A stretch of DNA of 64,000 nucleotides from positions 166,362 through 230,361 of the forward strand of contig CBDCXG010000003.1 of NCBI GenBank assembly GCA_965223685.1. Direction: 5' to 3'. Under the pieces are notes generated by a model. That model did not search any database. It was not told the origin of the DNA and was given only the letters and a program-made list of their open reading frames with translations. Source of the DNA: Nitrospirales bacterium. Its GTDB lineage: Bacteria; Nitrospirota; Nitrospiria; Nitrospirales; UBA8639. The position numbers and the translations under genes were made by a program. Positions 1 through 64,000 of this stretch are shown here, in pieces (positions within the stretch are counted from its first letter, which is position 1; every line of letters starts with the position of its first letter).

Positions 1-386
1 AGTGCGGCATTCGTGCCGAGGAGGCCTAAGGTCAGAACCATATCGACAGAGGGTTCCTTTATTAACGCCGTCAGAGCTCGATCGACTTTTTTGACCGACC
101 ATCCGGCATGAATTTGATATTTTTTAGGAAACTGGACATCGAATTCTCCCCTGGTCAGTGAAAGAATTTCTTTTTGGATAAGGCCCTGCCGAATAAATTT
201 CCCCATCCCTAAATCGGAATGTGGTCCATCATACAACACGGCAATTCTCACAATCGGTAATGAACTGGCAATGGATGTAGATGACGTGAACAGCGCAAAG
301 GTCCAGAAAAGAACGAACATGACCAGCCCACGGCTTTTCAGTTGATGCCAACGGGGTTCTCTTAGGGTATTAGTCTGAATTCGCAC
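1..386 (-). CDS. 5' part of an exported protein running off the window edge; resembles the N-terminal region of large TolC-family outer-membrane proteins
   Basis: Manual translation gives an open frame from GTG 386 (or ATG 320) to the edge: ...MFVLFWTFALFTSSTSIASSLPIVRIAVLYDGP...KEILSLTRGEFDVQFP...; hydrophobic signal-like stretch. Family call is from recall only. Confidence 0.45.
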   Translation of the reverse strand, partial: MRIQTNTLREPRWHQLKSRGLVMFVLFWTFALFTSSTSIASSLPIVRIAVLYDGPHSDLGMGKFIRQGLIQKEILSLTRGEFDVQFPKKYQIHAGWSVKKVDRALTALIKEPSVDMVLTLGLLGTNAA

Positions 387-1212
387 GTTATCCGAGTTTA
401 TCTTTAGGTGTTAGTAGAGAGAAAAGGAAATGCTAATGCGTTTGATAATTTCCTGCTCGAGTCATTTTGAAGAATCTGACACTTTGTATCGTTGTTCCGA
501 AGCCTTTTAGCTGAGAGAAAATGGTAGCACTATTAGGAAGGCAAAGGAAGAGAAGGGATAACAGATGACGCCACAATCCTACGTCCCATAGTTGAGGTTT
601 CATCATTTCTATCGAAGACTGTCATGCTTCTATCCATTTCTACAAACTTGGCTATGACGCTTCGCTCCTCCTACGTCCTTAATAATTCGATCCCCGCTTT
701 CCGTCTGTCATCTGCCAAACCAACGAAGAAAGACTGAAAGAGACTTGGCGGAATTCATTCGAAAAATCAAGTGAGATAACATCAAGAATCGAAGTGCTCA
801 TTAATTAATTTAAGGATCTCATCAACAAAGATATACATCACCGGGGCAAATAACACCCAAATCCGCCTCAATTCCTCATCGCTAATTTCGTCTGGCATTA
901 ATCCTTACATTTAATCCCTGACATACACATTTCCTTCCAAGGGCATCATTGCTCCTTGTTTACACTGGATTTTTGAAATATTTGCGAGTTTTTTCAAAAT
1001 TAATTTTATTAGTAGAAATTAGACGTAATGACACAAAAGCGAAATGATGTCGAGGAAAGACTTTGGTGCCTTCGACAGCTATGACAATTCTTCAGAATGT
1101 ATTCAGGAAGTCCGAACAGGTAATAGGTAAAACCGTTCTGTCAGGAAGAAAATCCATGAATAACCAGGAAATTCGTTGATCGTTCTCAAGTTGATATAGA
1201 GCGCGGAAGACA

Positions 1213-4197
1213 ATGGAGATTGCCATATTCAATGATGCTATTTGGATCCTGATTTGTGCCATTATGGTGATGATGATGCAAGCAGGTTTTACTTGCCTCG
1301 AAAGTGGATTGGTACGAGCGAAAAATAGTATCAACGTCGCCATCAAAAATTTTATTGATTTTTGTATTGCTGCCACGCTTTTTTGGGGAGTTGGCTATGG
1401 ATTCATGTTTGGCGTCAGTGCGGCCGGTTGGATAGGAACAGATGGGTTCTTCTTCAACGAACAGACAGAACCATGGTTGTTAGCATTCTTTCTGTTCCAA
1501 CTGACGTTCTGCGGTACCGCCACAACATTAGTGTCTGGAGCGGTTGCGGAACGCATGCGGTTTTCCGGGTATTTAATCATGGCCATGATCATCTCCTGTG
1601 TTATTTATCCTGTAATTGGTCACTGGGTCTGGGGAGGGGCTCCCAATGGAACGCCCAGCGGCTGGTTGGCAAGCAAGGGATTCCTGGATTTCGCTGGTTC
1701 CACAGTAGTTCATTCTACAGGAGGATGGGTGGCTTTGGCCGCAATCCTCTTGATCGGTCCTCGACTCGGACGGTTTGGTGAACATGCGGTTCGGATTCAA
1801 GGACAGGATTTACCACTTGCTACCTTGGGCACCTTTCTCTTGTGGATTGGATGGATGGGGTTCAACGGTGGGAGCACGTTTCACCTTGCGGCGAACATTC
1901 CGCTCATTCTCGTCAACACAACCATGGCTGGCGCAACTGGAGCCTTGATAGCTCTCGCCATCTCTTGGCATCGCCGCGGCTATCCAGATGTGCTTGGGGT
2001 TATGAACGGAGCCTTGGCTGGATTGGTTGGGATAACCGCGTCAGCCCATATTATGTCACTCTCGTCATCTCTTATCATTGGAGCTGTTGCGGGTGTGATT
2101 TCTGTCGTCCTTTCGGACCTTTTGGAAAAGCTAAAGATCGATGATGTGATAGGAGCTGTTCCCGTACATGTGGGTGGAGGGGTTTGGGGAACATTGGCTG
2201 TTGCCCTCTTTAGTGACCCGGCCACGTGGGACACCGGTTTAGGGCGTTGGGAACAACTAGGTGTTCAGGCTATGGGTATTGGTGCCTGCTTTGTGTGGGC
2301 GTTTGGGGGAGGGTTTGCGCTTCTGTGGCTCGTGAACCAATGGTTTCCGCTCAGGGTATCTGCTGAAAGTGAGTGGGAGGGGCTCAATATGTCAGAGCAT
2401 GGAGCAAGTTCTGCGTTGCGTGATCTCCTCGGGGAGATGGATCACCGGCGTCAGACCGGTGATTTCTCTACTCCTGTCTCCGTCGAACCTCATACCGAGA
2501 TTGGGCAGATTGCCTTGGCCTACAACCGTGTCCAAGAAAAGGTCATTGTCGAAACCCAACAACGGGAACATGCTCTTCAAGCGCTGACAGAAAGTGAACA
2601 GCAATTTCGAATGCTGTCAGAGGCCTTACCAATTGGTGCCTTTGAATTAGATTGCGAAGGTCATTGTATCTATCAAAACCACGTCTGTGCAGACATCGTT
2701 CACACCTCGATAGCGCAACCCACCAATAGCGTTCCTCATGTTGCTTCCCATCACTACTGGCTACAGTGGTTTCATCCAAGCATTCAATCCACACTTGAGA
2801 CGAAATGGCAAGCTTTGCTAACGGAACACAAAAAACTTTCAGTCGAATGTCAAATGGCCTCGACACATTCCAGGGACCGCTGGGTTCAGGTGCTGCTGTC
2901 CCCCATAATCAGCGAGCAAACCGTCCGTTATATCGGCACGCTCGAAGATATTTCTGAACGCAAGATTGCTGAAGAAGCCTTACACAAGACGCTTGAAGAA
3001 CGCGAAGAAATTCTTTCTTCGATTTCAGCCATTATGATTGGGATAGATAAGCAAGGTCGAATCAGGCAGTGGAATAAGGTTGCCGAAGAAACATTTGGGA
3101 TTCCGTTCTCTAGCGTAAGACGGCAACCCTTTCAGTTATGTGGCTTGGAGTGGGATTGGCAACAAGTCGGGCAGGCCCTCGAACGGTGCCAGTCAACGTC
3201 TGCACCCGTACATTTGGATAGCTTGACTTACCAACGATCTAATGAAACTGATGGGTTTGTCGCCCTCACGCTGAATCCTTTGATGAGTGATGATGATCCC
3301 AAGTCTTTTAAAGGCATCCTAATGTTAGGAAAGGATATTACTGAACGCAAGCAGCTGGAAATGCAGTTGGGGTTGGCTCAGAAGATGGAATCTATTGGGC
3401 AGCTCGCCGCGGGAATTGCCCATGAAATTAATACTCCGACCCAATTTGTTAGCGATAACCTACGGTTTCTCACGGAGAGTTTTACAGACATCCAAAAAGT
3501 CTTGACCGTCTACGATCAAGTCATAAAGACGTTGCCGCGAGAAGCTCTGGACGCTCAACTGCTTGAGACGATGGAGACCACGATCGCTGAGGCCGATCTA
3601 GAATATGTCAGCGAAGAGATTCCCAAAGCCCTCCAGCAATCGTTAGATGGCTCCGAACGAGTCGGAAAAATTGTGCGGGCTATGAAAGATTTTTCGCATC
3701 CTGGCACCACGGAGAAAAAGCCGATTGATCTGAATCAAGCGATTGAGAGTACGATTACTGTCGCCCGCAATGAGTGGAAGTATGTGGCTGACGTGGTGAC
3801 GGCTTTTGATCCCCAGATGCCCGTCGTTCCTTGCCTACCGGGGGAATTCAATCAAGTCATTCTTAATTTGTTGATCAATGCCGCTCATGCGATTGAAGCG
3901 GCGATGGGGCCAGAGGCCGAGGTAAAAGGGACAATTACGGTTACCACACGGATGACGGAGTCTGGTGCAGAGATTCGGGTCACTGATACCGGCACTGGTA
4001 TCCCCGAAGCTGCGCGCAAAAAGCTTTTCGATCCCTTCTTTACGACAAAAGAAGTAGGCAAAGGAACGGGACAAGGGCTTGCCATTGCCCATGATGTCAT
4101 TGTGAACAAACATGGAGGCACCTTAACGTTTGAGTCGACGATTGGGGTTGGCGCCACCTTTATTATTCAGTTGCCATGTGAACCAATCGCAGTATAA
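1213..4197 (+). CDS. Ammonium transporter (Amt) domain fused to HAMP-like linker, two PAS domains and a histidine kinase (HisKA + HATPase)
   Basis: Amt motifs MQAGFTCLESG, FQLTF, HWVWGG, DFAGSTVVHSTGG, WIGWMGFNGGS, DDVIGAVPVH (twin His intact); PAS ends DISERK and DITERK; H-box GIAHEINTP; N, G1, F and G2 boxes (NLLINAAHA, DTGTGI, FDPFFTTK, GKGTGQGL). Confidence 0.95.
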   Translation: MEIAIFNDAIWILICAIMVMMMQAGFTCLESGLVRAKNSINVAIKNFIDFCIAATLFWGVGYGFMFGVSAAGWIGTDGFFFNEQTEPWLLAFFLFQLTFCGTATTLVSGAVAERMRFSGYLIMAMIISCVIYPVIGHWVWGGAPNGTPSGWLASKGFLDFAGSTVVHSTGGWVALAAILLIGPRLGRFGEHAVRIQGQDLPLATLGTFLLWIGWMGFNGGSTFHLAANIPLILVNTTMAGATGALIALAISWHRRGYPDVLGVMNGALAGLVGITASAHIMSLSSSLIIGAVAGVISVVLSDLLEKLKIDDVIGAVPVHVGGGVWGTLAVALFSDPATWDTGLGRWEQLGVQAMGIGACFVWAFGGGFALLWLVNQWFPLRVSAESEWEGLNMSEHGASSALRDLLGEMDHRRQTGDFSTPVSVEPHTEIGQIALAYNRVQEKVIVETQQREHALQALTESEQQFRMLSEALPIGAFELDCEGHCIYQNHVCADIVHTSIAQPTNSVPHVASHHYWLQWFHPSIQSTLETKWQALLTEHKKLSVECQMASTHSRDRWVQVLLSPIISEQTVRYIGTLEDISERKIAEEALHKTLEEREEILSSISAIMIGIDKQGRIRQWNKVAEETFGIPFSSVRRQPFQLCGLEWDWQQVGQALERCQSTSAPVHLDSLTYQRSNETDGFVALTLNPLMSDDDPKSFKGILMLGKDITERKQLEMQLGLAQKMESIGQLAAGIAHEINTPTQFVSDNLRFLTESFTDIQKVLTVYDQVIKTLPREALDAQLLETMETTIAEADLEYVSEEIPKALQQSLDGSERVGKIVRAMKDFSHPGTTEKKPIDLNQAIESTITVARNEWKYVADVVTAFDPQMPVVPCLPGEFNQVILNLLINAAHAIEAAMGPEAEVKGTITVTTRMTESGAEIRVTDTGTGIPEAARKKLFDPFFTTKEVGKGTGQGLAIAHDVIVNKHGGTLTFESTIGVGATFIIQLPCEPIAV

Positions 4198-4244
4198 GGA
4201 ATTGAAAGCTCATGGCTGCCAAAGTGATTGAGGGGGACCATGCA

Positions 4245-5939
4245 ATGAAAATTTTGGTTGCCGACGATAGCACGACCTATCGAGGGATCTTCCAAGCTCT
4301 CTTGAGTCAATGGGGTTTTGATGTCATTTTAGCTGCAGATGGTCAACAGGCCTTCCGTCTCTATCAGGAAGGAAACGGGGCCCTCTTGGCACTTGTTGAC
4401 TGGGAAATGCCCAATATGAGCGGTGTGGAACTATGTCAGCAACTTCGCAAGACTGACTCTATTGTTCAACCCTATATCATCATGGTCACCACGAAGGAAG
4501 AGGGGGCTGATAAGGTTTGTGCCTTGGACGCGGGTGCAGATGATTTCGTACCGAAACCTTTCAATGAAGAGGAGCTGCGAGCTCGGCTTCGGGTGGGAGA
4601 GCGAACGATTTCACTCCAGCAGCATCTCTTGCAGTCACTTATGGAACTGGAACGTACAACTAAAGTACAACAACAAACGGAACAAGAATTACGTAGAGCT
4701 TTTTCTGAAACCAAAGGTCTTGTCGCTTCAATTTCGCTTATCCTTATTGAAATAGACTTAGAAGGAAAAATTCAGCAATGGAATGATGCGGCCACAGAAA
4801 CATTTGATATTTCTGCTTCCTCCGTCATAGGCAAGAATATTGGGGGCTTAGCTCCTAAACTTTGGGAGTGGTCAAAGATCATGCAAGGCATTATAGAATG
4901 TGAAGAAAAAGGTCGGGCTCTCAAATTAGGTGAAATACTCTTCATGCGTCCTTCAGGAAAAGAAGGCATCCTAGAAGTCACGCTTAATCCACTTTTTACT
5001 GATGAAGGTATACGCTTTGGACTGTTGTTACTTGGTGAAGACATCACGGAACGCAAACAGTTAGAAGCCCAACTGGGACTGGCTCAGAAGATGGAATCCA
5101 TCGGGCAATTGGCCGCTGGCATTGCTCATGAAATCAACACCCCCACTCAATTTGTCAGTGACAACTTGCGGTTTCTGACTGAAAGTTTTGGGGACATTCA
5201 AAAAGTTCTGACCGTCTACGAGCAGGTGATCAAGTCCTTGCCTCCCGATGTCATTGATCGCCATCTCTTGACCACCATGGAGAATACGGTGGCCGAGGCC
5301 GATCTAGAATACGTCAGCGAAGAGATTCCCAAAGCCCTTCAGCAATCGTTAGACGGCTCCGAACGAGTCGGAAAAATCGTACAGGCCATGAAAGAGTTTT
5401 CGCATCCTGGCACCACGGAGAAAAAGCCGATTGACCTGAATAAAGCCATCGAGAGCACGATTACCGTAGCCCGCAATGAGTGGAAATATGTGGCTGACGT
5501 GGTGACGGATTTTGATCCCCAGTTGCCCGTCGTTCCGTGCCTGCCGGGGGAATTCAATCAAGTCATTCTCAATTTGTTGATCAATGCCGCCCATGCCATT
5601 GAGACGGCGTTGGGGCCAGAGGCCGAGGTCAAAGGAACGATCACGGTCACCACGCGGATAACGGAGTCCAGCGTAGAGATTTGGCTCACTGACACTGGCA
5701 CTGGTATTCCCGAAGCCGTCCGTAAAAAGCTCTTTGATCCCTTCTTTACGACAAAAGAAGTAGGCAAAGGAACGGGACAAGGGCTTGCCATTGCCCATGA
5801 TGTCATTGTGAACAAACATGGAGGCACCTTAACGTTTGAGTCGACGATTGGGGTTGGCACCACCTTTATTATTCAGTTGCCTTGTGATCAAGTGGGTAAT
5901 GCGGAGGAACATGATGAAGCACCAAATCTTGTTTGTTGA
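4245..5939 (+). CDS. Hybrid signalling protein REC-PAS-histidine kinase
   Basis: N-terminal receiver (ILVADD...LVDWEMP...TT...KPF), PAS ending DITERK, kinase core nearly identical to the upstream gene; start moved to ATG 4245 after GAGGGG. Confidence 0.93.
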   Translation: MKILVADDSTTYRGIFQALLSQWGFDVILAADGQQAFRLYQEGNGALLALVDWEMPNMSGVELCQQLRKTDSIVQPYIIMVTTKEEGADKVCALDAGADDFVPKPFNEEELRARLRVGERTISLQQHLLQSLMELERTTKVQQQTEQELRRAFSETKGLVASISLILIEIDLEGKIQQWNDAATETFDISASSVIGKNIGGLAPKLWEWSKIMQGIIECEEKGRALKLGEILFMRPSGKEGILEVTLNPLFTDEGIRFGLLLLGEDITERKQLEAQLGLAQKMESIGQLAAGIAHEINTPTQFVSDNLRFLTESFGDIQKVLTVYEQVIKSLPPDVIDRHLLTTMENTVAEADLEYVSEEIPKALQQSLDGSERVGKIVQAMKEFSHPGTTEKKPIDLNKAIESTITVARNEWKYVADVVTDFDPQLPVVPCLPGEFNQVILNLLINAAHAIETALGPEAEVKGTITVTTRITESSVEIWLTDTGTGIPEAVRKKLFDPFFTTKEVGKGTGQGLAIAHDVIVNKHGGTLTFESTIGVGTTFIIQLPCDQVGNAEEHDEAPNLVC

Positions 5940-7113
5940 TGACGAACCTCGCATATTAGAAGGGCTCAAACGCATGCTACGACCCATGCGGCGTGACTGG
6001 GAAATGTCTTTCGCCAATGGCGGCAAAGAGGCATTGGCTTTTCTCGAACATACGGCCGTTGATGTCGTCGTCTCCGACGTCCGCATGCCGGTCATCAACG
6101 GCGTTCAACTTTTGACGCAAGTGAAAAATCTCTATCCACACACTATTCGAATTTTGCTCTCCGGACAGTCTGATGAAGAGATGACTCTTTCGGCAATCGG
6201 ACCAGTCCATCAGTATCTTAATAAACCCTGTGACGCAAATATTCTGAAATCCACGATCACTCGCGCCTGTGCCCTGCGCGACCTCCTCAATGATGAACAA
6301 ATCCGGCAGCTGGTTTCTCAAATAGATACGATTCCTAGCGTGCCCGACTTGTATGTTGAGCTGGAAAAGGAATTACATTCGCCAGAATGCGCAATGGAAA
6401 ATGTGGCTGCGATCATGGCCAAAGATGTTGGGATGACGGCAAAAATCTTGAAGCTTGTGAATTCAGCGTTTTTTGGCACTCAACAACATATTTCAGATAT
6501 TACCCAAGCCGTCATGTACCTTGGCATTGATACCATCAAGACCCTTGTTTTGAGCATTCAGATCTTTCAGCAACTGGGGGCAATCATGTGTCACGGCTTT
6601 GACTTGGATCGGTTCAGCCAACACAGTCTGGCTGTCGCAGACGTTGCTCGAAAAATCATGATTTCAGAACAAGCGAATGGACAGATGGTTGACGAGACGT
6701 TGGCGGCAGCGATGCTTCATGACTTAGGAGCCCTCCTGTTCGTCTCGCATTTTCCTGATCGTTATCAAGAATGTCTGAGGGCGGCGTGCGATCAAAAGGT
6801 TCCTCTTTACGAAGCAGAGCTCCAAACAATTGGCATCACTCATGCTGAAGTAGGGGCTTATCTTCTTGGATTGTGGGGGCTGAACACTCCGATTGTGGAA
6901 GCGGTGGCCTATCATCACACTCCACTTGGAAGTCTCAACCAACAATTTTCCCCCCTTACCGCTGTGCATGTTGCCAATGTCTTGGTATCCGAGGGCACTG
7001 ATAGGTTATTACAGGAAAAGGTCAAGAATACAATATGTATGGAGTATATCGATGCCATGGGTCTTAGCAATCGTGTGGGACATTGGCAGAATTTAGTTGA
7101 AATTCTCGTGTGA
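5911..7113 (+). CDS. Response regulator with HDOD output domain
   Basis: ILFVDDE...VVSDVRMP...LLSG...NKPC receiver; HDOD motifs IPSVP, DVGMTAKILKLVNSAFFG, MLHDLG, THAEVGAYLLGLWGL; GGAGG RBS before ATG 5911. Confidence 0.92.
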   Translation: MMKHQILFVDDEPRILEGLKRMLRPMRRDWEMSFANGGKEALAFLEHTAVDVVVSDVRMPVINGVQLLTQVKNLYPHTIRILLSGQSDEEMTLSAIGPVHQYLNKPCDANILKSTITRACALRDLLNDEQIRQLVSQIDTIPSVPDLYVELEKELHSPECAMENVAAIMAKDVGMTAKILKLVNSAFFGTQQHISDITQAVMYLGIDTIKTLVLSIQIFQQLGAIMCHGFDLDRFSQHSLAVADVARKIMISEQANGQMVDETLAAAMLHDLGALLFVSHFPDRYQECLRAACDQKVPLYEAELQTIGITHAEVGAYLLGLWGLNTPIVEAVAYHHTPLGSLNQQFSPLTAVHVANVLVSEGTDRLLQEKVKNTICMEYIDAMGLSNRVGHWQNLVEILV

Positions 7114-7136
7114 AGGGTTCAATGGAGGCACAAACC

Positions 7137-8300
7137 ATGGACAAGGTCCTGTTAGTGGATGACGAACCGAGTGTATTAGACGCTCTCAAACGTCAGTTTC
7201 GTAAGCAATTTCAGCTCTTTACAGCTGTTGGTGGAGAGCAAGGGCTTGAGAAGATCACAGCCGAGGGACCATTTTCTGTCGTGGTGTCAGATTGTAAGAT
7301 GCCAAGAATGAATGGCATTGAATTCCTTTCCCGGGTACGTTCAGTGAGCCCTGACTCTGTGCGTATGATGCTCACCGGGAATAATGACTTAGACACAGCC
7401 ATGGAAGCTGTCAATCAAGGCGAGATTTTTCGTTTTCTTACAAAACCCTGTCCGCCGGAAACGTTTAAAATCTCGATCGAAGCGGCCATAAAGCAATATC
7501 GGCTTCTTCGAGCTGAGAAAGAACTCTTAGAACAGACTCTGACTGGATCTCTCAAGGCATTGGCCGATGTTCTTTCACTGTATAATCCAGAGGCATTTGC
7601 TCGTGCGGCACGAGTCAAACGCTATGCCTTAGGATTGGCGAAAGAAATGGGCGTACCGGAAGTATGGGACCTCGAAATCGCCTCAACGCTGTCTCAAATA
7701 GGATATATCACCCTTCCCAAAGAGCTGTTGCAGAAAAAAGATTCAGGGCAGCCCTTGACTTCTGATGAAACGAATGCGTTTTCTCAGTATCCAGAAGCAG
7801 GGCGGAATATTCTCGGGAATATTCCTCGGATGGAGGACGTGGCAGACCTCATTCATTGTCAGCATAAACATTTTGACGGATCAGGACTGCCAGAAGATGC
7901 TCGGAAAGGTGACACGATTCCCTTGGGTGCTCGACTCCTGAAGGTTGCTCTGGACTTTGATGAACTCCGCATGCAAGAAATTTCAAGATCCGAAGCTTTT
8001 GCAAAACTAGAGGTACGAACGGGCTGGTACGATCCGAAAATGCTTGATGCGCTGAAGGTGGCCTTTGTCCCCGAGCAACAGTATAAAATTGTTTCTATTT
8101 CTCTCAGTGAGCTTCAACCAAACATGGTGTTAGCAGATGGGATTTGTGATAGCAAGGGCCAACTTCTTGTAGGAAAAGGGCAGGATTTGTCGGAATGGAT
8201 GGTCACCCGACTGAAACAAATGACCGGAAACCAGGCCGTTCAAGAACCCATTCAGATTCTCGTTCAAGAGCCTCTTGACTGTGAAACATGCCATGCATAA
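7137..8300 (+). CDS. Response regulator with degenerate HD-GYP (RpfG-like) domain
   Basis: Receiver LLVDDE...VVSDCKMP...LTG...TKPC; HD motif replaced by LSQIG and HHERxDGSGYP by QHKHFDGSGLP; GGAGG RBS before ATG 7137. Confidence 0.88.
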   Translation: MDKVLLVDDEPSVLDALKRQFRKQFQLFTAVGGEQGLEKITAEGPFSVVVSDCKMPRMNGIEFLSRVRSVSPDSVRMMLTGNNDLDTAMEAVNQGEIFRFLTKPCPPETFKISIEAAIKQYRLLRAEKELLEQTLTGSLKALADVLSLYNPEAFARAARVKRYALGLAKEMGVPEVWDLEIASTLSQIGYITLPKELLQKKDSGQPLTSDETNAFSQYPEAGRNILGNIPRMEDVADLIHCQHKHFDGSGLPEDARKGDTIPLGARLLKVALDFDELRMQEISRSEAFAKLEVRTGWYDPKMLDALKVAFVPEQQYKIVSISLSELQPNMVLADGICDSKGQLLVGKGQDLSEWMVTRLKQMTGNQAVQEPIQILVQEPLDCETCHA

Positions 8301-8378
8301 GGACACCCAGACCCACAGGCTGTTAGGAAAATTCTGACCAATCACTCCCAGGCTTGCGGAATATAGGAGCCATGTCTC

Positions 8379-8783
8379 ATGGAAAAAATTCTTCTCGTTG
8401 ACGATGAGCCGAATGTCTTGGATGCACTTAAACGTGAATTCCACAAACAATTTCACCTACATACTGCATTGGGCGGACAGGAGGCACTCGCTACGCTCAG
8501 GATCTCAGGTCCCTATGCAGTCGTTGTCTCAGATTGCCGTATGCCTAGTATGGATGGGATTCAACTTCTCTCTCTTGTTCGAAAAGTTGCACCGAACACG
8601 GTGCGGATGATGCTAACTGGAAATAATGACATGGAGACAGCAATCGAGGCAGTCAACAAGGGAGAGATTTTTCGCTTTCTCACAAAACCGTGCCCATCCG
8701 ATACTTTCCACGCAGCAATCGCCGACGGCATAAAACAATATCATCTTAATTGCTCAAAAAAGCCCTCCTCCATTTCCTATTAA
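8379..8783 (+). CDS. Single-domain response regulator, paralogue of the receiver of the preceding gene
   Basis: LLVDDE...VVSDCRMP...MLTGNND...FRFLTKPC; ends just after the receiver domain. Confidence 0.88.
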   Translation: MEKILLVDDEPNVLDALKREFHKQFHLHTALGGQEALATLRISGPYAVVVSDCRMPSMDGIQLLSLVRKVAPNTVRMMLTGNNDMETAIEAVNKGEIFRFLTKPCPSDTFHAAIADGIKQYHLNCSKKPSSISY

Positions 8784-8866
8784 AGGCACCTCTAAAAACT
8801 GGTGTTTTTTTCTGAGGGCAAGGAAGCCGCGCGCGAAAAACCGCCTTGTAGGGGCCAATACAAGGA

Positions 8867-9070
8867 GGGAGTGTTGAATAATGAAGATATCAATGGCCAT
8901 ATTTCGCCAGGAGGCCCTTGGCGATCGTCTGTTCAAAAAAGTCCGTCCAGTCCTGTCCTGCGGCCTCCCGAAGGGAAGGCAGCAAGCCTTTTTGCGCGCG
9001 GAGCGTACTGGCACTACGTGAACACGGAAAAAGGGCGAGTACGCGGCTGGCGGCTTTTTTCAACAGACCC
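8867..9070. mobile_element. MITE-A copy 1 (204-bp variant)
   Basis: Ends GGGAGTGTTGAA / TTCAACAGACCC; flanked by direct repeat AAGGA (8862-8866, 9071-9075). Confidence 0.9.
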
Positions 9071-9082
9071 AAGGATGAAGGC

Positions 9083-10492
9083 GTGACAAACCCGTCGGCA
9101 GCTCAAGTAGCACCTGGTTGTCGCATCCGCTCCATCTCCTATTGCGTGTCCTGTGCTGTGTCAATACTTGTGCTGTCAACGCTTCCAGTTAAAGCGAACG
9201 ACAGTGGCGCGAACTTGGCTGCGCCAGCAATCGAGTCAGTCTACGACCCATATCGCGGAATGGACGAGGATGGCCGGATTCCCAAGATAGACAAGGCAGC
9301 CTTAGTTGCTCGGCCAGAACGCTGGCGGGATGTGCCGGAGGGGCGACTCAAACCCGGCGGATTTTTCGAGCGTTTCCTTATCTCAAGCTTCCTGGTTCCG
9401 CTCTTTTTCGCCAACTCCGATGTTGGGATTGGAGTAGGTGCAGCGCTCACCGATATTGATTTCCGTGCACAACGTCGCCGGGAGTTCATGGGGGCATTTA
9501 TCTCCTACACGACCGAAGGCCAGCAGAGTTATGTGTTACGCTGGCGACGCTGGGTTAAGCATCTCGAAGTCCTACCTGGAGGCGTGCTTCAGGAAGAGCG
9601 CAGCTTTTTCAGCCTAGGCGGGGGGTATCGGAAAACACTGACCCGTCGTTTCTTTGGAATTGGTCCTTCTACCCGAGAAAGTCAGGAGACCAGCTTTACC
9701 GACGCAGTCGCTTTTCTGGACCTTGGGCTTTCAACATCTCTGGAGGGGGCATTTGACGACGTTGTTCTGGATGTAGGGTTGCGAGGAGAACACCACTGGC
9801 TCAGCCGGGGCCGAGTCGGGGACGCCGGACAAACCGACAGAGAGTTTCCCAAGCTCTTCGCCTAGGCGGATCCCTATGGCCTCGGCTGGGTAGCCGCTGG
9901 AGTTCGCTGGGACACGCGCGATAGCCAGCGTAATCCCTATCGTGGGACGGTTCTAGGAGCAAGGGTCGATGCCGCACTACTCCAGAACAATTGGAATCGT
10001 GGTGCGATCTACCGACTCTTTGGTGATCAGTTAATCCCCGTCCCAGGACTGTTTCACGACGGAGGAGACAAGGACGAGGAGCATCCTCCAACTGACACCG
10101 TCGCGATTCACCTTGAGAGCCAACTCAGCTCTGGTGATTTACCTTTTTTTGCTCTCCCCACACTTGGCGGCAGTAGAGTGTTACGGGGATATATCGCGGG
10201 TCGTTGGCGGGACGATGCAGCCTGGGCCACAGCGACGGAATATCGCTTCTGGGTTTTCCCGCGGGGATTCAATGTGTGGCGGCATATTCGAGTCGAACGC
10301 CTCGGGCTGGCGATCTTTTACGAGCTCGGTGGTGTGGCATCGGACGGACTTCGCTTTTTTCAGGAACGTGTGCGTCAAAGCTACGGGATCAGTGGGCGCT
10401 TCACTTTAGAACGTGCGGCCATTTTCCGTGCCGATTTTGGGTTCTCGGAAGATGGCGTCAATTTCTCAGTGGGCTTCGGCCTACCCTTTTGA
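9083..10492 (+). pseudogene. BamA/TamA (Omp85) family outer-membrane beta-barrel gene with an in-frame TAG at 9863-9865
   Basis: ORFs 8918-9865 and 10178-10492 share one frame, which stays open after the TAG (ADPYGLGW...DTRDSQRNPYRG...LGGSRVLRGY...); C-terminal FSVGFGLPF beta-signal; signal-peptide-like N-terminus. Confidence 0.75.
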
Positions 10493-10506
10493 TCCGTGTT
10501 TCTAAT

Positions 10507-10544
10507 GGGTTTGTCGAAAAAAGCCGCCAGCGGCGTTCTCGCCA
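10507..10544. repeat. MITE-A fragment (one end only)
   Basis: GGGTTTGTCGAAAAAAGCCGCCAGCGGCGTTCTCGCCA matches the first 38 nt of full copies. Confidence 0.8.
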
Positions 10545-10748
10545 GTTTTATCCGCGGGGCCTATCCTATGTGCGTAAGCATGGGGCCCTAGAGATAATGC
10601 CGCTGGTGGGAGTTTCTGCTCCTGATAGCAATTCGGAGGGAGAAGGAATTGAGGTTCTACGGCCTGATCTACTCTTTTACACCTCACTAGATGCTCAATT
10701 CCATGGCAACTGGTGTTCATAGTGACGCCTGGCGAACCGTCTTCTGAA

Positions 10749-11114
10749 CTACGTAAGCTCGTGCTCCTTAACAATGAATGCTGAAGATTGAGCGTGATCA
10801 ATAAAGTTCCCCTCATCTTCTAGGAGCGCGGCACCTAATTTTTGCCCCTCCGGTGAACTCATGGCCTCCATGAGATCGTTTTCTGATTCAAACCACACCT
10901 CTGCAACACCATCATATTCTGGTAACATGCCCCTCGAATTTCTTAGCCCTTCGTTTATAGGGGTATCAATCGTAAGAGATTGCACATATTTCTTTGCTCG
11001 CATAGCGCCAGCATTTTTCATGAAGAAAGGGCCATGTTTGTTCGTCCAATAATCTTGAAACTGCTCACGAGTCATACTTGGATGCCGGCGTAAACACATC
11101 ACAAATTTGATCAT
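10749..11114 (-). CDS. EthD-family (dimeric alpha-beta barrel) protein
   Basis: MIKFVMCLRRHPSMTREQFQDYWTNKHGP...YDGVAEVWFES...DEGNFID pattern. Confidence 0.85.
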   Translation of the reverse strand: MIKFVMCLRRHPSMTREQFQDYWTNKHGPFFMKNAGAMRAKKYVQSLTIDTPINEGLRNSRGMLPEYDGVAEVWFESENDLMEAMSSPEGQKLGAALLEDEGNFIDHAQSSAFIVKEHELT

Positions 11115-11186
11115 TTCACCATACTCCTTTATTAAGATAGACGGCCGAACTTTCTAGGCATGTTCTCATTATTTCTAGCACAACTC

Positions 11187-11275
11187 AATGACTGCGAACT
11201 CGCCGAGAATATCTGTTCGCCAATGGGAATGAATTCTAGGGCTTCGATGGTCCCAACATGACCCAAGAGCGGACT
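11187..11275. repeat. Degenerate palindromic gene-boundary repeat, copy R1
   Basis: AATGACTGC...CTAGGGCTTCGA...ACCCAAGAGCGGACT; shares ends with copies R2-R7. Confidence 0.55.
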
Positions 11276-11360
11276 AAAGATGTTTCTGGTTTGTGATAGT
11301 CTTCCCGAATCTTCATGCCCTCAAGCATAATATGAACCTCATTATTCCGAGGATCTATCC

Positions 11361-11939
11361 GTGATAGAAATTGACCGCTTGGATCATTTAGTCCTAACTG
11401 TTGCCGATGTTGAAAAGACCGTAGCTTTTTACGAAAGGGTGTTGGGGTCTGTTGAAAAAAGCCGCCAGCGACGTTCTCGCTATTTTCCCGTGCTCACATA
11501 ATGCCAGTATGCTCCGCGCGCAAAAATAGCTGCGGCCTTGCTGAACGGACTTTTTTGAACAGATCCAAGGCCTCTGACATCTTATGTCTCAAAGACTAAA
11601 TGTGGCCATTGATATCATCATTATTCAACAGTTCGTTTAGGGATGAAGCGAGTTTCATGTGGCGAAGGCCGCATAGCCTTGTCATTTGGAAATCAGAAAA
11701 TTAACTTACATCAACTTGGCCAAGAATTTGAGCCAAAGGCTGGGAATGTAGGGGCAGGTAATGCTGATCTGTGTTTTATCTTGAAAACGCCTATAGAGGA
11801 AGCTCAAAGACATCTTGAACAATGTGGGGTCGCAATTATAGATGGGCCTGTAGCACGAACCGGAGCGGTTGGGAACATGACATCACTCTATTTTAGGGAT
11901 CCCGACCTGAATCTAATCGAAGTTTCGAAGTATGAGTGA
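11361..11939 (+). pseudogene. VOC/glyoxalase-family gene split by MITE-A
   Basis: GTG 11361 (GAGGA RBS) encodes MIEIDRLDHLVLTVADVEKTVAFYERVLG; the insertion brings a stop; the frame resumes at ATG 11643 (MKRVSCGEGRIAL...SLYFRDPDLNLIEVS). Confidence 0.9.
11445..11635. mobile_element. MITE-A copy 2, inside the VOC gene
   Basis: Collinear with the 191-bp copy at 22866; right TIR and TSD are degenerate. Confidence 0.88.
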
Positions 11940-11942
11940 GCA

Positions 11943-12183
11943 AATGACAACTTTTGGCCAAAAGCTCTAGGTTTGAAGATCGACAGGACGCAGCCCAGGC
12001 CGTGTGAAAACTTCACTGCCATCTAAGGGTAGAAATACACTTCACAAGCAGCGTGACAAGCCACTGCTTAGCCCTGGATGCGATAACGTCTATCAGTGGG
12101 TGGATTGATTGGCCTCAACTGAAGACTTGAAAGGCTTAAAGGCAATTTCAGAAGGTCGTTTTCACACCGCCCATAGCGGACGT
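11943..12183. repeat. Palindromic gene-boundary repeat R2, interrupted by MITE-B
   Basis: 11955-11997 TGGCCAAAAGCTCTAGGTTTGAAGATCGACAGGACGCAGCCCA nearly matches 14635-14677; continues as TAGCGGACGT after the insert. Confidence 0.8.
11998..12171. mobile_element. MITE-B copy 1 (174 bp, IS1182-like ends)
   Basis: TIRs GGCCGTGTGAAAAC / GTTTTCACACCGCC; CA duplicated on both sides; alignable with 37660-37837. Confidence 0.8.
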
Positions 12184-12274
12184 GCAAGAAAGAACCCCCC
12201 CTTTTCTATGTAATAATTCCCATATTGGGAGTATATACGCGTAAAATGTCTGTATAAAAAGAAGTTAAACGAAT

Positions 12275-13078
12275 ATGTATCTGGTCAAACTCCTTAAAAA
12301 AAATTACCGGGCTCTAGCAATTTCTCATGGTAAGTTGAGAATTGGAACGATAAATTACTATCGAAAAATTGAAGACAACACACGGAAAGATTCCGAAGAG
12401 GGACTCGGTAACATTATTTGGGCTGGCAACAAATTACCTGCAGATCAATTCAATAAGATTTTCACTCCCTTCGACAACGTGTCACTGAAAGAGGGATGGG
12501 CAATAGAAAATAACGGAGCAAAAATCATCGGAGCATCTCCAAATTTCAACTTGTTCATTTTTTGTTACAGTTGGATTGATGATATTTCAGAAATCTCTAA
12601 AATATCCGAGAGTAAGGCAACTGACTATTTTTTTATAACCGACCTTCATCAGTTCGTAATTAAACTTACAAACGAGGTAAAAAGGATTGGGTTCGAAATG
12701 GTCCATCAATATGAACCTGAAAGAGCCGAAGAAATAATCAAAAGGACCACAGTTGTTGATACAACATATAAAGTATTCTATTCTAACGAATCCAAATCAC
12801 GAGTTGTAACTGAAGAAAATGTTGAGAATTTCGAAGTTAAGAAATTCCTGTCCTTTGATCTTTTTCAAAAAAACAAATCATATGAGTTTGAGCAAGAAGT
12901 TAGGACAGCATGGACTTTTGTTTACCAAGATGAAAAAGGGCGTAAACAGGCCCTACAATTACCCCATCCAGACCTTGATTACATTGATGTCGAAATTGGC
13001 GAATTACCAATTTCATTGGAACCTTCAATAAATAAATATCCAATCAAAACATCTTGTCCTAAACCAAAAAACGTCTAA
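12275..13078 (+). CDS. Hypothetical protein, AT-rich orphan
   Basis: 267-aa ORF, visibly lower GC than its neighbours, no motif recognised. Confidence 0.7.
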   Translation: MYLVKLLKKNYRALAISHGKLRIGTINYYRKIEDNTRKDSEEGLGNIIWAGNKLPADQFNKIFTPFDNVSLKEGWAIENNGAKIIGASPNFNLFIFCYSWIDDISEISKISESKATDYFFITDLHQFVIKLTNEVKRIGFEMVHQYEPERAEEIIKRTTVVDTTYKVFYSNESKSRVVTEENVENFEVKKFLSFDLFQKNKSYEFEQEVRTAWTFVYQDEKGRKQALQLPHPDLDYIDVEIGELPISLEPSINKYPIKTSCPKPKNV

Positions 13079-13116
13079 TGGCTGCTAAACGTAGATCTCC
13101 GCTCTGAGCCGTCATT
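13077..13116. repeat. Palindromic gene-boundary repeat R3
   Basis: AATGGCTGCT...GAGCCGTCATT imperfect inverted repeat overlapping the upstream stop codon; CTAGGATTGA motif follows. Confidence 0.55.
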
Positions 13117-13283
13117 GCATGGTCGGCGCTAGGATTGAGGCCCAACAGCACAGGCCGGAAACCGACCACCTTGGGGTAATCAAGATGCCATTCAACCTAT
13201 AACATACAGGGGACTCTGGCAAGCAAACCCTGACTTCAGATATTGGAAAAATTGGACATATTTTATTTGTTTGCAAGGGCTAT

Positions 13284-14081
13284 ATGTCTACATTTACCTG
13301 GGATGCTCGGGACTATGAGAAGCACTCACACGCCCAAAAGAAATGGGCAAGAGAGTTAATAGCGAAGATAGACCTTGAGAAGACTGAAGCTATTCTTGAT
13401 ATAGGCTGTGGGGATGGAAAAATAACCGCAGAGCTTGCGAATTGCGTTCCCTATGGCCGCGTTGTTGGCATCGATAGCTCCAAAGCAATGGTGGAACTTG
13501 CGAAGAATGTCTATACGGTTAGTAAGTATCCAAATCTTTCGTTCGTGAATATGGATGCTGTGCATTTGGCTTTTAAAGAGCAGTTTGACGTAGTGTTTTC
13601 GAATGCCGCCTTGCATTGGATCAAAGATCATGGCCCAATGCTAAAAGGGATCTTCAGAAGTCTGAAGTCCAGAGGTCGGGTGTTGTTACAAATGGGAGGC
13701 AAAGGGAACGCAGAAGGTGTCCTTTCTGTCTTACAAGAACTCCAGAAACAACTACGATGGCGTCAGTATTTTTCAGATTTCAAGGTTCCGTATGGTTTTC
13801 ATGGACCTCCCGAATACTCAGAATGGTTGCGTGAGGTGGGCTTTACTATTGAGCGGGTAGAGCTTATACCCAAAGATATGGAACATGAGGGCAAAGCAGG
13901 TTTGGCTGCATGGGTCCGAACAACGTGGTTGCCCTTTACGGAACAAGTACCACCAGAGCAACGAGATCAGTTCATTCATGAGGTGGTCGAGAAATATATT
14001 GACCGCGCACCACTTGATGCACATGGCAAAGCACATGTTGCCATGATGAGATTAGAAGTGGAGGCTTCTAAAAAACTATAA
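13284..14081 (+). CDS. Class I SAM-dependent methyltransferase (trans-aconitate methyltransferase-like)
   Basis: ILDIGCGDG motif I, VVGIDSS, FDVVFSNAALHW. Confidence 0.9.
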   Translation: MSTFTWDARDYEKHSHAQKKWARELIAKIDLEKTEAILDIGCGDGKITAELANCVPYGRVVGIDSSKAMVELAKNVYTVSKYPNLSFVNMDAVHLAFKEQFDVVFSNAALHWIKDHGPMLKGIFRSLKSRGRVLLQMGGKGNAEGVLSVLQELQKQLRWRQYFSDFKVPYGFHGPPEYSEWLREVGFTIERVELIPKDMEHEGKAGLAAWVRTTWLPFTEQVPPEQRDQFIHEVVEKYIDRAPLDAHGKAHVAMMRLEVEASKKL

Positions 14082-14101
14082 CTTTTGCATGTAGGTGAAT
14101 C

Positions 14102-14501
14102 TATGATTACTGCAGAAAGCGACACACGTGCATATCTCACACGCTTCTCCAATGGCACGTATGATGGATTCGCTGACACCATACACGAAAAAGGTGGAGG
14201 AGAGCGTGGCTTTCGCCCACACGACTTGCTGGAGGCTGCTCTGGCATCTTGTATCAATATGACGGTACGGATGTACGCCGATAAGCATCGCATTCGTTTA
14301 GAAGGAGTGACAACGAAAGTGTCATTGAATCGAGATACGGAGGGGGAAGCTCGTTTCGAGTATCACCTCGAGTTCCTTGGAGAACTTGAGCCGGATCAGA
14401 AAGAACGGTTGTTTAAGGTGGCGGAGCAATGCCCAGTTCGCAAAACACTTTCGCGTACCATTGCGTTTGGATATCTAAGTGAAGAGAAATGTGACATGTA
14501 A
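14102..14501 (+). CDS. OsmC/Ohr family protein
   Basis: GFRPHDLLEAALASC...RMYA and AEQCPVRKTL (two conserved Cys). ORF track opens at TTG 14085; the exact start is uncertain. Confidence 0.85.
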
Positions 14502-14620
14502 TCCAGTCTGAAATGACTCAGGTCGCCCTAGCCCAAATTGGGAAATGTAAGCGAAACGGCATTTTGTTGCGTCAAAAGTATATAAAAGGCCTAAACAGAC
14601 GAAAAGGCATGGAGATATAT

Positions 14621-14688
14621 AATGTGACCGTTCCTGGCCAAAAGTCCTAGGCTTGAAGATCGACAGGACGCGGCCCACAGCAAACATT
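14621..14688. repeat. Palindromic gene-boundary repeat R4 (uninterrupted)
   Basis: AATGTGACCGTTCCTGGCCAAAAG...GCGGCCCACAGCAAACATT; near-identical core to R2. Confidence 0.8.
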
Positions 14689-14737
14689 GGGAATCGAGTC
14701 TCATCCAAAAATTTTACGATGTCTTAAAGGAATGACT

Positions 14738-15283
14738 GTGAAAACAAGCGAACTAGTCTGGCAGGAGTACCATACGAAATTGGCTAGGTTCATACGAAGC
14801 CGGGTGACAGAGGAAGCAGTGGATGATCTGTTACAGGATGTGTTCATGAGGATTCACTCGCGCCTTGACTCCCTGAACGACGATGCGAAGCTGGAAAGTT
14901 GGTTGTATCAGATTACTCGCAATGCCATCACAGACTATTACCGTTCTCAGCGAAAGACAGAAGATCTTCACGAATGGATAGAACAACCTCCACCCGAAGA
15001 GGCCGACACGATTAGGAAGGAGCTGTCAGCCTGCCTGGAACCGATGATTCAGGAGTTGCCTGACAAATATCGCCACGCCATCCAACTGTCTGAACTTGAA
15101 AATAAGACGCAACAAGAAGTGGCTGAACAGGAAGGCATTTCATTATCCGGGGCAAAATCCCGCGTCCAACGAGGGCGAGCCATATTAAAAGACATTCTGG
15201 AAGACTGCTGTCAGTTTGAGCTGAACCAGCAGAATCAGATTCTTTCGTACGAGAAAAAGAAAGAGAAGGGGAAATATTGCTAG
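14738..15283 (+). CDS. sigZ: ECF sigma factor, SigZ family, with C-terminal Cys residues
   Basis: DDLLQDVF, WLYQITRNAITDYYR, region 4 SLSGAKSRVQRGR; ends EDCCQF...GKYC; GTG 14738 fits AAGGA spacing. Confidence 0.85.
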   Translation: MKTSELVWQEYHTKLARFIRSRVTEEAVDDLLQDVFMRIHSRLDSLNDDAKLESWLYQITRNAITDYYRSQRKTEDLHEWIEQPPPEEADTIRKELSACLEPMIQELPDKYRHAIQLSELENKTQQEVAEQEGISLSGAKSRVQRGRAILKDILEDCCQFELNQQNQILSYEKKKEKGKYC

Positions 15284-15294
15284 GTCGTCTTTTT

Positions 15295-15322
15295 TGCGTC
15301 TTTTTCCTCCCGTCTCCGTCTA
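15295..15322 (+). promoter_or_regulatory. Candidate ECF-type promoter for arsM
   Basis: TGCGTC followed by CGTC motifs about 40-60 nt upstream of the arsM start; CGTC is a common ECF -10 core. Assignment is inference. Confidence 0.35.
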
Positions 15323-15362
15323 TAGGGGTAACATGACTTTATTCACCCAACGGGAGGCTCAA

Positions 15363-16157
15363 ATGAACACTCAAGTAAAAAATGACAACATTCGTCAGAT
15401 CGTGCGTGAACGCTATGGCACCATTGCCGTATCTGACAATAACTCGTGTGCCACGAATTCATGTTGCCCGGGTGGCGATGCCAAGGCCACCTCAATGAAT
15501 CTGGGCTATTCGAGTGCTGATGTTAATCAAGTACCCGAGGGAGCCAATATGGGTTTGGGGTGCGGCAATCCCCGGGCCATCGCTTCCTTGAAAGTCGGGG
15601 AGACGGTCTTAGATTTAGGGAGTGGCGGGGGCTTTGATTGTTTTCTTGCCGTGAAGGAAGTGGGGGAAGACGGGACGGTAATTGGTGTGGATATGACCCC
15701 TGACATGGTGAGTAAAGCCAGAGCGAATGCCGACAAGGTAGGCTATACCAATGTGGAGTTTCGCCTTGGGGAAATAGAACATTTGCCTGTTGCCAATGGT
15801 GTGGTTGATGTCATTATTTCCAACTGCGTGATCAATCTGTCACCTGATAAAGCTAAGGTGTTTCAAGAAGCTTATCGGGTGTTGAAACCAGGCGGACGGT
15901 TGGCCATTTCAGATATCGTCGCGAGTGCTGAGCTACCGGAACCACAGAAAAACGATATGGCATTGTTCACGGGGTGTATGGCAGGCGCCTCATTCATCAC
16001 AGAGATTGAATCCATGCTGAAAGACGCTGGGTTTGAAGCAATCGACATCAAGCCGAAAAACAACAGTCAGGAATTTATCCGAAAATGGGCGCCAGATACC
16101 AAGATTGAGGACTATGTCGTATCCGCCTATATCGAGGCCATTAAGCCTGCCACTTAA
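15363..16157 (+). CDS. arsM: Arsenite S-adenosylmethionine methyltransferase
   Basis: SCC, LGCGNP, VLDLGSGGGFD, ISNCVINL, FTGCMAG; GGAGG RBS before ATG 15363. Confidence 0.9.
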   Translation: MNTQVKNDNIRQIVRERYGTIAVSDNNSCATNSCCPGGDAKATSMNLGYSSADVNQVPEGANMGLGCGNPRAIASLKVGETVLDLGSGGGFDCFLAVKEVGEDGTVIGVDMTPDMVSKARANADKVGYTNVEFRLGEIEHLPVANGVVDVIISNCVINLSPDKAKVFQEAYRVLKPGGRLAISDIVASAELPEPQKNDMALFTGCMAGASFITEIESMLKDAGFEAIDIKPKNNSQEFIRKWAPDTKIEDYVVSAYIEAIKPAT

Positions 16158-16233
16158 CAAGCATGTCTATTCGAGCAGAGCAAAGTGTCACGGCTTTGCT
16201 CTGCAGCTTGGAGCGGCCGTTTCCGAGAGGAGC

Positions 16234-16271
16234 GATGACCATTCTGGCCGAAAGTGACCAACGCGGACATT
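16234..16271. repeat. Palindromic gene-boundary repeat R5 (short form)
   Basis: GATGACCATTCTGGCCGAAAGTGACCAACGCGGACATT shares both ends with R4. Confidence 0.65.
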
Positions 16272-16329
16272 CAAAGATAAGACTCTTATCATGCCTAACC
16301 CTTATTAAGGCCACACCAGGAACGTTGAT

Positions 16330-16971
16330 ATGTTTCTCGTCAAATTGATACCTCCAAGGCTGCTCTCCAGACAAGCTAGAAAACCATCTGGTTGGTTTGG
16401 ACGTGTGGTGATGTCCCGAATTTTCAATAAGGGAAATGCTGAATTAAATCATTTCATCAAAGACCTCTTGGAACTGCAGGAACATGATACTGTTTTGGAG
16501 ATCGGATTTGGGCCAGGTTTATTATTAAGTCAAATGGCTCAAACCACCACGAAAGGCTTTGTGGAAGGCATTGATTTCTCAGAAGCCATGGTGGCTCAAG
16601 CCCAAAAAATTAACAAACACTATATTGCTCAGAAGAGAGTAAAAATTCAGAAGGGTCATTGTGACAACTTGCCATATGGCCCGGAGTCATTCGATAAAGT
16701 CTGCACGTCAAATACGATTTACTTTTGGGAAGACCCGAAGGCCATCTTCAATGAAATCTTTCGGGTGCTCAAACCAGAAGGTAAACTGGTGATCGGATTT
16801 AGAGATGCCGATCAAATGAAGACCCTCCCTCTCAGTAAGGAAGTATTCCATTTTTACACGATGAAGGACGTAAAAGGCTTCTTGACCCAAGCAGGATTTT
16901 TTCCTGTCCGGATTGAAAAAATGGAAGGCCAACCGTTGGTTTCTTATTGCGCCGTGGGTACAAAAGCCTAA
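16330..16971 (+). CDS. Class I SAM-dependent methyltransferase
   Basis: VLEIGFGPG motif I, GIDFSEAM, FDKVCTSNTIYFW. Confidence 0.9.
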   Translation: MFLVKLIPPRLLSRQARKPSGWFGRVVMSRIFNKGNAELNHFIKDLLELQEHDTVLEIGFGPGLLLSQMAQTTTKGFVEGIDFSEAMVAQAQKINKHYIAQKRVKIQKGHCDNLPYGPESFDKVCTSNTIYFWEDPKAIFNEIFRVLKPEGKLVIGFRDADQMKTLPLSKEVFHFYTMKDVKGFLTQAGFFPVRIEKMEGQPLVSYCAVGTKA

Positions 16972-16999
16972 AAAAATCACAACGCCGGCTCTCGACCCA

Positions 17000-17063
17000 G
17001 GCTGTGTGAAAACTCCTCAGCCAACTGATGGTAGAGGTCGACTTCAAAGGCAGCATGATCCGT
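17000..17063. mobile_element. MITE-B copy 2 (left part only, cut by IS630), inserted in repeat R6 (16981-16999)
   Basis: ...CTCGACCCA|GGCTGTGTGAAAAC...; internal sequence alignable to the other MITE-B copies up to the IS end. Confidence 0.75.
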
Positions 17064-17065
17064 TA

Positions 17066-17961
17066 TAGTCATTCCAAATAAGTTCCTGATGCTGTATACT
17101 GCTGGGCACTATGGCCTATAGCATCGATTTACGACAACGAGTGGTAAAGTTTGTTGCTGCTGGGGGCAGCAAGGCCGAAGCCGTTCGGCGTTTTCACGTC
17201 AGTATTTGGTGCGTCCACGATTGGTGTGGGCGAGCTGACTTAACCCCCAAGTATCCTCCAACCCGCCGACGCAAGTTAAATCGCGCGGCCTTGCGACGAC
17301 ATGTGACCCAGCACCCTGAGGCGACGCTCCAGGAGCGGGCTAGCCATTTCGGAGTCCGAATCAATGCAATCTGGTATGCACTCCGCCAGGAGCACATCAC
17401 TCGTAAAAAAAACTCTTCGGTACGCTGAACGGGATTCCACCCAGCGGGCCGCCTATCTTGCGCAACGGCGCCAGCTCCATCTGACCCAAGCCACCCCCCC
17501 CAGTGGTCTATCTCGATGAGAGCGGTTTTGAGCGCACAGCCTACCGCTCTCACGGATGGGCTTGCCGCGGCCAACGAGTGGCAGGGGAACGGAGTGGCCA
17601 GTCTCGTCCCCGCACCAGCTTGATCGCTGGGAAATGGGGCCAGCGCCTGCTAGCTCCCGTCCTCTTTGCAGGCAGCACGAATGCTGAGTGGTTCAATATC
17701 GGGCTCGAAGAGCATCTGTTTAAAGAGTTGGCTCCCCACTCGATCCTCATCATGGATAATGCCGCGTTTCATAAAACGGCGAAGCCCCGTGAGCTGATCG
17801 AACAAGCGGGGCACACGCTGCTGTTTCTGCCTCCGTACTCCCCGGATTTCAATCCGATTGAACAAGACTTTGCGACGATCAAGAAACGCTGGCAATATGC
17901 TTCGTCAGAGAAGTCGTTTGAAGAGATTCTCCGATTGTATGGAACTTAATTGGAATGACTA
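17066..17961 (+). mobile_element. IS630-family insertion sequence
   Basis: TIRs TAGTCATTCCAAATAAGTTCC / GGAACTTAATTGGAATGACTA, TA on both flanks; HTH ORF plus DDE ORF. Confidence 0.93.
17111..17949 (+). CDS. IS630 transposase, two ORFs joined by a probable -1 frameshift
   Basis: ORF A (MAYSIDLRQRVV, HTH) ends just after an A run at about 17404-17412; the -1 frame is open from there to VYLDESGF...LIMDNAAFH...LPPYSPDFNPIE. Confidence 0.9.
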
Positions 17962-17981
17962 TAATTGGAGAGCGACAGGCG

Positions 17982-18689
17982 CTAGTTTATCAGAGCCCCG
18001 CCTGTACTATAGATAATGGTTGCGCCAAGGATAATGGTCATGGTGCCTATACATCCTTGGAGACCGTTGTGGAACCACGTCAAGGAAGGAGAAGAATATC
18101 GAAACGGAAGGGCAATCACTAAAGAGAGTGCAGCCATGCCGGCTATGGACCCTAACCCAAATAGGACAACATAAAGGAGGCTTGTGAGAGGAGACAGTTG
18201 TGTTTGTAGCGTCAGAACAATGAGGGCAGCGGAGCCTGCCATCCCGTGCATGAGACCGACAAACAAAGCACGATAGGGAAAACCTTGCGGGTGATTGTGA
18301 TCATGCTTGGACAGCGTGTGCAGAGGTTCTCCTTCGTGGGAATGTGCATGAAAGTGTGGGGCTTTATCAGCATGTTGATGGACATGAAAGTGGATACGTT
18401 CTTTGATAAGTTTTCGAAACACGTCAATTCCTAACCCCACCAACATACAGCCAACCAACAATTCCAGCCACTGCGCCAACCGTTCAGGAATGATCGCCCC
18501 CCCGAGCAAGACGAGGGAACTGAACAACAAAAGGGTAAGCGTGTGTCCGACGCCCCATACCATACCCTGCCGGACCGAATGACTGACTGATCGACTGTTG
18601 GTCGCAAGCGTGGCCACCGCAGCCACGTGGTCGGCCTCAAGGGCATGCCGCATCCCAACTAAGAATCCGATCCCAAGAAGCATTAACAT
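17982..18689 (-). CDS. High-affinity nickel transporter, UreH/NiCoT-like
   Basis: GMRHALEADHVAAV signature, His-rich loop, GLMHGMAGS, multiple TM helices; last gene of the hyp operon. Confidence 0.85.
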   Translation of the reverse strand: MLMLLGIGFLVGMRHALEADHVAAVATLATNSRSVSHSVRQGMVWGVGHTLTLLLFSSLVLLGGAIIPERLAQWLELLVGCMLVGLGIDVFRKLIKERIHFHVHQHADKAPHFHAHSHEGEPLHTLSKHDHNHPQGFPYRALFVGLMHGMAGSAALIVLTLQTQLSPLTSLLYVVLFGLGSIAGMAALSLVIALPFRYSSPSLTWFHNGLQGCIGTMTIILGATIIYSTGGALIN

Positions 18690-19528
18690 CGGGCGAGGTC
18701 CTTATCGGGATTAGGCGTCATTTGCGATCGAATCCAGTCGTACCATTGTGGCATCCCTTCTCCTGTTGTCGCGGAAACCTGGAAGACCTGTATTTGTGGG
18801 TTCACCATTTTAGCACTATCCAAGCACTTCTGGACATTAAATGAAAGGTGCGGGAGCAAGTCGATTTTATTCAAGATCATGACCTGCGCCGATTGAAACA
18901 TGTGGGGATATTTCAATGGCTTGTCTTCCCCCTCTGTTGTGGAAAGAATGGCAACCTTGGCCTGTTCACCCAGATCAAAGAGCGCTGGACACACAAGATT
19001 TCCCACGTTTTCAATGAACACAAGTGAATGGGGCGGTGGGGCCAGCTCGTCTAATCCCCGGGCGAGCATATCCGCTTCAAGATGACAGCCGGCCCCGGTG
19101 TTGATCTGAACCACTCGACATCCGGTTTGCTGGATGCGTTCTGCATCATGCAGCGTCTCCTGATCTCCTTCAATCACTGAAATGGTTATCGCATCGCGCA
19201 AATGGCGAATGGTGTGTTCGAGAAGTGTCGTTTTGCCTGATCCAGGGGAACTGACTAAATTGAGCGCCAGAATATCTTTAGCCTGAAACCATCCTCGGTT
19301 CCGTTCCGCTAATCGATCATTCTTACTGAGAATGGCTTGTTCAAGGAGCACGGTGTGTTCATGGTCATGAGTGTGATGGTCGTCATGATGAGCATGAACG
19401 TGATCATGTTCGTCATGTGAGTCATGTGCGTGGGTATGCGGGTGACTAGTGACGGGATTCGTCTTCCCGGTCTCGAGATTGGTTACGCGAGGAGTCATCG
19501 TGTCAGAACATCCGCAGGTCGTACACAT
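18683..19528 (-). CDS. hypB: Hydrogenase nickel incorporation GTPase HypB
   Basis: CTTCGC N-terminal site, His-rich stretch, SSPGSGKT, CH, ENVGNLVCP, NKID. Confidence 0.97.
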   Translation of the reverse strand: MCTTCGCSDTMTPRVTNLETGKTNPVTSHPHTHAHDSHDEHDHVHAHHDDHHTHDHEHTVLLEQAILSKNDRLAERNRGWFQAKDILALNLVSSPGSGKTTLLEHTIRHLRDAITISVIEGDQETLHDAERIQQTGCRVVQINTGAGCHLEADMLARGLDELAPPPHSLVFIENVGNLVCPALFDLGEQAKVAILSTTEGEDKPLKYPHMFQSAQVMILNKIDLLPHLSFNVQKCLDSAKMVNPQIQVFQVSATTGEGMPQWYDWIRSQMTPNPDKDLARC

Positions 19529-19857
19529 TAGGCTTTCACCATTTGCTTAATGTTAAGCTCAGAACCCGTACATCGCGAAATATCATTCGAGCCGCATGGA
19601 CAGGGATCAAACATCTGTGTGAGAGTAAATTGGGCACCGCAGGCATGACATTCCCCAGTGCCAGGAGTTTCAATGATTTCTAGCGTCGCTCCCTCTGCGA
19701 CGGTTCCTTTGGTGACCAGATCAAAACAAAACCGAAGGGCATCTGGCAGGACGGCACTGAACTTTCCAATTTCCAAGGTCACCTGTGTGACCTTGGCGCC
19801 ATGAGCTTTTTCAGACACGATTGAGACAATGTTACGTGTTAAACTTAGCTCGTGCAT
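19528..19857 (-). CDS. hypA: Hydrogenase nickel metallochaperone HypA
   Basis: MHE N-terminus, CHAC...CPCG zinc site. Confidence 0.95.
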   Translation of the reverse strand: MHELSLTRNIVSIVSEKAHGAKVTQVTLEIGKFSAVLPDALRFCFDLVTKGTVAEGATLEIIETPGTGECHACGAQFTLTQMFDPCPCGSNDISRCTGSELNIKQMVKA

Positions 19858-19911
19858 CGATCCATCTCTTGCTGAAAATGACGGTTCTTAGGGGTGTCCT
19901 TGATTTCTTGC

Positions 19912-21003
19912 TCAGCAAATTCGAGGTAATTGTTCTCCCACCAATGTGTCCACGATTCGTGAGCCGCCGAAGGACGTCGACAACAGTACCGTCCCAGCGG
20001 GTGATTTTTCCACGGTTCCAATGATCGCACTGTGTTGCCCTCCAGGATGCTGTTGCATCGTCGCAATGAGTTCTTGAGCGCGATCTTGCGGCACGATGGC
20101 CACTAATTTACCTTCATTCGCCAAATACAGCGGATCAAGCCCTAATATTTCACATGCTCCACGAATTGATTCCCTGATGGGCAGGGAGGACTCAAGCAAA
20201 CGTATAGAAACTCCAGCGGCAGTGGCAAACTCATTTAGCACCGTGGCGACTCCGCCACGTGTGGCATCTCGCATACACCTGATATCGGGGCACACCGCTA
20301 ACATCTGGGCAATCAAATCATGGAGAGGCTTCGTGTCACTTTCGACATTGGACGCCAAGGCCAATTCATTTCTCGCCAGAAGAATGGCGATGCCATGGTC
20401 ACCGATGAAGCCATTGGTCACGATGGCATCACCAGGCTGAGCTTGTTGTGCCGAAATGGAGATCCCTTCAGGAACGATTCCAATACCCGAGGTATTGATG
20501 AACAGCTTGTCTGCTGACCCTCGTTCAACAACTTTTGTGTCCCCTGTCACTATGGTGACTCCTGCGCGGTCAGCAGCTCGCTTCATGGAATCGACGACGT
20601 GGGTGAGTGTGTCCATCGGGAGCCCTTCTTCCATCACCATGCCGCACGACAGATAGAGCGGGCGGGCCCCGCTGACGGCCAAGTCATTGACGGTGCCGTT
20701 CACGGCAAGTTCACCAATATCCCCTCCTGGAAAGAATAGTGGATGGACGACATAACTATCCGTCGTAAAGGCCAGTCGATTGCCATGCGGAAGAATCTCT
20801 TGCAATGGCAAGAGCGCTTGATCCTCCAGGGCTTCAAGAATGGGATTATGAAAGGTGCTGACAAAGACGTGTTGAATGAGATCTCTCATGGCTCTCCCGC
20901 CTGAGCCATGGGCAAGAGTAATTCGCTGATCCCGCACAGTTGTCGTCCCTGATGCGATCGATGCGGGAGCCAATTTTCGAGATGCAAAAGTCGGTTGGTT
21001 CAT
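19912..21003 (-). CDS. hypE: Hydrogenase maturation protein HypE
   Basis: ITLAHGSGG, FTTDSYVV, GTVNDLA, DATRGG, C-terminal PRIC; start placed after the hypD stop. Confidence 0.97.
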   Translation of the reverse strand: MNQPTFASRKLAPASIASGTTTVRDQRITLAHGSGGRAMRDLIQHVFVSTFHNPILEALEDQALLPLQEILPHGNRLAFTTDSYVVHPLFFPGGDIGELAVNGTVNDLAVSGARPLYLSCGMVMEEGLPMDTLTHVVDSMKRAADRAGVTIVTGDTKVVERGSADKLFINTSGIGIVPEGISISAQQAQPGDAIVTNGFIGDHGIAILLARNELALASNVESDTKPLHDLIAQMLAVCPDIRCMRDATRGGVATVLNEFATAAGVSIRLLESSLPIRESIRGACEILGLDPLYLANEGKLVAIVPQDRAQELIATMQQHPGGQHSAIIGTVEKSPAGTVLLSTSFGGSRIVDTLVGEQLPRIC

Positions 21004-21019
21004 ATGACAGATTTTTTCG

Positions 21020-22165
21020 TTATGCGGGGACGTGTATGGGTTGAATGTCGTTTCGATCAATCCAACCATAGTTATAGTAGGCAGCACAGGCGCCTTCTGT
21101 GGAGACCATCAACGCGCCTAAGGCATTCTCTGGTGTACAGGTCGTCCCAAAGACTTTGCATTGATTGGGCTTGATCACCCCTTTTAATACCTCCCCGCAT
21201 TGACAGGATGTGGGGTCAGCAATCGTGACATTCGGAACCGAGAATTTGCGTTCAGCGTCGAATGCAGAAAATTGCTGACGAACGCGCACTCCTGAATGAT
21301 CAATCGAGCCTAAGCCTCGCCATTCAAAGAATTCTCGTAGTTCAAAGACGCGATGAATGGCTTCAAGTGCCTGCGTATTCCCCTGTTGTGGCACAATACG
21401 CTGGTATTGATTTTCAACCTCGCATCGGCCCTCGGTCAGTTGCTTCAACACCATCCAGACGGATTGCAAAACATCGAGTGGTTCAAAGCCCGCGATCGTA
21501 ATGGGTTTGCCATAGTGTTGTGCGATAAAGGTATAGGGAGCCGTGCCAATGACCATGCTGACATGCCCAGGTCCAAGAAATCCGTCAAGTTGCAAGTCTG
21601 GAGAATCCAAGACGGCCTTAATCGTGGGAATGATGGTGATATGATTGCAAAACAGTGAAAAATTTTTAATCCCTTCCTCGTGGGCCTTGAGAATCGTCAG
21701 GGCTGTGCTGGGCATCGTGGTCTCAAATCCCAATCCAAAGAACACCACTTCTTTATCTGGGTTGGCTCGGGCAATACTCAGGGCGTCGAGAGGAGAGTAG
21801 ACCATCCGGACATCCGCCCCGTCGGCTTTGGCCTGCAACAAGCTCTTCTTCGATCCCGTTACACGCATCGCGTCCCCAAAGGTCGTCATGATGACATCTG
21901 GTCGTTCTGCCAAAGCCACGCAATCATCCACCCGTCCTCGTGGTAATACGCAGACTGGACACCCAGGGCCATGAATGAACTCCACCGATTCGGGAAGCAT
22001 TTTGTTAATCCCATATCGAAAAATGGTATGGGTGTGTCCACCGCAGACTTCCATGATGTACACCGGGCGGTGACGGCACGTATCGATACGTTTGACCAAT
22101 CCTTGGATTTCTTGGAGGAGCCCCTGAGCTTTTTGAGGATCACGAAATTCATCGACGAACTTCAT
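21020..22165 (-). CDS. hypD: Hydrogenase maturation protein HypD
   Basis: MEVCGGHTH, GPGCPVC, GFETT, GPGHVS, MVSTEGACAAYY. Confidence 0.97.
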   Translation of the reverse strand: MKFVDEFRDPQKAQGLLQEIQGLVKRIDTCRHRPVYIMEVCGGHTHTIFRYGINKMLPESVEFIHGPGCPVCVLPRGRVDDCVALAERPDVIMTTFGDAMRVTGSKKSLLQAKADGADVRMVYSPLDALSIARANPDKEVVFFGLGFETTMPSTALTILKAHEEGIKNFSLFCNHITIIPTIKAVLDSPDLQLDGFLGPGHVSMVIGTAPYTFIAQHYGKPITIAGFEPLDVLQSVWMVLKQLTEGRCEVENQYQRIVPQQGNTQALEAIHRVFELREFFEWRGLGSIDHSGVRVRQQFSAFDAERKFSVPNVTIADPTSCQCGEVLKGVIKPNQCKVFGTTCTPENALGALMVSTEGACAAYYNYGWIDRNDIQPIHVPA

Positions 22166-22854
22166 GGCGTGTCCTTTGGTCGCGCGAGCGCACCACGTTT
22201 ATCGGCAAGCAGCGTATGCACGAGATCCCACATAATGTGATAGATGAGCACGTGACATTCCTGCACTCGGTGAATGCTATCTGTTTCCACGATCAAACAA
22301 TGATCAATCGCCGAGGAGGTCGCCATACGTCCGCCTGCCCCTCCGGTCAAGGCGATGGTCGTTAACCCCATCTCTTTGGCTTTTTCGAAGGCCCGTAGAA
22401 GATTCTCTGAGTTACCACTGGTTGAGGCCCCGATGAGGCCGTCCTCGGGTTTTCCTTGTGCGATGAGTTGACGAACAAAGATATGGTCGAACCCAACATC
22501 ATTTCCTACCGCCGTCATCATGGCTTGATCTGATGCCAAATTCATCGCGGGAAGAGACGGTCTTCCCGCTGTGACAGGATGAAGAAATTCAACAGCCACA
22601 TGAGCGGCATCGCAGCTGGATCCACCGTTGCCCATCGTCAAAAGCCGACCTCTATTCTGAAAAATGGAAGCGATGGCTTGGGCGACATCAACGACCCCTT
22701 GTGCAGATTTCGCAAAAAAGCCCTGCATCACATGCACACTATCTTGGGATTTGCGAAGCGCGGATTCCAATAATTCATGGTCGAGACGCGCGTGATCCTG
22801 TCGGTCTGACTGCAGAAACGGGTACAGAGATGACAAGGTATCTTGTGTGGACAT
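22162..22854 (-). CDS. SIS-domain protein (GmhA/phosphoheptose isomerase-like) inside the hyp operon
   Basis: GNGGSSCDAAH, AVGND, STSGNSEN, HRVQECH; overlaps the hypD start by 4 nt. Confidence 0.88.
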   Translation of the reverse strand: MSTQDTLSSLYPFLQSDRQDHARLDHELLESALRKSQDSVHVMQGFFAKSAQGVVDVAQAIASIFQNRGRLLTMGNGGSSCDAAHVAVEFLHPVTAGRPSLPAMNLASDQAMMTAVGNDVGFDHIFVRQLIAQGKPEDGLIGASTSGNSENLLRAFEKAKEMGLTTIALTGGAGGRMATSSAIDHCLIVETDSIHRVQECHVLIYHIMWDLVHTLLADKRGALARPKDTP

Positions 22855-22865
22855 GTTTCAATACC

Positions 22866-23056
22866 GGGTCTGTTGAAAAAAGCCGTCAGCGGCGTTCTCG
22901 CCATTTTTCCGTGCTCACGTAGTGCCAGTACGCTCCGCGCGCAAAAAGGGCTACGGCCTTGCTGAACGGACTTTTTTGAACAGACCCGAGGCCTCTGACA
23001 TGTTACGTCGCAGAGGCGAAATCTGGCTGTTGATATCATCAATATTCAACAGTCTC
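22866..23056. mobile_element. MITE-A copy 3 (191 bp)
   Basis: Ends GGGTCTGTTGAA / TTCAACAGTCTC; TSD ATACC (22861-22865, 23057-23061). Confidence 0.93.
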
Positions 23057-23061
23057 ATACC

Positions 23062-23343
23062 TTATGACGTATTGGATTGTCGCATCGCCTCAAGCTCTGT
23101 TTGCACCTCACCCATTTCGGTCAAGAGTTCAATCGTTCGTTTGGCTTCGTCCTCATCGATCCGGCTCATCGCAAACCCCACATGTACGAGCACCCAATCT
23201 CCGACACAGGAAGCGGGAGGATGTTCATCATCGACGATACAGGCGATATTGACCTGACGTCGAACACCCCCGACATCAACCATCGCCAGTTTGTTCTCCG
23301 CACTACTAATCTCAACGATCTGTCCAGGTATCCCTAAGCACAT
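23062..23343 (-). CDS. hypC: Hydrogenase maturation chaperone HypC
   Basis: MCLGIPG, VLVHVGFA. Confidence 0.97.
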   Translation of the reverse strand: MCLGIPGQIVEISSAENKLAMVDVGGVRRQVNIACIVDDEHPPASCVGDWVLVHVGFAMSRIDEDEAKRTIELLTEMGEVQTELEAMRQSNTS

Positions 23344-25754
23344 AGCGTCTCTTTCTTGGCGTACATAGAGCGAGCTGCGGCAATAACGGCTTGGCCCAAG
23401 GCTAGCCCTCCATCGTTCATCGGCACCTGACGGTGAGAAAGGACCGTGAACCCTTCTTTGGTGAGTTTCTGATGCACGAGCTCAAATAATATTTGGTTTT
23501 GAAAAACTCCTCCAGATAGTGCCACGGTATGATAGGCTCGTTGGCCGTCAGAATTTTGGGTACAGGTCTTGACCATCGAACAGATGACATTGGCCAGTCC
23601 TTTATGAAACCGTGCGGCCATGACGGGTCGTGGTGTGTCTAGCAGTAAATCACCTAGAAGTGCCTCCCACATGGCGAGTGGTTCAATGTAAGGGAGTTGA
23701 GAACCCCGAAGACGTGGAATAGAGAACGGATAAGCCAAGACATCTTGTTCCCGTTCGAGCGTGCAACGATCGACCTTAGCCTCCAATTCCATCGCGGCTT
23801 GCCCTTCATACAGAATGCGATCCGAGCAGATTCCTATCGCAGCCGCAACGGCATCAAACAGGCGGCCGCATGAACTGGCAAGTGGACTATTCACGTGTTT
23901 GCTCAGCATTTGATCCAGCATCGCTCGGGGTTTTTGGTCCAAGTAGTGGTACAAGGGCAGGTTATGATAGTTCATGGCAAACCGGGCCCAACCCATTTCT
24001 GCCACTATATGAGCGTAGGTGTTGCGCCAGGGTTCTTTAATGGCCTGACTGCCTCCGAGCATGGCGACCGGTTTGAAAGTCCCCAGCCGAGTAAAGCGAT
24101 CGTAATCACCAGCGAGAAATTCCCCTCCCCAGATAGTCTGATCTTCTCCATACCCCAAACCATCGAGGATCACGCCAAGAACCGGCCCCGTCGTGATAGG
24201 AATGTTATTGTCAGCTAAGCATGCCGCCAAATGCGCATGGTGATGTTGAACTTCGTGCAATGGCAATTGGGCTTGTTCCGCTCGTTGCCGACCCAACTTG
24301 CTGGACACATATTCCGGATGACGATCAATCGCAATAACTTTGGGGGTTTGTCCGAATAATGGCTGATAGTGCTCCAACGCTCGCTGATAGTCTGTGTACG
24401 TCAAGGCATCTTCTAAATCGCCGATGTGGTGGGACAGAAGGGCTTCTCCGCGTTGCACGAAACAAAACGTATTCTTGAGTTCTCCACCCATCGCCAACAC
24501 CCGCGTTGCCTGTTCAAAACCATTTGGGAGCGAAAGTGGTGTCGGTGCGTAGCCACGACTTCGACGGAAGATTCGTGGAATGTTTAACATCACCTTGACG
24601 ACTGAATCATCCACGCGTTGAGAAACGTCTCGATCGTGAAACACAAAATACTCAGCAATATCACTCAAATGTTCCTTGGCTAACCGGTTCTCAATCCATT
24701 GAGGTTCTCCAGCTCGATTGCCGCTCGTCAAGACTATCGGGACTGTCATTCGCTTGAGGATCAAGTGATGCAAGGGAGAATTCGGGAGCATGACCCCATA
24801 GGTCGAAAATCCCTCGGCGACACGTGGGACTAATGAATGTCCATCTTGACGAGCAAGCAGGACGATCGGGGCGGCTGGACCTTGGAGCAACGCGGCTTCC
24901 AGATCACTCACCTTGCAATACTTCCGCACCACATCCAAATCCCTGGCCATGAGCGCAAACGGCTTTCCTTCTCGTTGCTTGAGTGCTCGTAGTCTGTTGA
25001 CAGATTCTTCCTGCGTGGCGTCACACGCTAATTGGAAGCCCCCTAATCCTTTGATCGCCACGATGCGACCGCGTTTCAACAATGTGCAGACGGCATCCAC
25101 GTCGTCCAACATACTCAAGGAATCGACAGCGATCGGTTTGCCATCAGCCCGTTCAAGCCAGGCATGAGGACCACAGACATGACAGGCAATGGGTTCGGCA
25201 TGGAATCGTCGATCGTGCGGGTCGCTATATTCCTGAGCACACCCATCGCACATGCTGAAGGTACGCATGGTCGTGTTCTGCCGATCGTACGGTATGCGTT
25301 GTTGAATCGTGAGCCGTGGGCCGCAGTGCGTACAATTTGTAAAGGGATACCGGAAGCGTCGAGCAAACGGATCGAAAATTTCTTCGAGGCATTCCGAACA
25401 TGTGCTGGCATCGGGAACGATTCCTGTTTCCGTTCCCGTGGGCTTTGATTCCGCAATGTGAAACTGATGTTCGGAAATGTCTTCCGGAGAAATGGATTCC
25501 CAAACTATGTTTTGGATTTTGGCTAAGGGCGGAGGGTTGTTGGTTAACTCTTTCATGAAATTCGTTAAGTCTGTTTTTTCGCCTGCGGCCAAGATTTCAA
25601 CCCCTTCGCCGTTGTTGAGAACCTGTCCTCTCAATTGATGACGTTGTGCCAGAACCCAAACCATGGGGCGAAACCCTACGCCTTGGACCAACCCTTGAAT
25701 GTGGATTTTCCAGGCGACTTGTTGAGTTGACGGTTCAGTGACAGGAGCATTCAT
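23334..25754 (-). CDS. hypF: Carbamoyltransferase HypF
   Basis: Acylphosphatase GLVQGVGFRP, two zinc fingers, KGLGG, HHHAH, GDGGL-like NDGGLALGQ. Confidence 0.97.
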   Translation of the reverse strand: MNAPVTEPSTQQVAWKIHIQGLVQGVGFRPMVWVLAQRHQLRGQVLNNGEGVEILAAGEKTDLTNFMKELTNNPPPLAKIQNIVWESISPEDISEHQFHIAESKPTGTETGIVPDASTCSECLEEIFDPFARRFRYPFTNCTHCGPRLTIQQRIPYDRQNTTMRTFSMCDGCAQEYSDPHDRRFHAEPIACHVCGPHAWLERADGKPIAVDSLSMLDDVDAVCTLLKRGRIVAIKGLGGFQLACDATQEESVNRLRALKQREGKPFALMARDLDVVRKYCKVSDLEAALLQGPAAPIVLLARQDGHSLVPRVAEGFSTYGVMLPNSPLHHLILKRMTVPIVLTSGNRAGEPQWIENRLAKEHLSDIAEYFVFHDRDVSQRVDDSVVKVMLNIPRIFRRSRGYAPTPLSLPNGFEQATRVLAMGGELKNTFCFVQRGEALLSHHIGDLEDALTYTDYQRALEHYQPLFGQTPKVIAIDRHPEYVSSKLGRQRAEQAQLPLHEVQHHHAHLAACLADNNIPITTGPVLGVILDGLGYGEDQTIWGGEFLAGDYDRFTRLGTFKPVAMLGGSQAIKEPWRNTYAHIVAEMGWARFAMNYHNLPLYHYLDQKPRAMLDQMLSKHVNSPLASSCGRLFDAVAAAIGICSDRILYEGQAAMELEAKVDRCTLEREQDVLAYPFSIPRLRGSQLPYIEPLAMWEALLGDLLLDTPRPVMAARFHKGLANVICSMVKTCTQNSDGQRAYHTVALSGGVFQNQILFELVHQKLTKEGFTVLSHRQVPMNDGGLALGQAVIAAARSMYAKKETLCA

Positions 25755-26968
25755 GTTGAACTCAGCGTTTCGTTACATGACCAAAGCTGAATGCGATTGT
25801 TTCCCGAGTCAGCCACGACGATCGTTTTCCCGCAAGCTTGTACGCTATAAGGCCAGCATAGGCTTTCTCTTCTCGGAAAACTCCATTGATTGTCACCCTT
25901 GGCATTGAATGTGGGTTGTCCGGCTAAGCCTGTAGCTTTTGCACCTGTGTGGAGATGAGAAGGCGACCATCCCAGTAATCGGGAGTTCGCCGTGTCTGCG
26001 GTTAGCAAGCATGATCCACAGTTGGTAATGCCATAAGGCATGTTGAGTGTCTCAGCTCTTGGCCAGTACAAACTCCGGTTATGATCAACCGAGTGAGAGG
26101 TGTGTTGTCCGAGAATCCATTGGCAGTCAGCACCATGATGCGTCGGAATACCCGCCCAAATCATGATTCGATTGTTCCCTGCATCCGCGACGCAGAGATT
26201 CCCGTTCCACATCGTGATGCCATGAGGCCACCGCATACTCATGGCATTGGGATCGCCCCCAGCGTTTTCGTCTCGGCAATCAAATGAGCGTTGTCCAAGA
26301 ACAAGATCGGCTGGTTGTCCATGTCGCGTCGGCAGGGTGTGCCAAACCAAGACCCTACGGTTGCCGGTATCCGCCACAAACAACGTTTCGCCACTCGACC
26401 AAACACCGTACGGCCAATGCATTGAGGCAGCAGTGGGGGCTTCTTTTCCCCGATTGGCTTCCATGGAGTACATGTCGTATTGGCCTAAGACGATATCCGC
26501 AGGCGTATGGCTGTTGTGGGGAACGGTTTTCCACATCAACACGCGATGGTTCCATGCATCAGCGACGACCAATCCCTTTTGGTAATGAGCGATGCCGGTC
26601 GGAACATTCAACGTGCTAGGGCCTGGTCCGGCTTTGGCGTTGCGGCCTTCGGATTCGAAATGTGGTTGGCCGATCAGCCAATCTGCCGGGGTATGATCCT
26701 CAGTAGGTGCGCGCTTCCAACCCATGAGACGATGATGTCCCGTATCCGAAACCCACAGTGGTCCATCAGGTGAAACCAAACACGCGCCGCGTGGTCCAAA
26801 CAGGGTTGAGGAGGACGGTGCGATGGGAATGGGAAGCCCTCCGGCATCACGACACTCTCCTAAGACGGCGGAAGGGGCCGTTTCTTGGAACAACGATTCA
26901 GGAACCTCAGGACACACCTCTCTGGGTTGTAACGCAGGCGTAGGAGAGATGTGCAAAACCGTATTCAT
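25751..26968 (-). CDS. NHL-repeat beta-propeller protein of the extended hyp operon
   Basis: Repeated xxVSDTGHHR / VADAWNHR / VADTGNRR / VADAGNNR / TADTANSR / VADSGNNR units. Confidence 0.9.
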   Translation of the reverse strand: MNTVLHISPTPALQPREVCPEVPESLFQETAPSAVLGECRDAGGLPIPIAPSSSTLFGPRGACLVSPDGPLWVSDTGHHRLMGWKRAPTEDHTPADWLIGQPHFESEGRNAKAGPGPSTLNVPTGIAHYQKGLVVADAWNHRVLMWKTVPHNSHTPADIVLGQYDMYSMEANRGKEAPTAASMHWPYGVWSSGETLFVADTGNRRVLVWHTLPTRHGQPADLVLGQRSFDCRDENAGGDPNAMSMRWPHGITMWNGNLCVADAGNNRIMIWAGIPTHHGADCQWILGQHTSHSVDHNRSLYWPRAETLNMPYGITNCGSCLLTADTANSRLLGWSPSHLHTGAKATGLAGQPTFNAKGDNQWSFPRRESLCWPYSVQACGKTIVVADSGNNRIQLWSCNETLSST

Positions 26969-26974
26969 GAACTT

Positions 26975-27895
26975 CTACTCCGAGATTTTGACCTCGACGG
27001 TCGTCCCGGTGACGCGAACGGCATGGGGGAGTAACTGGACTTCAGGTGCCGTCAAGCATTCCCCGCTGGACAACGAATACTGAAATCCATGATAGGGGCA
27101 CGTGAGAATTCCATCCTTAATGTCTCCCATGTCCAAAGGCATACCCATATGTGCGCAACGATTCTCAAAGCAAGTCACCTGGTGGCCCTCGCGGCTCATC
27201 AACAATGATTGTCCATTGATTTCTTTGACGGCAATGCTTCCTTCGGGAATCTGTTCCAAGTCCGTGACATATTCCCAACCTTGGTCCTCAGATTTGGCAA
27301 ATGGACTTACAAAATGAAGGGGAACGCCATTTTCACTATTAGTGATTGGGGAGCCTTTAACTTTTCGAATAGCCGTAACTTCAGGACAATATTCTTTAAT
27401 AGCTTTTTCCACCCCCTCGGTGAGTGTGAGGTTTGAAGAGGGGCAGCCATCGCAGGCGCCGAGAAGTCGAATCTCGACGGTGTCCGGTGGGTGAACCGCG
27501 ACGAGCTCAACATTGCCTCCATGCGTTTGGAGGGAAGGACGAACCGAATCCAGTGCATCTTCAACACGTTCGTGTAACGACGGTTTGATCAATTGGAAGT
27601 GACGGAGGACGGCATAGACGACTTCATCCGACACGGCTTGCCGAAGACCAGGTTTGGCAGCTGGGTCAGTCTTGATCTCGCGGATCAACCTGGAAAATGC
27701 TTCTCTATGGAGTTGGTCAATGGCATGACGCAACGCTTGCACGGTATGTTGGTGAGAGTCCTCCCATCCCGTGATGATAGATTCCAATTTCTGGATATCT
27801 TGTACCATCGACGCCAGGTCAGCGTGACCCGATGGGCTTGGCTCGGCTTGTCGGCCGATTTCCTGAGACGACATCATGGTGTGCGCGTCGGGCAT
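26975..27895 (-). CDS. NifU-like domain plus Rieske [2Fe-2S] domain protein
   Basis: VRPSLQTHGGNVEL...GACDGC (NifU C-terminal domain); CAH...CPYHG Rieske ligands. Confidence 0.9.
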   Translation of the reverse strand: MPDAHTMMSSQEIGRQAEPSPSGHADLASMVQDIQKLESIITGWEDSHQHTVQALRHAIDQLHREAFSRLIREIKTDPAAKPGLRQAVSDEVVYAVLRHFQLIKPSLHERVEDALDSVRPSLQTHGGNVELVAVHPPDTVEIRLLGACDGCPSSNLTLTEGVEKAIKEYCPEVTAIRKVKGSPITNSENGVPLHFVSPFAKSEDQGWEYVTDLEQIPEGSIAVKEINGQSLLMSREGHQVTCFENRCAHMGMPLDMGDIKDGILTCPYHGFQYSLSSGECLTAPEVQLLPHAVRVTGTTVEVKISE

Positions 27896-27900
27896 GGGTG

Positions 27901-28125
27901 TTACCGATACTTCAAATCACGAAACAGCCGAGGTTGAAGGGCTCCTGCCACCAGACTCGCAATGATGACCGCCAACCACACGCTGATTCCTGCCTTGGTC
28001 AATGCAACAATGCCGACTGCGGCTAAACCAGCTCCAACGGCCATGAGCATCATGACTTTGTTGAAATCCTGAAACAATTTGCCCTTCAGAAAGAGTTGGA
28101 CTGAGTTCCAAAACATGTCAAACAT
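27901..28125 (-). CDS. Small membrane protein of the extended hyp operon
   Basis: 74 aa, two hydrophobic helices, closely spaced in the operon. Confidence 0.75.
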   Translation of the reverse strand: MFDMFWNSVQLFLKGKLFQDFNKVMMLMAVGAGLAAVGIVALTKAGISVWLAVIIASLVAGALQPRLFRDLKYR

Positions 28126-28147
28126 GGGGTAATCTCCTTTTAGAAAA

Positions 28148-28366
28148 TTACAGCAACGTCAGAAGCACTAACCCAACAATGGCACCAGGTGCGGTGGCCA
28201 CGGGGCCAAAGAATGCCCCCATCATGGCAGCCAATTCATTCCCAAGATCTTTTCCCCCGACAATGATTCCGCCAATTGCGCCTCCGATCGCCCCCATGAG
28301 CAAGGCTACGAGGAGCAGGAATAGACCCGTCATGAAGGTGATTTCTCCGGTTGCCAACATATCCAT
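28148..28366 (-). CDS. Small glycine-rich membrane protein of the extended hyp operon
   Basis: MDMLATGEITF...GAIGGAIGGIIVGGKDLG..., GGAG RBS; glycine-zipper helices. Confidence 0.75.
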   Translation of the reverse strand: MDMLATGEITFMTGLFLLLVALLMGAIGGAIGGIIVGGKDLGNELAAMMGAFFGPVATAPGAIVGLVLLTLL

Positions 28367-28400
28367 AGTCTTCCGTCTCCTTTCACTGAGATCTACGTCA

Positions 28401-29426
28401 TCATATTGCGTGTGTCGTCGTGGTTGGATGTTCCGTCGTTGAACCATTAGCCTCGGCCAACTCTTGATCGAGTTCCGCAAGAACGTCGTTCGTCATGTGC
28501 ACTTTGGTGTTTTCCCCGAATCGTTGAAATATGGCGATCGCTTCACGGTAATACGCGCGTGCGCGGGTGAGATTCTGGACATTGCCTCGCTCAGGGTGCT
28601 CAGGAACATCCGGCACGTTTCGCAGGGCGTTGGCCTTGTTCGAGATCGTATTGGCGTATTCCAGTGGCGTGTCTTGCGGGTTGCGGACCTTTAAGGCTTC
28701 GTCGTACGCCGTCAATGCACGAAGGTTATTCTCGACCGCGTGACTGCTGGATGAGTATTGCAAAGCGTTTCCCAAATTGTTCTGGAGCATCGCGTACTCC
28801 GCAGGATGGTCAATCAGTGTGATCACACGCAGAGCTTCTTCGAACGACTGCACGGCTAGCGCTTCTCGCATCTTGCCATTGTGTTCGGTAGTCGACATAG
28901 ACAAATACGCGGTAGCCAAGTTGTTATGAAGAATCGCGAACTCGGCAGGAAAGTCCTCACGTGTGAAGGTTCGAAGTGCGCGCAAATACGCTTTGATGGC
29001 ATCGGTAACCCGTGCGCGACCTAGCCCAGCTAGGCCCTGAACCGTGAGCCCAAGGTTCATTTCGGCCTCGGCCAATTCCTGTACAGAGCCATGAGTCTTC
29101 AGCCCAGGAATAGCCGATTCAAACGCGGTTTGGGCTTGCAGAAGATATTCGGGGCCATCATGGGGAATGGCATTCAATGCTGTGCCCATTCGGGCTTGCA
29201 CTCGAGCCAACAGCAGCAGATCAGTCGGACTCAGTGACAGAGCTTTTTGATAGAGCGACACCGCATGATGGAGGTCTTGCGGAGATTGCGGTTTTTGCTG
29301 AAGGCCCATGGCGATCTCCATGAGCATTTCCACTTTTTCTGAATGAGTGGCATCCGCGGATTCCACGGCTGCGAACGCGGCTTTGACATTGTGCTCGGAT
29401 AGGCTGGAGTTCATCACGTGATCCAC
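28401..29426 (-). CDS. Tetratricopeptide-repeat protein
   Basis: Repeated helical units (AEAEMNLG, AILHNNLA, AMLQNNLG, ANTISNKA); start uncertain (GTG 29426 or ATG 29414 after GAGGAG). Confidence 0.85.
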   Translation of the reverse strand: MDHVMNSSLSEHNVKAAFAAVESADATHSEKVEMLMEIAMGLQQKPQSPQDLHHAVSLYQKALSLSPTDLLLLARVQARMGTALNAIPHDGPEYLLQAQTAFESAIPGLKTHGSVQELAEAEMNLGLTVQGLAGLGRARVTDAIKAYLRALRTFTREDFPAEFAILHNNLATAYLSMSTTEHNGKMREALAVQSFEEALRVITLIDHPAEYAMLQNNLGNALQYSSSSHAVENNLRALTAYDEALKVRNPQDTPLEYANTISNKANALRNVPDVPEHPERGNVQNLTRARAYYREAIAIFQRFGENTKVHMTNDVLAELDQELAEANGSTTEHPTTTTHAI

Positions 29427-29453
29427 GGCGTTGTTGCTCCTCAATGTGATATT

Positions 29454-29469
29454 TGCGCATCCTATGCCA
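29454..29469 (-). promoter_or_regulatory. Weak candidate sigma54 promoter for the TPR-hyp operon
   Basis: TGGCATAGGATGCGCA has GG-N10-GC spacing but lacks the TT before GC. Confidence 0.3.
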
Positions 29470-29611
29470 TGGACACAAAAAATGTCAACATATTTTTCTA
29501 ATTGCAAAGTTACTTTACATATATGAGTCCTGCAGCTGATATGTCATAAATGTTCATTTGTACATTTTATCATTTTATAGTATTCTTAAACTATTAAAAG
29601 GAAGGAAGACT

Positions 29612-29863
29612 ATGAGTCGTTTATCCATAGAACTTACCGCCGAGCAACACCAAAAGGTCAAGGCGATGGCCGCCCTCTCTGGGAGTAGCATTCGTGAGTA
29701 TGTCCTGACCCGCCTGTTCCCGGCATCTTCCGAGGAAGAAGCTGCCTTACATGAGCTAGAAATTCTTCTTGATAAGCGAGTGAAGGCTGCTGAAGCTGGA
29801 GCCGTGAGCAATAGAACGGTGGAGGATATTTTTCACGATGTTTATAACGAGACTCGGCCTTAA
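29612..29863 (+). CDS. ParD-like antitoxin (ribbon-helix-helix type)
   Basis: MSRLSIELTAEQHQKVKAMAALSGSSIREYVL; TAATG coupling to parE. Confidence 0.82.
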   Translation: MSRLSIELTAEQHQKVKAMAALSGSSIREYVLTRLFPASSEEEAALHELEILLDKRVKAAEAGAVSNRTVEDIFHDVYNETRP

Positions 29864-30367
29864 TGCCAGACTATGAACTCACCACTTTCGCCGAAGACGA
29901 CCTAAGAGGTATTGCCCGTTATACAATTGATACCTGGGGACTTAAACAAGCCAAGCGTTATGAAGCGTCACTTGCTGCTCGATTTCACAAAATTGCGCAA
30001 GGGGATGTCACACCAAGAACCTTTCTCTCCCATAGACCAGTCTTGCTCGTCACTCATTGTGAGCATCACTACATCTTCTATACTGGGAGTGTTGAATAAT
30101 GTGGATATCAAATGGCCACAATGCCCGGGAACACTGAGGATGTCAAAAGCCTCGGGCCTGTTCAAAAAAGTCCGTCCAGCAAGGCCACAGCCATTTTGAC
30201 GCGCGCAGCGTACTGGCATTACGTGAGCACGGGAAAATGGCGAGAACGCCGCTGGCGGCTTTTTTCAACAGGCCCATACTATCCGTGACACTCAGTGCCC
30301 CTTAATCATCGCGGTCTTTTATGAGCGTATGGATTTAATGCGACGTCTCAAAGACCGTCTGCCATAA
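29863..30367 (+). pseudogene. parE: ParE/RelE-family toxin split by MITE-A
   Basis: MPDYELTTFAEDDLRGIARYTIDTWG...CEHHYIFYT; removing the insert and one TSD restores IRDTQCPLIIAVFYERMDLMRRLKDRLP* (102 aa). Confidence 0.93.
30085..30275. mobile_element. MITE-A copy 4 (191 bp), inside parE
   Basis: Ends GGGAGTGTTGAA / TTCAACAGGCCC; TSD ATACT (30080-30084, 30276-30280). Confidence 0.95.
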
Positions 30368-30456
30368 GCACCGGTTACGTCCGTCAAAAACGGCTGTTGG
30401 ATCACGAAAGTCTGCCCTGAGTTGTTCGGCAAGCTCACAATGTACTGTTCGATGTA

Positions 30457-30557
30457 TCATCCTGAGCTCTGTCGAAGGATGGTTCGACGGGCTCACCATG
30501 ACCGCTATCACTCATCCCGAACCGTATGATTTATAATCCTGAGCTCCGTCGAAGGAT
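30457..30557. repeat. REP-like palindromic repeat family C (TCATCCTGAGCxxxGTCGAAGGATGGTTCGACxxGCTCACCATGA), with a partial second unit
   Basis: Units at 30457-30501 and 30536-30557; a reverse-complement copy lies at 31551-31616. Confidence 0.7.
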
Positions 30558-30602
30558 CACAATGAATCTGTGGAAGGATTCGTCCGGCGAGATCCGCTCA
30601 GA

Positions 30603-31442
30603 CTAAATTAAGGAAGTTTCGACATTGGAAATGTCCATAACCAAACCCGCTGCTGTTTCATCCCACAAAACAGGAACGAGACGGTCAAGTGCTTCATCAA
30701 TACCATGTTCACGAAAGAATTCTTGTGCATGGACGACGCGGTCGCCTTGGGCGTTTCTGATTTTTAGTAAGAGTCCACCGCTCCCTTCTTGGTGGACTGG
30801 CAAAATTAGAATCTGGTTGTCACGCTTGAGGAGTACGATGTGTTGAATATTCGGGAAATGCTTCTCGGAGATCGATGCATCTATATAGATATTGCCGTGA
30901 CAAATTTTGATCTGAAATGGGAGACCAGGTTCACACGCGTGTTGTGCTTCAGACTCAGATTCAGCCTGTTCTAACACTTGTACGCGAATATGTTCACACA
31001 CCGTTTCAATGGATTGGGCAACCTCTGGTGTCAACTCCAACCCTAGCGAGGTATCAGCAGCTTCGACTAGGTAGATCGTCACGTCTTTCGGAAATGCTTC
31101 TTTGAAAATTTGTTTTCCCGCATAGAGCGCATGGTCCCATCGGAAATCATGTAAGCTATAACTCGTCCCTGGAGGATTCGTGACTTCATCTCCCGTGAGC
31201 TTGAATATCGCTCCCGGGTCGGATCCACTAACACATGCGTCAACAATGATGAGTGAACGAGCCCCTCGAGCTTGAAACATGACGTCCATGCCACCGGTCC
31301 CCGCGTCAAAGACCTGGATATTCGGCTGTGGATGTACGGAAAAAAATGTTTGAAGACGTTGGGCAATCATCACGCCAACACCATCGTCACGTCGATTGAG
31401 ATTGCCACATCCAATGATCACATGCATCTCTACCACTTTCAA
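30603..31442 (-). CDS. Hydrogenase maturation endopeptidase (HupW/HybD family) with an extra ~110-aa C-terminal domain
   Basis: IIGCGNLNRRDDGVG, IIVDA, SLHDF metal ligands; extension FQIKICHGNIYID...GGLLLKIRNAQGDRVVHAQEFF. Confidence 0.9.
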   Translation of the reverse strand: MKVVEMHVIIGCGNLNRRDDGVGVMIAQRLQTFFSVHPQPNIQVFDAGTGGMDVMFQARGARSLIIVDACVSGSDPGAIFKLTGDEVTNPPGTSYSLHDFRWDHALYAGKQIFKEAFPKDVTIYLVEAADTSLGLELTPEVAQSIETVCEHIRVQVLEQAESESEAQHACEPGLPFQIKICHGNIYIDASISEKHFPNIQHIVLLKRDNQILILPVHQEGSGGLLLKIRNAQGDRVVHAQEFFREHGIDEALDRLVPVLWDETAAGLVMDISNVETSLI

Positions 31443-31461
31443 TCGTCAGAATACTGATGTT

Positions 31462-31726
31462 GGGTCTGTTGAAAAAAGCCGCCAGCGGCGTTCTCTAAAC
31501 CAGTAAGAAGTGAAAAGTGAGAAGTAAGGAGCACGAGGAAAACCTCAGGACCCTTCGGATGAGTGATAACGATCATGGTGAGCTTGTCGAACCATCCTTC
31601 GACAGGCTCAGGATGATAGGTTGAACAGCTCAGAACATGTTTTTTTTGAACAGACCCAACGCTATTGATCTCCAAGGGCCTCCTGGCCAAATATGGCCCT
31701 TGATATCTTCATTATTCAACACTCTG
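31462..31726. mobile_element. MITE-A copy 5, composite (265 bp) carrying repeat family C internally
   Basis: Ends GGGTCTGTTGAA / TTCAACACTCTG; TSD ATGTT (31457-31461, 31727-31731); central part replaced. Confidence 0.85.
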
Positions 31727-31825
31727 ATGTTCCTCCTCTTTGTCGGGGGAGAACCAAGGATGGAATAGAGGCTTGCATTCTTTCACCAGTTGCAGAATAA
31801 ATTGGGCATGCGCTCTCACGACGAT

Positions 31826-31863
31826 TCTACCTCCCCTAGCCTTTCCTTACAAAGGAGGGGGAC
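31826..31863. repeat. Short palindromic repeat family D
   Basis: TCTACCTCCCCTAGCCTTTCCTTACAAAGGAGGGGG; second copy at 50899-50934. Confidence 0.65.
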
Positions 31864-31911
31864 GGTTCACCCTTATCTTTTCGACTATCTATATACAATG
31901 GAAGGGTCGCT

Positions 31912-32238
31912 CTAAATTCGCCACAGTCGGCAGGACCAATCTTTCTCGACGGGAAGAGCTAATTCTGGCAGTTCACAGTATCGACGATGAACAACATAAT
32001 ACATGCAGGTCTCACAGGATTGAACTAAGTCATCTTCCATGCCTGGCGGTTGATACGGTTGTAGCGTAAAACCGGCTATATTGATTTTCTCTTTGACATG
32101 GTCAGGACCATGAGATTGAAGCCGGTGAATGAGGTCGTTGACAGCTTCGCTGGTATAGGCTCGAGGTTCGACCTCAGTTTGGAGACCGGATTCAAGGAGC
32201 TGGGTCACCTGCTTGCGAAGCCGCTCGTCATTCTCCAT
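31912..32238 (-). CDS. Small HiPIP-like Fe-S protein, paralogue 2
   Basis: CETCMYYVVHRRYCELPELALPVEKDWSCRLWRI four-Cys motif. Confidence 0.8.
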   Translation of the reverse strand: MENDERLRKQVTQLLESGLQTEVEPRAYTSEAVNDLIHRLQSHGPDHVKEKINIAGFTLQPYQPPGMEDDLVQSCETCMYYVVHRRYCELPELALPVEKDWSCRLWRI

Positions 32239-32341
32239 GGATAAGGCAGGTCTGTTAGAGGCAAGACCAAAATTTCAGAATGCTATTGTCGTGGCCGTGC
32301 GCGATTTTCCTCTTGCGAAGTTAAATATCTCGCTGTGAAAA

Positions 32342-32656
32342 CTAGATTCTCCACAATCGACAATACCAATCAGGTTCTACTGGCACAGCCAATTCAGGTA
32401 AGTCACACCATTTTCTGTGCACGAGGTAATACATACATTCTAAACACCGCATTTGATCGGGCCCATACGGTTTATCGGCAAATCCTGATACGACGAGTTT
32501 ACCTTCTAAGTCATCCGGATCGAGCTTTCGTAGTTCATCGAGCAGTTTGGCGAATTCGACATGGGTTTCAGGAAACGGTTCGGTTTGTGTCTTGAGCCCT
32601 TTGGCTAACATGTCTCCAATCTGTTGTCGAAGTCTGTCCTCTTCCTCACTACGCAT
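32342..32656 (-). CDS. Small HiPIP-like Fe-S protein, paralogue 1
   Basis: CLECMYYLVHRKWCDLPELAVPVEPDWYCRLWRI four-Cys motif. Confidence 0.8.
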   Translation of the reverse strand: MRSEEEDRLRQQIGDMLAKGLKTQTEPFPETHVEFAKLLDELRKLDPDDLEGKLVVSGFADKPYGPDQMRCLECMYYLVHRKWCDLPELAVPVEPDWYCRLWRI

Positions 32657-32775
32657 AGATGATGATCCTTACGCTCTGCGGAAGGAGAGGAAATACTCAA
32701 GTGTCGTACTCCTACCCGTGTGAGCTCAAACGTAACGTTACTCCCTGTCAATCCTGGGTTGCCAGTACATCCGAC

Positions 32776-34371
32776 TTACCCAATTCGGAAACGTGATAAT
32801 TCCTTCCCATTCTTGGCATCGTGAGCATGTACCGTGCAGACCAAACACGAATCAAAGGAGCGAGCCACATGTCCAACTTCAACCGGGTCCGTCGGATCAG
32901 CGATGGGAGCTCCAATGAGCGCTTCTTCAATAGGACCGCGTCCACCTTCCGCATCACGCGGCCCCACGTTCCACGTTGTCGGAGCAATGATCTGGTAGTT
33001 TTTAATTTTTCCGCCTTTGACATCGATCCAATGACACAACGCGCCGCGAATGGCTTCCGTGGCACCCCATCCCTGGCCATCGATCTCCTGCGGTTTCACA
33101 TACCATGGCTCAGCCAGTTTGAATTCACGTAAACACCGTTCGGCTTGGCGATACAGTTTGATGGTTTCATGCATCCGCGCGAGCTGCCGCAGGTGCAGGC
33201 TGGGTCTGCCCATGTTTTTGTACACGTCTAAAATGAATCCATCAGTATGTTGCCAGTCTTCTCCATGACTTCCGCCAGCTATTAACTGGCGGGAAAATGG
33301 ACCGGCTTCGAGCCGGCCGACTTGAACATGGCGCACGGCCGTAGCCCAGGAGTAGGTGCCGTTGTAATCGGTGTTATTGTTCTGAATCGCTTTAGTCGTT
33401 CGGTCAAACGGATGAACGTCGGCTCCGCCTTCGTCATACCAGGAGTGCGTGGTGTTCTCTCGTAAAAGATCTTGACTCATGAGACTGTGCGTGTCCGTCG
33501 CGCCGTCATAGACTCCGCTTTTCATAATCACTGCGGCTTGACGGCCATCGATCGTGGGTTTTTGATACTTATCTTCATGAGGCAGATACCCCCACGAGAC
33601 GTATTTCCCAAGCCCGCCCCCATATTGATGAAGCCCAATATCCATACCCATCCGCCAATAAAACCCTAAATCGGAATTGGCATGTGCAGGGCTTTCATCT
33701 AACCACGCCATAAAATCGTTATAGGTTTTGATTTCTTCGTACCGTTCTAGGGAGCAGCCTAACCACAACGGTTCCAGCCAATTTGTTTTGTAGTACTCCA
33801 GAATGGACCAAGCTCGGGTGATATCTGAAAGAGTGGGCGCACACATCACCCCCCCAGGAACCATATACGATGAGTGCGGCCATTGGCCGCCCAAGAGCGC
33901 ATAGATTTCCACGGGCTTGCCTGACACCGTCACGCCTATTTCGTAGGATGTTCCTGTGAAGGGTGCAAACCGTTTGCATGCCTCTTCGTAGTATTGATTG
34001 TTTTTATACTTTTTGTTAGTCAGGTCGATAGCATACAGCCCATAGAAATACCGGGGCTGGCTTTGAATGCTTTCCACAAGCTGTCCCAGGTTGCGTGCTA
34101 AAATCGCATTGCGAGGAACCGTGGTTTGCCATGCAGTATCCAGAGCCCACGCCGCGCACGTTAAGTGTGAAGCCCCACAAATGCCACAGGCACGAGGCGT
34201 CACAACCAAACCCGCTTGAGGGTCTTTATCACGCAGAATGATTTCAAAGCCACGAAACAGTTCGGCTTGGGTCCAAGCATTCGTGACGACTCCATTATCT
34301 ATATCAACCCGAACATCCAAATCTCCTTCTACACGTCCTACGGGAGAAATATCTAAGGTTTGTACGGTCAT
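32776..34371 (-). CDS. hupL: [NiFe]-hydrogenase large subunit, group 2a
   Basis: L1 TPRACGICGASH, L2 RSFDSCLVCTVH followed by a cleavable tail; GRVEGDL N-terminus as in cyanobacterial-type uptake hydrogenases. Confidence 0.95.
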   Translation of the reverse strand: MTVQTLDISPVGRVEGDLDVRVDIDNGVVTNAWTQAELFRGFEIILRDKDPQAGLVVTPRACGICGASHLTCAAWALDTAWQTTVPRNAILARNLGQLVESIQSQPRYFYGLYAIDLTNKKYKNNQYYEEACKRFAPFTGTSYEIGVTVSGKPVEIYALLGGQWPHSSYMVPGGVMCAPTLSDITRAWSILEYYKTNWLEPLWLGCSLERYEEIKTYNDFMAWLDESPAHANSDLGFYWRMGMDIGLHQYGGGLGKYVSWGYLPHEDKYQKPTIDGRQAAVIMKSGVYDGATDTHSLMSQDLLRENTTHSWYDEGGADVHPFDRTTKAIQNNNTDYNGTYSWATAVRHVQVGRLEAGPFSRQLIAGGSHGEDWQHTDGFILDVYKNMGRPSLHLRQLARMHETIKLYRQAERCLREFKLAEPWYVKPQEIDGQGWGATEAIRGALCHWIDVKGGKIKNYQIIAPTTWNVGPRDAEGGRGPIEEALIGAPIADPTDPVEVGHVARSFDSCLVCTVHAHDAKNGKELSRFRIG

Positions 34372-34415
34372 GGTCTGTCTCCTCTTGTTCGAAAAACTTT
34401 ATTCGTATTGTTGTC

Positions 34416-35378
34416 TTAGACCACAAAAATGTCGTCCTCTGCCCAAGCAGGTGCAGCATTTTTCGCGGCTCCGGTCAGTGCAATATACCCTTTCTTCTCT
34501 ACACCTAGTGGCAGATCTTTGGGAATGCCCATAACCGTTTGAGTTTTAAACACCGTGCCGGGCGCCAGATCAAAGAATGGAAATTCTGGTTCCGTGCAGC
34601 CTAAGCAAGGCATGCCAGCACGCGTTTTAGACGACTGCCGGTTCCACAGAATACGATTACATGGAGAATGGGTCATGGGGCCACGGCATCCGAGATCGTA
34701 GTACAGACAGCCTTTCCGTTGACCAAACTCTGTCGCGGAAACCTTGTAAGCAAAGTGCATGTTTCGCGTGCACCCTGTTTGCGTAAAACTTTGAAAGAAG
34801 GTTTTCGGACGCTGGAATTCGTCTAAAGAGATATCACCACCTCGTCCGGTCGCGACGGCGACCACAATTTGGGTAATCCAATCAGGGTGCGCCGGACAAC
34901 CTGGAACATTAATCACTGGGAGACCGGCTTTCGAACGAAAGTCTTTCCCCAAAAAACCGCCATGGTTTCGTTTAAGAAACTGGAGTCCTTGCGATTCACT
35001 CGGATTCGGTGCGGTAGCAGGAATTCCTCCCCACGTCGCACAATCTCCAATGGCCACGACATAAGAAGCCGCTCCACACAACTCCTGGACCCATTGTTTC
35101 ATGGGACGTCCGGCAAACCGATTCCATTCTCCTGTCCCATTTGGGGCATTCACGACCGTTCCTTCCCACACAAAGATATCCAATGGAATGGCTCCTGACA
35201 CACAGTCTCGTAGGATCTTTTGAAGGTTGTCCCCTAATTCAACGCCCAGTGAGGGATGCCAAAGCACGTTGATCCCAAAATCTGTGACTAAGTCACAGGC
35301 ACTGGGTTCTTCTGCGTTAAGAAACGACATGGTGTTCCCGGAACACGCGCCACCTTGAAGCCACAGTAAATTCGCCAT
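34416..35378 (-). CDS. hupS: [NiFe]-hydrogenase small subunit, group 2a, no Tat signal
   Basis: MANLLWLQGGACSGNTMSFLN (CxxN proximal site), GDCA, GCPAHP, QTGCTRN, CLYYDLGCRGP, CLGC. Confidence 0.95.
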   Translation of the reverse strand: MANLLWLQGGACSGNTMSFLNAEEPSACDLVTDFGINVLWHPSLGVELGDNLQKILRDCVSGAIPLDIFVWEGTVVNAPNGTGEWNRFAGRPMKQWVQELCGAASYVVAIGDCATWGGIPATAPNPSESQGLQFLKRNHGGFLGKDFRSKAGLPVINVPGCPAHPDWITQIVVAVATGRGGDISLDEFQRPKTFFQSFTQTGCTRNMHFAYKVSATEFGQRKGCLYYDLGCRGPMTHSPCNRILWNRQSSKTRAGMPCLGCTEPEFPFFDLAPGTVFKTQTVMGIPKDLPLGVEKKGYIALTGAAKNAAPAWAEDDIFVV

Positions 35379-35490
35379 AAGTGTTCCCCTTTACGATCGA
35401 TAGAAAGAATATTGGTGAATCACATTCATGGTGTAAGTGTAATGACAGTTAGCGTTAGTCGATTCACAAATTGTCTGTCTTCGAAAAGAA

Positions 35491-35506
35491 GGCAAAACCA
35501 GTGCCA
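35491..35506 (-). promoter_or_regulatory. Sigma54 (-24/-12) promoter of hupSL
   Basis: Minus strand TGGCACTGGTTTTGCC matches TGGCAC-N5-TTGC, about 110 nt upstream of the hupS start. Confidence 0.8.
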
Positions 35507-35583
35507 CCTTGTCCTTCCTAACAATACCCAGAGGTGCTTTCATCATTTTGCTAAAGAAATATGGAGTTTTTAATGAACGTGTC

Positions 35584-35610
35584 ATTCGTGTTCGTTGAAA
35601 GAACACGAAT
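35584..35610. promoter_or_regulatory. Perfect dyad, candidate upstream activator sequence
   Basis: ATTCGTGTTC-N7-GAACACGAAT, about 80-100 nt upstream of the -24 box, no U-tract on either strand. Confidence 0.5.
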
Positions 35611-35811
35611 GGGATGGAAGGTAAGCTTACAGTTTCAACGGAAGAGAGAAGAAGAAGTGCAAATCAAGTATGCAAGGTGTTTCTGGAAAATGGAGCAGTC
35701 ACGTCCTTGCTTTTCAATGCGACTCGGTAATCAATCGATCGAAATTGTGAAAAGGGAAAGAGCGATGATGAGATAGTTATCCGGTGGGATTACAGTCTCT
35801 TCCTTGAACGT

Positions 35812-36081
35812 TTATCCATGCCGGTTTCCACATACAGGGCATTCAGCTTCAAGCGTGTAGCCATACCAAATGCCTTCGCACCGACTACACCAGTGGCCAT
35901 TTGTTTGTTCCTCAGTCAAGGATAACTGTTTGGCCAAAGGGGTAATCCCGAGGTTTTTCGGTTGCGGTCTGGAGTAGGACTGAGAAGGTGTTGCGAGATG
36001 AAAGAGACTCGACTCTTGAACATGACGCTTCAAAATGTTGGTTGCTTCTTCATCTCGATCTCTGGCGTCATCCATTAACAA
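35812..36081 (-). CDS. Small protein with C-terminal zinc-ribbon motif
   Basis: HWCSRCEGIWYGYTLEAECPVCGNRHG; starts 4 nt after the activator stop. Confidence 0.7.
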   Translation of the reverse strand: MLMDDARDRDEEATNILKRHVQESSLFHLATPSQSYSRPQPKNLGITPLAKQLSLTEEQTNGHWCSRCEGIWYGYTLEAECPVCGNRHG

Positions 36082-36085
36082 GTTC

Positions 36086-37564
36086 TCACGATTCTGCAGC
36101 GATTAACTGATAACGCTTAATCTTGCTAGCCAATCCGACTCGAGACAAACCCAGTTCTTTGGCTGCCTTGCTTTGATTCCATCGGTGGCGGGTGAGACAT
36201 TGCGTCACGACTAATGCTTCCAATCGTTCAACTTTCTCTTTGAGGGTGCTTGCTTCATTGATATAAGCCTGATCTTGGTTACGAGGGTCCGGCGGCAAAG
36301 CCTGAGCGATTTCCGGGGACAAGTGGTCGACTGACAAGAATTCGCCATTGTTTGTTAACGACACCATCCGACGAATTTCTGTTTCCAACTCCCGAACATT
36401 GCCTGGAAAAGAATAAGCTTGAAAGTGGCGCATGACTTGGACCGAGATACCGGCAATTTTTCGATTGAGAGCTTCGGCATATTTTCGAGAAAGATATTCT
36501 GCTAAGACTGGAATATCTTCCACGCGTTCTCGCAGTGGGGGGAGGTTGATCTCAAATCCACGCAGGCGATAGTACAAGTCTTGTCGAAACTTTCCGGCTT
36601 CCACTAATTTTTTGAGTGAATGGTTAGACGCGACTAATATCCGAACATCAGCATATTGGACCTTTTCCGAACCTAATGGCTTGATTTCTCCTTCTTGGAG
36701 GAACCGTAAGAGGCTGACTTGAAACGAGGGAGAGACTTCAGAGATTTCATCGAGAAAGACGGTGCCACCATCGGCTGCTGAAAAAAGTCCAAGCCGGTCG
36801 CTCACCGCACCGGTAAAGGCCCCGCGTTTGTGCCCGAAGAGTTCAGACTGTAGTAAATCATCCGGCAACGCTCCACAATTTTGTACCAAAAACGGATAGT
36901 CTTTTCGTACACTAAACCCATGGATGGCTTTGGCCATAAGTTCTTTTCCCGTGCCGGTATCTCCCTGAATCAGGACTGGAAGGTCGGTCGGAGCGGCCTT
37001 CTTAGCAAGGTTGCAGACTTCTAACATGGCATCACTGGCAAAGACCAACTTGTCAAACTCGTAACTCTCCCGTAGCAGTTTTACCATGTGATCTTTCGGG
37101 CTACGAAAGGCATTGTCTGAAAATTTCAGTTCCCGACTCAGAATACGATGACGACGGGCTAACTCCCGGCTTTCTAAGGCCCGGTTCACTAACAGCCACA
37201 AATGCCATGGAGGACATGGCTTGGGGATCACTTGATAGACCGCTCCCGCTTTGAAGATTTCCATGACCTTTTTATCATCTCGCGATTCACTCAGAAATAT
37301 ACGAATTGTATCTGGATAATGAACGCGTGCTTCCCTAAAAAAACTCTCTCCGTTTGTATCCGAAACAGCTTCATCAAATAATATGGCATCAATCTCGTTC
37401 TGCCCTAACAGTTCGTTTGCTTCTTTGCCTGTCCCCGCGGTGAGAACTCTATAATCTTTGGAAAGATAGCTGAAGAGGGACTTGCGATTTTTCGCGTTTC
37501 CGTCAACAAGGAGAAGGGTTTCTTCTTTCTTCTCTGGCTTACTTTGCATAAACATCCCTTTCAA
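36086..37564 (-). CDS. Sigma54-dependent enhancer-binding response regulator, HoxA/HupR-like (REC-AAA+-HTH)
   Basis: GDTGTGKE Walker A, ELFGHKRGAFTGA, FLDEI Walker B, FRQDLYYRL, Fis-type HTH; adjacent to hupSL. Confidence 0.9.
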   Translation of the reverse strand: MKGMFMQSKPEKKEETLLLVDGNAKNRKSLFSYLSKDYRVLTAGTGKEANELLGQNEIDAILFDEAVSDTNGESFFREARVHYPDTIRIFLSESRDDKKVMEIFKAGAVYQVIPKPCPPWHLWLLVNRALESRELARRHRILSRELKFSDNAFRSPKDHMVKLLRESYEFDKLVFASDAMLEVCNLAKKAAPTDLPVLIQGDTGTGKELMAKAIHGFSVRKDYPFLVQNCGALPDDLLQSELFGHKRGAFTGAVSDRLGLFSAADGGTVFLDEISEVSPSFQVSLLRFLQEGEIKPLGSEKVQYADVRILVASNHSLKKLVEAGKFRQDLYYRLRGFEINLPPLRERVEDIPVLAEYLSRKYAEALNRKIAGISVQVMRHFQAYSFPGNVRELETEIRRMVSLTNNGEFLSVDHLSPEIAQALPPDPRNQDQAYINEASTLKEKVERLEALVVTQCLTRHRWNQSKAAKELGLSRVGLASKIKRYQLIAAES

Positions 37565-37659
37565 AATGAAAAGAAAGCTTACACATTTATAAAGAATTTC
37601 ACAAGGGTGACATAAAATAAGGGGAGTTCATGGTGATTTGGTGGTCCGCTCCTGGCCCA

Positions 37660-37837
37660 GGCTGTGTGAAAACACCACCGCTGTCTGACGGTAGCAGTGG
37701 ACTTCAAATGCAGTGTGACATGCCATTGATTAGCCGTAGATCCGAAAACGCCCTTTTAGGAGATGACTGGCGCTACCTGAAAACTTGATAGGCTTAAAGA
37801 TGATTTAAAAAAGCCATTTTTAGGTTTCCACACAGCC
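37660..37837. mobile_element. MITE-B copy 3 (178 bp), inserted in repeat R7
   Basis: TIRs GGCTGTGTGAAAAC / GTTTCCACACAGCC; flanks rejoin to GGTCCGCTCCTGGCCCA-AAGCGGATAC. Confidence 0.82.
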
Positions 37838-37943
37838 CAAAGCGGATACAACTTGGAGTAAACAAGATATACCGCCGAACCCAAAGAACTACAAGGGTTT
37901 TTGGTCCTCCTCATATAATGAGGTTGTATAAATGCCTTTACCG

Positions 37944-38966
37944 TTAAGGGAACAAAACGGAGAAAGTAAAAATGAATCGGAAATTTTCGGTCCCCTCTCC
38001 ACCCTGTTGATCATCTTCTTCATTGAGATCTTTCCAGATTGGAACCTTCGCCCCAACCGCCGCACTGAGATTCCTCCAATACCCTCGCACCCCTCCCAGC
38101 AGGTATAAAATGTCTCCACCCGTTGCTCGTTCATCCTCACCATTGGTGCGATCTCTGCCGAGATGAAGGTATTGGGGCTCTCCAGAAATGTCTAGCCGAA
38201 CCTTGTGCTGAGGATTGGTGTACGCTCGGTAGATCAGGGCTGGATTCGCTCGGTATTCGGTCCCGAAGCGAGTTCGATTTCCATCGGCATACCGGTTTTC
38301 GGTAAAGGCCGTCCGGGAGAGTTCCAGATTCACGGTCCACTGGTCCGCTACTACTCTGGTCGCGGTCAGGCCCGTAAAATAGGAGGGCGACCCAAAGCCG
38401 GTCGATTTTCCCGGATCAATGTTGCCATCATCGTCTCGCACATTGTCGTCTCCCGTAGGTATGGTGCTCCCCCCGATCAGGGTAAAGTGCCAGTCTTCAA
38501 GGTCGTCCAGACTTTCATTCGCCGGAATCAGACGAAAACCTTCATCCCATTTGAACCCGAGTTGCCCAAAGAGGGAAATATCCGCAAATCCACTGGTATC
38601 AAACCCGCCGGGTTCATCCTCCTTTTGATTGTAGGGAACGAACAGATAGGCGGAGAACCATGAGGTGACCCCGTACCCAAGGCCACCAATCCAGAAGTTG
38701 GCATAATCACTTTCAGGATTCGCCCGATCCGAGTCAAAGGTCTCATAATCGGCATGGTCGAGTTTGAAGTACAGGAGAAGTTTGCTGTCCGGTAAGGTAG
38801 AGGAGTTAGCTGCCTCAATCGGTGCACCGGGGCCTTGCAAAGCGGCGGCTCCAATTCCTGCCACCCCATGGTGTGCGTAGGTGGGTAGAGCCCCTGTTCC
38901 CAGGAACATCAGGATACCGACAAGAGTCAGCCATTGAATGTTCAAGAACGACGGATGAGCTGCCAT
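37944..38966 (-). CDS. Putative outer-membrane beta-barrel transporter with His-His mature N-terminus
   Basis: Signal peptide ending TYA, then HHG; alternating amphipathic strands. Substrate is inference from context. Confidence 0.6.
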   Translation of the reverse strand: MAAHPSFLNIQWLTLVGILMFLGTGALPTYAHHGVAGIGAAALQGPGAPIEAANSSTLPDSKLLLYFKLDHADYETFDSDRANPESDYANFWIGGLGYGVTSWFSAYLFVPYNQKEDEPGGFDTSGFADISLFGQLGFKWDEGFRLIPANESLDDLEDWHFTLIGGSTIPTGDDNVRDDDGNIDPGKSTGFGSPSYFTGLTATRVVADQWTVNLELSRTAFTENRYADGNRTRFGTEYRANPALIYRAYTNPQHKVRLDISGEPQYLHLGRDRTNGEDERATGGDILYLLGGVRGYWRNLSAAVGAKVPIWKDLNEEDDQQGGEGTENFRFIFTFSVLFP

Positions 38967-38969
38967 GGT

Positions 38970-39725
38970 TTAAGGGAGGTCAGGCAACTCAAACAATAAG
39001 GTGGTGCTGCGGAGAAGGGAATCCGCCTTTCCCGCATCGACGGCCGGTTCTTTAATACTGCCGGTGATGACTTGAGGCCCACCATGGCGCACGCGAATAT
39101 TGATACGTCCGTCCTGGCCGGTCACACCACGAGGGTTGCCATCATAGGCCACCGTTACTCCCTGACGGGGTTTCCCTGACTGCAAAACGACAAGTCGAAG
39201 TTTCTCACCTTCCTTCACGAGGAATGGGTTTTTTTCGAGAAAGATCTCCAACCCCTGCGGTAAGGATGATGGGTGTTCAAGTTGATTCCAGGAGTTGAGT
39301 AACGTCGTACTCTCGATCACTCGCCATGTATAACGTGCTTCAGGAACCTGTTCGCCAGATTGATGGATTGTCTCAATTCCGGTTTCGGGCCAATACCCTG
39401 AATTCACTTCCACCGTGAGTCGGGCACAGGGACCGGGAATTCGAGCTGGATAGTCAGTCGGAGGGTCGACCTTCCGGGGAACACCATCAGGGGATACACA
39501 AGTGATGTGCTGAATAATGGCTGGGTCATAGGGGACCAGGAATTCTCCCTCATGGTTGCCAAAATGATGCCCGCGATATAACACATACTCCTGTCCTTCC
39601 TGTTGGAACCAAAAATCATGGGCCTCCACAGGAAGCTGGAGGAACATCATAGCTCCAAAAGTAAAACCAATGACAGGGATGTATCGAACAATAAAGGTCG
39701 AGATGCGGTAACGAAGGTAGATCAT
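38970..39725 (-). CDS. DUF4198-family periplasmic protein (putative Ni/Co binding)
   Basis: Signal ending VEA then HDFW; GLEIFLEKNP and TGQDGRINI motifs. Confidence 0.75.
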   Translation of the reverse strand: MIYLRYRISTFIVRYIPVIGFTFGAMMFLQLPVEAHDFWFQQEGQEYVLYRGHHFGNHEGEFLVPYDPAIIQHITCVSPDGVPRKVDPPTDYPARIPGPCARLTVEVNSGYWPETGIETIHQSGEQVPEARYTWRVIESTTLLNSWNQLEHPSSLPQGLEIFLEKNPFLVKEGEKLRLVVLQSGKPRQGVTVAYDGNPRGVTGQDGRINIRVRHGGPQVITGSIKEPAVDAGKADSLLRSTTLLFELPDLP

Positions 39726-40061
39726 AGGAGTGAGGGAAGGACGCTACAAACGGAATTACGAGATAGAGGGCATGGAATTCAGATGTTCTGTAAGTTTATT
39801 GATATAACAGGTGAAAAAAAGAGATGATGAAAAATGGGAGAAGGATTTGTCAACTTCATGGGCAACCTTAATACCCAACCCTATCTCGCTCTAGGTGACT
39901 TTTTTGTGCTCTCAAAAACCGCATCTCTCGTAGCAGACAAAAAGAAAGCCTCTCCGCATCACGACAGGAGACTTCAAACGAGTTTGTGACCGCTTCTGGC
40001 CGAACTCTGCCGAGTAGCCGAAACAATTGCCGTTGGATAGCAGACCACTCTAACCGGACGC

Positions 40062-40427
40062 TCACTCGAGCTTTGCGCCCATGTTGGTCATTGACCACTC
40101 CGCCATCGCCCTCAGTACTGGTTTCAACGATCGCCCTATCGGGGTAAGCGAGTACTCTGTCCGTGGTGGCACTTCGGTATAGACTTTCCTCTGAATGAGC
40201 CCATCGTGTTCTAGCTCCCGCAAATGTTTCGTGAGCATTCGTTGTGAGGCGTCTGGAATTGCTCGCCGCAGCTCTTGAAAACGTTTCGTCCCCTTCAGTA
40301 ACTGATCAATGATCGGGCACTTCCAACGTCCTCCAATCACCTCAATAGTGGTTTCGACCGGACAGTTTGTTGTCGAGGACAACGTTGATCGAATGTGGGC
40401 TCTCGCTGTTTTTTTCATAGTTCCCAT
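40062..40427 (-). CDS. HxlR-family winged-helix transcriptional regulator
   Basis: [38 protein letters not shown]. Confidence 0.92.
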
Positions 40428-40505
40428 AATGTACCTACTTACGAATGTGTTCAACCATATGCAACAATCCTATTTTACACATCAACCTCATGAGGAGATA
40501 GGACG

Positions 40506-41093
40506 ATGAAAAAGGCTAAAGCGAGTGATGCGGCAATGATTTTGATCGATCATCAAATTGGCACTATGAACTGGATCGGATCAATCCCAAAGTCCATCGT
40601 GGAAGCGAACACACGCGCATTAGCGAAGGTGGCGGTGGCTCTGAACATGCCCCTGGTTTTCACGAGTAGCCAGGAAGATCAGATGCAGGGGCCGTTAATG
40701 CCCGCTCTTGAAGCAATTGCGCCTGACGCGTTTGGCGCTCGGATTAAACGACCCGGTGTCGTCAATTGTTGGGATGATGAGCGATTTGCGCGGGCTTGCC
40801 GCGACACGAGACGTCAGCAGTTCATCATGGCCGGCGTGACCACTGACGTCTGCCTGGCCCCACCAGCGATCAGTGCCGCTGAAGAGGGGTTTGAGGTCTA
40901 CGGTGTCGTTGATGCCTCCGGTTCTCCGGCCACGTTGACCGATGAAATGGCCTTTCGTCGTATGGAACGTTCTGGCGTGGAATTGACGACAACGAGTGCC
41001 ATCATTGCCGATCTCGCAGTTAATTGGGCGAGTGAAGATGGTGGCAAGCTCATGAAAATTCTGGGCGAAGAAATCTTAGGTGGTGGCCACTAA
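40506..41093 (+). CDS. Isochorismatase-family cysteine hydrolase (YcaC-like)
   Basis: ILIDHQ, AGVTTDVC; divergent from the HxlR gene. Confidence 0.9.
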   Translation: MKKAKASDAAMILIDHQIGTMNWIGSIPKSIVEANTRALAKVAVALNMPLVFTSSQEDQMQGPLMPALEAIAPDAFGARIKRPGVVNCWDDERFARACRDTRRQQFIMAGVTTDVCLAPPAISAAEEGFEVYGVVDASGSPATLTDEMAFRRMERSGVELTTTSAIIADLAVNWASEDGGKLMKILGEEILGGGH

Positions 41094-41228
41094 CAGGAGC
41101 ATTGACTTGAAACGCGATACGATTTTTTTGCCAGCAAGTACCAGGAATTATGCAGAGACATTCGGATGTCGCACCAAGTTTCGGGTTAGATCTTGTCATG
41201 CGACAGCGTGAATGTCTAGACTGCCTCT

Positions 41229-41761
41229 ATGACCCGTGCATTGGTTCTCACAGTCATCGGCAAAGATCGGCCTGGATTGGTCGAATCTCTGGCAGATGTC
41301 ATCGCACAATATGAGGGGAGTTGGGACGAGAGCCGTATGGCGCGCCTAGCCGGACATTTCGCTGGCGTTGTCCAGATTCATCTCCCTGAACATCAGACGG
41401 AGAGCTTCATGACGGCTCTTCCGATGCTAGCCGACCGCGGGCTTTCTGTGAGTGTGGTGGACAGTGACTGGTCACTGGCGAGTGTCGATCATCACAATTC
41501 ATTACAGCTAGAGTTAGTTGGACAAGACCGTCCTGGCATTGTGCGAGAGATCTCGAGCAAGTTGGCGGCTCTCGGCGTTAGCATGCAAGACCTTCGGACC
41601 GTTGTCGAGAGTGCTCCCATGTCGGGCGAACGAATTTTTCGGGCTGAGACAGACTCGTCCTCCCTACCCAAACCGATTCCGAACAGGTCCGCGCCATTCT
41701 TGAGCGCCTTGCCGACGAGATGATGGTTGATATCACGTTGAAAAATACCAACAGAGCGTAG
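41229..41761 (+). pseudogene. ACT-domain GcvR-like protein with a frameshift near 41650
   Basis: Two ACT domains (IGKDRPGLV, VGQDRPGIV); the expected C-terminus LVLPTQTDSEQVRAILERLADEMMVDITL lies in another frame ending TAG 41761. Confidence 0.75.
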
Positions 41762-41906
41762 AAAGCTCTTGTGTCCTTGTGATTTTGCCCAAGTCAACAT
41801 TGGCCTCGATCTATACATGGAGTTAAGAAGCTGATCCCCGGCAAGTCAATGGCTGACTGTTTGGCCTATGATGTGTGTAGTGTTCTCTTGCCGTTAGATT
41901 CTTAAT

Positions 41907-42097
41907 GCGGCTGTTGAAAAAAGCCACCAGCGGCGTTCTCACCATTTTTCCGTGCTCACGTAGTACCAGTACGCTCCACGCGTAAAAATGGCTGCGGCCT
42001 TGCTGGATGAACTTTTTTGAACTGCCCCGAAGCTTTTGGTATCCAACGCAATCATGAGCAAAGTTGCCTCTGGTATTTTGTTTTATTCAACACTCCC
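41907..42097. mobile_element. MITE-A copy 6 (191 bp)
   Basis: Ends GCGGCTGTTGAA / TTCAACACTCCC; TSD TTAAT (41902-41906, 42098-42102). Confidence 0.92.
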
Positions 42098-42110
42098 TTA
42101 ATCCCTTCGA

Positions 42111-42878
42111 ATGTCTGCGTTCAGAGATTCCTTACATCACCTCTACTATGGAACGAGTAAAACATCGGTCTACTTTCGTTTTGGGCTGATTGCGTTCGAC
42201 ATCATTACCATCAGTTTTTTTATCGTGACCTCCATGGTGGAGTTATCTACTTGGATTATCACCATTGACGTCATGATCGCGATTGTTCTGAGCTTAGATT
42301 TTTTTGCTAGGTTGTTCCTTGCTGGCGATCGCCTCAATTTTCTTATTCAGCCGATTTCCCTTCTCGACATCGTGGTCATCCTTGCGCTGCTGGCGGCGGC
42401 ATTCATTGAAAATCTTGCATTCTTACGAGTATTCCGGTCCCTCCGGTTATTGCGATCGTATCATCTCCTCAGAGATCTCCGAAGTCAGTATCGCTTTTTT
42501 GCCAGAAACGAAGAGGTGATACACAGCGTTATTAACCTCTTTGTGTTTATTTTTGTGGTCACAGCGCTGGTTTATGTGTTTCAGCATGATGTGAATTCGC
42601 AAATTAGCACGTACACAGACGCGCTGTATTTTACCGTGACAACTCTGACGACTACGGGCTTTGGCGATATCACCCTAACAGGAGACATTGGGCGATTATT
42701 AGCAGTCGTGATTATGGTGCTAGGCGTTGCATTATTTCTCCATCTCCTCCAGGCCGTGTTTCGACCTGCCAAGGTAGAATATGGCTGTCCTGACTGCGGA
42801 CTGAAACGACATGATCCCGATGCCGTGCATTGCAAACACTGCGGGCGAACCATCCATATTGAAACAGAAGGTGCATAA
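42111..42878 (+). CDS. Six-TM potassium-channel family protein with C-terminal zinc ribbon
   Basis: S4-like LRVFRSLRLLR, pore TTTGFGD, CPDC...CKHC. Confidence 0.88.
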   Translation: MSAFRDSLHHLYYGTSKTSVYFRFGLIAFDIITISFFIVTSMVELSTWIITIDVMIAIVLSLDFFARLFLAGDRLNFLIQPISLLDIVVILALLAAAFIENLAFLRVFRSLRLLRSYHLLRDLRSQYRFFARNEEVIHSVINLFVFIFVVTALVYVFQHDVNSQISTYTDALYFTVTTLTTTGFGDITLTGDIGRLLAVVIMVLGVALFLHLLQAVFRPAKVEYGCPDCGLKRHDPDAVHCKHCGRTIHIETEGA

Positions 42879-43059
42879 TTATGCCTCGACAGCAAATTTT
42901 TATGCTCATGTCTTTTGCAATCTGAGGCCTGTATACAATTTCCCCCTAGCTATGATAATTTTCTCGCACGCCCTGTGCTGTTTTTCAAGGCAGTAGGTTC
43001 GCAGCATATTTTCTAGCGCATTTTTCCTAACATTCTTTTTAACCATAAGGAGATGACTC

Positions 43060-43518
43060 ATGATCCGGATGTGTATTCAAGCTTCCATCCTCATCACAAC
43101 GTTCGTGCTTATGAGTGCGTGTGCTACCGATAATCTCAAGTCACAGGCTTCACTTTTTGATCGCCTAGGAGGCAAGGAAGCCATTGATATGGTGGTGAAT
43201 GATTTTATTGACACCGTGGGCAGTGATCAGCGGATTGAAAACCCAAAGGTGGGCGAACGGCTTGGGGAAATTGATATTCGTCGCTTGAAACAGTTGGTGG
43301 CTGAGCAAGTGTGTATGGCGACGGGTGGGCCGTGTGAGTATACGGGGCGAGATATGAAATCATCTCATGTTGGTCTGGATATTACCAATGACGAGTTTGA
43401 TTATGTCGTTGATGATCTGATCAAGACCTTGAACCAATATAAAGTTCCGGAGAAAGAACAGCAAGAATTGCTGTTGCTCCTTGCTCCCATGCGTGCCGAC
43501 ATTGTTCAAGCTCCGTAA
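43060..43518 (+). CDS. Group 1 truncated haemoglobin with lipoprotein signal
   Basis: SLFDRLGG, ATGGP, proximal His MKSSH; lipobox MSAC. Confidence 0.88.
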   Translation: MIRMCIQASILITTFVLMSACATDNLKSQASLFDRLGGKEAIDMVVNDFIDTVGSDQRIENPKVGERLGEIDIRRLKQLVAEQVCMATGGPCEYTGRDMKSSHVGLDITNDEFDYVVDDLIKTLNQYKVPEKEQQELLLLLAPMRADIVQAP

Positions 43519-43682
43519 GTGAGGGTTTGTTGCTTAAATAAGGGGACATCGACAGATACAAGATTCAGCGTTGTGATCGGGAATTCTAGGTTGAAGAACG
43601 TATCAAAGCTGGTTTTCCGAATGTCTCCCTTGACCATTCTTTGATGATTAGATCAAGTTCTGGCGATGATCATCCTTCTATC

Positions 43683-45011
43683 TTATTTGACTGGGGTATT
43701 GGAAGGTTCCTTTGGAAATTTGAGTGTGAACGTGCTCCCGTGATTGGGTTCACTTTTTACGAAGACTTCACCGCCATGCGCGACCATAATTTTCTTCACA
43801 AGACTTAGCCCCAGACCATACCCTCCCGTGTTTTTGGTTCGTGATGGGTCTATCCGATAAAAGGGCTCAAAAATGCGCGACTGATCCTCTACTGGTATTC
43901 CAATGCCATGGTCTTTTACAGTGACAAAGGCCGAATCTTTGTTGACCTCAATGTGAAGTGTGACAGGACCGAATTCAGGACGAGAATACTTCACGGCATT
44001 GTCTATGACATTTCGTATGGCGATCTGCACGCGATGAGGATCGAGTGGCAGGCGGACATACTGTGGTGCTGATACAAGCTGAACACCTGGTCCAACCGAG
44101 GCGTAGGACTCAGCCAATTCTTTCACGATAGGGACAAGATTTGTTGAGACTACACTCAGACCGCCCGTCTGACTGTTGAGCTGCTCTGATTCCAGCAACT
44201 CAGTCACCATGGCTTCTAGTTCTCGAATCTCCTGCTGGAGAGTCTCCTTAGCAGAATTGTCCGTCATCATCTCGACGGTCAGTTTCATTCGGGTGAGGGG
44301 TGAACGAAGTTCATGGCTGACATCAAGTAAGAGCCGATCTCGTGTGTGAATCATATCGCTGACTTGGTGCGCCATCTCATTAAATGATTGGGTTAATCGC
44401 CCAAGTTCATCAGCCGAACGGACGGGAACTTGGTGGTCGAAGTGCCCTGTCGCAATTTCTGCTACACCTTTGTTCAGCCAATGCAGGGGCCTAAACAACC
44501 GATGAACGGCGATGTAGCTCGCTCCAATAATTAATCCTACTATCCCAATCAGTCCTAAAAAGCTCCAGCCAGGGAGTTCTCCAAACGGCCGATGTTGAAA
44601 AAACAAGGCATATTGAATGTCGTCTTCTTCGATGAGCACGAAAGGATGCCGGCGATAGCGCCCAACCTGTGTGGTTGCATTGGAAAAGGCCTCTTCAATC
44701 GTCAATGCCGACACAGGAGGAAGGGTCGGATCCGTTGACCATGTTTCTGTACGGCTCTTCATGCGAAATTGGACGCCTAATTCATTGGCTAGGGCTCTTG
44801 CTCGTTTCTCATCTGGGGGAGTTCCGACTTCCTGCACTAACTGAAGAGAGTATTTGGATAAGTTTCTGAACAAGTCCGCTTTGAAACTCTGATTTTGATC
44901 AAGCCCAATGAAAAAAAATCCGCGGATGACGAGAATGAGGGCAAAAGCAGTAGCTAGAAAAATGAGGAGTAGCTTGACGAAAATAGAACGTTGGCGAAGG
45001 AGGTTAATCAT
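43683..45011 (-). CDS. Sensor histidine kinase (2 TM, HAMP)
   Basis: DELGRL HAMP, DVSHELRSP H-box, DHGIGI, GGYGLGL. Confidence 0.93.
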   Translation of the reverse strand: MINLLRQRSIFVKLLLIFLATAFALILVIRGFFFIGLDQNQSFKADLFRNLSKYSLQLVQEVGTPPDEKRARALANELGVQFRMKSRTETWSTDPTLPPVSALTIEEAFSNATTQVGRYRRHPFVLIEEDDIQYALFFQHRPFGELPGWSFLGLIGIVGLIIGASYIAVHRLFRPLHWLNKGVAEIATGHFDHQVPVRSADELGRLTQSFNEMAHQVSDMIHTRDRLLLDVSHELRSPLTRMKLTVEMMTDNSAKETLQQEIRELEAMVTELLESEQLNSQTGGLSVVSTNLVPIVKELAESYASVGPGVQLVSAPQYVRLPLDPHRVQIAIRNVIDNAVKYSRPEFGPVTLHIEVNKDSAFVTVKDHGIGIPVEDQSRIFEPFYRIDPSRTKNTGGYGLGLSLVKKIMVAHGGEVFVKSEPNHGSTFTLKFPKEPSNTPVK

Positions 45012-45748
45012 TTGTCATGAATCGAATCGCGCGGGAACTCCACATCCATAGGACGCGGGATTTGCAGAAATTGATATCCGGCACCCCAGATGGTTTTGAT
45101 GTAGCGCGGTCGTTTGGGGTCATCTTGCAGTTTTTGGCGTAGACGACTGACCGCCACATCGATAGAACGGTTGTAGGCTTCCCAGTCGATTCCACGGATG
45201 CGGTCCATCATTTCTTCTCGGCTCAGTACGGCCTGAGGGTTCTTAAGGAACAGGGCCAGGATTTCAAATTCCATGGTAGTCAGATCCAGAGGATGGCCCT
45301 TTAGTAAGACTGTCTGCTTACGAAGATCGACGGTCAATTCGTCAGCTTGGATCCGATCAGCTGTCGAATGATGGCTCCCTGCGACATCGCTCCGTCGCAA
45401 CACACTTTGGATTCTTGCGACGAGCTCTCGTGGTTCAAAGGGCTTGGCGAGATAGTCGTCAGCCCCGATTTCGAGTCCCACGATACGGTCAGGAAGATCG
45501 CCGCGGGCCGTCAGCATGATGATCGGCACGGTACTTTCCTTCCGGATTTCGCGACAAACGGTAAAGCCATCTTTCTCAGGAAGCATGAGATCCAGAATGA
45601 TTAGTGATGGACTCTTCTGCCGAAACAAGGTCAGGCCTTGCTCAGGATGCTCTGCCGTTAACACCGTCATTCCAAACGGACTGAGGTAGTCTTTCAGCAA
45701 CTCATTAAGCTTGTGATCATCATCGATAATTAGGATAGTGGTGGCCAT
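45008..45748 (-). CDS. OmpR-family response regulator (CpxR-like)
   Basis: ILIIDDD, LDLMLP, GADDYLAKPF, winged helix RSIDVAVSRLRQKL. Confidence 0.93.
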   Translation of the reverse strand: MATTILIIDDDHKLNELLKDYLSPFGMTVLTAEHPEQGLTLFRQKSPSLIILDLMLPEKDGFTVCREIRKESTVPIIMLTARGDLPDRIVGLEIGADDYLAKPFEPRELVARIQSVLRRSDVAGSHHSTADRIQADELTVDLRKQTVLLKGHPLDLTTMEFEILALFLKNPQAVLSREEMMDRIRGIDWEAYNRSIDVAVSRLRQKLQDDPKRPRYIKTIWGAGYQFLQIPRPMDVEFPRDSIHDK

Positions 45749-45770
45749 AATGGCTTAGGGGTGCAAATAG

Positions 45771-45798
45771 GACGGGGAAGACTCAAGCCTTCCCCGTC
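45771..45798 (-). terminator. Hairpin after the Spy/CpxP-like gene
   Basis: GACGGGGAAG / CTTCCCCGTC inverted repeat, weak U-tract. Confidence 0.5.
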
Positions 45799-45809
45799 GT
45801 TCACCCGAA

Positions 45810-46310
45810 TTAGGTGTGAGACCTTCTCCGATCCTCAAAGCGGTCCTTCCATTTCTGTAAGAACTCGGTCGCTTTGGACTTTTGTTCCGGAGTTAAGACG
45901 GCGTGAAAGTCAGCAATTTTAGCGGTCACCTCTGGGGTGAAGTCCTCCACAATTGCTTGATGTCGTTTCACGATGTCTTGGACGCCGCTCTGGTCAAGCG
46001 TGTCACTGGAAATCAGATCGAGAACCTCATCAAAGGTTTGAATTCTGGTCTGGGACATGGCTTGTCGGGCCTTCTGCAAAGACTCTTGCACCCCTTGAAG
46101 TTTGGTTTTTTGAGTTTCATTTAAATCCAGTTTCTCTGCGATGCGATCAATCTTGTGCTGGCCATCGTGACGTTTTCCCCAGTAAGAGGACATGAAGCCT
46201 CCGTCATGAGAGCCGCACCACCCTGAATGGCTTTTCGAAGCACCAACGGCTATAACGGTACCAAGTAACATCAAGCCCGCGATGCTGAAAATGAGAATTC
46301 GTTTTTTCAT
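45810..46310 (-). CDS. Spy/CpxP-family periplasmic protein
   Basis: Signal peptide; LNETQK and LTPEQK (LTxxQ) motifs. Confidence 0.85.
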   Translation of the reverse strand: MKKRILIFSIAGLMLLGTVIAVGASKSHSGWCGSHDGGFMSSYWGKRHDGQHKIDRIAEKLDLNETQKTKLQGVQESLQKARQAMSQTRIQTFDEVLDLISSDTLDQSGVQDIVKRHQAIVEDFTPEVTAKIADFHAVLTPEQKSKATEFLQKWKDRFEDRRRSHT

Positions 46311-46479
46311 GAGATCCCTCCTTTGTGCGATGATGAATAAATCATTGTGATCTGTCATCACACACGCTACCATTCACCAAATCGGAGATCTTCTCACAAT
46401 CGTAAAGTTTTGTAACGAATTGTAACAAGCCAGAGGAAAATGTTTTGCTTGCTTCAAGCCAAAGAATTATTAAAATATC

Positions 46480-47106
46480 ATGGGAATGAGAAACACGGTA
46501 GGCCATCGTATTATAGCATGTCAGGATTGTGACCTGTTGCATCGGCAGTGCATGTTGCGAAATGGTCAACGAGCCCTTTGCTCCCGTTGTGGGGCGGTAC
46601 TCTATCGAAAACGCAAGGATAGTCTGGATCACACTCTGGTATTTTCATTGACGGCAGTGATTTTCTTTCTATTGGCTAATGTCTTTCCCTTCATGACGTT
46701 TAAATATGAGGGGCGCATACAGGAAAGTGTGTTGTTTTCTGGAGTTGCTGCCCTGTTTGCCCAAGATTTGTGGGCAGTGGCGACGTTAGTTCTCCTGGTG
46801 AGTATCGTAATCCCGCTCCTCAAAATTTTAGGGATGTTGTATGTGCTAATCCCGATACGACTCAAGCAACGGCCATGGCATGCCGCCAAAGTTTTCCGTA
46901 TTGTTGAGGCCTTGCATCCGTGGGCCATGGTAGATGTGTATATGTTGGGAGTGATTGTGGCGATTGTGAAGATCAATGATTTTGCGGCGATTGTTCCAGG
47001 GACTGCGCTGTACTCTTTTGCCGCGTTGTTGCTCTCGATGGCGGCCGCAGGTGCTGTCTTGGATCCCCATCAGGTATGGGAGCGGTTAGAGAAGATCGAT
47101 GCGTAG
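46480..47106 (+). CDS. pqiA: Paraquat-inducible protein A, first half-gene
   Basis: CQDC...CSRC, LLANVFP, WAMVDVYMLG. Confidence 0.9.
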   Translation: MGMRNTVGHRIIACQDCDLLHRQCMLRNGQRALCSRCGAVLYRKRKDSLDHTLVFSLTAVIFFLLANVFPFMTFKYEGRIQESVLFSGVAALFAQDLWAVATLVLLVSIVIPLLKILGMLYVLIPIRLKQRPWHAAKVFRIVEALHPWAMVDVYMLGVIVAIVKINDFAAIVPGTALYSFAALLLSMAAAGAVLDPHQVWERLEKIDA

Positions 47107-47737
47107 TGCGAAAAGTCAAAGAACCCAAGTGGCGCTTATTGGTTGTACAACCTGCCAACTTGTGAGTCGTATTCAGAGGTTACCTCCACATGCATATGCG
47201 AGGTGTCGGCGGTGTGGAGCTCGGCTCACTCATCGCAAACCCAAGAGCTTGTCACGAACCTGGGCACTGATTATTGCTGCGTATATCTTATATATTCCTG
47301 CAAATGTGTATCCAATCATGACAGTCATTTCTTTTGGCAAAGGAGACCCGGATACGATTTTGAGTGGAGTGCAATCGTTGTGGGCCAGTGGCTTGTGGCC
47401 GCTGGCGGTTCTGGTGTTTTTTGCGAGTATTACGGTTCCGTTAATTAAGCTTTTTGGACTGACATTTCTGTTAGTATCCGTTCAGGCCAAATGGCAATGC
47501 CGCCCGAGAATCCGAACCATTCTCTATCGCCTAACTGAAGCGGTAGGGCGGTGGTCCATGATCGACATTTTCATGATTTCGATTTTGGTGGCGTTAGTGA
47601 GATTGGAAGCTATTGCGACGATCGAGCCTGGTCCGGCCGCGACATCTTTTGCGGCAGTGGTGATTCTGACTATGTTTGCCGCGACGAGCTTTGATCCTCG
47701 ATTAATCTGGGATGCCCTGGAAACGCAGGATGGCTGA
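47099..47737 (+). CDS. pqiA: Paraquat-inducible protein A, second half-gene
   Basis: CTTC...CRRC, YIPANVYP, GRWSMIDIF. Confidence 0.9.
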   Translation: MRSAKSQRTQVALIGCTTCQLVSRIQRLPPHAYARCRRCGARLTHRKPKSLSRTWALIIAAYILYIPANVYPIMTVISFGKGDPDTILSGVQSLWASGLWPLAVLVFFASITVPLIKLFGLTFLLVSVQAKWQCRPRIRTILYRLTEAVGRWSMIDIFMISILVALVRLEAIATIEPGPAATSFAAVVILTMFAATSFDPRLIWDALETQDG

Positions 47738-49406
47738 GGAACAGACAAGGCAATCATTGTATGAAGAGCTCCCTGAAGTGGCAGTGGCTTCGCGGGAGGG
47801 ATTTTCCTACGTGTGGATTATTCCAGTGGTGGCGGTATTACTCGGCGGCTGGGTGGCATATAAGACGATTTCCGATGCCGGGCCAACCATAACGATTACG
47901 TTTAAAGAAGGAGGCGGGTTGGAAGCTGGCAAGACGAAGATCAAATATAAAGCGGTAGATGTGGGTACGGTCGAAACGGTTCAAATTACGGATGATCTCT
48001 CGCATGTGGTTGTTACGGCAAAAATGAATAAAGAAACAGAGACACATTTGACGACCAACACTAAATTTTGGGTCGTCAGACCGCAAATTGGGTTGAGTGG
48101 GGTTTCCGGCCTAGAGACCTTAGTGTCGGGTGCCTATATTGACGCAGATCCCAGGCCAGGAGAGCCAGCGTGGGAATTTATCGGTTTGGACCAACCCCCT
48201 GGTGTGACAGCGTTTGAAGAAGGAACGGAATTTCAATTGGTCGCGAAAGAATTGGGATCTTGCTATCCAGGCGCCCCGGTATTTCTACGTGGGATTAGAG
48301 TGGGCCGAATTTTAGGCCATGAGTTGTCAAAAGATTATCAAAGTGTGTTCATTGGAGTGTTTGTCCAGGCGCCCTATGATTCGCTGGTGCAGGATACCAG
48401 CAGATTTTGGCAAAGGGCTGGAATTGAGGCTTCGGTGGGAGCGGAAGGTATTGATGTGAAAATGGAGTCGCTCGCTTCCGTTGTGGCAGGTGGTGTAGCC
48501 TTTGATACACCGGTTTTGGCAGCTGGAATAAGCAATTCGAGCAAGCCGGGAACCGTATTTGAGCTATTTGACAGCTTTGGAAGTATTGGGGAAGGCAAAT
48601 ATGTTCGCAAAATTCCCTATTTGCTGCATTTTGATGGCTCTGTCCGCGGATTGAACGTTGGTGCTCCGGTTGAATTGAAAGGTATCAAAGTTGGAGTGGT
48701 TACCGATATTGCCATGAAATTGGATCCAAAGACACTAAATTTTGAGGTGCCAGTGGCGATTGAGATACATCCTGACCGTATCGTGACGCCAGATGTCCGG
48801 GAGGCATTAGAGAAAATCAATTCGGAAGATCCGTATTCAGTTGGACGGATGTTGGTTGAGGGGCACGGGTTACGTGCCCAATTGCAAACCGGCAGTCTTC
48901 TCACAGGGCAATTATTTGTGGATCTGGATTTTTATCCAGAGCTTCCGAAAGCTTCACTTCTGATGACTAGCACGTTCCCGGAAATTCCAACGGTCCCGTC
49001 AACATTAGATAAATTCCGCCGGACGGCCACCAACGTCTTAGAGGAATTACGACAACTTCCGTTAGATAAAATTGCGCATGAATTGTTGGAGACCTTGAAA
49101 GGGACCAAACGGCTAGCGAATTCCCCAGGTCTGATCCAAGCCGTGCAGTCATTGACTACGACCCTCGAAGATGTACAAAAACTCACGTACGATGTGGACC
49201 AGACTGTGACATCATTGGCCGTGAGCACTGAAAAAACATTGGCGGCAGCTAGATCGGCGTTAGAGATCGCTGATCCTCATTCTCCAACAGCAGTAAATTT
49301 GGCCAATACTCTGGAAGAGCTTGCATCTGCAGCGCGGTCTATTCGAGTGTTAGCCGATTACCTGGAACAACATCCGGAGTCATTGGTACAGGGGAAAAAT
49401 GAATGA
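47730..49406 (+). CDS. pqiB: MCE-domain intermembrane lipid transport protein PqiB
   Basis: N-terminal TM; MCE repeats (GLEAGKTKIKYKAVDVG, GAPVFLRGIRVG, GLNVGAPVELKGIKVG). Confidence 0.92.
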   Translation: MAEEQTRQSLYEELPEVAVASREGFSYVWIIPVVAVLLGGWVAYKTISDAGPTITITFKEGGGLEAGKTKIKYKAVDVGTVETVQITDDLSHVVVTAKMNKETETHLTTNTKFWVVRPQIGLSGVSGLETLVSGAYIDADPRPGEPAWEFIGLDQPPGVTAFEEGTEFQLVAKELGSCYPGAPVFLRGIRVGRILGHELSKDYQSVFIGVFVQAPYDSLVQDTSRFWQRAGIEASVGAEGIDVKMESLASVVAGGVAFDTPVLAAGISNSSKPGTVFELFDSFGSIGEGKYVRKIPYLLHFDGSVRGLNVGAPVELKGIKVGVVTDIAMKLDPKTLNFEVPVAIEIHPDRIVTPDVREALEKINSEDPYSVGRMLVEGHGLRAQLQTGSLLTGQLFVDLDFYPELPKASLLMTSTFPEIPTVPSTLDKFRRTATNVLEELRQLPLDKIAHELLETLKGTKRLANSPGLIQAVQSLTTTLEDVQKLTYDVDQTVTSLAVSTEKTLAAARSALEIADPHSPTAVNLANTLEELASAARSIRVLADYLEQHPESLVQGKNE

Positions 49407-50062
49407 AGAGACTGTTGATGGGAGCAAGAAAAAATCTGGGCTTTTTAGTGATGCTTATTAGTCTCTCACATGTGTGGGGATGCGCCACAACACAACCCAC
49501 TCATTTTTATCTGATGCGTGCGATGGGTCCTTCTGCGAGTGCTTCCATGTTAGAAACGAAACTTCAGGGTGTGTCATTAGGGTTAGGGCCGATTCGTGTT
49601 CCCAAATATTTAGAACGACCTCAGATTGTCACGAGACTCAGTCCGCATGAAATCCATTTGGCAGAATTTCATAAATGGGGTGCTCCTCTGAAAGAGAATG
49701 TCAGTCATGTTTTGGAAGAGAATCTTTCGGAGCTTTTGGACACCGACAAAATTATCATCTATCCCTGGAATCGATCCAAATTGCCGGATTACCAATTGTC
49801 AGTGGATATTATTCAATTTGACGGGACGAGAAACCAGGAGGCGGTCCTCAAAGTTCGCTGGGCTTTGGCAAAAGGGGAAAAAACAATAATCTTTCACAAA
49901 AAGACTAGCCAGTTTTCAGAAGTTCCCCGCGGTGGAGACTATGAAGCGCTCGTCGAAGCCATGAGTCGCATGCTCGCTGCCTTCAGCCAAGAAATCGCTG
50001 ATGTCCTCAGTGCTCGTTCGACTCCAACTCTTAAAATGTCTAAGCCCAAAACGAATGAATGA
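49403..50062 (+). CDS. pqiC: PqiC-family lipoprotein
   Basis: Lipobox WGC, VPKYLERPQIV, W in HKWGAPL. Confidence 0.88.
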   Translation: MKRLLMGARKNLGFLVMLISLSHVWGCATTQPTHFYLMRAMGPSASASMLETKLQGVSLGLGPIRVPKYLERPQIVTRLSPHEIHLAEFHKWGAPLKENVSHVLEENLSELLDTDKIIIYPWNRSKLPDYQLSVDIIQFDGTRNQEAVLKVRWALAKGEKTIIFHKKTSQFSEVPRGGDYEALVEAMSRMLAAFSQEIADVLSARSTPTLKMSKPKTNE

Positions 50063-50217
50063 CAATCTCTCAAATAGAGTTCCCACAAAAATTTGTTCCT
50101 GCTGTTTCCTGTGAGTGACACTTTTAATTAAGGCATTTTCCATTGAGAGAATAGCTGTTGCAACAATAAGTTGGCTTAGGGAATTGGGGTAGAAAAAAAG
50201 ATCATGCTTGCCCTGAT

Positions 50218-50832
50218 TTAGGCGAGCTTGATGTCTAAGCCGGAAGCGGTTGTTTGGAGCACTCTAGTCTGAGAAATTTCTTGTAGGGCATCTCCCGTCA
50301 GCTCATTGCCGATGGCATCTACCAATATGATGACCTGAAACTTGAGCTCGCAGGCATCCGCAATTGTTTGTTTGAGACAATCTCGGGTTGCAGGTCCTAA
50401 GACAAAGATAGTTTTCACATTTAAATCTTCTAGTCGATCTGCCAAGCTGCTTTCTTGAAAACCTGATCCTGAATCTTTCTTGGGGTCTGTACCTTTTGAA
50501 ATGACCATCATGCCGGGTGGCATGACTAAATTCGAATGGAATTGTGCGCCGCGTGACCCTTGAACGCAATGGGTGGGATGTGGTCCACCTTGTTCGATAA
50601 AGGAACAATGATTAGGTGGGTGCCAATCGCGTGTAGCAAGTATAGGCCAGCCATTTCGGCTGAAGTGTTGAATGTAAGCGTTGATGATGGGAATGAGATT
50701 TGTGTCTTCCTGCAGTCCCATTGCCCCACCTGGGAAAAAGTCGTTTTGAGGGTCCACAAGGAGCAGGGCCGATTGACGATCAGGTAGGGGAATGGATCTT
50801 TGTTCAGAAGGCTCGTCTTTAGAGAGTTTCAT
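50218..50832 (-). CDS. pncA: Nicotinamidase/pyrazinamidase-family protein
   Basis: VDPQNDF, TRDWH, HCVQGS, SKG, catalytic Cys region ATRDC. Confidence 0.8.
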   Translation of the reverse strand: MKLSKDEPSEQRSIPLPDRQSALLLVDPQNDFFPGGAMGLQEDTNLIPIINAYIQHFSRNGWPILATRDWHPPNHCSFIEQGGPHPTHCVQGSRGAQFHSNLVMPPGMMVISKGTDPKKDSGSGFQESSLADRLEDLNVKTIFVLGPATRDCLKQTIADACELKFQVIILVDAIGNELTGDALQEISQTRVLQTTASGLDIKLA

Positions 50833-50898
50833 TACATTGGTGAACTTCAGGATTTTTCAAGCCTGTGAAGCTCTTTCGTATTTTAGAGCATCGAGGAC

Positions 50899-50934
50899 TC
50901 TACCTCACCTAGCCTCTCCTTACAAAGGAGAGGC
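50899..50934. repeat. Short palindromic repeat family D, second copy
   Basis: TCTACCTCACCTAGCCTCTCCTTACAAAGGAGAGGC; lies just downstream of argB. Confidence 0.65.
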
Positions 50935-50940
50935 ATATTT

Positions 50941-51834
50941 TTAGGCGACGATTTCTGTGCCGATACCTTTATCTGTGAAAATTTCTAGTAAGACGGCATG
51001 GGGGACTCGCCCATCAATAATGTGAGATTTTTTTACACCACCTTGGAGGGCCGTCAGGCAGGCATGGACTTTTGGGAGCATGCCTTCGCTGATCACTTTT
51101 TTCTTCACCATTTGTTCCATGTGTTTCCGTGAAAGCGTCGAGACATGGTGTTTGTTGGCATCGCGAATCCCTTTTACATCACTCAGCATCAGGAGTTTTT
51201 CTGCCTGAATAGCAGCTGCCAAACTTCCGGCGACCAGGTCGGCATTAATATTATGGGTGTTGCCTTTGGCGTCGACCCCAATAGGGGCGATCACGGGAAT
51301 GAAATTGGCATTTTGCAGGGTGAGCAACAAATCACTATTGACGTGACTGACTTCTCCCACGAGGCCAAAATTTTCTGACTGGAGAGCTTCAGTCGATCCG
51401 CTATATCGATGAAACAGACTTTTGGGGTTAAACGATTTTGTTGTAAATAATTGCCCGTCCTTTCCGGTGAGTCCCACCGCTTTTCCACCATGTTGGTTCA
51501 GGAGAGCGACTATTTCTTTATTAATTCTGCCACCTAAAACCATTTCCACAACTGCCATGGTTGGTTCGTCAGTGACACGGACACCATGAATAAATTTTGC
51601 TTCAATACCAAGGGTGTCCAACATTTTATTGATTTGCGGCCCACCTCCATGAACAACGATGGGATTGAGTCCCACATATTTCAGCAACACCACATCTTCC
51701 GCGAATCCTTCTTTGAGGTCTTCAGCCACCATGGCGTTGCCCCCATATTTAATGACAATCGTTTTTCCGGCAAAATTCCGGATATAGGGTAAGGCTTCGA
51801 CAAGGATGTCAGCTTTTTTAATGAGTTTGTCCAT
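50941..51834 (-). CDS. argB: Acetylglutamate kinase
   Basis: IKYGGNAM, VHGGGPQI, NINADLVA, GMLPKV, FTDKGIGT. Confidence 0.97.
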   Translation of the reverse strand: MDKLIKKADILVEALPYIRNFAGKTIVIKYGGNAMVAEDLKEGFAEDVVLLKYVGLNPIVVHGGGPQINKMLDTLGIEAKFIHGVRVTDEPTMAVVEMVLGGRINKEIVALLNQHGGKAVGLTGKDGQLFTTKSFNPKSLFHRYSGSTEALQSENFGLVGEVSHVNSDLLLTLQNANFIPVIAPIGVDAKGNTHNINADLVAGSLAAAIQAEKLLMLSDVKGIRDANKHHVSTLSRKHMEQMVKKKVISEGMLPKVHACLTALQGGVKKSHIIDGRVPHAVLLEIFTDKGIGTEIVA

Positions 51835-51857
51835 GGGTGCTGTGAGTTTCCAAATGC

Positions 51858-53267
51858 TTATAAGATGAATCGACTGAGATCTTGATCTTTCACGATATTG
51901 TGCAAATGATCTTTGACGTACTGGGCATTGACCGTGACCTGTTTTTCTGGAAGATCTTGCGCTTCAAATGATACATCTTCCAGGAGACGTTCCACGATTG
52001 TGAACAGACGACGAGCTCCAATATTTTCGGTGCGGTCGTTCACCTCAACGGCCGTTGCGGCAATCTCTTCGATGCCATCTGGTGTGAAGTCGAGGTTGAT
52101 ACCTTCGGTTTCCAAAAGGGCGTGATATTGTTTGATCAATGCGTTCTTGGGTTCTGTAAGAATCCGGATCAGGTCATCTTTTGTTAAAGGTTCTAGTTCT
52201 ACTCGAATGGGAAACCGGCCTTGTAATTCAGGGATGAGGTCCGACGGTTTTGAGACGTGAAATGCACCTGCAGCAATAAACAAAATATGGTCGGTTTTAA
52301 CCAGCCCGTGTTTTGTATTTACTGTGGAGCCTTCCACGATGGGCAAGAGATCTCGTTGAACGCCTTCTCGAGAAATGTCCGGTCCTTGGTGTTTTTCTTT
52401 CCCGGCAATTTTGTCGATTTCATCCAAAAAGACGATGCCGGATTGTTCTGTGCGTGAGATGGCTTCTTTGGTCACTTCGTCCATGTCGATTAATTTCTGA
52501 GCTTCTTCGTGGGCTAAAAACTTCAACGCTTCAGAAATTTTCATGCGCCTGTCTTTTTTCTTCCCGGGCATCATCCCTCCGAGCATTTCTCGAAGGTTGT
52601 GTTCCATATCTTCCATCCCGCCGATATTAGAAATGATGCCAACCGGAAGCCCTCCTCGTTCTTTGATCTCGATTTCTACCATCCGATCATCAAGCTTGCC
52701 TGCTTGTAATTGTTTGCGAAGCTTGGCGCGCGTGGATTCCTGAGTCGTGGGTTTTGGGGGCGAAACTGTCTCTGACGTTTCGTCTTCTTGACGAGGCTCC
52801 TTCGTTGAAGCGGAAGGTGATGGGGGAAGAAGAATGTCTAGCACGCGTTCTTCGGCCATTTCTTCGGCTTTGTGTTGGACTTGTTCTAAATAGGCCGACT
52901 TCACTTGGTTAATCGAAATATCCGTAAGATCGCGGATAACGGATTCGACATCCCGACCCACATAGCCAACCTCAGTGAATTTCGAAGCTTCCACTTTAAT
53001 AAAAGGTGCATCAGCAAGTTTAGAGACCCTGCGAGATACCTCGGTCTTTCCTACGCCGGTTGGTCCAATCATGATGATATTTTTCGGGACGATTTCCTCT
53101 CGAAGTTCAGGACTGAGTTGTTGTCGGCGCCACCGATTGCGAAGTGCGATGGCGACCATCCGCTTGGCGTCTTTCTGCCCAATGACATAGCGATCGAGCT
53201 CTTCCACGATTTGGCGTGGGGTCATGGCATCGAATGTTGAGGTTGAAGCGACGGGTTTCTGTTCCAT
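51858..53267 (-). CDS. hslU: ATP-dependent protease ATPase subunit HslU
   Basis: [43 protein letters not shown]. Confidence 0.98.
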
Positions 53268-53270
53268 AGG

Positions 53271-53807
53271 TTATTTCGGTAACTCCTCGATGACGATGTT
53301 ATGGTTAGTGTAAATATCAATGCTCCCGGCGATTTGCATACTTTGCTCTACAATCTGTTTGGGCGCAAGTTCCGTTTGAGCCAGTAGGGCACGGGCGGCG
53401 GCTAAGGCGTAAGAGCCCCCTGAGCCAATGGCTAAGATCCCGTCTTCAGGCTCAATGACATCTCCAGTACCGGAAATAATAAAAGACTGTTCATGGTTTG
53501 CGACAGCCAGCAATGCTTCGAGTCGTCGAAGCACACGATCTGTCCGCCAGTCTTTTGCGAGTTCAACAGCCGCGCGGGTTAGTTTTCCACGATATTCTTC
53601 TAGTTTGGCCTCGAACTTTTCGAACAGTGTAAAGGCATCAGCCGTGGCTCCTGCAAACCCTGCCAGGACTTGATTCTGATGCATCGTACGCACTTTTCGA
53701 GCATTACTTTTCATGACTGTCGTGCCGACGGTCACTTGGCCATCAGAGCCCATGGCCACAATAGGGCCTTTTCGTACGCAAAGAATGGTCGTAGAACGAA
53801 TGATCAT
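53271..53807 (-). CDS. hslV: ATP-dependent protease peptidase subunit HslV
   Basis: [26 protein letters not shown]. Confidence 0.97.
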
Positions 53808-54781
53808 GATTGGGGCTTGTCTCCGTTTGGTGATGAGGCTGTGGAAGAGCCCGATCGCGGATGGGCTCGATCATAGACTGCCATGAGTTGATCTGTGGCG
53901 ACATGCGTATATTTTTGGGTCGTGGCTAAAGACGCATGTCCAAGCAATTCTTGGATGGCCCGTAAATCAGCTCCCTCATCTAGCAAATGCGTGGCAAACG
54001 AATGGCGTAGCGTATGCGGGGTCACAGATTTAGAGAATCGATCTCCAGCATGGTGTTTAATGATACGCTCGACACTTCGGCTAGTTAATCGTCCTCCACG
54101 GGCGTTGACAAAGAGGGGTTGAGGTACTGAACGAGAGGAACGCCCTTGGCGGAGTTTCCTTCTCTTTGAATGGCCAAGCTGTGGGAGCTGCTGCTGATAC
54201 TCACGTATGGCTTCGGTGGCAACGGAACCAATAGGGACCCTCCGTTCCTTTTTCCCTTTTCCACGCACTCGAATGAGTTGAGCCTCCAGGTCCAGGTCCT
54301 CCCAATTGAGTCCCATCAATTCTGAGACTCTGGTTCCACTTGAATAGAGGGTTTCGAACATAGCCTGATTGCGGGCCTGAATCCATGTTTGGGCAGATGG
54401 AGTGTCGAGGAGCACAGTGACTTCGTCTTTAGTGAGAACCGTTGGAAGATGTGTGCCGAGACGTGGGGAGCGAACGGCAGCCGCTGGATTGTGAGTGATA
54501 CGTCCCTCCTCAAGGAGATATCGAAAGAAACTTTTGAGACAGGCTAATTTTCGAGACAAAGAAGTTTTTTTGAGTCCTTGATCGCTGAGATGTTTTAAAT
54601 GGGAGCGGATATGGAGTGCATGGATCGCGTTGAGTTGGAAGTCGCGGTCTGCTTGAAAAAACTCATTGTGAAGATGTGCCAGGAATTGTTGAAGATCAGA
54701 TTGGTAGTTGCGGTACGTCTCTTCTGAAGCCCCGCGTTCCAATTGCAGATACAGTATAAAAGCTTGAATGGCATCATTCAT
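53804..54781 (-). CDS. xerC: Tyrosine recombinase XerC
   Basis: [35 protein letters not shown]; TGATG coupling to trmFO; canonical trmFO-xerC-hslVU order. Confidence 0.92.
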
Positions 54782-56097
54782 CAGGAAAGTCCGGATTCTA
54801 TGGCCCAAGTGTGGAAATCTGAAAATGCTCGTTCTTGTATGGCTTGTCGTTTTTTTTGTTTATCTCGAATAGGACTATCGAGCGGAGGGAACAGTCCAAA
54901 GTTTGTGTTAATGGGTTGGAAATATTTAGGCTCACAGGTGGTTATGTAGTGTAGCAAGGCTCCATGTGCCGTAGTTGGGGGTGGTGTAGATAGATCTTGT
55001 GTCGCTAATAGGCGTGCAGCGTTCAGTCCTGCCAGCCCTCCGCTGGCTGCGGCTTCCACATAGCCTTCCACACCGACCAATTGGCCCGCAAAAAAAATGT
55101 TGGATTGTTTTTTTAGTTGCAATCTCTTGTTCAAGAGTATTGGGACGTTAATGAAGGTGTTGCGATGAATACTTCCATAACGAAGAAATTCAGCCTCTTC
55201 TAACCCGGGAATCATTCGAAATATTCTACGTTGCTCTGGATATTTGAGTTTGGTTTGGCAGCCGACCAAATTGTAGCAAGAGCCATGTTGGTTTTCTGCC
55301 CGTAATTGTAACACAGCAAATGGCCGTGTTCCCGTTTTGGGGTCAATGAGGCCCACTGGTTTCATTGGCCCGAAGGCCAAGGTTTGTCGACCACGGTCTG
55401 CCATGACTTCTACAGGCAAGCATCCTTCAAAGTAGGGAATGTTTTCAAAATCTTTCGGTTGAACCCGATCTGCCCGTACCAGGGCATCGTAGAATTGATT
55501 ATAGGTTTCCTCGTCCATGGGGCAGTTGAGATAATCGGCACTACCTTTCTCATAGCGTGAGGCCCGAAAGATTCGGTCCATATTGAGCGACTCGGTGTCA
55601 ACGATGGGGGAGATCGCATCAAAAAAATACAGGTTTTTTGATCGGGTCAGTTGAGTCATGGCCTCCGATAATTTTGAGGAGGTTAATGGACCGGTCGCAA
55701 TGATGCAGACTGCATCCTCTGGAATGTCTTGAATTTCCTCGCGAAGGATTCGCACATTAGGATGCTCACTTAAAGTTTGTGTGATTTTTTGCGAAAATTG
55801 GTCTCGATCAACGGCCAGGGCCGACCCAGCAGGAACGGCGACATCATCTGCAACTTTTATGATTAACGAACCAAGCTGCCGCATTTCCTGCTTGAGAATT
55901 CCAGGTGCGCTCAGGGGATCGTTGGAGCCTAAGGAGTTGGAGCATACAATCTCAGCGAGTTGTTCGGTCTTATGGGCCGCTGTTTCCGTTTTGGGCCGCA
56001 TCTCATAAAGAGTAACTTTTGCTCCATGATTGGCGGCTTGCCATGCGGCTTCGGAGCCGGCGAGGCCGCCTCCAATAATAACGAGGTCTTCTCTCAT
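54781..56097 (-). CDS. trmFO: tRNA (uracil-54) methyltransferase, folate/FAD dependent
   Basis: GGGLAGSEAA, ELVCSNS-like EIVCSNSLG, YGSIHRNTF, GVEGYVEA. Confidence 0.97.
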   Translation of the reverse strand: MREDLVIIGGGLAGSEAAWQAANHGAKVTLYEMRPKTETAAHKTEQLAEIVCSNSLGSNDPLSAPGILKQEMRQLGSLIIKVADDVAVPAGSALAVDRDQFSQKITQTLSEHPNVRILREEIQDIPEDAVCIIATGPLTSSKLSEAMTQLTRSKNLYFFDAISPIVDTESLNMDRIFRASRYEKGSADYLNCPMDEETYNQFYDALVRADRVQPKDFENIPYFEGCLPVEVMADRGRQTLAFGPMKPVGLIDPKTGTRPFAVLQLRAENQHGSCYNLVGCQTKLKYPEQRRIFRMIPGLEEAEFLRYGSIHRNTFINVPILLNKRLQLKKQSNIFFAGQLVGVEGYVEAAASGGLAGLNAARLLATQDLSTPPPTTAHGALLHYITTCEPKYFQPINTNFGLFPPLDSPIRDKQKKRQAIQERAFSDFHTWAIESGLS

Positions 56098-56173
56098 GAG
56101 TATGAGCTATGGAGCAAACAATGAAGACGTTCAAAAATGCAGGTAAAAATCTCAATATATCGAAAAAAAAGTG

Positions 56174-56998
56174 TCAACCATCACATGAAGAGCATAAACC
56201 AGTCAAGGCTTGCCGCGCTCGATCATGACAGTCTTTTGTGGTGGCTAAGACCCCGTGAAGATTCCGAAATTCATTCGTGCCATATTGAATCGGATTTCCG
56301 TGAATGTCAGTGAAGCAACCGCCAGCACCCCGTAAAATGGCTTCAGGACCACATGCATCCCAGGATTTGGTATAGGGCCCTGGCTCCATATAGAGATCCG
56401 CTCCACCATTGGCAATGAATCCAATTTTTAGTCCGACACTTCCCATAGGATGCTCCTCTTGAATATTAAGGGACTGTTTTATTGGTGATAATTTTGGTGA
56501 ACGATGGGAGCGAGAGGCCACAAGCCTTAAAGCCGTTTGAGTTTTTGCTTGTTCAGCCCGTAAGGGATAGCGTGTTCCTTTATGTTCCATCCAAGCTTCC
56601 TGATCCGAAATGCCCGCGAAAAGTTGGTCTTCTGTTGGTCGATAGACGATTCCCAATTGTGTTTTCCCATCAAGTGTTAAGCCAATCATGATGGAAAATT
56701 CACCATTTTTGGCAATAAATTCTTTTGTTCCATCCAAAGGGTCCACATACCAGATTCTTCCTGTTGGTTGACAATCGGTAGGCAGGGGACTTTCTTCAGC
56801 CACAATGACATCGTTCTGGAAATGGGCGGTCAGTCCCTCTACGATGAGATTATTAGCTAGTTGATCGGCTTCCGTGACTGGATCGTTTTTACTTTTATAG
56901 GATATTGCAAAATCTTTTTCATAAATGCCCATTACAACCTGCCCTGCTTGTCTAGCTAGTTTTGAAGCAATGTCGAGTTCATGTGTCCAATTTGTCAT
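56174..56998 (-). CDS. cysQ: 3'(2'),5'-bisphosphate nucleotidase, CysQ/inositol monophosphatase family
   Basis: PVTEAD, AEE, VDPLDGTKEF, ASRSH, WDACG. Confidence 0.88.
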   Translation of the reverse strand: MTNWTHELDIASKLARQAGQVVMGIYEKDFAISYKSKNDPVTEADQLANNLIVEGLTAHFQNDVIVAEESPLPTDCQPTGRIWYVDPLDGTKEFIAKNGEFSIMIGLTLDGKTQLGIVYRPTEDQLFAGISDQEAWMEHKGTRYPLRAEQAKTQTALRLVASRSHRSPKLSPIKQSLNIQEEHPMGSVGLKIGFIANGGADLYMEPGPYTKSWDACGPEAILRGAGGCFTDIHGNPIQYGTNEFRNLHGVLATTKDCHDRARQALTGLCSSCDG

Positions 56999-57111
56999 GA
57001 GCCATCCTGGTAAAAAGTTGAAAGAATTCCATCTCTCAAGCCGATATGAGAGAATGGAGAAGATTGTATATGGAGTGAGGGAAGCATTGTATTTCAAACA
57101 AGAGTGACGTA

Positions 57112-57591
57112 ATGGTTCGGATTGCCTTATTTGTCTTATTACTCATCATCGTGGGGGTGGCGGTGGCGTTCCCCAAGTTTCGACGTACGCTAGGGGTGAT
57201 ACTCGTCATCTTAATGGGAGCTATTGGGCTGATCATTTGGCAGGATTCACAGGAACATGAATTAGAATTTACGCGAATTTCTTCAGATGAGGTCCAACTT
57301 CAACAAATGCAAGCGCGCCCGGGCCTAAATACCCGATCTTTCGTCGTGGATGGCCGCCTCCACAATCTTGCCCAAGACTATACCATACTTTCGGTTCAGC
57401 TCCAGGCAACTGCAAAAGACTGTTATCTTGGAAATTGTGAAGTGGTGGGGCAAGAGGATCGGATATTTCCTTTGGAAGTGCCTCCGGATCAGGCTCGGGA
57501 TTTTTCTGTCACGATCCCATTTTCTGTCACGCCAAAAGTACAAGGGGAAATTGCCTGGGAATATAAGATATTGAAAATCCGAGCTCGTTAA
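57112..57591 (+). CDS. Hypothetical membrane-anchored protein
   Basis: Two N-terminal TM helices followed by a beta-rich soluble domain. Confidence 0.7.
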   Translation: MVRIALFVLLLIIVGVAVAFPKFRRTLGVILVILMGAIGLIIWQDSQEHELEFTRISSDEVQLQQMQARPGLNTRSFVVDGRLHNLAQDYTILSVQLQATAKDCYLGNCEVVGQEDRIFPLEVPPDQARDFSVTIPFSVTPKVQGEIAWEYKILKIRAR

Positions 57592-57616
57592 CATCACCAT
57601 AAAGACAGTTGATTAA

Positions 57617-57646
57617 TTGACAATATTTGAAAGAGATTCTTATACT
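57617..57646 (+). promoter_or_regulatory. Sigma70-type promoter upstream of the OFOR operon
   Basis: TTGACA-N18-TATACT. Confidence 0.65.
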
Positions 57647-57845
57647 TCCTTCTCCTCTTTGAGGGACATTCCTCATGTCTAGGGCCAAAGACTCATCGAT
57701 TTCTTCTCAAAAAGTCTAAGATTCCTGGCAGCTGGGTCTTTTTTAGCATTGAGAATTGTCTGCGACCTCTTTACCATGAACTGTTTAAAATTTAACAAAC
57801 GAGTATTTCGTTCCAATTTCTTGAAGAATGGAGACATGTAGGACG

Positions 57846-58463
57846 ATGACCACATCTTATAAGGTGATGCCCGGCCCAGAGCATTTTTTGCCTCCTTCAG
57901 CCTCTTCCATGGGGGTCAGACTGCCCGATCCTGGGCAAGCACACATCCATGGGTCCATCGTCTCAGAAGAAGAGGCCATGGAGCAGGCCGCCAAGGAATT
58001 TCTTGCAGCGAAAGTTCCAACCGTCTTCCCAGGCCCCTTGGTGCTATGGGCTTGGAATGAAAAAGCTGCAAAAAAGGCGAAAGCCGTTCGGCATCTCTAT
58101 GAAACTATTAAGGAATGTGTGGACCCTAAACTCCAACAGGCCATGCTAATCCCAATGCCTGATTACCGACCGAAATACCCCAAGATTAATCCTGAAATTG
58201 AAATCAACCCAAATCACCCTAATCTCACTATTTGGCATAATAAAATCGATGCCTGCATGTTTGTAGGCGTGCATTGTCATCAAGCCAATCTATCCCTCAA
58301 GATTATTCGGGGGGGGACGAGCTGTTATACGGTTGCCATGTGCGCGCAGGCAGGTCATGAAGACGCTATGCTCTCATTTCGTGATGCGACTGCCGAAAAG
58401 ATAGGCAGATTGGCTGATTGGGTGAAAAAGTTAAAGGGCACTGTGCCACCGCCATCTGCATGA
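57846..58463 (+). CDS. forD: Five-subunit 2-oxoacid:ferredoxin oxidoreductase, delta subunit
   Basis: First gene of a D-A-B-G-E order; IPMPDYRPKYPKINPE...NHPNLTIWHNKI. For versus Por is inferred from gene order. Confidence 0.75.
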   Translation: MTTSYKVMPGPEHFLPPSASSMGVRLPDPGQAHIHGSIVSEEEAMEQAAKEFLAAKVPTVFPGPLVLWAWNEKAAKKAKAVRHLYETIKECVDPKLQQAMLIPMPDYRPKYPKINPEIEINPNHPNLTIWHNKIDACMFVGVHCHQANLSLKIIRGGTSCYTVAMCAQAGHEDAMLSFRDATAEKIGRLADWVKKLKGTVPPPSA

Positions 58464-58581
58464 TCTGGCAAGCCATAGTCCTGATGCCCACTATCGCAAG
58501 GAAAAGCGATAGATTAGAATAATAGGTAGTGAATACTCCTGAGCATCATTCACCTGAAGCATTAAAGAAGGAGGTCTTGAC

Positions 58582-59793
58582 ATGGCCACTCAAGCTTCGT
58601 TCATAGGACAAAAGAATAAGAAAGATCAGGTATACACTGATCCCTGGAAAATGATGTATGAGGCGGAGAGGACCCCTTCATTTTTTACGGGGAGTGAAGT
58701 GATTAAGGAGGCGATTCGTCGCGCTTCTTGTGATGTCATGATCGCGTATCCCATTACCCCGCAAAGTGAGGCGGCAGCCTTAATCGGCGAACTTTTTGCT
58801 GAGGGATATATTGGGGATTATTTCAGAGGTGAGAGCGAATTCGCGGTGATGTCTCAATGTGCCGGAGCGGCTTTTGGCGGAGCGAGGGTCTTTACGACGA
58901 CGGCAGGCCCAGGAACAATGCGGGCGATGGAAAACTTTCCTATGTGGGCCGGAGCTCGGTTGCCCATTCAAATGATTGTGACCTGCCGTGGTATTAATTC
59001 CCCGCTCTCGATCCAACCAGATACTTTGGAAATTTCCTATCTCATGCAAACAGGGATGCTCGTATGGCATGCGGAAACGGCCCAAGATTTTTATGACTGG
59101 ATTCTAAAGGGGTATATGGTATCAGAAGAACCTGACGTGCATTTACCTTTAGCCTTATGCTGTGATGGATTCTTTGTGACGCATACAAAAGATATGGTTG
59201 ATCTGACTCCTGTCGATATGTGTTTGCCTCCGTATGATCCCTACCGATCTCCAGTTCCATGTATGGACATGGAATGTCCGCCGGTTCGGATGATGCGAGA
59301 TCCCTTTGTCATGAAAAGCAACTACATTAGTTATGCAACCCATGCGAGTTGGCAACAAGAGGTGTGGGCAGCGGTTGAACGGTCACGGAAGCATACCATT
59401 CGTTGGATGGATGGGCTGGTTGATACAGAAAATACTGATGCGGATGTTCTTGTTGTGGCGTCGGGAACAGCCGTGTCGCAAAGCCGTGAGGCCATTGCGA
59501 TGTTAGAAGATGAAGGCATTACGGTGGGGCTTGTGAAAGTGAAGACCTTACGCCCCTGGCCTGGGGAAGAAATCAGAGAAGCTACCAAACATGCCAAGCA
59601 TATTATTGTCCCTGAATTTAATGTTACGGGATGGTTGGCACGAGAAGTCTCTGCCACGATACCAAACAATGAACGGGTGCATGCTGGCCCCCATGTCTGT
59701 GGCGGGATGACAATGCCACCGGAGATCATTGCCAGTGAGATCAAAACCTTAATGGGGATGAAAGTGGAAACGTTGTCGGCTCGTGGGAGCTGA
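58582..59793 (+). CDS. forA: 2-oxoacid:ferredoxin oxidoreductase alpha subunit
   Basis: AYPITPQSE, ESEFAVMS, TTTAGPG. Confidence 0.85.
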   Translation: MATQASFIGQKNKKDQVYTDPWKMMYEAERTPSFFTGSEVIKEAIRRASCDVMIAYPITPQSEAAALIGELFAEGYIGDYFRGESEFAVMSQCAGAAFGGARVFTTTAGPGTMRAMENFPMWAGARLPIQMIVTCRGINSPLSIQPDTLEISYLMQTGMLVWHAETAQDFYDWILKGYMVSEEPDVHLPLALCCDGFFVTHTKDMVDLTPVDMCLPPYDPYRSPVPCMDMECPPVRMMRDPFVMKSNYISYATHASWQQEVWAAVERSRKHTIRWMDGLVDTENTDADVLVVASGTAVSQSREAIAMLEDEGITVGLVKVKTLRPWPGEEIREATKHAKHIIVPEFNVTGWLAREVSATIPNNERVHAGPHVCGGMTMPPEIIASEIKTLMGMKVETLSARGS

Positions 59794-59842
59794 GTGGATA
59801 TGATACTGAGACCCTTGAACTAACCTTCGTAGGAGATCAATT

Positions 59843-60754
59843 ATGAGCAAAGAACGTATAAAAATAGCCGAAGAGATGTACGATATTATGCCCGTTGAAT
59901 ATCAAGATCTTGTCAAACGAGCGACGTTTGGAAATGAAACACGAGGGTGGAAAGATATTGGAGGTGCCAAGGAGCTCATCGAAGAACATTCGCTCTGCGC
60001 TGGTTGTCCGGAGTCTATGGCTTTTCGTTATATCCTAGCCTCTCTACCCAATCCTGAGGATACCGTGATGGTAGGGTCAACTGGTTGTACAAGTTTGGTG
60101 TTTCCACATGTGGCCGTCCACAATATTCATTCCTTGTTTGGGAACCAAAATGCCATTGCTTCAGGGTTAAAGCGAGCACTCAGTGTGCGTTTCCCTGATC
60201 GAACCAAAGATGTCGTGGTGTTGGCGGGAGACGGGGCAACCGTGGATATTGGATTGGATATGACTTTGCAAGCATGGTTTAGGCAAGAGAAATTTACAAC
60301 CATTTGTTTTGACAATGAACTGTATGCCAACACTGGTGGGCAAGAAAGTGGGCTCATGCAAAAAGGGTTTGTCGCCAAAATGGCGCCAGTCGGGAAGTCA
60401 TTTGAAAAAGTGCGCCTTCCTGAAATTGCTCGTGAGTCGGGTTGTCACTATGTTGTGCAATGTACTGTAAGTAAGCCAAATCTGGTGGAAAAAGTCATTA
60501 AAAATGCGATTCATGTGGCTCGGGAAATTGGGCCAACATACCTGCAATTATATACTCCGTGTATTTTGGAAATTGGGAAAAATAGTATGGAAGGGTTACA
60601 GGAAATGCGAGATTCTGAAAAGCCTTCAGAGCGGTTTGCTATGAAAGAATTCGTCAGTGAACCGGCTAGGGAATTGTTAGCTGAATTAGCTGCAAAAGAA
60701 AAAGAACGCAAAGCTGAAGCGAAAAAAAGAAAACTTGCGGCCCAAAATGCGTAG
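59843..60754 (+). CDS. forB: 2-oxoacid:ferredoxin oxidoreductase beta subunit (TPP-binding)
   Basis: CAGC, GDGATVDIG...DNELYANTGGQ. Confidence 0.85.
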   Translation: MSKERIKIAEEMYDIMPVEYQDLVKRATFGNETRGWKDIGGAKELIEEHSLCAGCPESMAFRYILASLPNPEDTVMVGSTGCTSLVFPHVAVHNIHSLFGNQNAIASGLKRALSVRFPDRTKDVVVLAGDGATVDIGLDMTLQAWFRQEKFTTICFDNELYANTGGQESGLMQKGFVAKMAPVGKSFEKVRLPEIARESGCHYVVQCTVSKPNLVEKVIKNAIHVAREIGPTYLQLYTPCILEIGKNSMEGLQEMRDSEKPSERFAMKEFVSEPARELLAELAAKEKERKAEAKKRKLAAQNA

Positions 60755-60783
60755 TTGGAGAGACATGTGAGAGGAGCCAACAT

Positions 60784-61488
60784 ATGATTTTACGTCGAAT
60801 CAATATTAGAATGTCGGGGCTGGGAGGCCAGGGTGCTGTGACTGCAGCCCATGTAATGGCCATGGCGGCCTCAAAGGATGGTAAGTTTGCCATTTCCAAT
60901 CCATTTTTTGGTGCTGAAAAACGGATGGCACCCGCGGAGAGCTACTGCCGTATTGGATTGAGGAAAATTTATGATCGTGGGGAGTTGGTCTTTCCCGATG
61001 TCATTCAGGTCTTTCATCCCCAGGTGATCACGATGGGAAAGAGTTATACCATGCCTTTCTACTCAGGCATTAAAGAAGGAGGCTTGGTGATTATTAATAC
61101 CGATATGCCTCTTTTGGCGGATGAAGATGTGAAGCATCTCAAAGATATGAATGTGTCGGTTTTTAATATTCCTGGGACCAACATTGCGATGGATATTGCT
61201 GGCACTGAATTGGCAACTAACATGACCATGATTGGTTCGGTGTCTGGGATTACCAAGTGTGTGTCAATGAATGCCTTGGATTTAGCTTTGCAAGAACGAT
61301 TTGGGAAAAAATTTGTGGCTTCTGGTGGAACCGCCACCTTGGATGAAGCCATTAAGAAAAAATTTGCCAAGAAAGAAATGTTACTGAAAAAGAATTTGGA
61401 AACTGTGAAACGAGCCTATGAAATGGGAGCGGAATGGGCGGAGAAGAACAATGTCGAAGTGATGGTTGGAGAAGTCGCTGCGGCGTAA
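60784..61488 (+). CDS. forG: 2-oxoacid:ferredoxin oxidoreductase gamma subunit
   Basis: GLGGQGAVTA, FFGAEKRMAP. Confidence 0.85.
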   Translation: MILRRINIRMSGLGGQGAVTAAHVMAMAASKDGKFAISNPFFGAEKRMAPAESYCRIGLRKIYDRGELVFPDVIQVFHPQVITMGKSYTMPFYSGIKEGGLVIINTDMPLLADEDVKHLKDMNVSVFNIPGTNIAMDIAGTELATNMTMIGSVSGITKCVSMNALDLALQERFGKKFVASGGTATLDEAIKKKFAKKEMLLKKNLETVKRAYEMGAEWAEKNNVEVMVGEVAAA

Positions 61489-61532
61489 ATGGGCATCTTG
61501 CCGAAGAAACAACGATAAAGGAAGCATGATAG

Positions 61533-61811
61533 ATGTATAATGTTGCTCAAGTAACGGATGACAAGTGTGTGGCAAAAAAGGGTTGTCGGCTCTGCATCAT
61601 GTATTGTCCAGAGGCGAATTGCTTGGATTTGAATCCAGGAAAAATGGTAGCCGAAGTCAATATTGATCGATGTAAGGGATGTGAATTGTGTAAGGTCGTT
61701 TGTGACGCCGCCAAACATGAGGCGGTTGAAATGGTGGCCGTGAATTCGGATGGGACGCTTTTAGATAAGGCTGGTGAAGCTGCGGAGTTAGGCCAAGCCT
61801 ACCAAGGATAA
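61533..61811 (+). CDS. forE: 2-oxoacid:ferredoxin oxidoreductase epsilon subunit (ferredoxin-like)
   Basis: CRLCIMYCP and CKGCELCKVVC [4Fe-4S] motifs. Confidence 0.85.
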   Translation: MYNVAQVTDDKCVAKKGCRLCIMYCPEANCLDLNPGKMVAEVNIDRCKGCELCKVVCDAAKHEAVEMVAVNSDGTLLDKAGEAAELGQAYQG

Positions 61812-61823
61812 TTTTTTCATTTG

Positions 61824-61875
61824 AAAAGCCCTGCGATATTTCTCTGAGTAGATGAAGTTCGCAGGGCTTTTTTTA
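61824..61875 (+). terminator. Intrinsic terminator after the OFOR operon
   Basis: AAAAGCCCTGCGA ... TCGCAGGGCTTTTTTT. Confidence 0.75.
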
Positions 61876-61939
61876 TGTGTTTCAGTATGGCTTTCATCTT
61901 TGGCGAGGTCTAAGGGATGTTCATGAGAGGGGCACAATA

Positions 61940-62203
61940 ATGACCGATGATCTTCGCGAGCAAATGGATACCTTAGCCACACAAATGAAAAACTTCCATA
62001 CCTCCCTTGAGGTCAAAGCCCGGGATATGGAAATGACGGGGGGAGATTCTGAAGTCGTCAGCAAACTCATCAACGGGGCTGATGCCATGAGAGACAGCGC
62101 GAATATTTATTTGTCTTGGGCTCGACATTATGTGAATCTCTCAGAGGGCGGGGCGTCTGAGGCAGACGAAGGAGAAGAAGATTCAGACGATTTTCAATTT
62201 TAG
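61940..62203 (+). CDS. Hypothetical protein (helical, acidic C-terminus)
   Basis: MTDDLREQMD...EEDSDDFQF after GAGGGG RBS. Confidence 0.7.
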   Translation: MTDDLREQMDTLATQMKNFHTSLEVKARDMEMTGGDSEVVSKLINGADAMRDSANIYLSWARHYVNLSEGGASEADEGEEDSDDFQF

Positions 62204-62306
62204 TTCTCAAAAAGACCAAAAACTGTTTCCCTGTTCTTGAAGAATATCGGTTGTCCGGCTAGAATCATCTAGACGAAAAAAATATTTCAATACAGACGAT
62301 ATCCAT

Positions 62307-62382
62307 TCCTCGGTAGCTCAGTTGGTAGAGCGTTCGGCTGTTAACCGAATGGTCGCAGGTTCGAGTCCTGCCCGGGGAGCCA
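62307..62382 (+). tRNA. tRNA-Asn (GTT)
   Basis: 76 nt; acceptor TCCTCGG/CCGGGGA, D arm AGCTCAGTTGGTAGAGC, anticodon arm TTCGG-CT-GTT-AA-CCGAA, GTTCGAGTC T loop, encoded CCA. Confidence 0.97.
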
Positions 62383-62390
62383 ATTTGAGA

Positions 62391-62427
62391 AAAGCCCTCT
62401 GTACATCATGTACAGAGGGCTTTTTTT
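62391..62427 (+). terminator. Intrinsic terminator after tRNA-Asn
   Basis: AAAGCCCTCTGTACA-TCA-TGTACAGAGGGCTTTTTTT. Confidence 0.85.
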
Positions 62428-62458
62428 GTCTCAGATGCTTTTGGAGTATTTCTTTTAA

Positions 62459-62649
62459 GGGCGTGTTGAATAATGAAGACATCGATAGCCATATTTCTCC
62501 ATGAAGCAATTGGTGATCAATGGCTTCGGGTCCGTTCAAAACAGTTCGTTCAGCAAGGCCGCAGCCCTTTTTGCGCGCGGAGCGTACTGGCACTACGTGA
62601 GTACGGAAAAAGGGCGAGAACGCCGCTGGCGGATTTTTTCAACGGACCC
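62459..62649. mobile_element. MITE-A copy 7 (191 bp)
   Basis: Ends GGGCGTGTTGAA / TTCAACGGACCC; TSD TTTAA (62454-62458, 62650-62654). Confidence 0.93.
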
Positions 62650-62876
62650 TTTAACTTGCGATTCCCCCTGGTCGTGCGATGGGGATCTGCATTCCTTGGC
62701 CATTCAGCGAAAAGAATGGAAGGCAAGAGTTGTCTTTTTTGACAGATTTTTGCATGATGTGGCACAACGCTAAAATTGAAGCTACGAATTTCTGCTTTGA
62801 GGAGATATCAAGTAGAGTACAGAAATTTTTTGTTGCCTCGTGTTCGTTTAAATATCCAATTTTTGTGGTATTTGTC

Positions 62877-63542
62877 ATGAATGTACGCCATCATCCGTTT
62901 AAAAATGTGCCGTTATTTTCTGATCTGACTGATAAGGAGTTGTCTGTCTTGGCTGCGTCAGGCAAGAGTCGAAAATTTCCTGCCAAGAATGTGGTCTTCC
63001 AAGAAGGAGAGCCTGGTGACGTGCTGCTGGTGATCTTGTCGGGGAAGGTCAAAGTCTTGCTTACAGGGAAAGACGGACAAGAATTTATTTTGACCATGCT
63101 GGGTCCAGAAAATTTTTTCGGGGAAATGGCCATATTAGAAGCAGCTCCACGTTCAGCCACCGTTATGACCGTCGAGCCCAGTGAATTTTTGCTCCTCGAG
63201 CAAAAAGACTTAATTGGGCTTATCAAAAAACATCCAGGAATCGCCGTAAAAATTCTGAAACATCTCTCCCAACGTCTACGCAAAACCAATGAACAAATCC
63301 GAAGTCTGGTCATGTTTGATATTTATGGTCGAGTGGGACGTTGTCTCCTGAATTTGGCAGAAACACAAGGTGGACGGGCGAATGGCCAGTTTCTGGTCCC
63401 GAATCGCCCCTCGTTTCAAGAGTTGGCGAAGATGGTGGGCTGTTCACGAGAAACATTAAGCCGCGCCATGAAAGCCCTCAAAGACAATGGATGCCTAACC
63501 GTTACGCGCAATACAATCTACATCAATAAGGTCTGGGAATAA
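62877..63542 (+). CDS. Crp/Fnr-family transcriptional regulator
   Basis: cNMP domain FFGEMAILEAAPRSATV; HTH ELAKMVGCSRETLSR. Confidence 0.93.
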   Translation: MNVRHHPFKNVPLFSDLTDKELSVLAASGKSRKFPAKNVVFQEGEPGDVLLVILSGKVKVLLTGKDGQEFILTMLGPENFFGEMAILEAAPRSATVMTVEPSEFLLLEQKDLIGLIKKHPGIAVKILKHLSQRLRKTNEQIRSLVMFDIYGRVGRCLLNLAETQGGRANGQFLVPNRPSFQELAKMVGCSRETLSRAMKALKDNGCLTVTRNTIYINKVWE

Positions 63543-63811
63543 CGCCATGTGGTATCAGAGCAGGAATACCACAAAAGGTGATGTAGGTCACTGACAAGAC
63601 CAATGCCTTGTAGGTACAGTCAAGGCTAAACTACCCCACGTATTTTTTCTTTTATACAAGGTCTAGGTTCTTCTCTGCGTGGGGATGCTCATAGTTGCAG
63701 GACTCAACGGATCTTCTCCGTTCTCTCACTTTTTCACTTTCTGAACACGGGAACTGTACTTATATTAGGTATGAAATATTTCTCGGCCAGAAGGCCAGAC
63801 ATTGTCTGAAT

Positions 63812-64000
63812 GGGCGTGTTGAATGATGAAGACATCGATAGCCATATTTCTCCATGAAGCAATTGGTGATCAATGGCTTCGGGTCCGTTCAAAACAGTTC
63901 GTTCAGCAAGGCCGCAGCCCTTTTTGCGCACGGAGCGTACTGGCAATACGTGAGTACGGAACAAGGGCGAGAACGCCGCTGGCGGCTTTTTTCAACGGAC
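63812..64000. mobile_element. MITE-A copy 8, runs off the window edge
   Basis: Nearly identical to copy 7; left end GGGCGTGTTGAA. Confidence 0.9.

Follow-up and report, generated by a model that had tools for sequence, protein, structure and literature searches.

Gene-less IS1182-family elements in a Nitrospirales genome and the 28-bp palindromic repeat that they enter

Three short repeats in a 64,000-nt stretch of a Nitrospirales genome (the window) share their ends, and each directly follows the bases CCCA. The sequence-only reading took them for copies of a MITE that parasitizes putative cassette sites, which raises two questions: what moves these repeats, and what is the palindromic site into which they are inserted?

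Three MITEs and their autonomous partner

With up to two mismatches allowed, GGCYGTGTGAAAAC matched the window five times against 0.88 expected (positions 11998, 17000, and 37660, and on the minus strand 12171 and 37837). The matches delimit two complete copies (174 and 178 bp in the limits first given) and one 5′ fragment, and CCCA precedes all three, as the sequence-only reading had stated. The repeats are small and non-coding (174 to 180 bp when complete), and their terminal inverted repeats match those of an insertion sequence (IS) in the same genome, with which they share 16 to 18 nt of each end, with the sequence CAGGCTGTGTGAAAAC(TC), and otherwise no similarity. A full-length hairpin structure of the MITE was considered and rejected; only the ends pair (z = −2.0).

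The autonomous copy that had been sought is present three times, as 1.67-kb IS with MITE-type ends at C3:485787-487457, C3:1585187-1586857, and C3:1983358-1985025. The first two are identical at 1670 of 1671 positions, and the third is 80% identical. A difference of 1 nt in 1,671 suggests that the IS is still active. Its 477-aa transposase is of the DDE type and scores 460.3 bits against NF033551 (IS1182; cut-off, 270) over model positions 2 to 487 of 488, in agreement with the earlier impression that the ends are of the IS1182 type; the domains PF05598 (DUF772), PF01609 (DDE_Tnp_1), and PF13751 (DDE_Tnp_1_6) are all above their cut-offs. Elements of this kind have a single ORF, a length of 1,661 to 1,775 bp, ends of the form CAGGCTGTGTGAAAAC, and a 4-bp direct repeat. 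The IS1182 family in ISfinder is characterized by a single ORF, a length of about 1.3 to 1.9 kb, terminal inverted repeats, and short direct repeats. The three repeats of the window are gene-less MITEs of an IS1182-family IS that resides in this genome.

Similar elements have been described. ISPse1 of Paracoccus is 1,653 bp long and has 16-bp inverted repeats and a 4-bp repeat (PMC3281130), and the intergenic MITEPye1, whose partner is ISPye18, has IS1182-type ends and 4-bp repeats and shares only its ends with the IS (PMC11578231). Family, IS length (about 1.65 kb), inverted repeats of 16 to 18 bp, and 4-bp direct repeats are as described here; unlike in our case, the available portions of the two papers mention no target specific to a palindrome (PMC3281130, PMC11578231).

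Element ends, target duplication, and target sequence

Comparison of empty and filled paralogous sites revealed that the element starts 2 nt before the limit first given and that the terminal CA and TG belong to the element. The true ends are CAGGCTGTGTGAAAAC...GTTTTCACACAGCCTG, flanked by a 4-bp target duplication, GRYC. Hence, the CCCA described as the insertion point is made up of the last two duplicated bases and the terminal CA of the element: it does precede the copies, but it mixes target and element bases. Genome-wide, the elements are preceded by G-R-Y-C followed by CA (or GA), and among 92 distinct half-sites of the genus, GGCTGTG is most often preceded by CCCA, with the variants TCCA and CCGA. 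Perfect 4-bp repeats lie directly outside CA...TG in 20 of 36 paired elements of the genus, and asymmetric tetramers (GGTC/GGTC, GACC/GACC) are direct in 11 cases and inverted in 2 to 3. In complete IS from other phyla, the repeats are perfect in 24 of 28, with 14 asymmetric tetramers direct and none inverted. For the family as a whole, the duplication is present at both ends.

In the window, copies 1 and 3 retain the left tetramer only, and the right end of copy 2 is lost. Copy 1 (11996 to 12171, plus strand, 176 bp) has an intact left end, CAGGCCGTGTGAAAAC, and a right end, ...GTTTTCACACCGCC, that lacks the terminal TG and the second copy of the duplication. The left half of its target (11980 to 11995) consists of a degenerate arm and the duplicated tetramer AGCC (11992 to 11995); the right arm (12172 to 12183), CATAGCGGACGT, fits the arm consensus NRAAGCGGACAT. 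Copy 3 (37658 to 37837, plus strand, 180 bp) likewise has an intact left end, CAGGCTGTGTGAAAAC, preceded by the arm TGGTCCGCTCCT and the tetramer GGCC (37642 to 37657), and a right end, ...GGTTTCCACACAGCC, without TG and without the second GGCC, followed by the right arm CAAAGCGGATAC (37838 to 37849). Copy 2 (16998 to 17065, plus strand) is a 68-bp 5′ fragment behind the arm ACGCCGGCTCTC and the tetramer GACC (16982 to 16997). It is truncated by an IS630-family element of 896 bp (17066 to 17961, plus strand; HTH_Tnp_IS630, DDE_3) with the ends TAGTCATTCC.../...GGAATGACTA, a TA/TA duplication, and a degenerate transposase split over two ORFs; the remainder of copy 2 is absent beyond it. The fragment is 83 to 88% identical to three further copies in the genome. 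Between copies 1 and 3, identity is 71%, and with the remaining genome copies it is 62 to 72%; both are, therefore, old, which bears out the view of a long-standing and repeated targeting.

The target, ATGTCCGCTTYN-GRYC-NRAAGCGGACAT, is palindromic over 28 bp, and the cut falls in its middle. The logo of the 92 half-sites holds about 6 bits per arm and 4.7 bits in GRYC, a consensus of about 17 bits, with up to 1.2 bits of base conservation at single arm positions; the site specificity proposed for the palindrome holds. Reconstructed occupied sites mostly reach 17 to 31 bits (leave-one-out scoring). Elements with related transposases in other phyla enter the same site and make the same duplication: a matrix trained on the genus alone recognizes the same arms around IS in Nitrospirota, Proteobacteria, Nitrospinota, and other phyla, with a median of 16.3 bits in the other phyla against a maximum of 12.8 bits for 15,786 random 28-mers. 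Poor sites are occupied too, as the degenerate left arm of copy 1 and an IS in genome G004 (locus L045; −5 bits despite a perfect GGCC duplication) illustrate, and the arms are thus helpful, not obligatory. No landing site was found inside the MITEs or IS (internal scores, <8 bits). All in all, the MITE/IS family as a whole is strongly site specific and inserts in the middle of a single 28-base palindromic repeat.

Empty palindromes in the genus and beyond

In this genome (4.09 Mb), the best unoccupied position scores 17.4 bits, and neither the strict pattern nor the position matrix gave an excess of unoccupied positions over the reversed control; a good empty site was not found. The window holds a degenerate unoccupied target, TCGACAGGACGCGGCCCACAGCAAACAT (14660 to 14687; 12.9 bits), and a half-decayed target-like site, GTGACCGCTTCTGGCCGAACTCTGCCGA (39986 to 40013; 15.8 bits). 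The former is part of a MITE-free paralogue of the copy 1 site (14635 to 14687), in which the left 43 nt are 91% identical and the right half is similar; it fits the claim that excision of copy 1 regenerates the repeat. A full orthologous empty site was found for none of the insertions in this genome, whose flanks are in regions that vary. When copy 3 and six further insertions were traced in this way, a single half-site emerged, with flanks otherwise unconserved across the junction: sister genome G007 has the right arm of copy 3, CAAAGCGGATAC, preceded by GACC and MITE-free, upstream of the orthologous gene. Searching metagenomes for exact matches to the site of copy 3 in its empty form gave 0 matches.

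Empty versions of the site do exist elsewhere in the genus, with 51 matches against 12 in the control, including genomes without any match to the element ends. Genome G015 contains a paralogous pair of sites, one empty, ATGTCCGCTTGG-GGTC-GGGAACCGACCT, and one filled, ATGTCCCCTTTG-GGTC-[IS]-GGTC-GGGAACCGACCT. In the sister genomes, empty sites are clustered 0.6 to 2.8 kb apart between unrelated accessory genes, and a 40-kb stretch of G015 carries 14 of them (18 to 26 bits) together with 8 elements.

Beyond the genus, ten genomes sampled from several other phyla each contain 2 to 64 copies of the palindrome, with 0 control matches. Most of these genomes are without this IS, and 17 to 64 copies were counted in genomes with no or almost no IS-end match. 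The copies sit in intergenic positions and so resemble REP elements, as short intergenic palindromes of many copies; in Alphaproteobacteria, it has the look of a common interspersed repeat between genes, and hairpin doublets are frequent. The target is an independent, widespread intergenic repeat. Rfam gave no match for it, literature queries by DNA or peptide strings returned nothing relevant, and we found no published description of a conserved 28-bp palindromic repeat of these distant phyla. A RAYT as its spreader was rejected, with PF01797 absent from four of five palindrome-rich genomes outside the genus.

Mechanism and alternatives

By far the best explanation, and one that we hold with considerable confidence, is that the three repeats are non-autonomous IS1182 derivatives moved in trans by the palindrome-recognizing transposase of the IS. 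The transposase would recognize the roughly 28-bp palindrome ATGTCCGCTTYN-GRYC-NRAAGCGGACAT as a duplex or an extruded hairpin, cut with a 4-bp stagger around the central GRYC, and join the element ends there; gap repair would then duplicate GRYC, and the same enzyme would mobilize the MITEs. The transposase itself probably reads the sequence of the arms. In copies 1 and 3, the 6 nt of TG and one duplication copy may have been lost at a later stage: the junction GGCC-CA-GGC creates GCC/GGC repeats, between which slippage could occur. Such a loss would leave both copies immobile. The same deficit is seen at 4 of about 72 ends, and it could also reflect an alternative mode of joining instead of a later deletion.

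Hairpins or palindromes are known targets of IS1182 members (PMC4923244, PMC5678879), and pathway c of the published model duplicates the loop (PMC5678879). IS1272 and TnSha1 of staphylococci have a transposase of the same family and enter inverted repeats or hairpins, in many cases directly downstream of a gene, but IS1272 has no target consensus, leaves no duplication, and removes or replaces the hairpin (PMC4923244, PMC5678879), whereas here the 28-bp target is conserved, the arms stay in place, and duplication affects the 4-bp centre. We therefore rejected stem-loop replacement of the IS1272 type, given the duplication, the retained arms, the consensus of about 17 bits, and the small share of ends (4 of about 72) that lack the 6 nt. 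A related idea is that structure alone is targeted, so that any hairpin or cruciform would serve and the consensus would mirror common hairpins. The targets of IS1272 and TnSha1 indeed have no primary-sequence consensus (PMC4923244, PMC5678879), site 826766 in this genome is a hairpin with another stem (TCCCTT/AAGGGA), and a few sites have poor matrix scores; recognition of the same arms in several phyla by the genus-trained matrix, the base-specific conservation at single arm positions, and a loop that is duplicated rather than deleted between retained arms make this account improbable. We consider it still harder to uphold that the 10- to 12-nt arms are the outer part of an inverted repeat of about 34 bp and that the element carries the palindrome halves with it, without any target specificity. 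The data from this genome first favoured such travelling arms: they are inverted at both ends of nearly every copy, no good empty site was found, and three of the five IS copies in G015 have the same arm pair. The empty sites of the sister genomes overturned this view. A direct 4-bp repeat separates the arms from CA...TG (asymmetric tetramers, 25 direct against 2 to 3 inverted), IS copies with 99.94% identity carry different arms, contiguous empty palindromes occur in sister genomes and in sampled genomes where IS-end matches are absent or nearly so, and empty and filled paralogous sites exist side by side.

The remaining alternative is that of the sequence-only reading, in which the palindrome is an integron-like cassette recombination site and the IS and MITEs are its dedicated parasites. 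Several observations are in its favour: the spacing of the genus sites between genes for FMN reductase, HAD hydrolase, nuclease, methyltransferases, and OsmC, the stretch of 14 empty sites in G015, the confinement of G000-G007 homology (G000 being this genome) at copy 3 to the right arm and a gene about 100 nt beyond, and a site that may be read as 11-6-11, the layout of a tyrosine-recombinase site. Against it, none of the ten genus genomes encodes an integron integrase above the TIGR02249 cut-off, the recombinase of the window itself is XerC, and no tyrosine recombinase is consistently found near the arrays. At 120 loci in other phyla, no recombinase recurs, and the only recurrent neighbours are paralogous ABC substrate-binding genes and spurious ORFs. 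attC sites have R″/R′ cores (RYYYAAC...GTTRRRY) and a length of 57 to 141 bp. In the flanks of 31 aligned empty sites, no attC-type cores were found, and the conserved unit is 28 bp; furthermore, a separate candidate chromosomal dif site lies at C3:1774463, and the palindrome of Alphaproteobacteria looks like a dispersed repeat. As the palindrome is accompanied by neither an integron integrase nor an attC core, a RAYT, or a recombinase that recurs, a role as cassette recombination site is unsupported, and we regard it as unlikely. The analogy with elements of the IS1111-attC group (IS110/IS1111) is limited to behaviour, in that both home to a repeated palindromic site between accessory genes. 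Those elements have a DEDD transposase and neither terminal inverted repeats nor a duplication, insert in one orientation, and target true integron attC sites. All of this differs in the family described here, which has a DDE transposase of the IS1182 type, 16-bp inverted repeats, a 4-bp duplication, and a target that is not attC. A wider version, of similarly low probability, is that ATGTCCGCT-N10-AGCGGACAT is an undescribed recombination or mobility site of many phyla that bounds accessory-gene modules and that the IS1182 clade is a homing parasite following it across phyla; if so, the strict 4-bp central cut would point out the functional crossover region in what would be a new type of cassette system.

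Homing of the IS1182 derivatives to an intergenic repeat has counterparts in other families. IS1397 and ISKpn1 (IS3 family) and ISPpu9/ISPpu10 insert site-specifically inside dispersed extragenic palindromes and so spare genes. Their transposases belong to other families and their repeats are different; the palindrome described here does not belong to the GTAG-type REPs. With palindrome-targeting IS1182 members and IS1182-derived MITEs already published, the present family is a clean new example and no proof of a cassette system.

In sum, the family offers a sharply defined case of DDE transposons that use a long palindromic sequence and cut it at the centre. Homing that spares genes explains the persistence of the family in compact genomes and is to some degree interesting with a view to tools for targeted insertion. 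The insertions also expose a conserved 28-bp repeat that is common to distant phyla and that, in this genus, lies between accessory genes.

Old MITE copies and an autonomous IS1182 partner

The end motif GGCYGTGTGAAAAC, with up to two mismatches allowed, matched the window five times (0.88 expected): in pairs at 11998/12171 (copy 1) and 37660/37837 (copy 3) and unpaired at 17000 (copy 2). Inspection of the sequence revealed CCCA 5' of the left end in all three copies. Copy 1 shares 71% identity with copy 3, both are 62-72% identical to the other copies in the genome, and the fragment of copy 2 has 83-88% identity to three of these; the MITE copies in the window are real and old. On a folding check, the MITEs are not whole-length hairpins. 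Copy 2 ends at 17065, where an IS630-family element starts (17066-17961, 896 bp, with ends TAGTCATTCC/GGAATGACTA, TA on both sides and the domains HTH_Tnp_IS630 and DDE_3), and no MITE sequence was found 3' of this element, after 17961. A 79%-identical IS630-like copy lies within 447495-449039 of contig C2 of the same genome; a solo IS1182-type end (C2:449037) stands ~630 bp away from it, suggesting that a second IS1182-type element was truncated by an IS630-like element, as copy 2 was.

A scan of the whole assembly (4.09 Mb, in which the window corresponds to C3:166362-230361) for the element ends gave five complete MITEs of 174-178 bp, the truncated copy 2 and the solo end on C2. Furthermore, three elements of 1,668-1,671 bp carry MITE-type ends, and thus the autonomous copy, for which the sequence-only reading had proposed a search, was found. 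Two of them differ by 1 nt in 1,671, and the third is 80% identical to both. Each encodes a protein of ~477 amino acids that matches the NCBIfam IS1182 model with 460 bits (cut-off, 270) and contains the Pfam domains DUF772, DDE_Tnp_1 and DDE_Tnp_1_6; the resemblance of the MITE ends to IS1182-type ends, proposed in the sequence-only reading, is thereby confirmed. The MITEs have only the terminal 16-18 nt in common with the IS. Apart from this genome, the ends are present in 13 of 24 other genomes of the genus, in three size classes (about 1.66-1.78 kb, about 178 bp and about 135 bp); other genera of the order gave no more than chance-level matches.

Other repeats are also present. A ~190-bp family distinct from the IS1182-type MITEs, presumably the one listed as the first MITE by the earlier reader, has at least nine copies or fragments in the window, in direct (8866-9070, 30084-30275, 62458-62649 and 63811-64000) and inverted orientation (10503-10549, 11441-11632, 22862-23053, 31458-31721 and 41903-42094). 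A loose pattern search yielded more than 10 copies of a repeat containing TTGCCGAAACAAAAGGAGCTCGGCTGCCGGGCCGAAACCCGGCA, often paired with CGGCAAAAGGACCCAAAACCATT, on contigs C2 and C3 (for example, C2:1442675-1442718, C2:1716741-1716784 and C3:136605). In the sister genome G013, the Y1 transposase domain of IS200/IS605 is matched 72 times, mostly with identical score, which represents a large and recent expansion of a single IS200-type element.

A palindromic target with duplication of its centre

In 36 paired elements of the genus, CA (or GA) stands outside GGCTGTG and is preceded by G-R-Y-C, with the mirror image at the other end. The 4-bp repeat is perfect in 20 of the 36. Tetramers that are not themselves palindromic are repeated directly in 11 cases (GGTC/GGTC, GACC/GACC) and inverted in 2-3, an orientation expected of a target duplication and not of an extended inverted repeat. 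In the sister genome G015, an empty site reads ATGTCCGCTTGG-GGTC-GGGAACCGACCT, and a filled paralogous site 870 bp away reads ATGTCCCCTTTG-GGTC-CA[IS]TG-GGTC-GGGAACCGACCT. Together with the direct tetramers, this pair defines the element as CAGGCTGTGTGAAAAC...GTTTTCACACAGCCTG, plus a 4-bp duplication. Hence, CCCA does precede the ends, as had been noticed, but it is not the target: it is made of two target bases and the terminal CA of the element.

Copies 1 and 3 deviate at the right junction, where ...CACAGCC is directly followed by CAAAGCGG; the other copies read ...CACAGCC-TG-GGCC-CAAAGCGG. The same loss of 6 nt was seen in two further elements, both in the sister genome G010 and one of them at the opposite MITE end, and a close relative of the subfamily of copy 3 in G013 has both ends intact. 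Because GGC (GCC on the other strand) recurs at a distance of 6 nt in the junction GGCC-CA-GGC, the losses may be read as recurrent slippage deletions, although an aberrant joining event could have produced them instead. Copies 1 and 3, each without one terminal dinucleotide, are probably immobile.

The tetramer is flanked on each side by arms of 10-12 nt with the consensus (AT)GTCSGCTYYN / NRRAGCSGAC(AT), which hold about 6 bits per arm in addition to 4.7 bits for GRYC (92 distinct half-sites). The arms do not belong to the element, since two 99.94%-identical IS copies sit between different arms and the duplication lies inside the arms. Reconstructed empty sites mostly score 17-31 bits (leave-one-out scoring); in the entire genome, the highest score of an unoccupied position is 17.4 bits, and unoccupied positions show no excess relative to a control of reversed sequence. 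Against this background, the high scores of occupied sites are not due to chance, and the sites must belong to a repeat family. The central idea of the sequence-only reading, that MITEs with IS1182 ends insert site-specifically, is correct.

Empty sites in this genome are decayed members only; those in the window lie at 14660-14687 (a paralogue of the site of copy 1) and 39986-40013. A 43-bp stretch that is 91% identical at 11955-11997 and 14635-14677 ends in the left half of a degenerate target, indicating that the duplicated sequence around the decayed palindromes extends somewhat beyond the palindromes themselves. Sister genomes contain well-preserved ones: across the genus, the pattern GTCSGCTNNNGRYCNNNAGCSGAC (up to two mismatches) gave 51 matches versus 12 in the control, also in genomes without any end match, and the sites form clusters spaced 0.6-2.8 kb. 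In the sister genome G007, the right arm of copy 3 (GACC-CAAAGCGGATAC) stands upstream of the orthologous gene without the MITE. A 40-kb stretch of G015 (C3:866000-906000) contains four IS copies and four MITEs together with 14 empty palindromes that score 18-26 bits; several of these palindromes form tandem pairs about 26-60 bp apart, and the stretch looks like a hotspot or an island built around palindrome sites. The MITE at C3:1123722 is flanked on its left (C3:1123469-1123685) by the 3' end of a different multi-copy IS, with 93-95% identical copies at C3:1199149, C2:446628 and C2:392312; this 3' end stops about 35 nt short of the target centre.

The palindrome as an independent repeat and an improbable cassette site

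The MITE had been described as a parasite of putative cassette sites, and the 11-6-11 layout of the palindrome, together with its clustering in arrays with unrelated accessory genes in the intervals between empty sites, would fit a recombination site of a cassette-type system. However, apart from this genus-level arrangement, no support was found. Ten genomes contain no integron integrase above the model cut-off, no attC cores were found, and the palindrome matches no Rfam family, nor was a name for the repeat found. The recombinase in the window is XerC, and the genome has a separate site, ATGTCGCATAAGAAATATTATGTTAAGT (C3:1774463-1774490, minus strand, the only one of its kind), which is a candidate chromosomal dif with two mismatches to the dif consensus. 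Moreover, tyrosine recombinases are not consistently close to the arrays, and no recombinase recurs around the 120 palindrome loci listed from other phyla. A role as cassette site is therefore unproven, and we consider it improbable.

A comparable behaviour is known from REP-targeting IS and from IS1111-attC elements, which use other enzymes. Within the IS1182 family, IS1272 and TnSha1 target hairpins that have no sequence consensus and delete them upon insertion; their insertion model foresees duplication of the loop, and some members target palindromes according to a review cited there (PMC4923244, PMC5678879). The ends of ISPse1 are 16 bp long and its repeat 4 bp (PMC3281130), and MITEPye1 is an IS1182-type MITE with 4-bp repeats (PMC11578231).

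Relatives of the transposase with 59-88% identity are found in Nitrospirales, Nitrosomonas, many Gamma- and Alphaproteobacteria, Nitrospina, Bacteroidota, Kiritimatiellae and Gemmatimonadota. Outside Nitrospirales, the 4-bp duplication is perfect in 24 of 28 complete IS copies (asymmetric tetramers: 14 direct, 0 inverted), and their reconstructed sites reach a median of 16.3 bits when scored with a matrix trained on the one Nitrospirales genus, compared to a maximum of 12.8 bits for random 28-mers (15,786 trials). The transposase clade as a whole therefore shares its choice of target. At three loci (L094, L129 and L134), tandem insertions re-use a single GGCC.

The strict palindrome ATGTCCGCTNNNGRYCNNNAGCGGACAT, for which we estimate a chance expectation of about 0.3 in the 596-Gb collection, occurs there at 120 loci or more. 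Hosts among the matches listed are Alphaproteobacteria (Pseudolabrys, Xanthobacteraceae, Hyphomicrobiales), Gammaproteobacteria (Lysobacter, Dyella, Pseudoxanthomonas, Luteimonas), a betaproteobacterium, Acidobacteriota, Verrucomicrobiota, Chloroflexota and Flavobacteriales. In Alphaproteobacteria, it often forms hairpin doublets with differing loops (TTGGGTCATT, TTACCCCCGAA, ATTGGCACTT). Its translation reads MSALGQKRT, MSAFDPKRT or MSALPPKADI, peptides with which spurious ORFs often begin in annotations of Bradyrhizobiaceae. In ten genomes outside the genus (G041-G050), which belong to several phyla, the 28-bp palindrome ATGTCCGCT-N10-AGCGGACAT is dispersed and intergenic with 2-64 copies per genome and 0 control matches; nine of the ten have zero or one match to the IS ends, and no Y1/RAYT gene was found in four of five palindrome-rich genomes tested. 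Since the palindrome is common in genomes nearly without IS ends, it is an independent repeat that is exploited by the IS clade and not produced by it.

Follow-up and report, generated by a model that had tools for sequence, protein, structure and literature searches.

The characterized regulators closest to the one considered here are HoxA from C. necator H16, encoded on pHG1, and HupR from R. capsulatus, which control hydrogenases of group 1d or 3d and work together with a sensor (HoxBC or HupUV) and a kinase (HoxJ or HupT). In C. necator, HoxA acts at sigma-54 promoters and it is the unphosphorylated protein that activates transcription; the active form needs no phosphorylation and the D55A variant is always active (PMC10073562). 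In the HupR system of Thiocapsa roseopersicina, the sensor and kinase genes are present but silent, whereas both are absent from the genome studied here, and the class of the target hydrogenase also differs.

The group 2a hydrogenases oxidize H2 down to atmospheric levels in nitrite oxidizers, soil Acidobacteriota and many Pseudomonadota (PMC7784904, PMC9381531). Control of these enzymes has been described for the Cyanobacteria (PMC2661322) and proposed for the Acidithiobacillia (PMC12194929), and in the literature that we searched it has not been described for the gene cassette presented below. In the Acidithiobacillia, an orphan one-component HupR is co-localized with group 2 hupS-hupL, HupT is absent, sites for RpoN and HupR were predicted, and a kinase-free mode of action was proposed (PMC12194929, 2025). 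The pairing of an orphan HupR with group 2 hupSL has thus been reported before, although hupR is divergent from hupSL in the Acidithiobacillia, whereas the activator in our cassette is co-directional with hupSL and separated from it by a small open reading frame (ORF). The orthologous hydrogenase in N. moscoviensis has been classed as group 2a (PMC6606698, PMC9381531), and hupS, hupL and the next gene were found to be constitutively and highly expressed when no H2 was added (PMC6606698; PMC9381531). These papers mention “regulation” genes in the locus, and do not mention a promoter, an operator or receiver degeneracy (PMC6606698, PMC9381531).

Here, we present an analysis of a stretch of 64,000 nucleotides, hereafter the window (contig CBDCXG010000003.1 of assembly GCA_965223685.1), from the genome of a Nitrospirales bacterium, which is 98.8% complete, 4.09 Mb in size and comes from a relative of the nitrite oxidizers. 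The original prediction for this locus, made from the sequence alone, was that a group 2a hydrogenase is under sigma-54 control by an orphan HoxA/HupR-like activator. The promoter, dyad and activator features of that prediction were all found where it had placed them, on the minus strand.

Gene content and distribution of the cassette

The hydrogenase is encoded on the minus strand by hupS for the small subunit (34416..35378; Pfam Oxidored_q6 and NiFe_hyd_SSU_C) and hupL for the large subunit (32776..34371; Pfam NiFeSe_Hases). HupS is 93.8% identical to NITMOv2_1639 in N. moscoviensis and HupL is 86% identical to NITMOv2_1640, the coordinates of which match those of locus L010 in our comparison. 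The N-terminus of HupS reads MANLLWLQGGACSGN, with neither an RR motif nor a Tat leader. By orthology to HupS and HupL of N. moscoviensis, the enzyme is assigned as a cytosolic group 2a [NiFe] hydrogenase. The hup locus in N. moscoviensis is an orthologous cassette in its entirety (activator 72%, HupS 94% and HupL 86% identical) and likewise has the small ORF, the UAS pair and the third operator described below, but its sigma-54 box is weaker (TGGTCC-N5-TTGC) and it does not contain the dyad of the original prediction.

An activator of 487 aa with an intact GAFTGA motif adjoins hupSL, as had been predicted (36086..37549, minus strand). It consists of the Pfam domains Response_reg (PF00072), Sigma54_activat (PF00158), AAA_lid_14 (PF25601) and HTH_8 (PF02954), and thereby has the same architecture as HoxA and HupR, that is, a receiver, an AAA+ domain and a Fis-type HTH. 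The GAFTGA motif corresponds to residues 243-248 and is invariant among the orthologs, and the linker between the receiver and the AAA+ domain is a coiled-coil, as in NtrC1. The closest characterized relative is HoxA from pHG1 of C. necator (40.7% identity over 98% of the protein), and when HoxA was used to search the genome, the best match was the cassette activator (358 bits; the runner-up scored 278). Among proteins of solved structure, the second-best relative is the receiver of HupR.

In a phylogeny inferred with a small outgroup set, consisting of 17 bEBPs from the same genome and one AtoC, the activators linked to group 2a enzymes formed a clade of their own (SH-aLRT 100), which was sister to four HoxA sequences with a support of 98 for the joint branch. 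Together with the HupR receiver being among the best solved relatives, the tree supports the HoxA/HupR-like identity proposed for the protein, which is taken here as a sister lineage of HoxA/HupR. Sequence identity within the clade is 53-96%, compared with 40.7% to HoxA. The HTH is nearly invariant across the clade, which fits with a single shared operator, and the recognition helix reads ANKIKRY, whereas it reads RQKLLRF on the HoxA/HupR side. A search for loci by alignment with generic bEBP peptides retrieved mostly unrelated activators, and a few of its matches, with 42-45% identity, adjoin HoxBC-like genes.

A further difference to the HoxA and HupR systems is that the activator gene in the cassette is obligatorily followed by a small zinc-ribbon gene. 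In the window, this is an ORF of 87 aa (35812..36075, minus strand) that starts 10 nt after the activator stop codon. The encoded protein varies at its N-terminus and ends in a C-terminal module that is nearly invariant, ...NGHWCSRC-x-GIW(F/Y)GYTLE-x-xCPVCGNR-x-G, in which a C-x2-C-x12-C-x2-C pattern forms the zinc ribbon. Its homologs belong to 241 clusters, all of which are annotated as “hypothetical,” and no Pfam domain was identified. The AF2 model has pLDDT values of 80-88 for residues 40-87, and a fold search against the PDB found nothing significant, the hits being generic zinc fingers at E > 2. The peptide pattern was identified in 45 species genomes, with the activator upstream wherever there was room for it and hupS downstream in nearly all, and a search with this pattern yielded no match in Acidithiobacillus.

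The combination of the activator, the 87-aa zinc-ribbon ORF, hupS and hupL recurs in the Nitrospirales, Pseudomonadota, Acidobacteriota and Verrucomicrobiota, and is also located on plasmids in Bradyrhizobium and Sphingopyxis. HupS is 88-100% identical across these phyla. Judging from this distribution, the cassette as a whole is subject to horizontal transfer. It had been suggested that the 2a enzyme was captured by the activator; a capture as a local event is not supported, since the activator is fixed in a mobile cassette present in several phyla and on plasmids.

Sigma-54 promoter and candidate operator sites

The strong -24/-12 box that had been proposed upstream of hupS was confirmed as an exact match to the consensus TGGCAC-N5-TTGC (TGGCACTGGTTTTGC, 35506..35492, minus strand), with the GG of the -24 element at 35505-35504 and the GC of the -12 element at 35493-35492. 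It is located 113 nt upstream of the ATG of hupS at 35378, and the transcription start of hupS is predicted near 35480. The exact consensus occurs once in the window and 14 times in the 4.09-Mb genome, where about 7 occurrences are expected; as derived from the genome count, the expectation for an exact match within a 330-nt target is about 3e-4. In a comparison of 26 loci spanning four phyla, a box with at most one mismatch was present 45-126 nt before hupS in 20 loci, and the number increased to 24 when two mismatches were allowed. The genome contains rpoN (C2:1046330-1046812) and encodes 18 bEBPs. In the lineage II Nitrospira, the -12 TTGC is invariant, but two of the five loci (L011 and L014) have a degenerate -24 GG, from which it follows that the use of sigma-54 may not be universal in the cassette family.

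The motif that is conserved across the phyla is a 17-bp sequence, TGCAWA-N5-TTTGCA, which is found at three positions in the cassette. Sites were scored by the number of matches to the 12 defined positions in TGCAAA-N5-TTTGCA. Sites with scores of at least 10/12, expected by chance at about 4e-5 per position, form a tandem pair at -90 to -190 of the sigma-54 promoter in 25 of the 26 loci. In the window, the distal member of the pair, UAS site 1 (TGCATACTTGATTTGCA, 35658..35674), scores 11/12 and is centered at about -186 from the predicted start. UAS site 2 (TGTAAGCTTACCTTCCA, 35615..35631) is centered at about -143, 43 bp from site 1; with a score of 8/12 and a weaker half-site it is a weak match, assigned by homology to the corresponding sites in L008, L009 and L035. 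The spacing between the two sites is 42-44 bp in the subclade to which the window belongs (L008, L009 and L035) and 28-31 bp in the other 20 loci.

Another operator-like site (TGTAAGCTTTCTTTTCA, 37567..37583, minus strand) with a score of 9/12 lies 17 nt upstream of the ATG of the activator gene and is a candidate autoregulatory site. At the same position in 30 orthologous loci, a site scoring at least 9/12 is present in 25 and at least 10/12 in 17, and in many loci it overlaps or abuts a sigma-70-like -10 element. The third operator (TGTAAAGTAACTTTGCA) is located with a sigma-70-type promoter at 29459..29519 on the minus strand, before a TPR gene (ATG at 29414) that heads the accessory and hyp genes. 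The operator itself (29519..29503, 11/12) is followed by a gap of 14 nt and then by TTGACA (29488..29483)-N18-TAGGAT (29464..29459), and the layout of a site separated by 13 or 14 nt from a TTGACA-like -35 element before the accessory operon recurs in 12 of 15 related loci. In the genome as a whole there are 13 sites with scores of at least 11/12, two of which are inside the hydrogenase island. A possible second sigma-54 box, TGGCATAGGATGCGC near 29468-29454, was rejected because the comparison revealed a conserved TTGACA-N17/18-TAnnnT sigma-70 promoter there.

The sites bound by NtrC are of the type TGCAxx-N5-xxTGCA, with the half-site TGCACC. The UAS pair resembles the enhancers of NtrC and NtrC1, which are tandem 17-bp dyads of this type, about three helical turns apart and 100-190 bp upstream of a -24/-12 promoter. 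Likewise, an operator over the sigma-70 promoter of the regulator itself is reminiscent of NtrC autoregulation. Unlike the NtrC system, the half-site in the cassette is TGCAAA rather than TGCACC, the receiver has no conserved phospho-acceptor and there is no NtrB-like partner. The idea that the operator is common to HoxA was rejected, as P_MBH and P_SH in C. necator do not contain TGCAAA-N5-TTTGCA; one perfect copy of the operator was observed upstream of hoxN (L042:10633).

Receiver domain and partner genes

The receiver of the activator can be aligned without gaps to the receiver of R. capsulatus HupR (PDB 2JK1), which bears out the earlier claim that the phospho-accepting Asp, the Ser and the Lys are kept, and that the acidic pocket reads VDGN rather than VDDE. 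Thus, VDGN in the activator faces VDDE in HupR, Asp59 faces the Asp of the CDQRM motif, which is a Glu in the variant chain 2VUH, and Ser87 and Lys110-Pro111 are retained. In a set of 30 orthologs, the Asp is kept in 22 and replaced by E, A, G, H or T in the others; the second acidic residue is retained in 8, T or S in 26 and the Lys in 19, so that the phospho-acceptor residues are not conserved in the cassette clade, in contrast to HoxA and HupR. The receiver and the linker nevertheless remain under constraint, with mean identities of 44% and 68%, respectively, which speaks against the protein being purely constitutive.

No sensor hydrogenase and no HoxJ/HupT kinase had been seen in the window, and this absence could be extended to the entire genome. 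A genome-wide search for HupUV/HoxBC was negative, with HoxB and HoxC from C. necator matching only HupS and HupL of the cassette, and the large subunits of [NiFe] type recovered in a genome-wide search with PF00374 were those of the 2a enzyme, a four-subunit enzyme of group 3b type (C3:908-912 kb) and Nuo only. Nor was an ortholog of HoxJ/HupT found in the genome, where HoxJ matched only generic kinases with 25-30% identity. The genome encodes many histidine kinases. Among more than 60 loci compared, none has a kinase gene that accompanies the cassette.

Control by the activator is probably independent of phosphorylation, since the phospho-acceptor residues are not conserved across the orthologs and the genome contains neither a sensor hydrogenase nor HoxJ/HupT. 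This would fit with the constitutive expression of hupSL in N. moscoviensis. The earlier suggestion that the activator is constitutively on, or responds to a signal other than H2, agrees both with the degenerate receivers across the family and with the published expression data (PMC6606698, PMC9381531).

Alternative explanations and proposed mode of regulation

It could be argued that the -24/-12 match arose by chance or is a relic, and that hupSL is transcribed from a sigma-70 promoter. There is a precedent in R. capsulatus, where HupR reportedly activates a sigma-70 promoter in front of hupSL; the operator is also found in front of sigma-70-type promoters at other places in the cassette, and the -24 GG is degenerate in the two Nitrospira loci mentioned above. 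However, the low chance expectation for an exact consensus in the 330-nt target, the conservation of both sequence and position of the box across phyla and the invariant GAFTGA motif all speak for sigma-54, and a good sigma-70 match was not found from the UAS to hupS, which makes this explanation extremely unlikely. A different objection is that the activator may not truly be an orphan but an ordinary response regulator controlled by phosphorylation, with its kinase encoded elsewhere in the genome. The copy in the window has kept Asp59, Ser87 and Lys110-Pro111 and could be phosphorylated by an unlinked kinase, of which the many histidine kinases offer a choice, or by acetyl phosphate, and purifying selection acts on the receiver and the linker. 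We still consider this unlikely, given that the Mg2+-binding acidic pair is D-G-N here as opposed to D-D-E in HupR, that some orthologs have replaced the Asp itself, that no kinase gene is linked to the cassette in the more than 60 loci, and that the best matches to HoxJ are generic.

The dyad raises questions of another kind. In the original prediction, a perfect 10-bp dyad was taken as the enhancer bound by the adjacent activator. The dyad is real (CATTCGTGTTC-N7-GAACACGAATG, 35583..35611), with perfect arms of 11 rather than 10 bp, and its center at about -117 from the predicted start is at a normal enhancer distance. It is unique in the genome: no further copy within 3 mismatches was found elsewhere in the window, and a genome scan in which the spacer could be 3-11 nt long and as many as 4 mismatches were tolerated gave no second copy, regulon or repeat family with fewer than 3 mismatches. 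The enhancer role did not stand up to the comparison. The arms are invariant in L008 and L009, which are the two closest relatives, but they are degenerate in L035, the activator of which is 86% identical, and the dyad is absent from N. moscoviensis and from the other phyla, including all proteobacterial, acidobacterial and plasmid copies of the cassette examined, despite the nearly invariant HTH in all of these. Moreover, the cassette has another motif that is conserved, at three positions, and half-site centers 18 bp apart are unusual for a dimer with a Fis-type HTH. It is therefore very unlikely that the dyad is the enhancer; most likely, the activator binds to TGCAWA-N5-TTTGCA. The lineage-specific dyad probably has some function outside the operator model. 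From its position between the two UAS sites and the promoter, the dyad may be bound, as an operator or an architectural element, by a second factor specific to this lineage that modulates looping from the UAS to the promoter. Alternatively, it may act as an RNA hairpin that ends or stabilizes read-through transcripts from the operon of the activator gene and the small ORF. We give these two possibilities together a little less than an even chance. In the three closest genomes its arms are kept as well as the promoter and UAS site 1, as RNA it folds into a stable hairpin (-15.6 kcal/mol, z = -3.7), and a weak sigma-70-like sequence, ATGACA-16-CATATT (35585..35558), overlaps the promoter-proximal arm. 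On the other hand, the genome holds no further copy from which a regulon could be defined, the sigma-70 match is no better than expected by chance and conservation in three carrier genomes is weak evidence. An intrinsic terminator was rejected because the hairpin has no U tract and was not called in the terminator scan. We also rejected the idea of an insertion that displaced the UAS upstream, because the region is equally long in L035, where there is no clean palindrome, and the distances from the UAS to the promoter are similar in the lineage II Nitrospira without a dyad.

The explanation that we favor, and consider likely, is that hupSL is transcribed from a sigma-54 promoter (35506..35492) that is opened via the 17-bp operator by a dedicated activator from the sister clade of HoxA, independently of phosphorylation and as part of a mobile cassette. 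The activator, encoded two genes upstream, would use the operator copies at about -186 and -143 as an enhancer, where its AAA+ ring may assemble and contact sigma-54 through the GAFTGA motif. With operator pairs conserved in front of hupS, it is likely that the activator, like HoxA and HupR, binds there and activates the structural genes of the hydrogenase. The operator over the sigma-70-type promoter of the activator gene suggests negative autoregulation. The third operator, about 58 nt upstream of the inferred sigma-70-type start that heads the TPR, accessory and hyp operon, could confer control of either sign. The default state of the activator would be active, like unphosphorylated or D55A HoxA, and modulation, if any, might act by way of the receiver and linker, which are still conserved, or by way of the 87-aa zinc-ribbon protein, the gene of which always lies between that of the activator and hupS.

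The regulatory map, with its promoter, three operator positions, activator and linked mini-protein, is common to 45 or more species-level genomes and to several plasmids, and there are cultivable carriers of the cassette, including N. moscoviensis, Sphingopyxis alaskensis RB2256 and Bradyrhizobium. The candidate binding target at the locus is the TGCAWA-N5-TTTGCA pair, and the dyad is a separate question. The model would account for the reported “constitutive” expression of the hydrogenase in N. moscoviensis. A bolder hypothesis, which we regard as doubtful, is that the cassette represents a self-contained, kinase-free device in which a single operator is used in three modes (distant sigma-54 enhancer, proximal sigma-70 site in front of the maturation genes, and site of autorepression), and in which the signal input is the invariant 48-residue zinc-ribbon module acting on a pseudo-receiver. 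As a signal input, the zinc-ribbon module could report on metal, redox or hydrogenase-maturation state. If so, this would be a new coupling of the synthesis of a high-affinity hydrogenase to the state of the cell, replacing the HoxBC-HoxJ sensor arm.

Gene layout and the sigma-54 promoter of hupS

All relevant genes of the hydrogenase locus are located on the minus strand of the window. The gene for the HoxA/HupR-like activator (37549..36086; 487 aa with the Pfam domains REC, Sigma54_activat, AAA_lid and HTH_8) is followed by an 87-aa ORF without a Pfam family (36075..35812), which starts 10 nt past the activator stop codon, and, after a non-coding stretch of 433 nt, by hupS (35378..34416) and hupL (34371..32776), both recognized by Pfam as hydrogenase subunits. 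A pair of paralogous small ORFs, each of about 105 aa and again without a Pfam family, and a maturation protease identified by Pfam lie 3' of hupL, and a toxin-antitoxin pair on the opposite strand is inserted thereafter. The minus strand continues with a TPR gene (29414..28401) and, in order, with genes for NifU/Rieske and NHL proteins, hypF, a SIS-domain gene, hypD and hypE. The enzyme was assigned to group 2a because it is 86-94% identical to the characterised enzyme of N. moscoviensis, whose hupL has the coordinates of the large subunit published as group 2a (NITMOv2_1640).

The strong -24/-12 box predicted upstream of hupS was recovered as TGGCACTGGTTTTGC (35506..35492), the sole exact TGGCAC-N5-TTGC in the window. 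The 4.09-Mb genome contains 14 such exact matches versus approximately 7 predicted by composition, and the expectation for an exact box on the correct strand in the 330 nt separating the small ORF and hupS is approximately 3e-4. When up to one mismatch is allowed, 20 of 26 related loci have a box 45-126 nt 5' of the hupS ATG, and the count rises to 24 when up to two are allowed. The five lineage II Nitrospira loci share an unchanged -12 TTGC and flank, but two of them have a degenerate -24 GG, a caveat that applies to this subgroup only. The source genome (98.8% complete) carries one copy of rpoN. In a Nevskia MAG (L021:7575-9113), the upstream operator pair described below and the exact sigma-54 box are present twice, once after the small ORF and once immediately 5' of hupS, the two copies being separated by an insertion of about 1.2 kb.

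Operator sites in the cassette

The original prediction took a perfect 10-bp dyad, which lies between the small ORF and hupS, as a candidate enhancer. This palindrome is real and unique in the window, although its arms are slightly longer, 11 bp (35583-35611). A motif comparison of the 260 nt 5' of each box in the related loci showed that it is carried only by L008 (activator 96% identical) and L009 (88%); in L035 (86%) the region is of equal length and the palindrome is degenerate, and no dyad-like sequence was found 5' of the box in N. moscoviensis or in any other phylum examined. A different motif is conserved at three positions of the cassette. We scored it as the number of matches among the 12 specified bases of TGCAAA-N5-TTTGCA, for which at least 10/12 is expected by chance at about 4e-5 per position, and 25 of 26 loci carry it between -90 and -190 relative to the predicted start. 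Two sites 28-31 bp apart, corresponding to about three helical turns, were observed in 20 of the 25 motif-bearing loci; the spacing is 42-44 bp, or about four helical turns, in the subclade of the window, and a single site is present in L029. In the window, the first site is TGCATACTTGATTTGCA (35674..35658; 11/12, centre at -186) and the second is TGTAAGCTTACCTTCCA (35631..35615; 8/12, centre at -143), which was assigned via homology with L008, L009 and L035. These 17-bp tandem sites have the same architecture as NtrC-type enhancers.

The same operator recurs outside the promoter of hupS. A site-like sequence, TGTAAGCTTTCTTTTCA (37583..37567), lies 17 nt 5' of the activator start codon, and a single site 18-75 nt 5' of this codon scored at least 10/12 in 17 of 30 loci and at least 9/12 in 25, and a TTGACx-N16/17-TAnnnT promoter adjoins or overlaps it in many loci. 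This layout is as expected for negative autoregulation, and the site probably serves to autoregulate the activator. Furthermore, a genome-wide scan yielded 13 sites of at least 11/12, two of which are in the hydrogenase island, namely the first upstream site of hupS and TGTAAAGTAACTTTGCA (29519..29503, minus strand). The latter precedes the TPR gene, 14 nt 5' of a sigma-70-type TTGACA-N18-TAGGAT (whole element 29459-29519). An equivalent third site of at least 10/12 was present in 16 related loci, and 12 of the 15 inspected have a TTGACA-like -35 sequence 13-14 nt after it. An activator of the bEBP type may thus also act at a sigma-70 promoter.

Our main argument for the enhancer assignment is that one operator recurs at three fixed cassette positions, always together with the same activator, the HTH domain of which is almost invariant. 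We therefore favor TGCAAA-N5-TTTGCA over the dyad as the predicted binding site. The dyad is kept in the three closest genomes to the same degree as the promoter and the first upstream site, is positioned between the operator pair and the promoter, and is predicted to form a stable RNA hairpin without a U tract. It may represent the operator of another factor, an RNA element or a neutral palindrome. Its GTGTTC/GAACAC core is shared with the palindrome GTGTTCCGGGAACAC in the 5' coding region of hupS (35332-35346), which a scan called terminator-like; this segment codes for the conserved CSGNT motif and probably reflects coding constraint. Another side observation is a perfect TGCAAACCTGCTTTGCA on C. 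necator pHG1 (L042:10633-10649), between hoxJ and hoxN and 5' of the latter, a nickel permease gene.

A sister family to HoxA and its signal input

In a plasmid-wide tblastn search with the activator, the 2a-linked orthologues ranked first (50-56% identity), followed by proteins of Azospirillum (42.0%), Afipia carboxidovorans pHCG3 (41.5%) and C. necator pHG1 (40.7% over 98% of the protein), and then by generic members such as AtoC (37%). The proteins of these three bacteria are encoded beside hydrogenase genes and carry no annotation beyond that of a sigma-54-dependent regulator. Downstream of the C. necator and Paraburkholderia genes lie genes for a regulatory hydrogenase and a kinase, an order also known for hoxA, and on this basis all four outside proteins were taken to be HoxA-type. 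A maximum-likelihood tree of 54 proteins, with a modest outgroup of 17 other bEBPs of the source genome and AtoC, placed the 32 2a-linked proteins in one clade (SH-aLRT 100) and the four HoxA proteins in another (97), with a joint branch of 98 versus the outgroup. The recognition helix differs from that of HoxA and the operator motif is absent from the known HoxA-dependent C. necator promoters P_MBH and P_SH, which argues for a sister family to HoxA with its own predicted specificity.

The lack of a sensor hydrogenase (HoxBC/HupUV) and its kinase (HoxJ/HupT), noted for the window, extends to the genome. Besides the 2a enzyme, a six-frame search for the [NiFe] large-subunit family recovered one further enzyme and two Nuo subunits. 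Of the C. necator proteins used as queries, HoxB and HoxC matched only HupS (41%) and HupL (31%), and HoxJ matched generic kinases alone (25-30%). The activator is thus an orphan at the genome scale. The second enzyme, outside the window (C3:908253-912439), has a four-gene group 3b-type layout and a separate set of hyp genes. At a distance of about 4.5 kb from the end of that cluster (C3:916887, C3:917177), one exact TGGCAC-N5-TTGC lies 5' of a universal-stress-like gene, next to a divergent bEBP. In a Pseudomonadota MAG (JBMOQX010000073.1; L030:1-3872), a hoxA-like gene (42% identity) and HoxB- and HoxC-like genes directly precede the 2a cassette, such that sensor-linked and 2a-linked activators adjoin in one genome.

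The best solved relatives of the receiver are NtrC1 (E = 7e-12) and HupR (E = 3.5e-10). A gap-free alignment with the HupR receiver 2JK1 bore out the residues described earlier, with VDGN aligned to the VDDE of HupR, and Asp59 to the Asp in the HupR motif CDQRM. Across 30 orthologues, the phospho-acceptor Asp is kept in 22 (otherwise E, A, G, H or T), the second acidic pocket residue in 8 (otherwise various), the Thr/Ser in 26 (otherwise L or C) and the Lys in 19 (otherwise various). Mean identity falls from 76% in the AAA+ domain and 72% in the HTH to 44% in the receiver, and the linker RALESRELARRHRYLSRE is nearly invariant. According to the HoxA/HupR paradigm, the unphosphorylated form activates, and the D55A variant of HoxA is permanently active (PMC10073562). 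HupR of T. roseopersicina is active independently of H2 (PMC2661322), and in Acidithiobacillia an orphan HupR adjoins group 2 hupSL and HupT is absent (PMC12194929). In N. moscoviensis on nitrite, hupS, hupL and the next gene are within the top 300 transcribed genes and their proteins are constitutively present (PMC6606698 and supplement; PMC9381531). Together with the degeneracy of the receiver, these systems make a default-on, phosphorylation-independent activator most likely, and the constrained receiver and linker leave room for another input. The original interpretation is thus supported in part: an activator that is constitutively on or responds to a non-H2 signal fits, and the conserved three-operator scheme takes the place of the dyad.

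The small ORF and the spread of the cassette

The N-terminal 40 residues of the 87-aa ORF vary freely, and the last 48, a zinc-ribbon module with four Cys (C-x2-C-x12-C-x2-C), hardly differ among four phyla. A screen of 185,579 species genomes for the peptide pattern NGHWCSRC-x-GIW gave 45 carriers, one of them a Verrucomicrobiota MAG (Candidatus Udaeobacter), and the pattern always lay inside the cassette. Where there was room, the activator gene was located 5' on the same strand in 42/42 loci and hupS 3' in all but one or two. In the AlphaFold model of the conserved part (pLDDT 80-88), a small beta-sheet is accompanied by a helix, and a fold search gave no significant match. The homologues examined are named "hypothetical" or carry an automatic "rubrerythrin" label in JGI. 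Because of its strict linkage to the activator gene, the 87-aa protein is the best candidate for a partner of the activator.

A search for activator relatives in one genome per species yielded 34 loci, and the order activator, small ORF, hupS, hupL and two small ORFs is kept in nearly all that are sufficiently long. The hosts include Nitrospirales (N. moscoviensis among them), Burkholderiales, Nevskia, Steroidobacteraceae, Alphaproteobacteria and Acidobacteriota, and the cassette is plasmid-borne on Bradyrhizobium megaplasmids and a 28.5-kb mobilizable plasmid of Sphingopyxis alaskensis RB2256. Across the host phyla of this search, the activator is 53-96% identical and HupS 88-100%. In the wider set of loci from Nitrospirota, Pseudomonadota, Acidobacteriota and Verrucomicrobiota (L008-L036, L132-L174), HupS is again 88-100% identical versus only 51-96% for the co-transferred activator, which suggests that HupS is extremely constrained or that the cassette has spread recently. 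The module of activator, small ORF, hupS and hupL is both conserved and mobile, and its regulation, as read from the sequence comparisons, would represent a variant of HoxA/HupR control.
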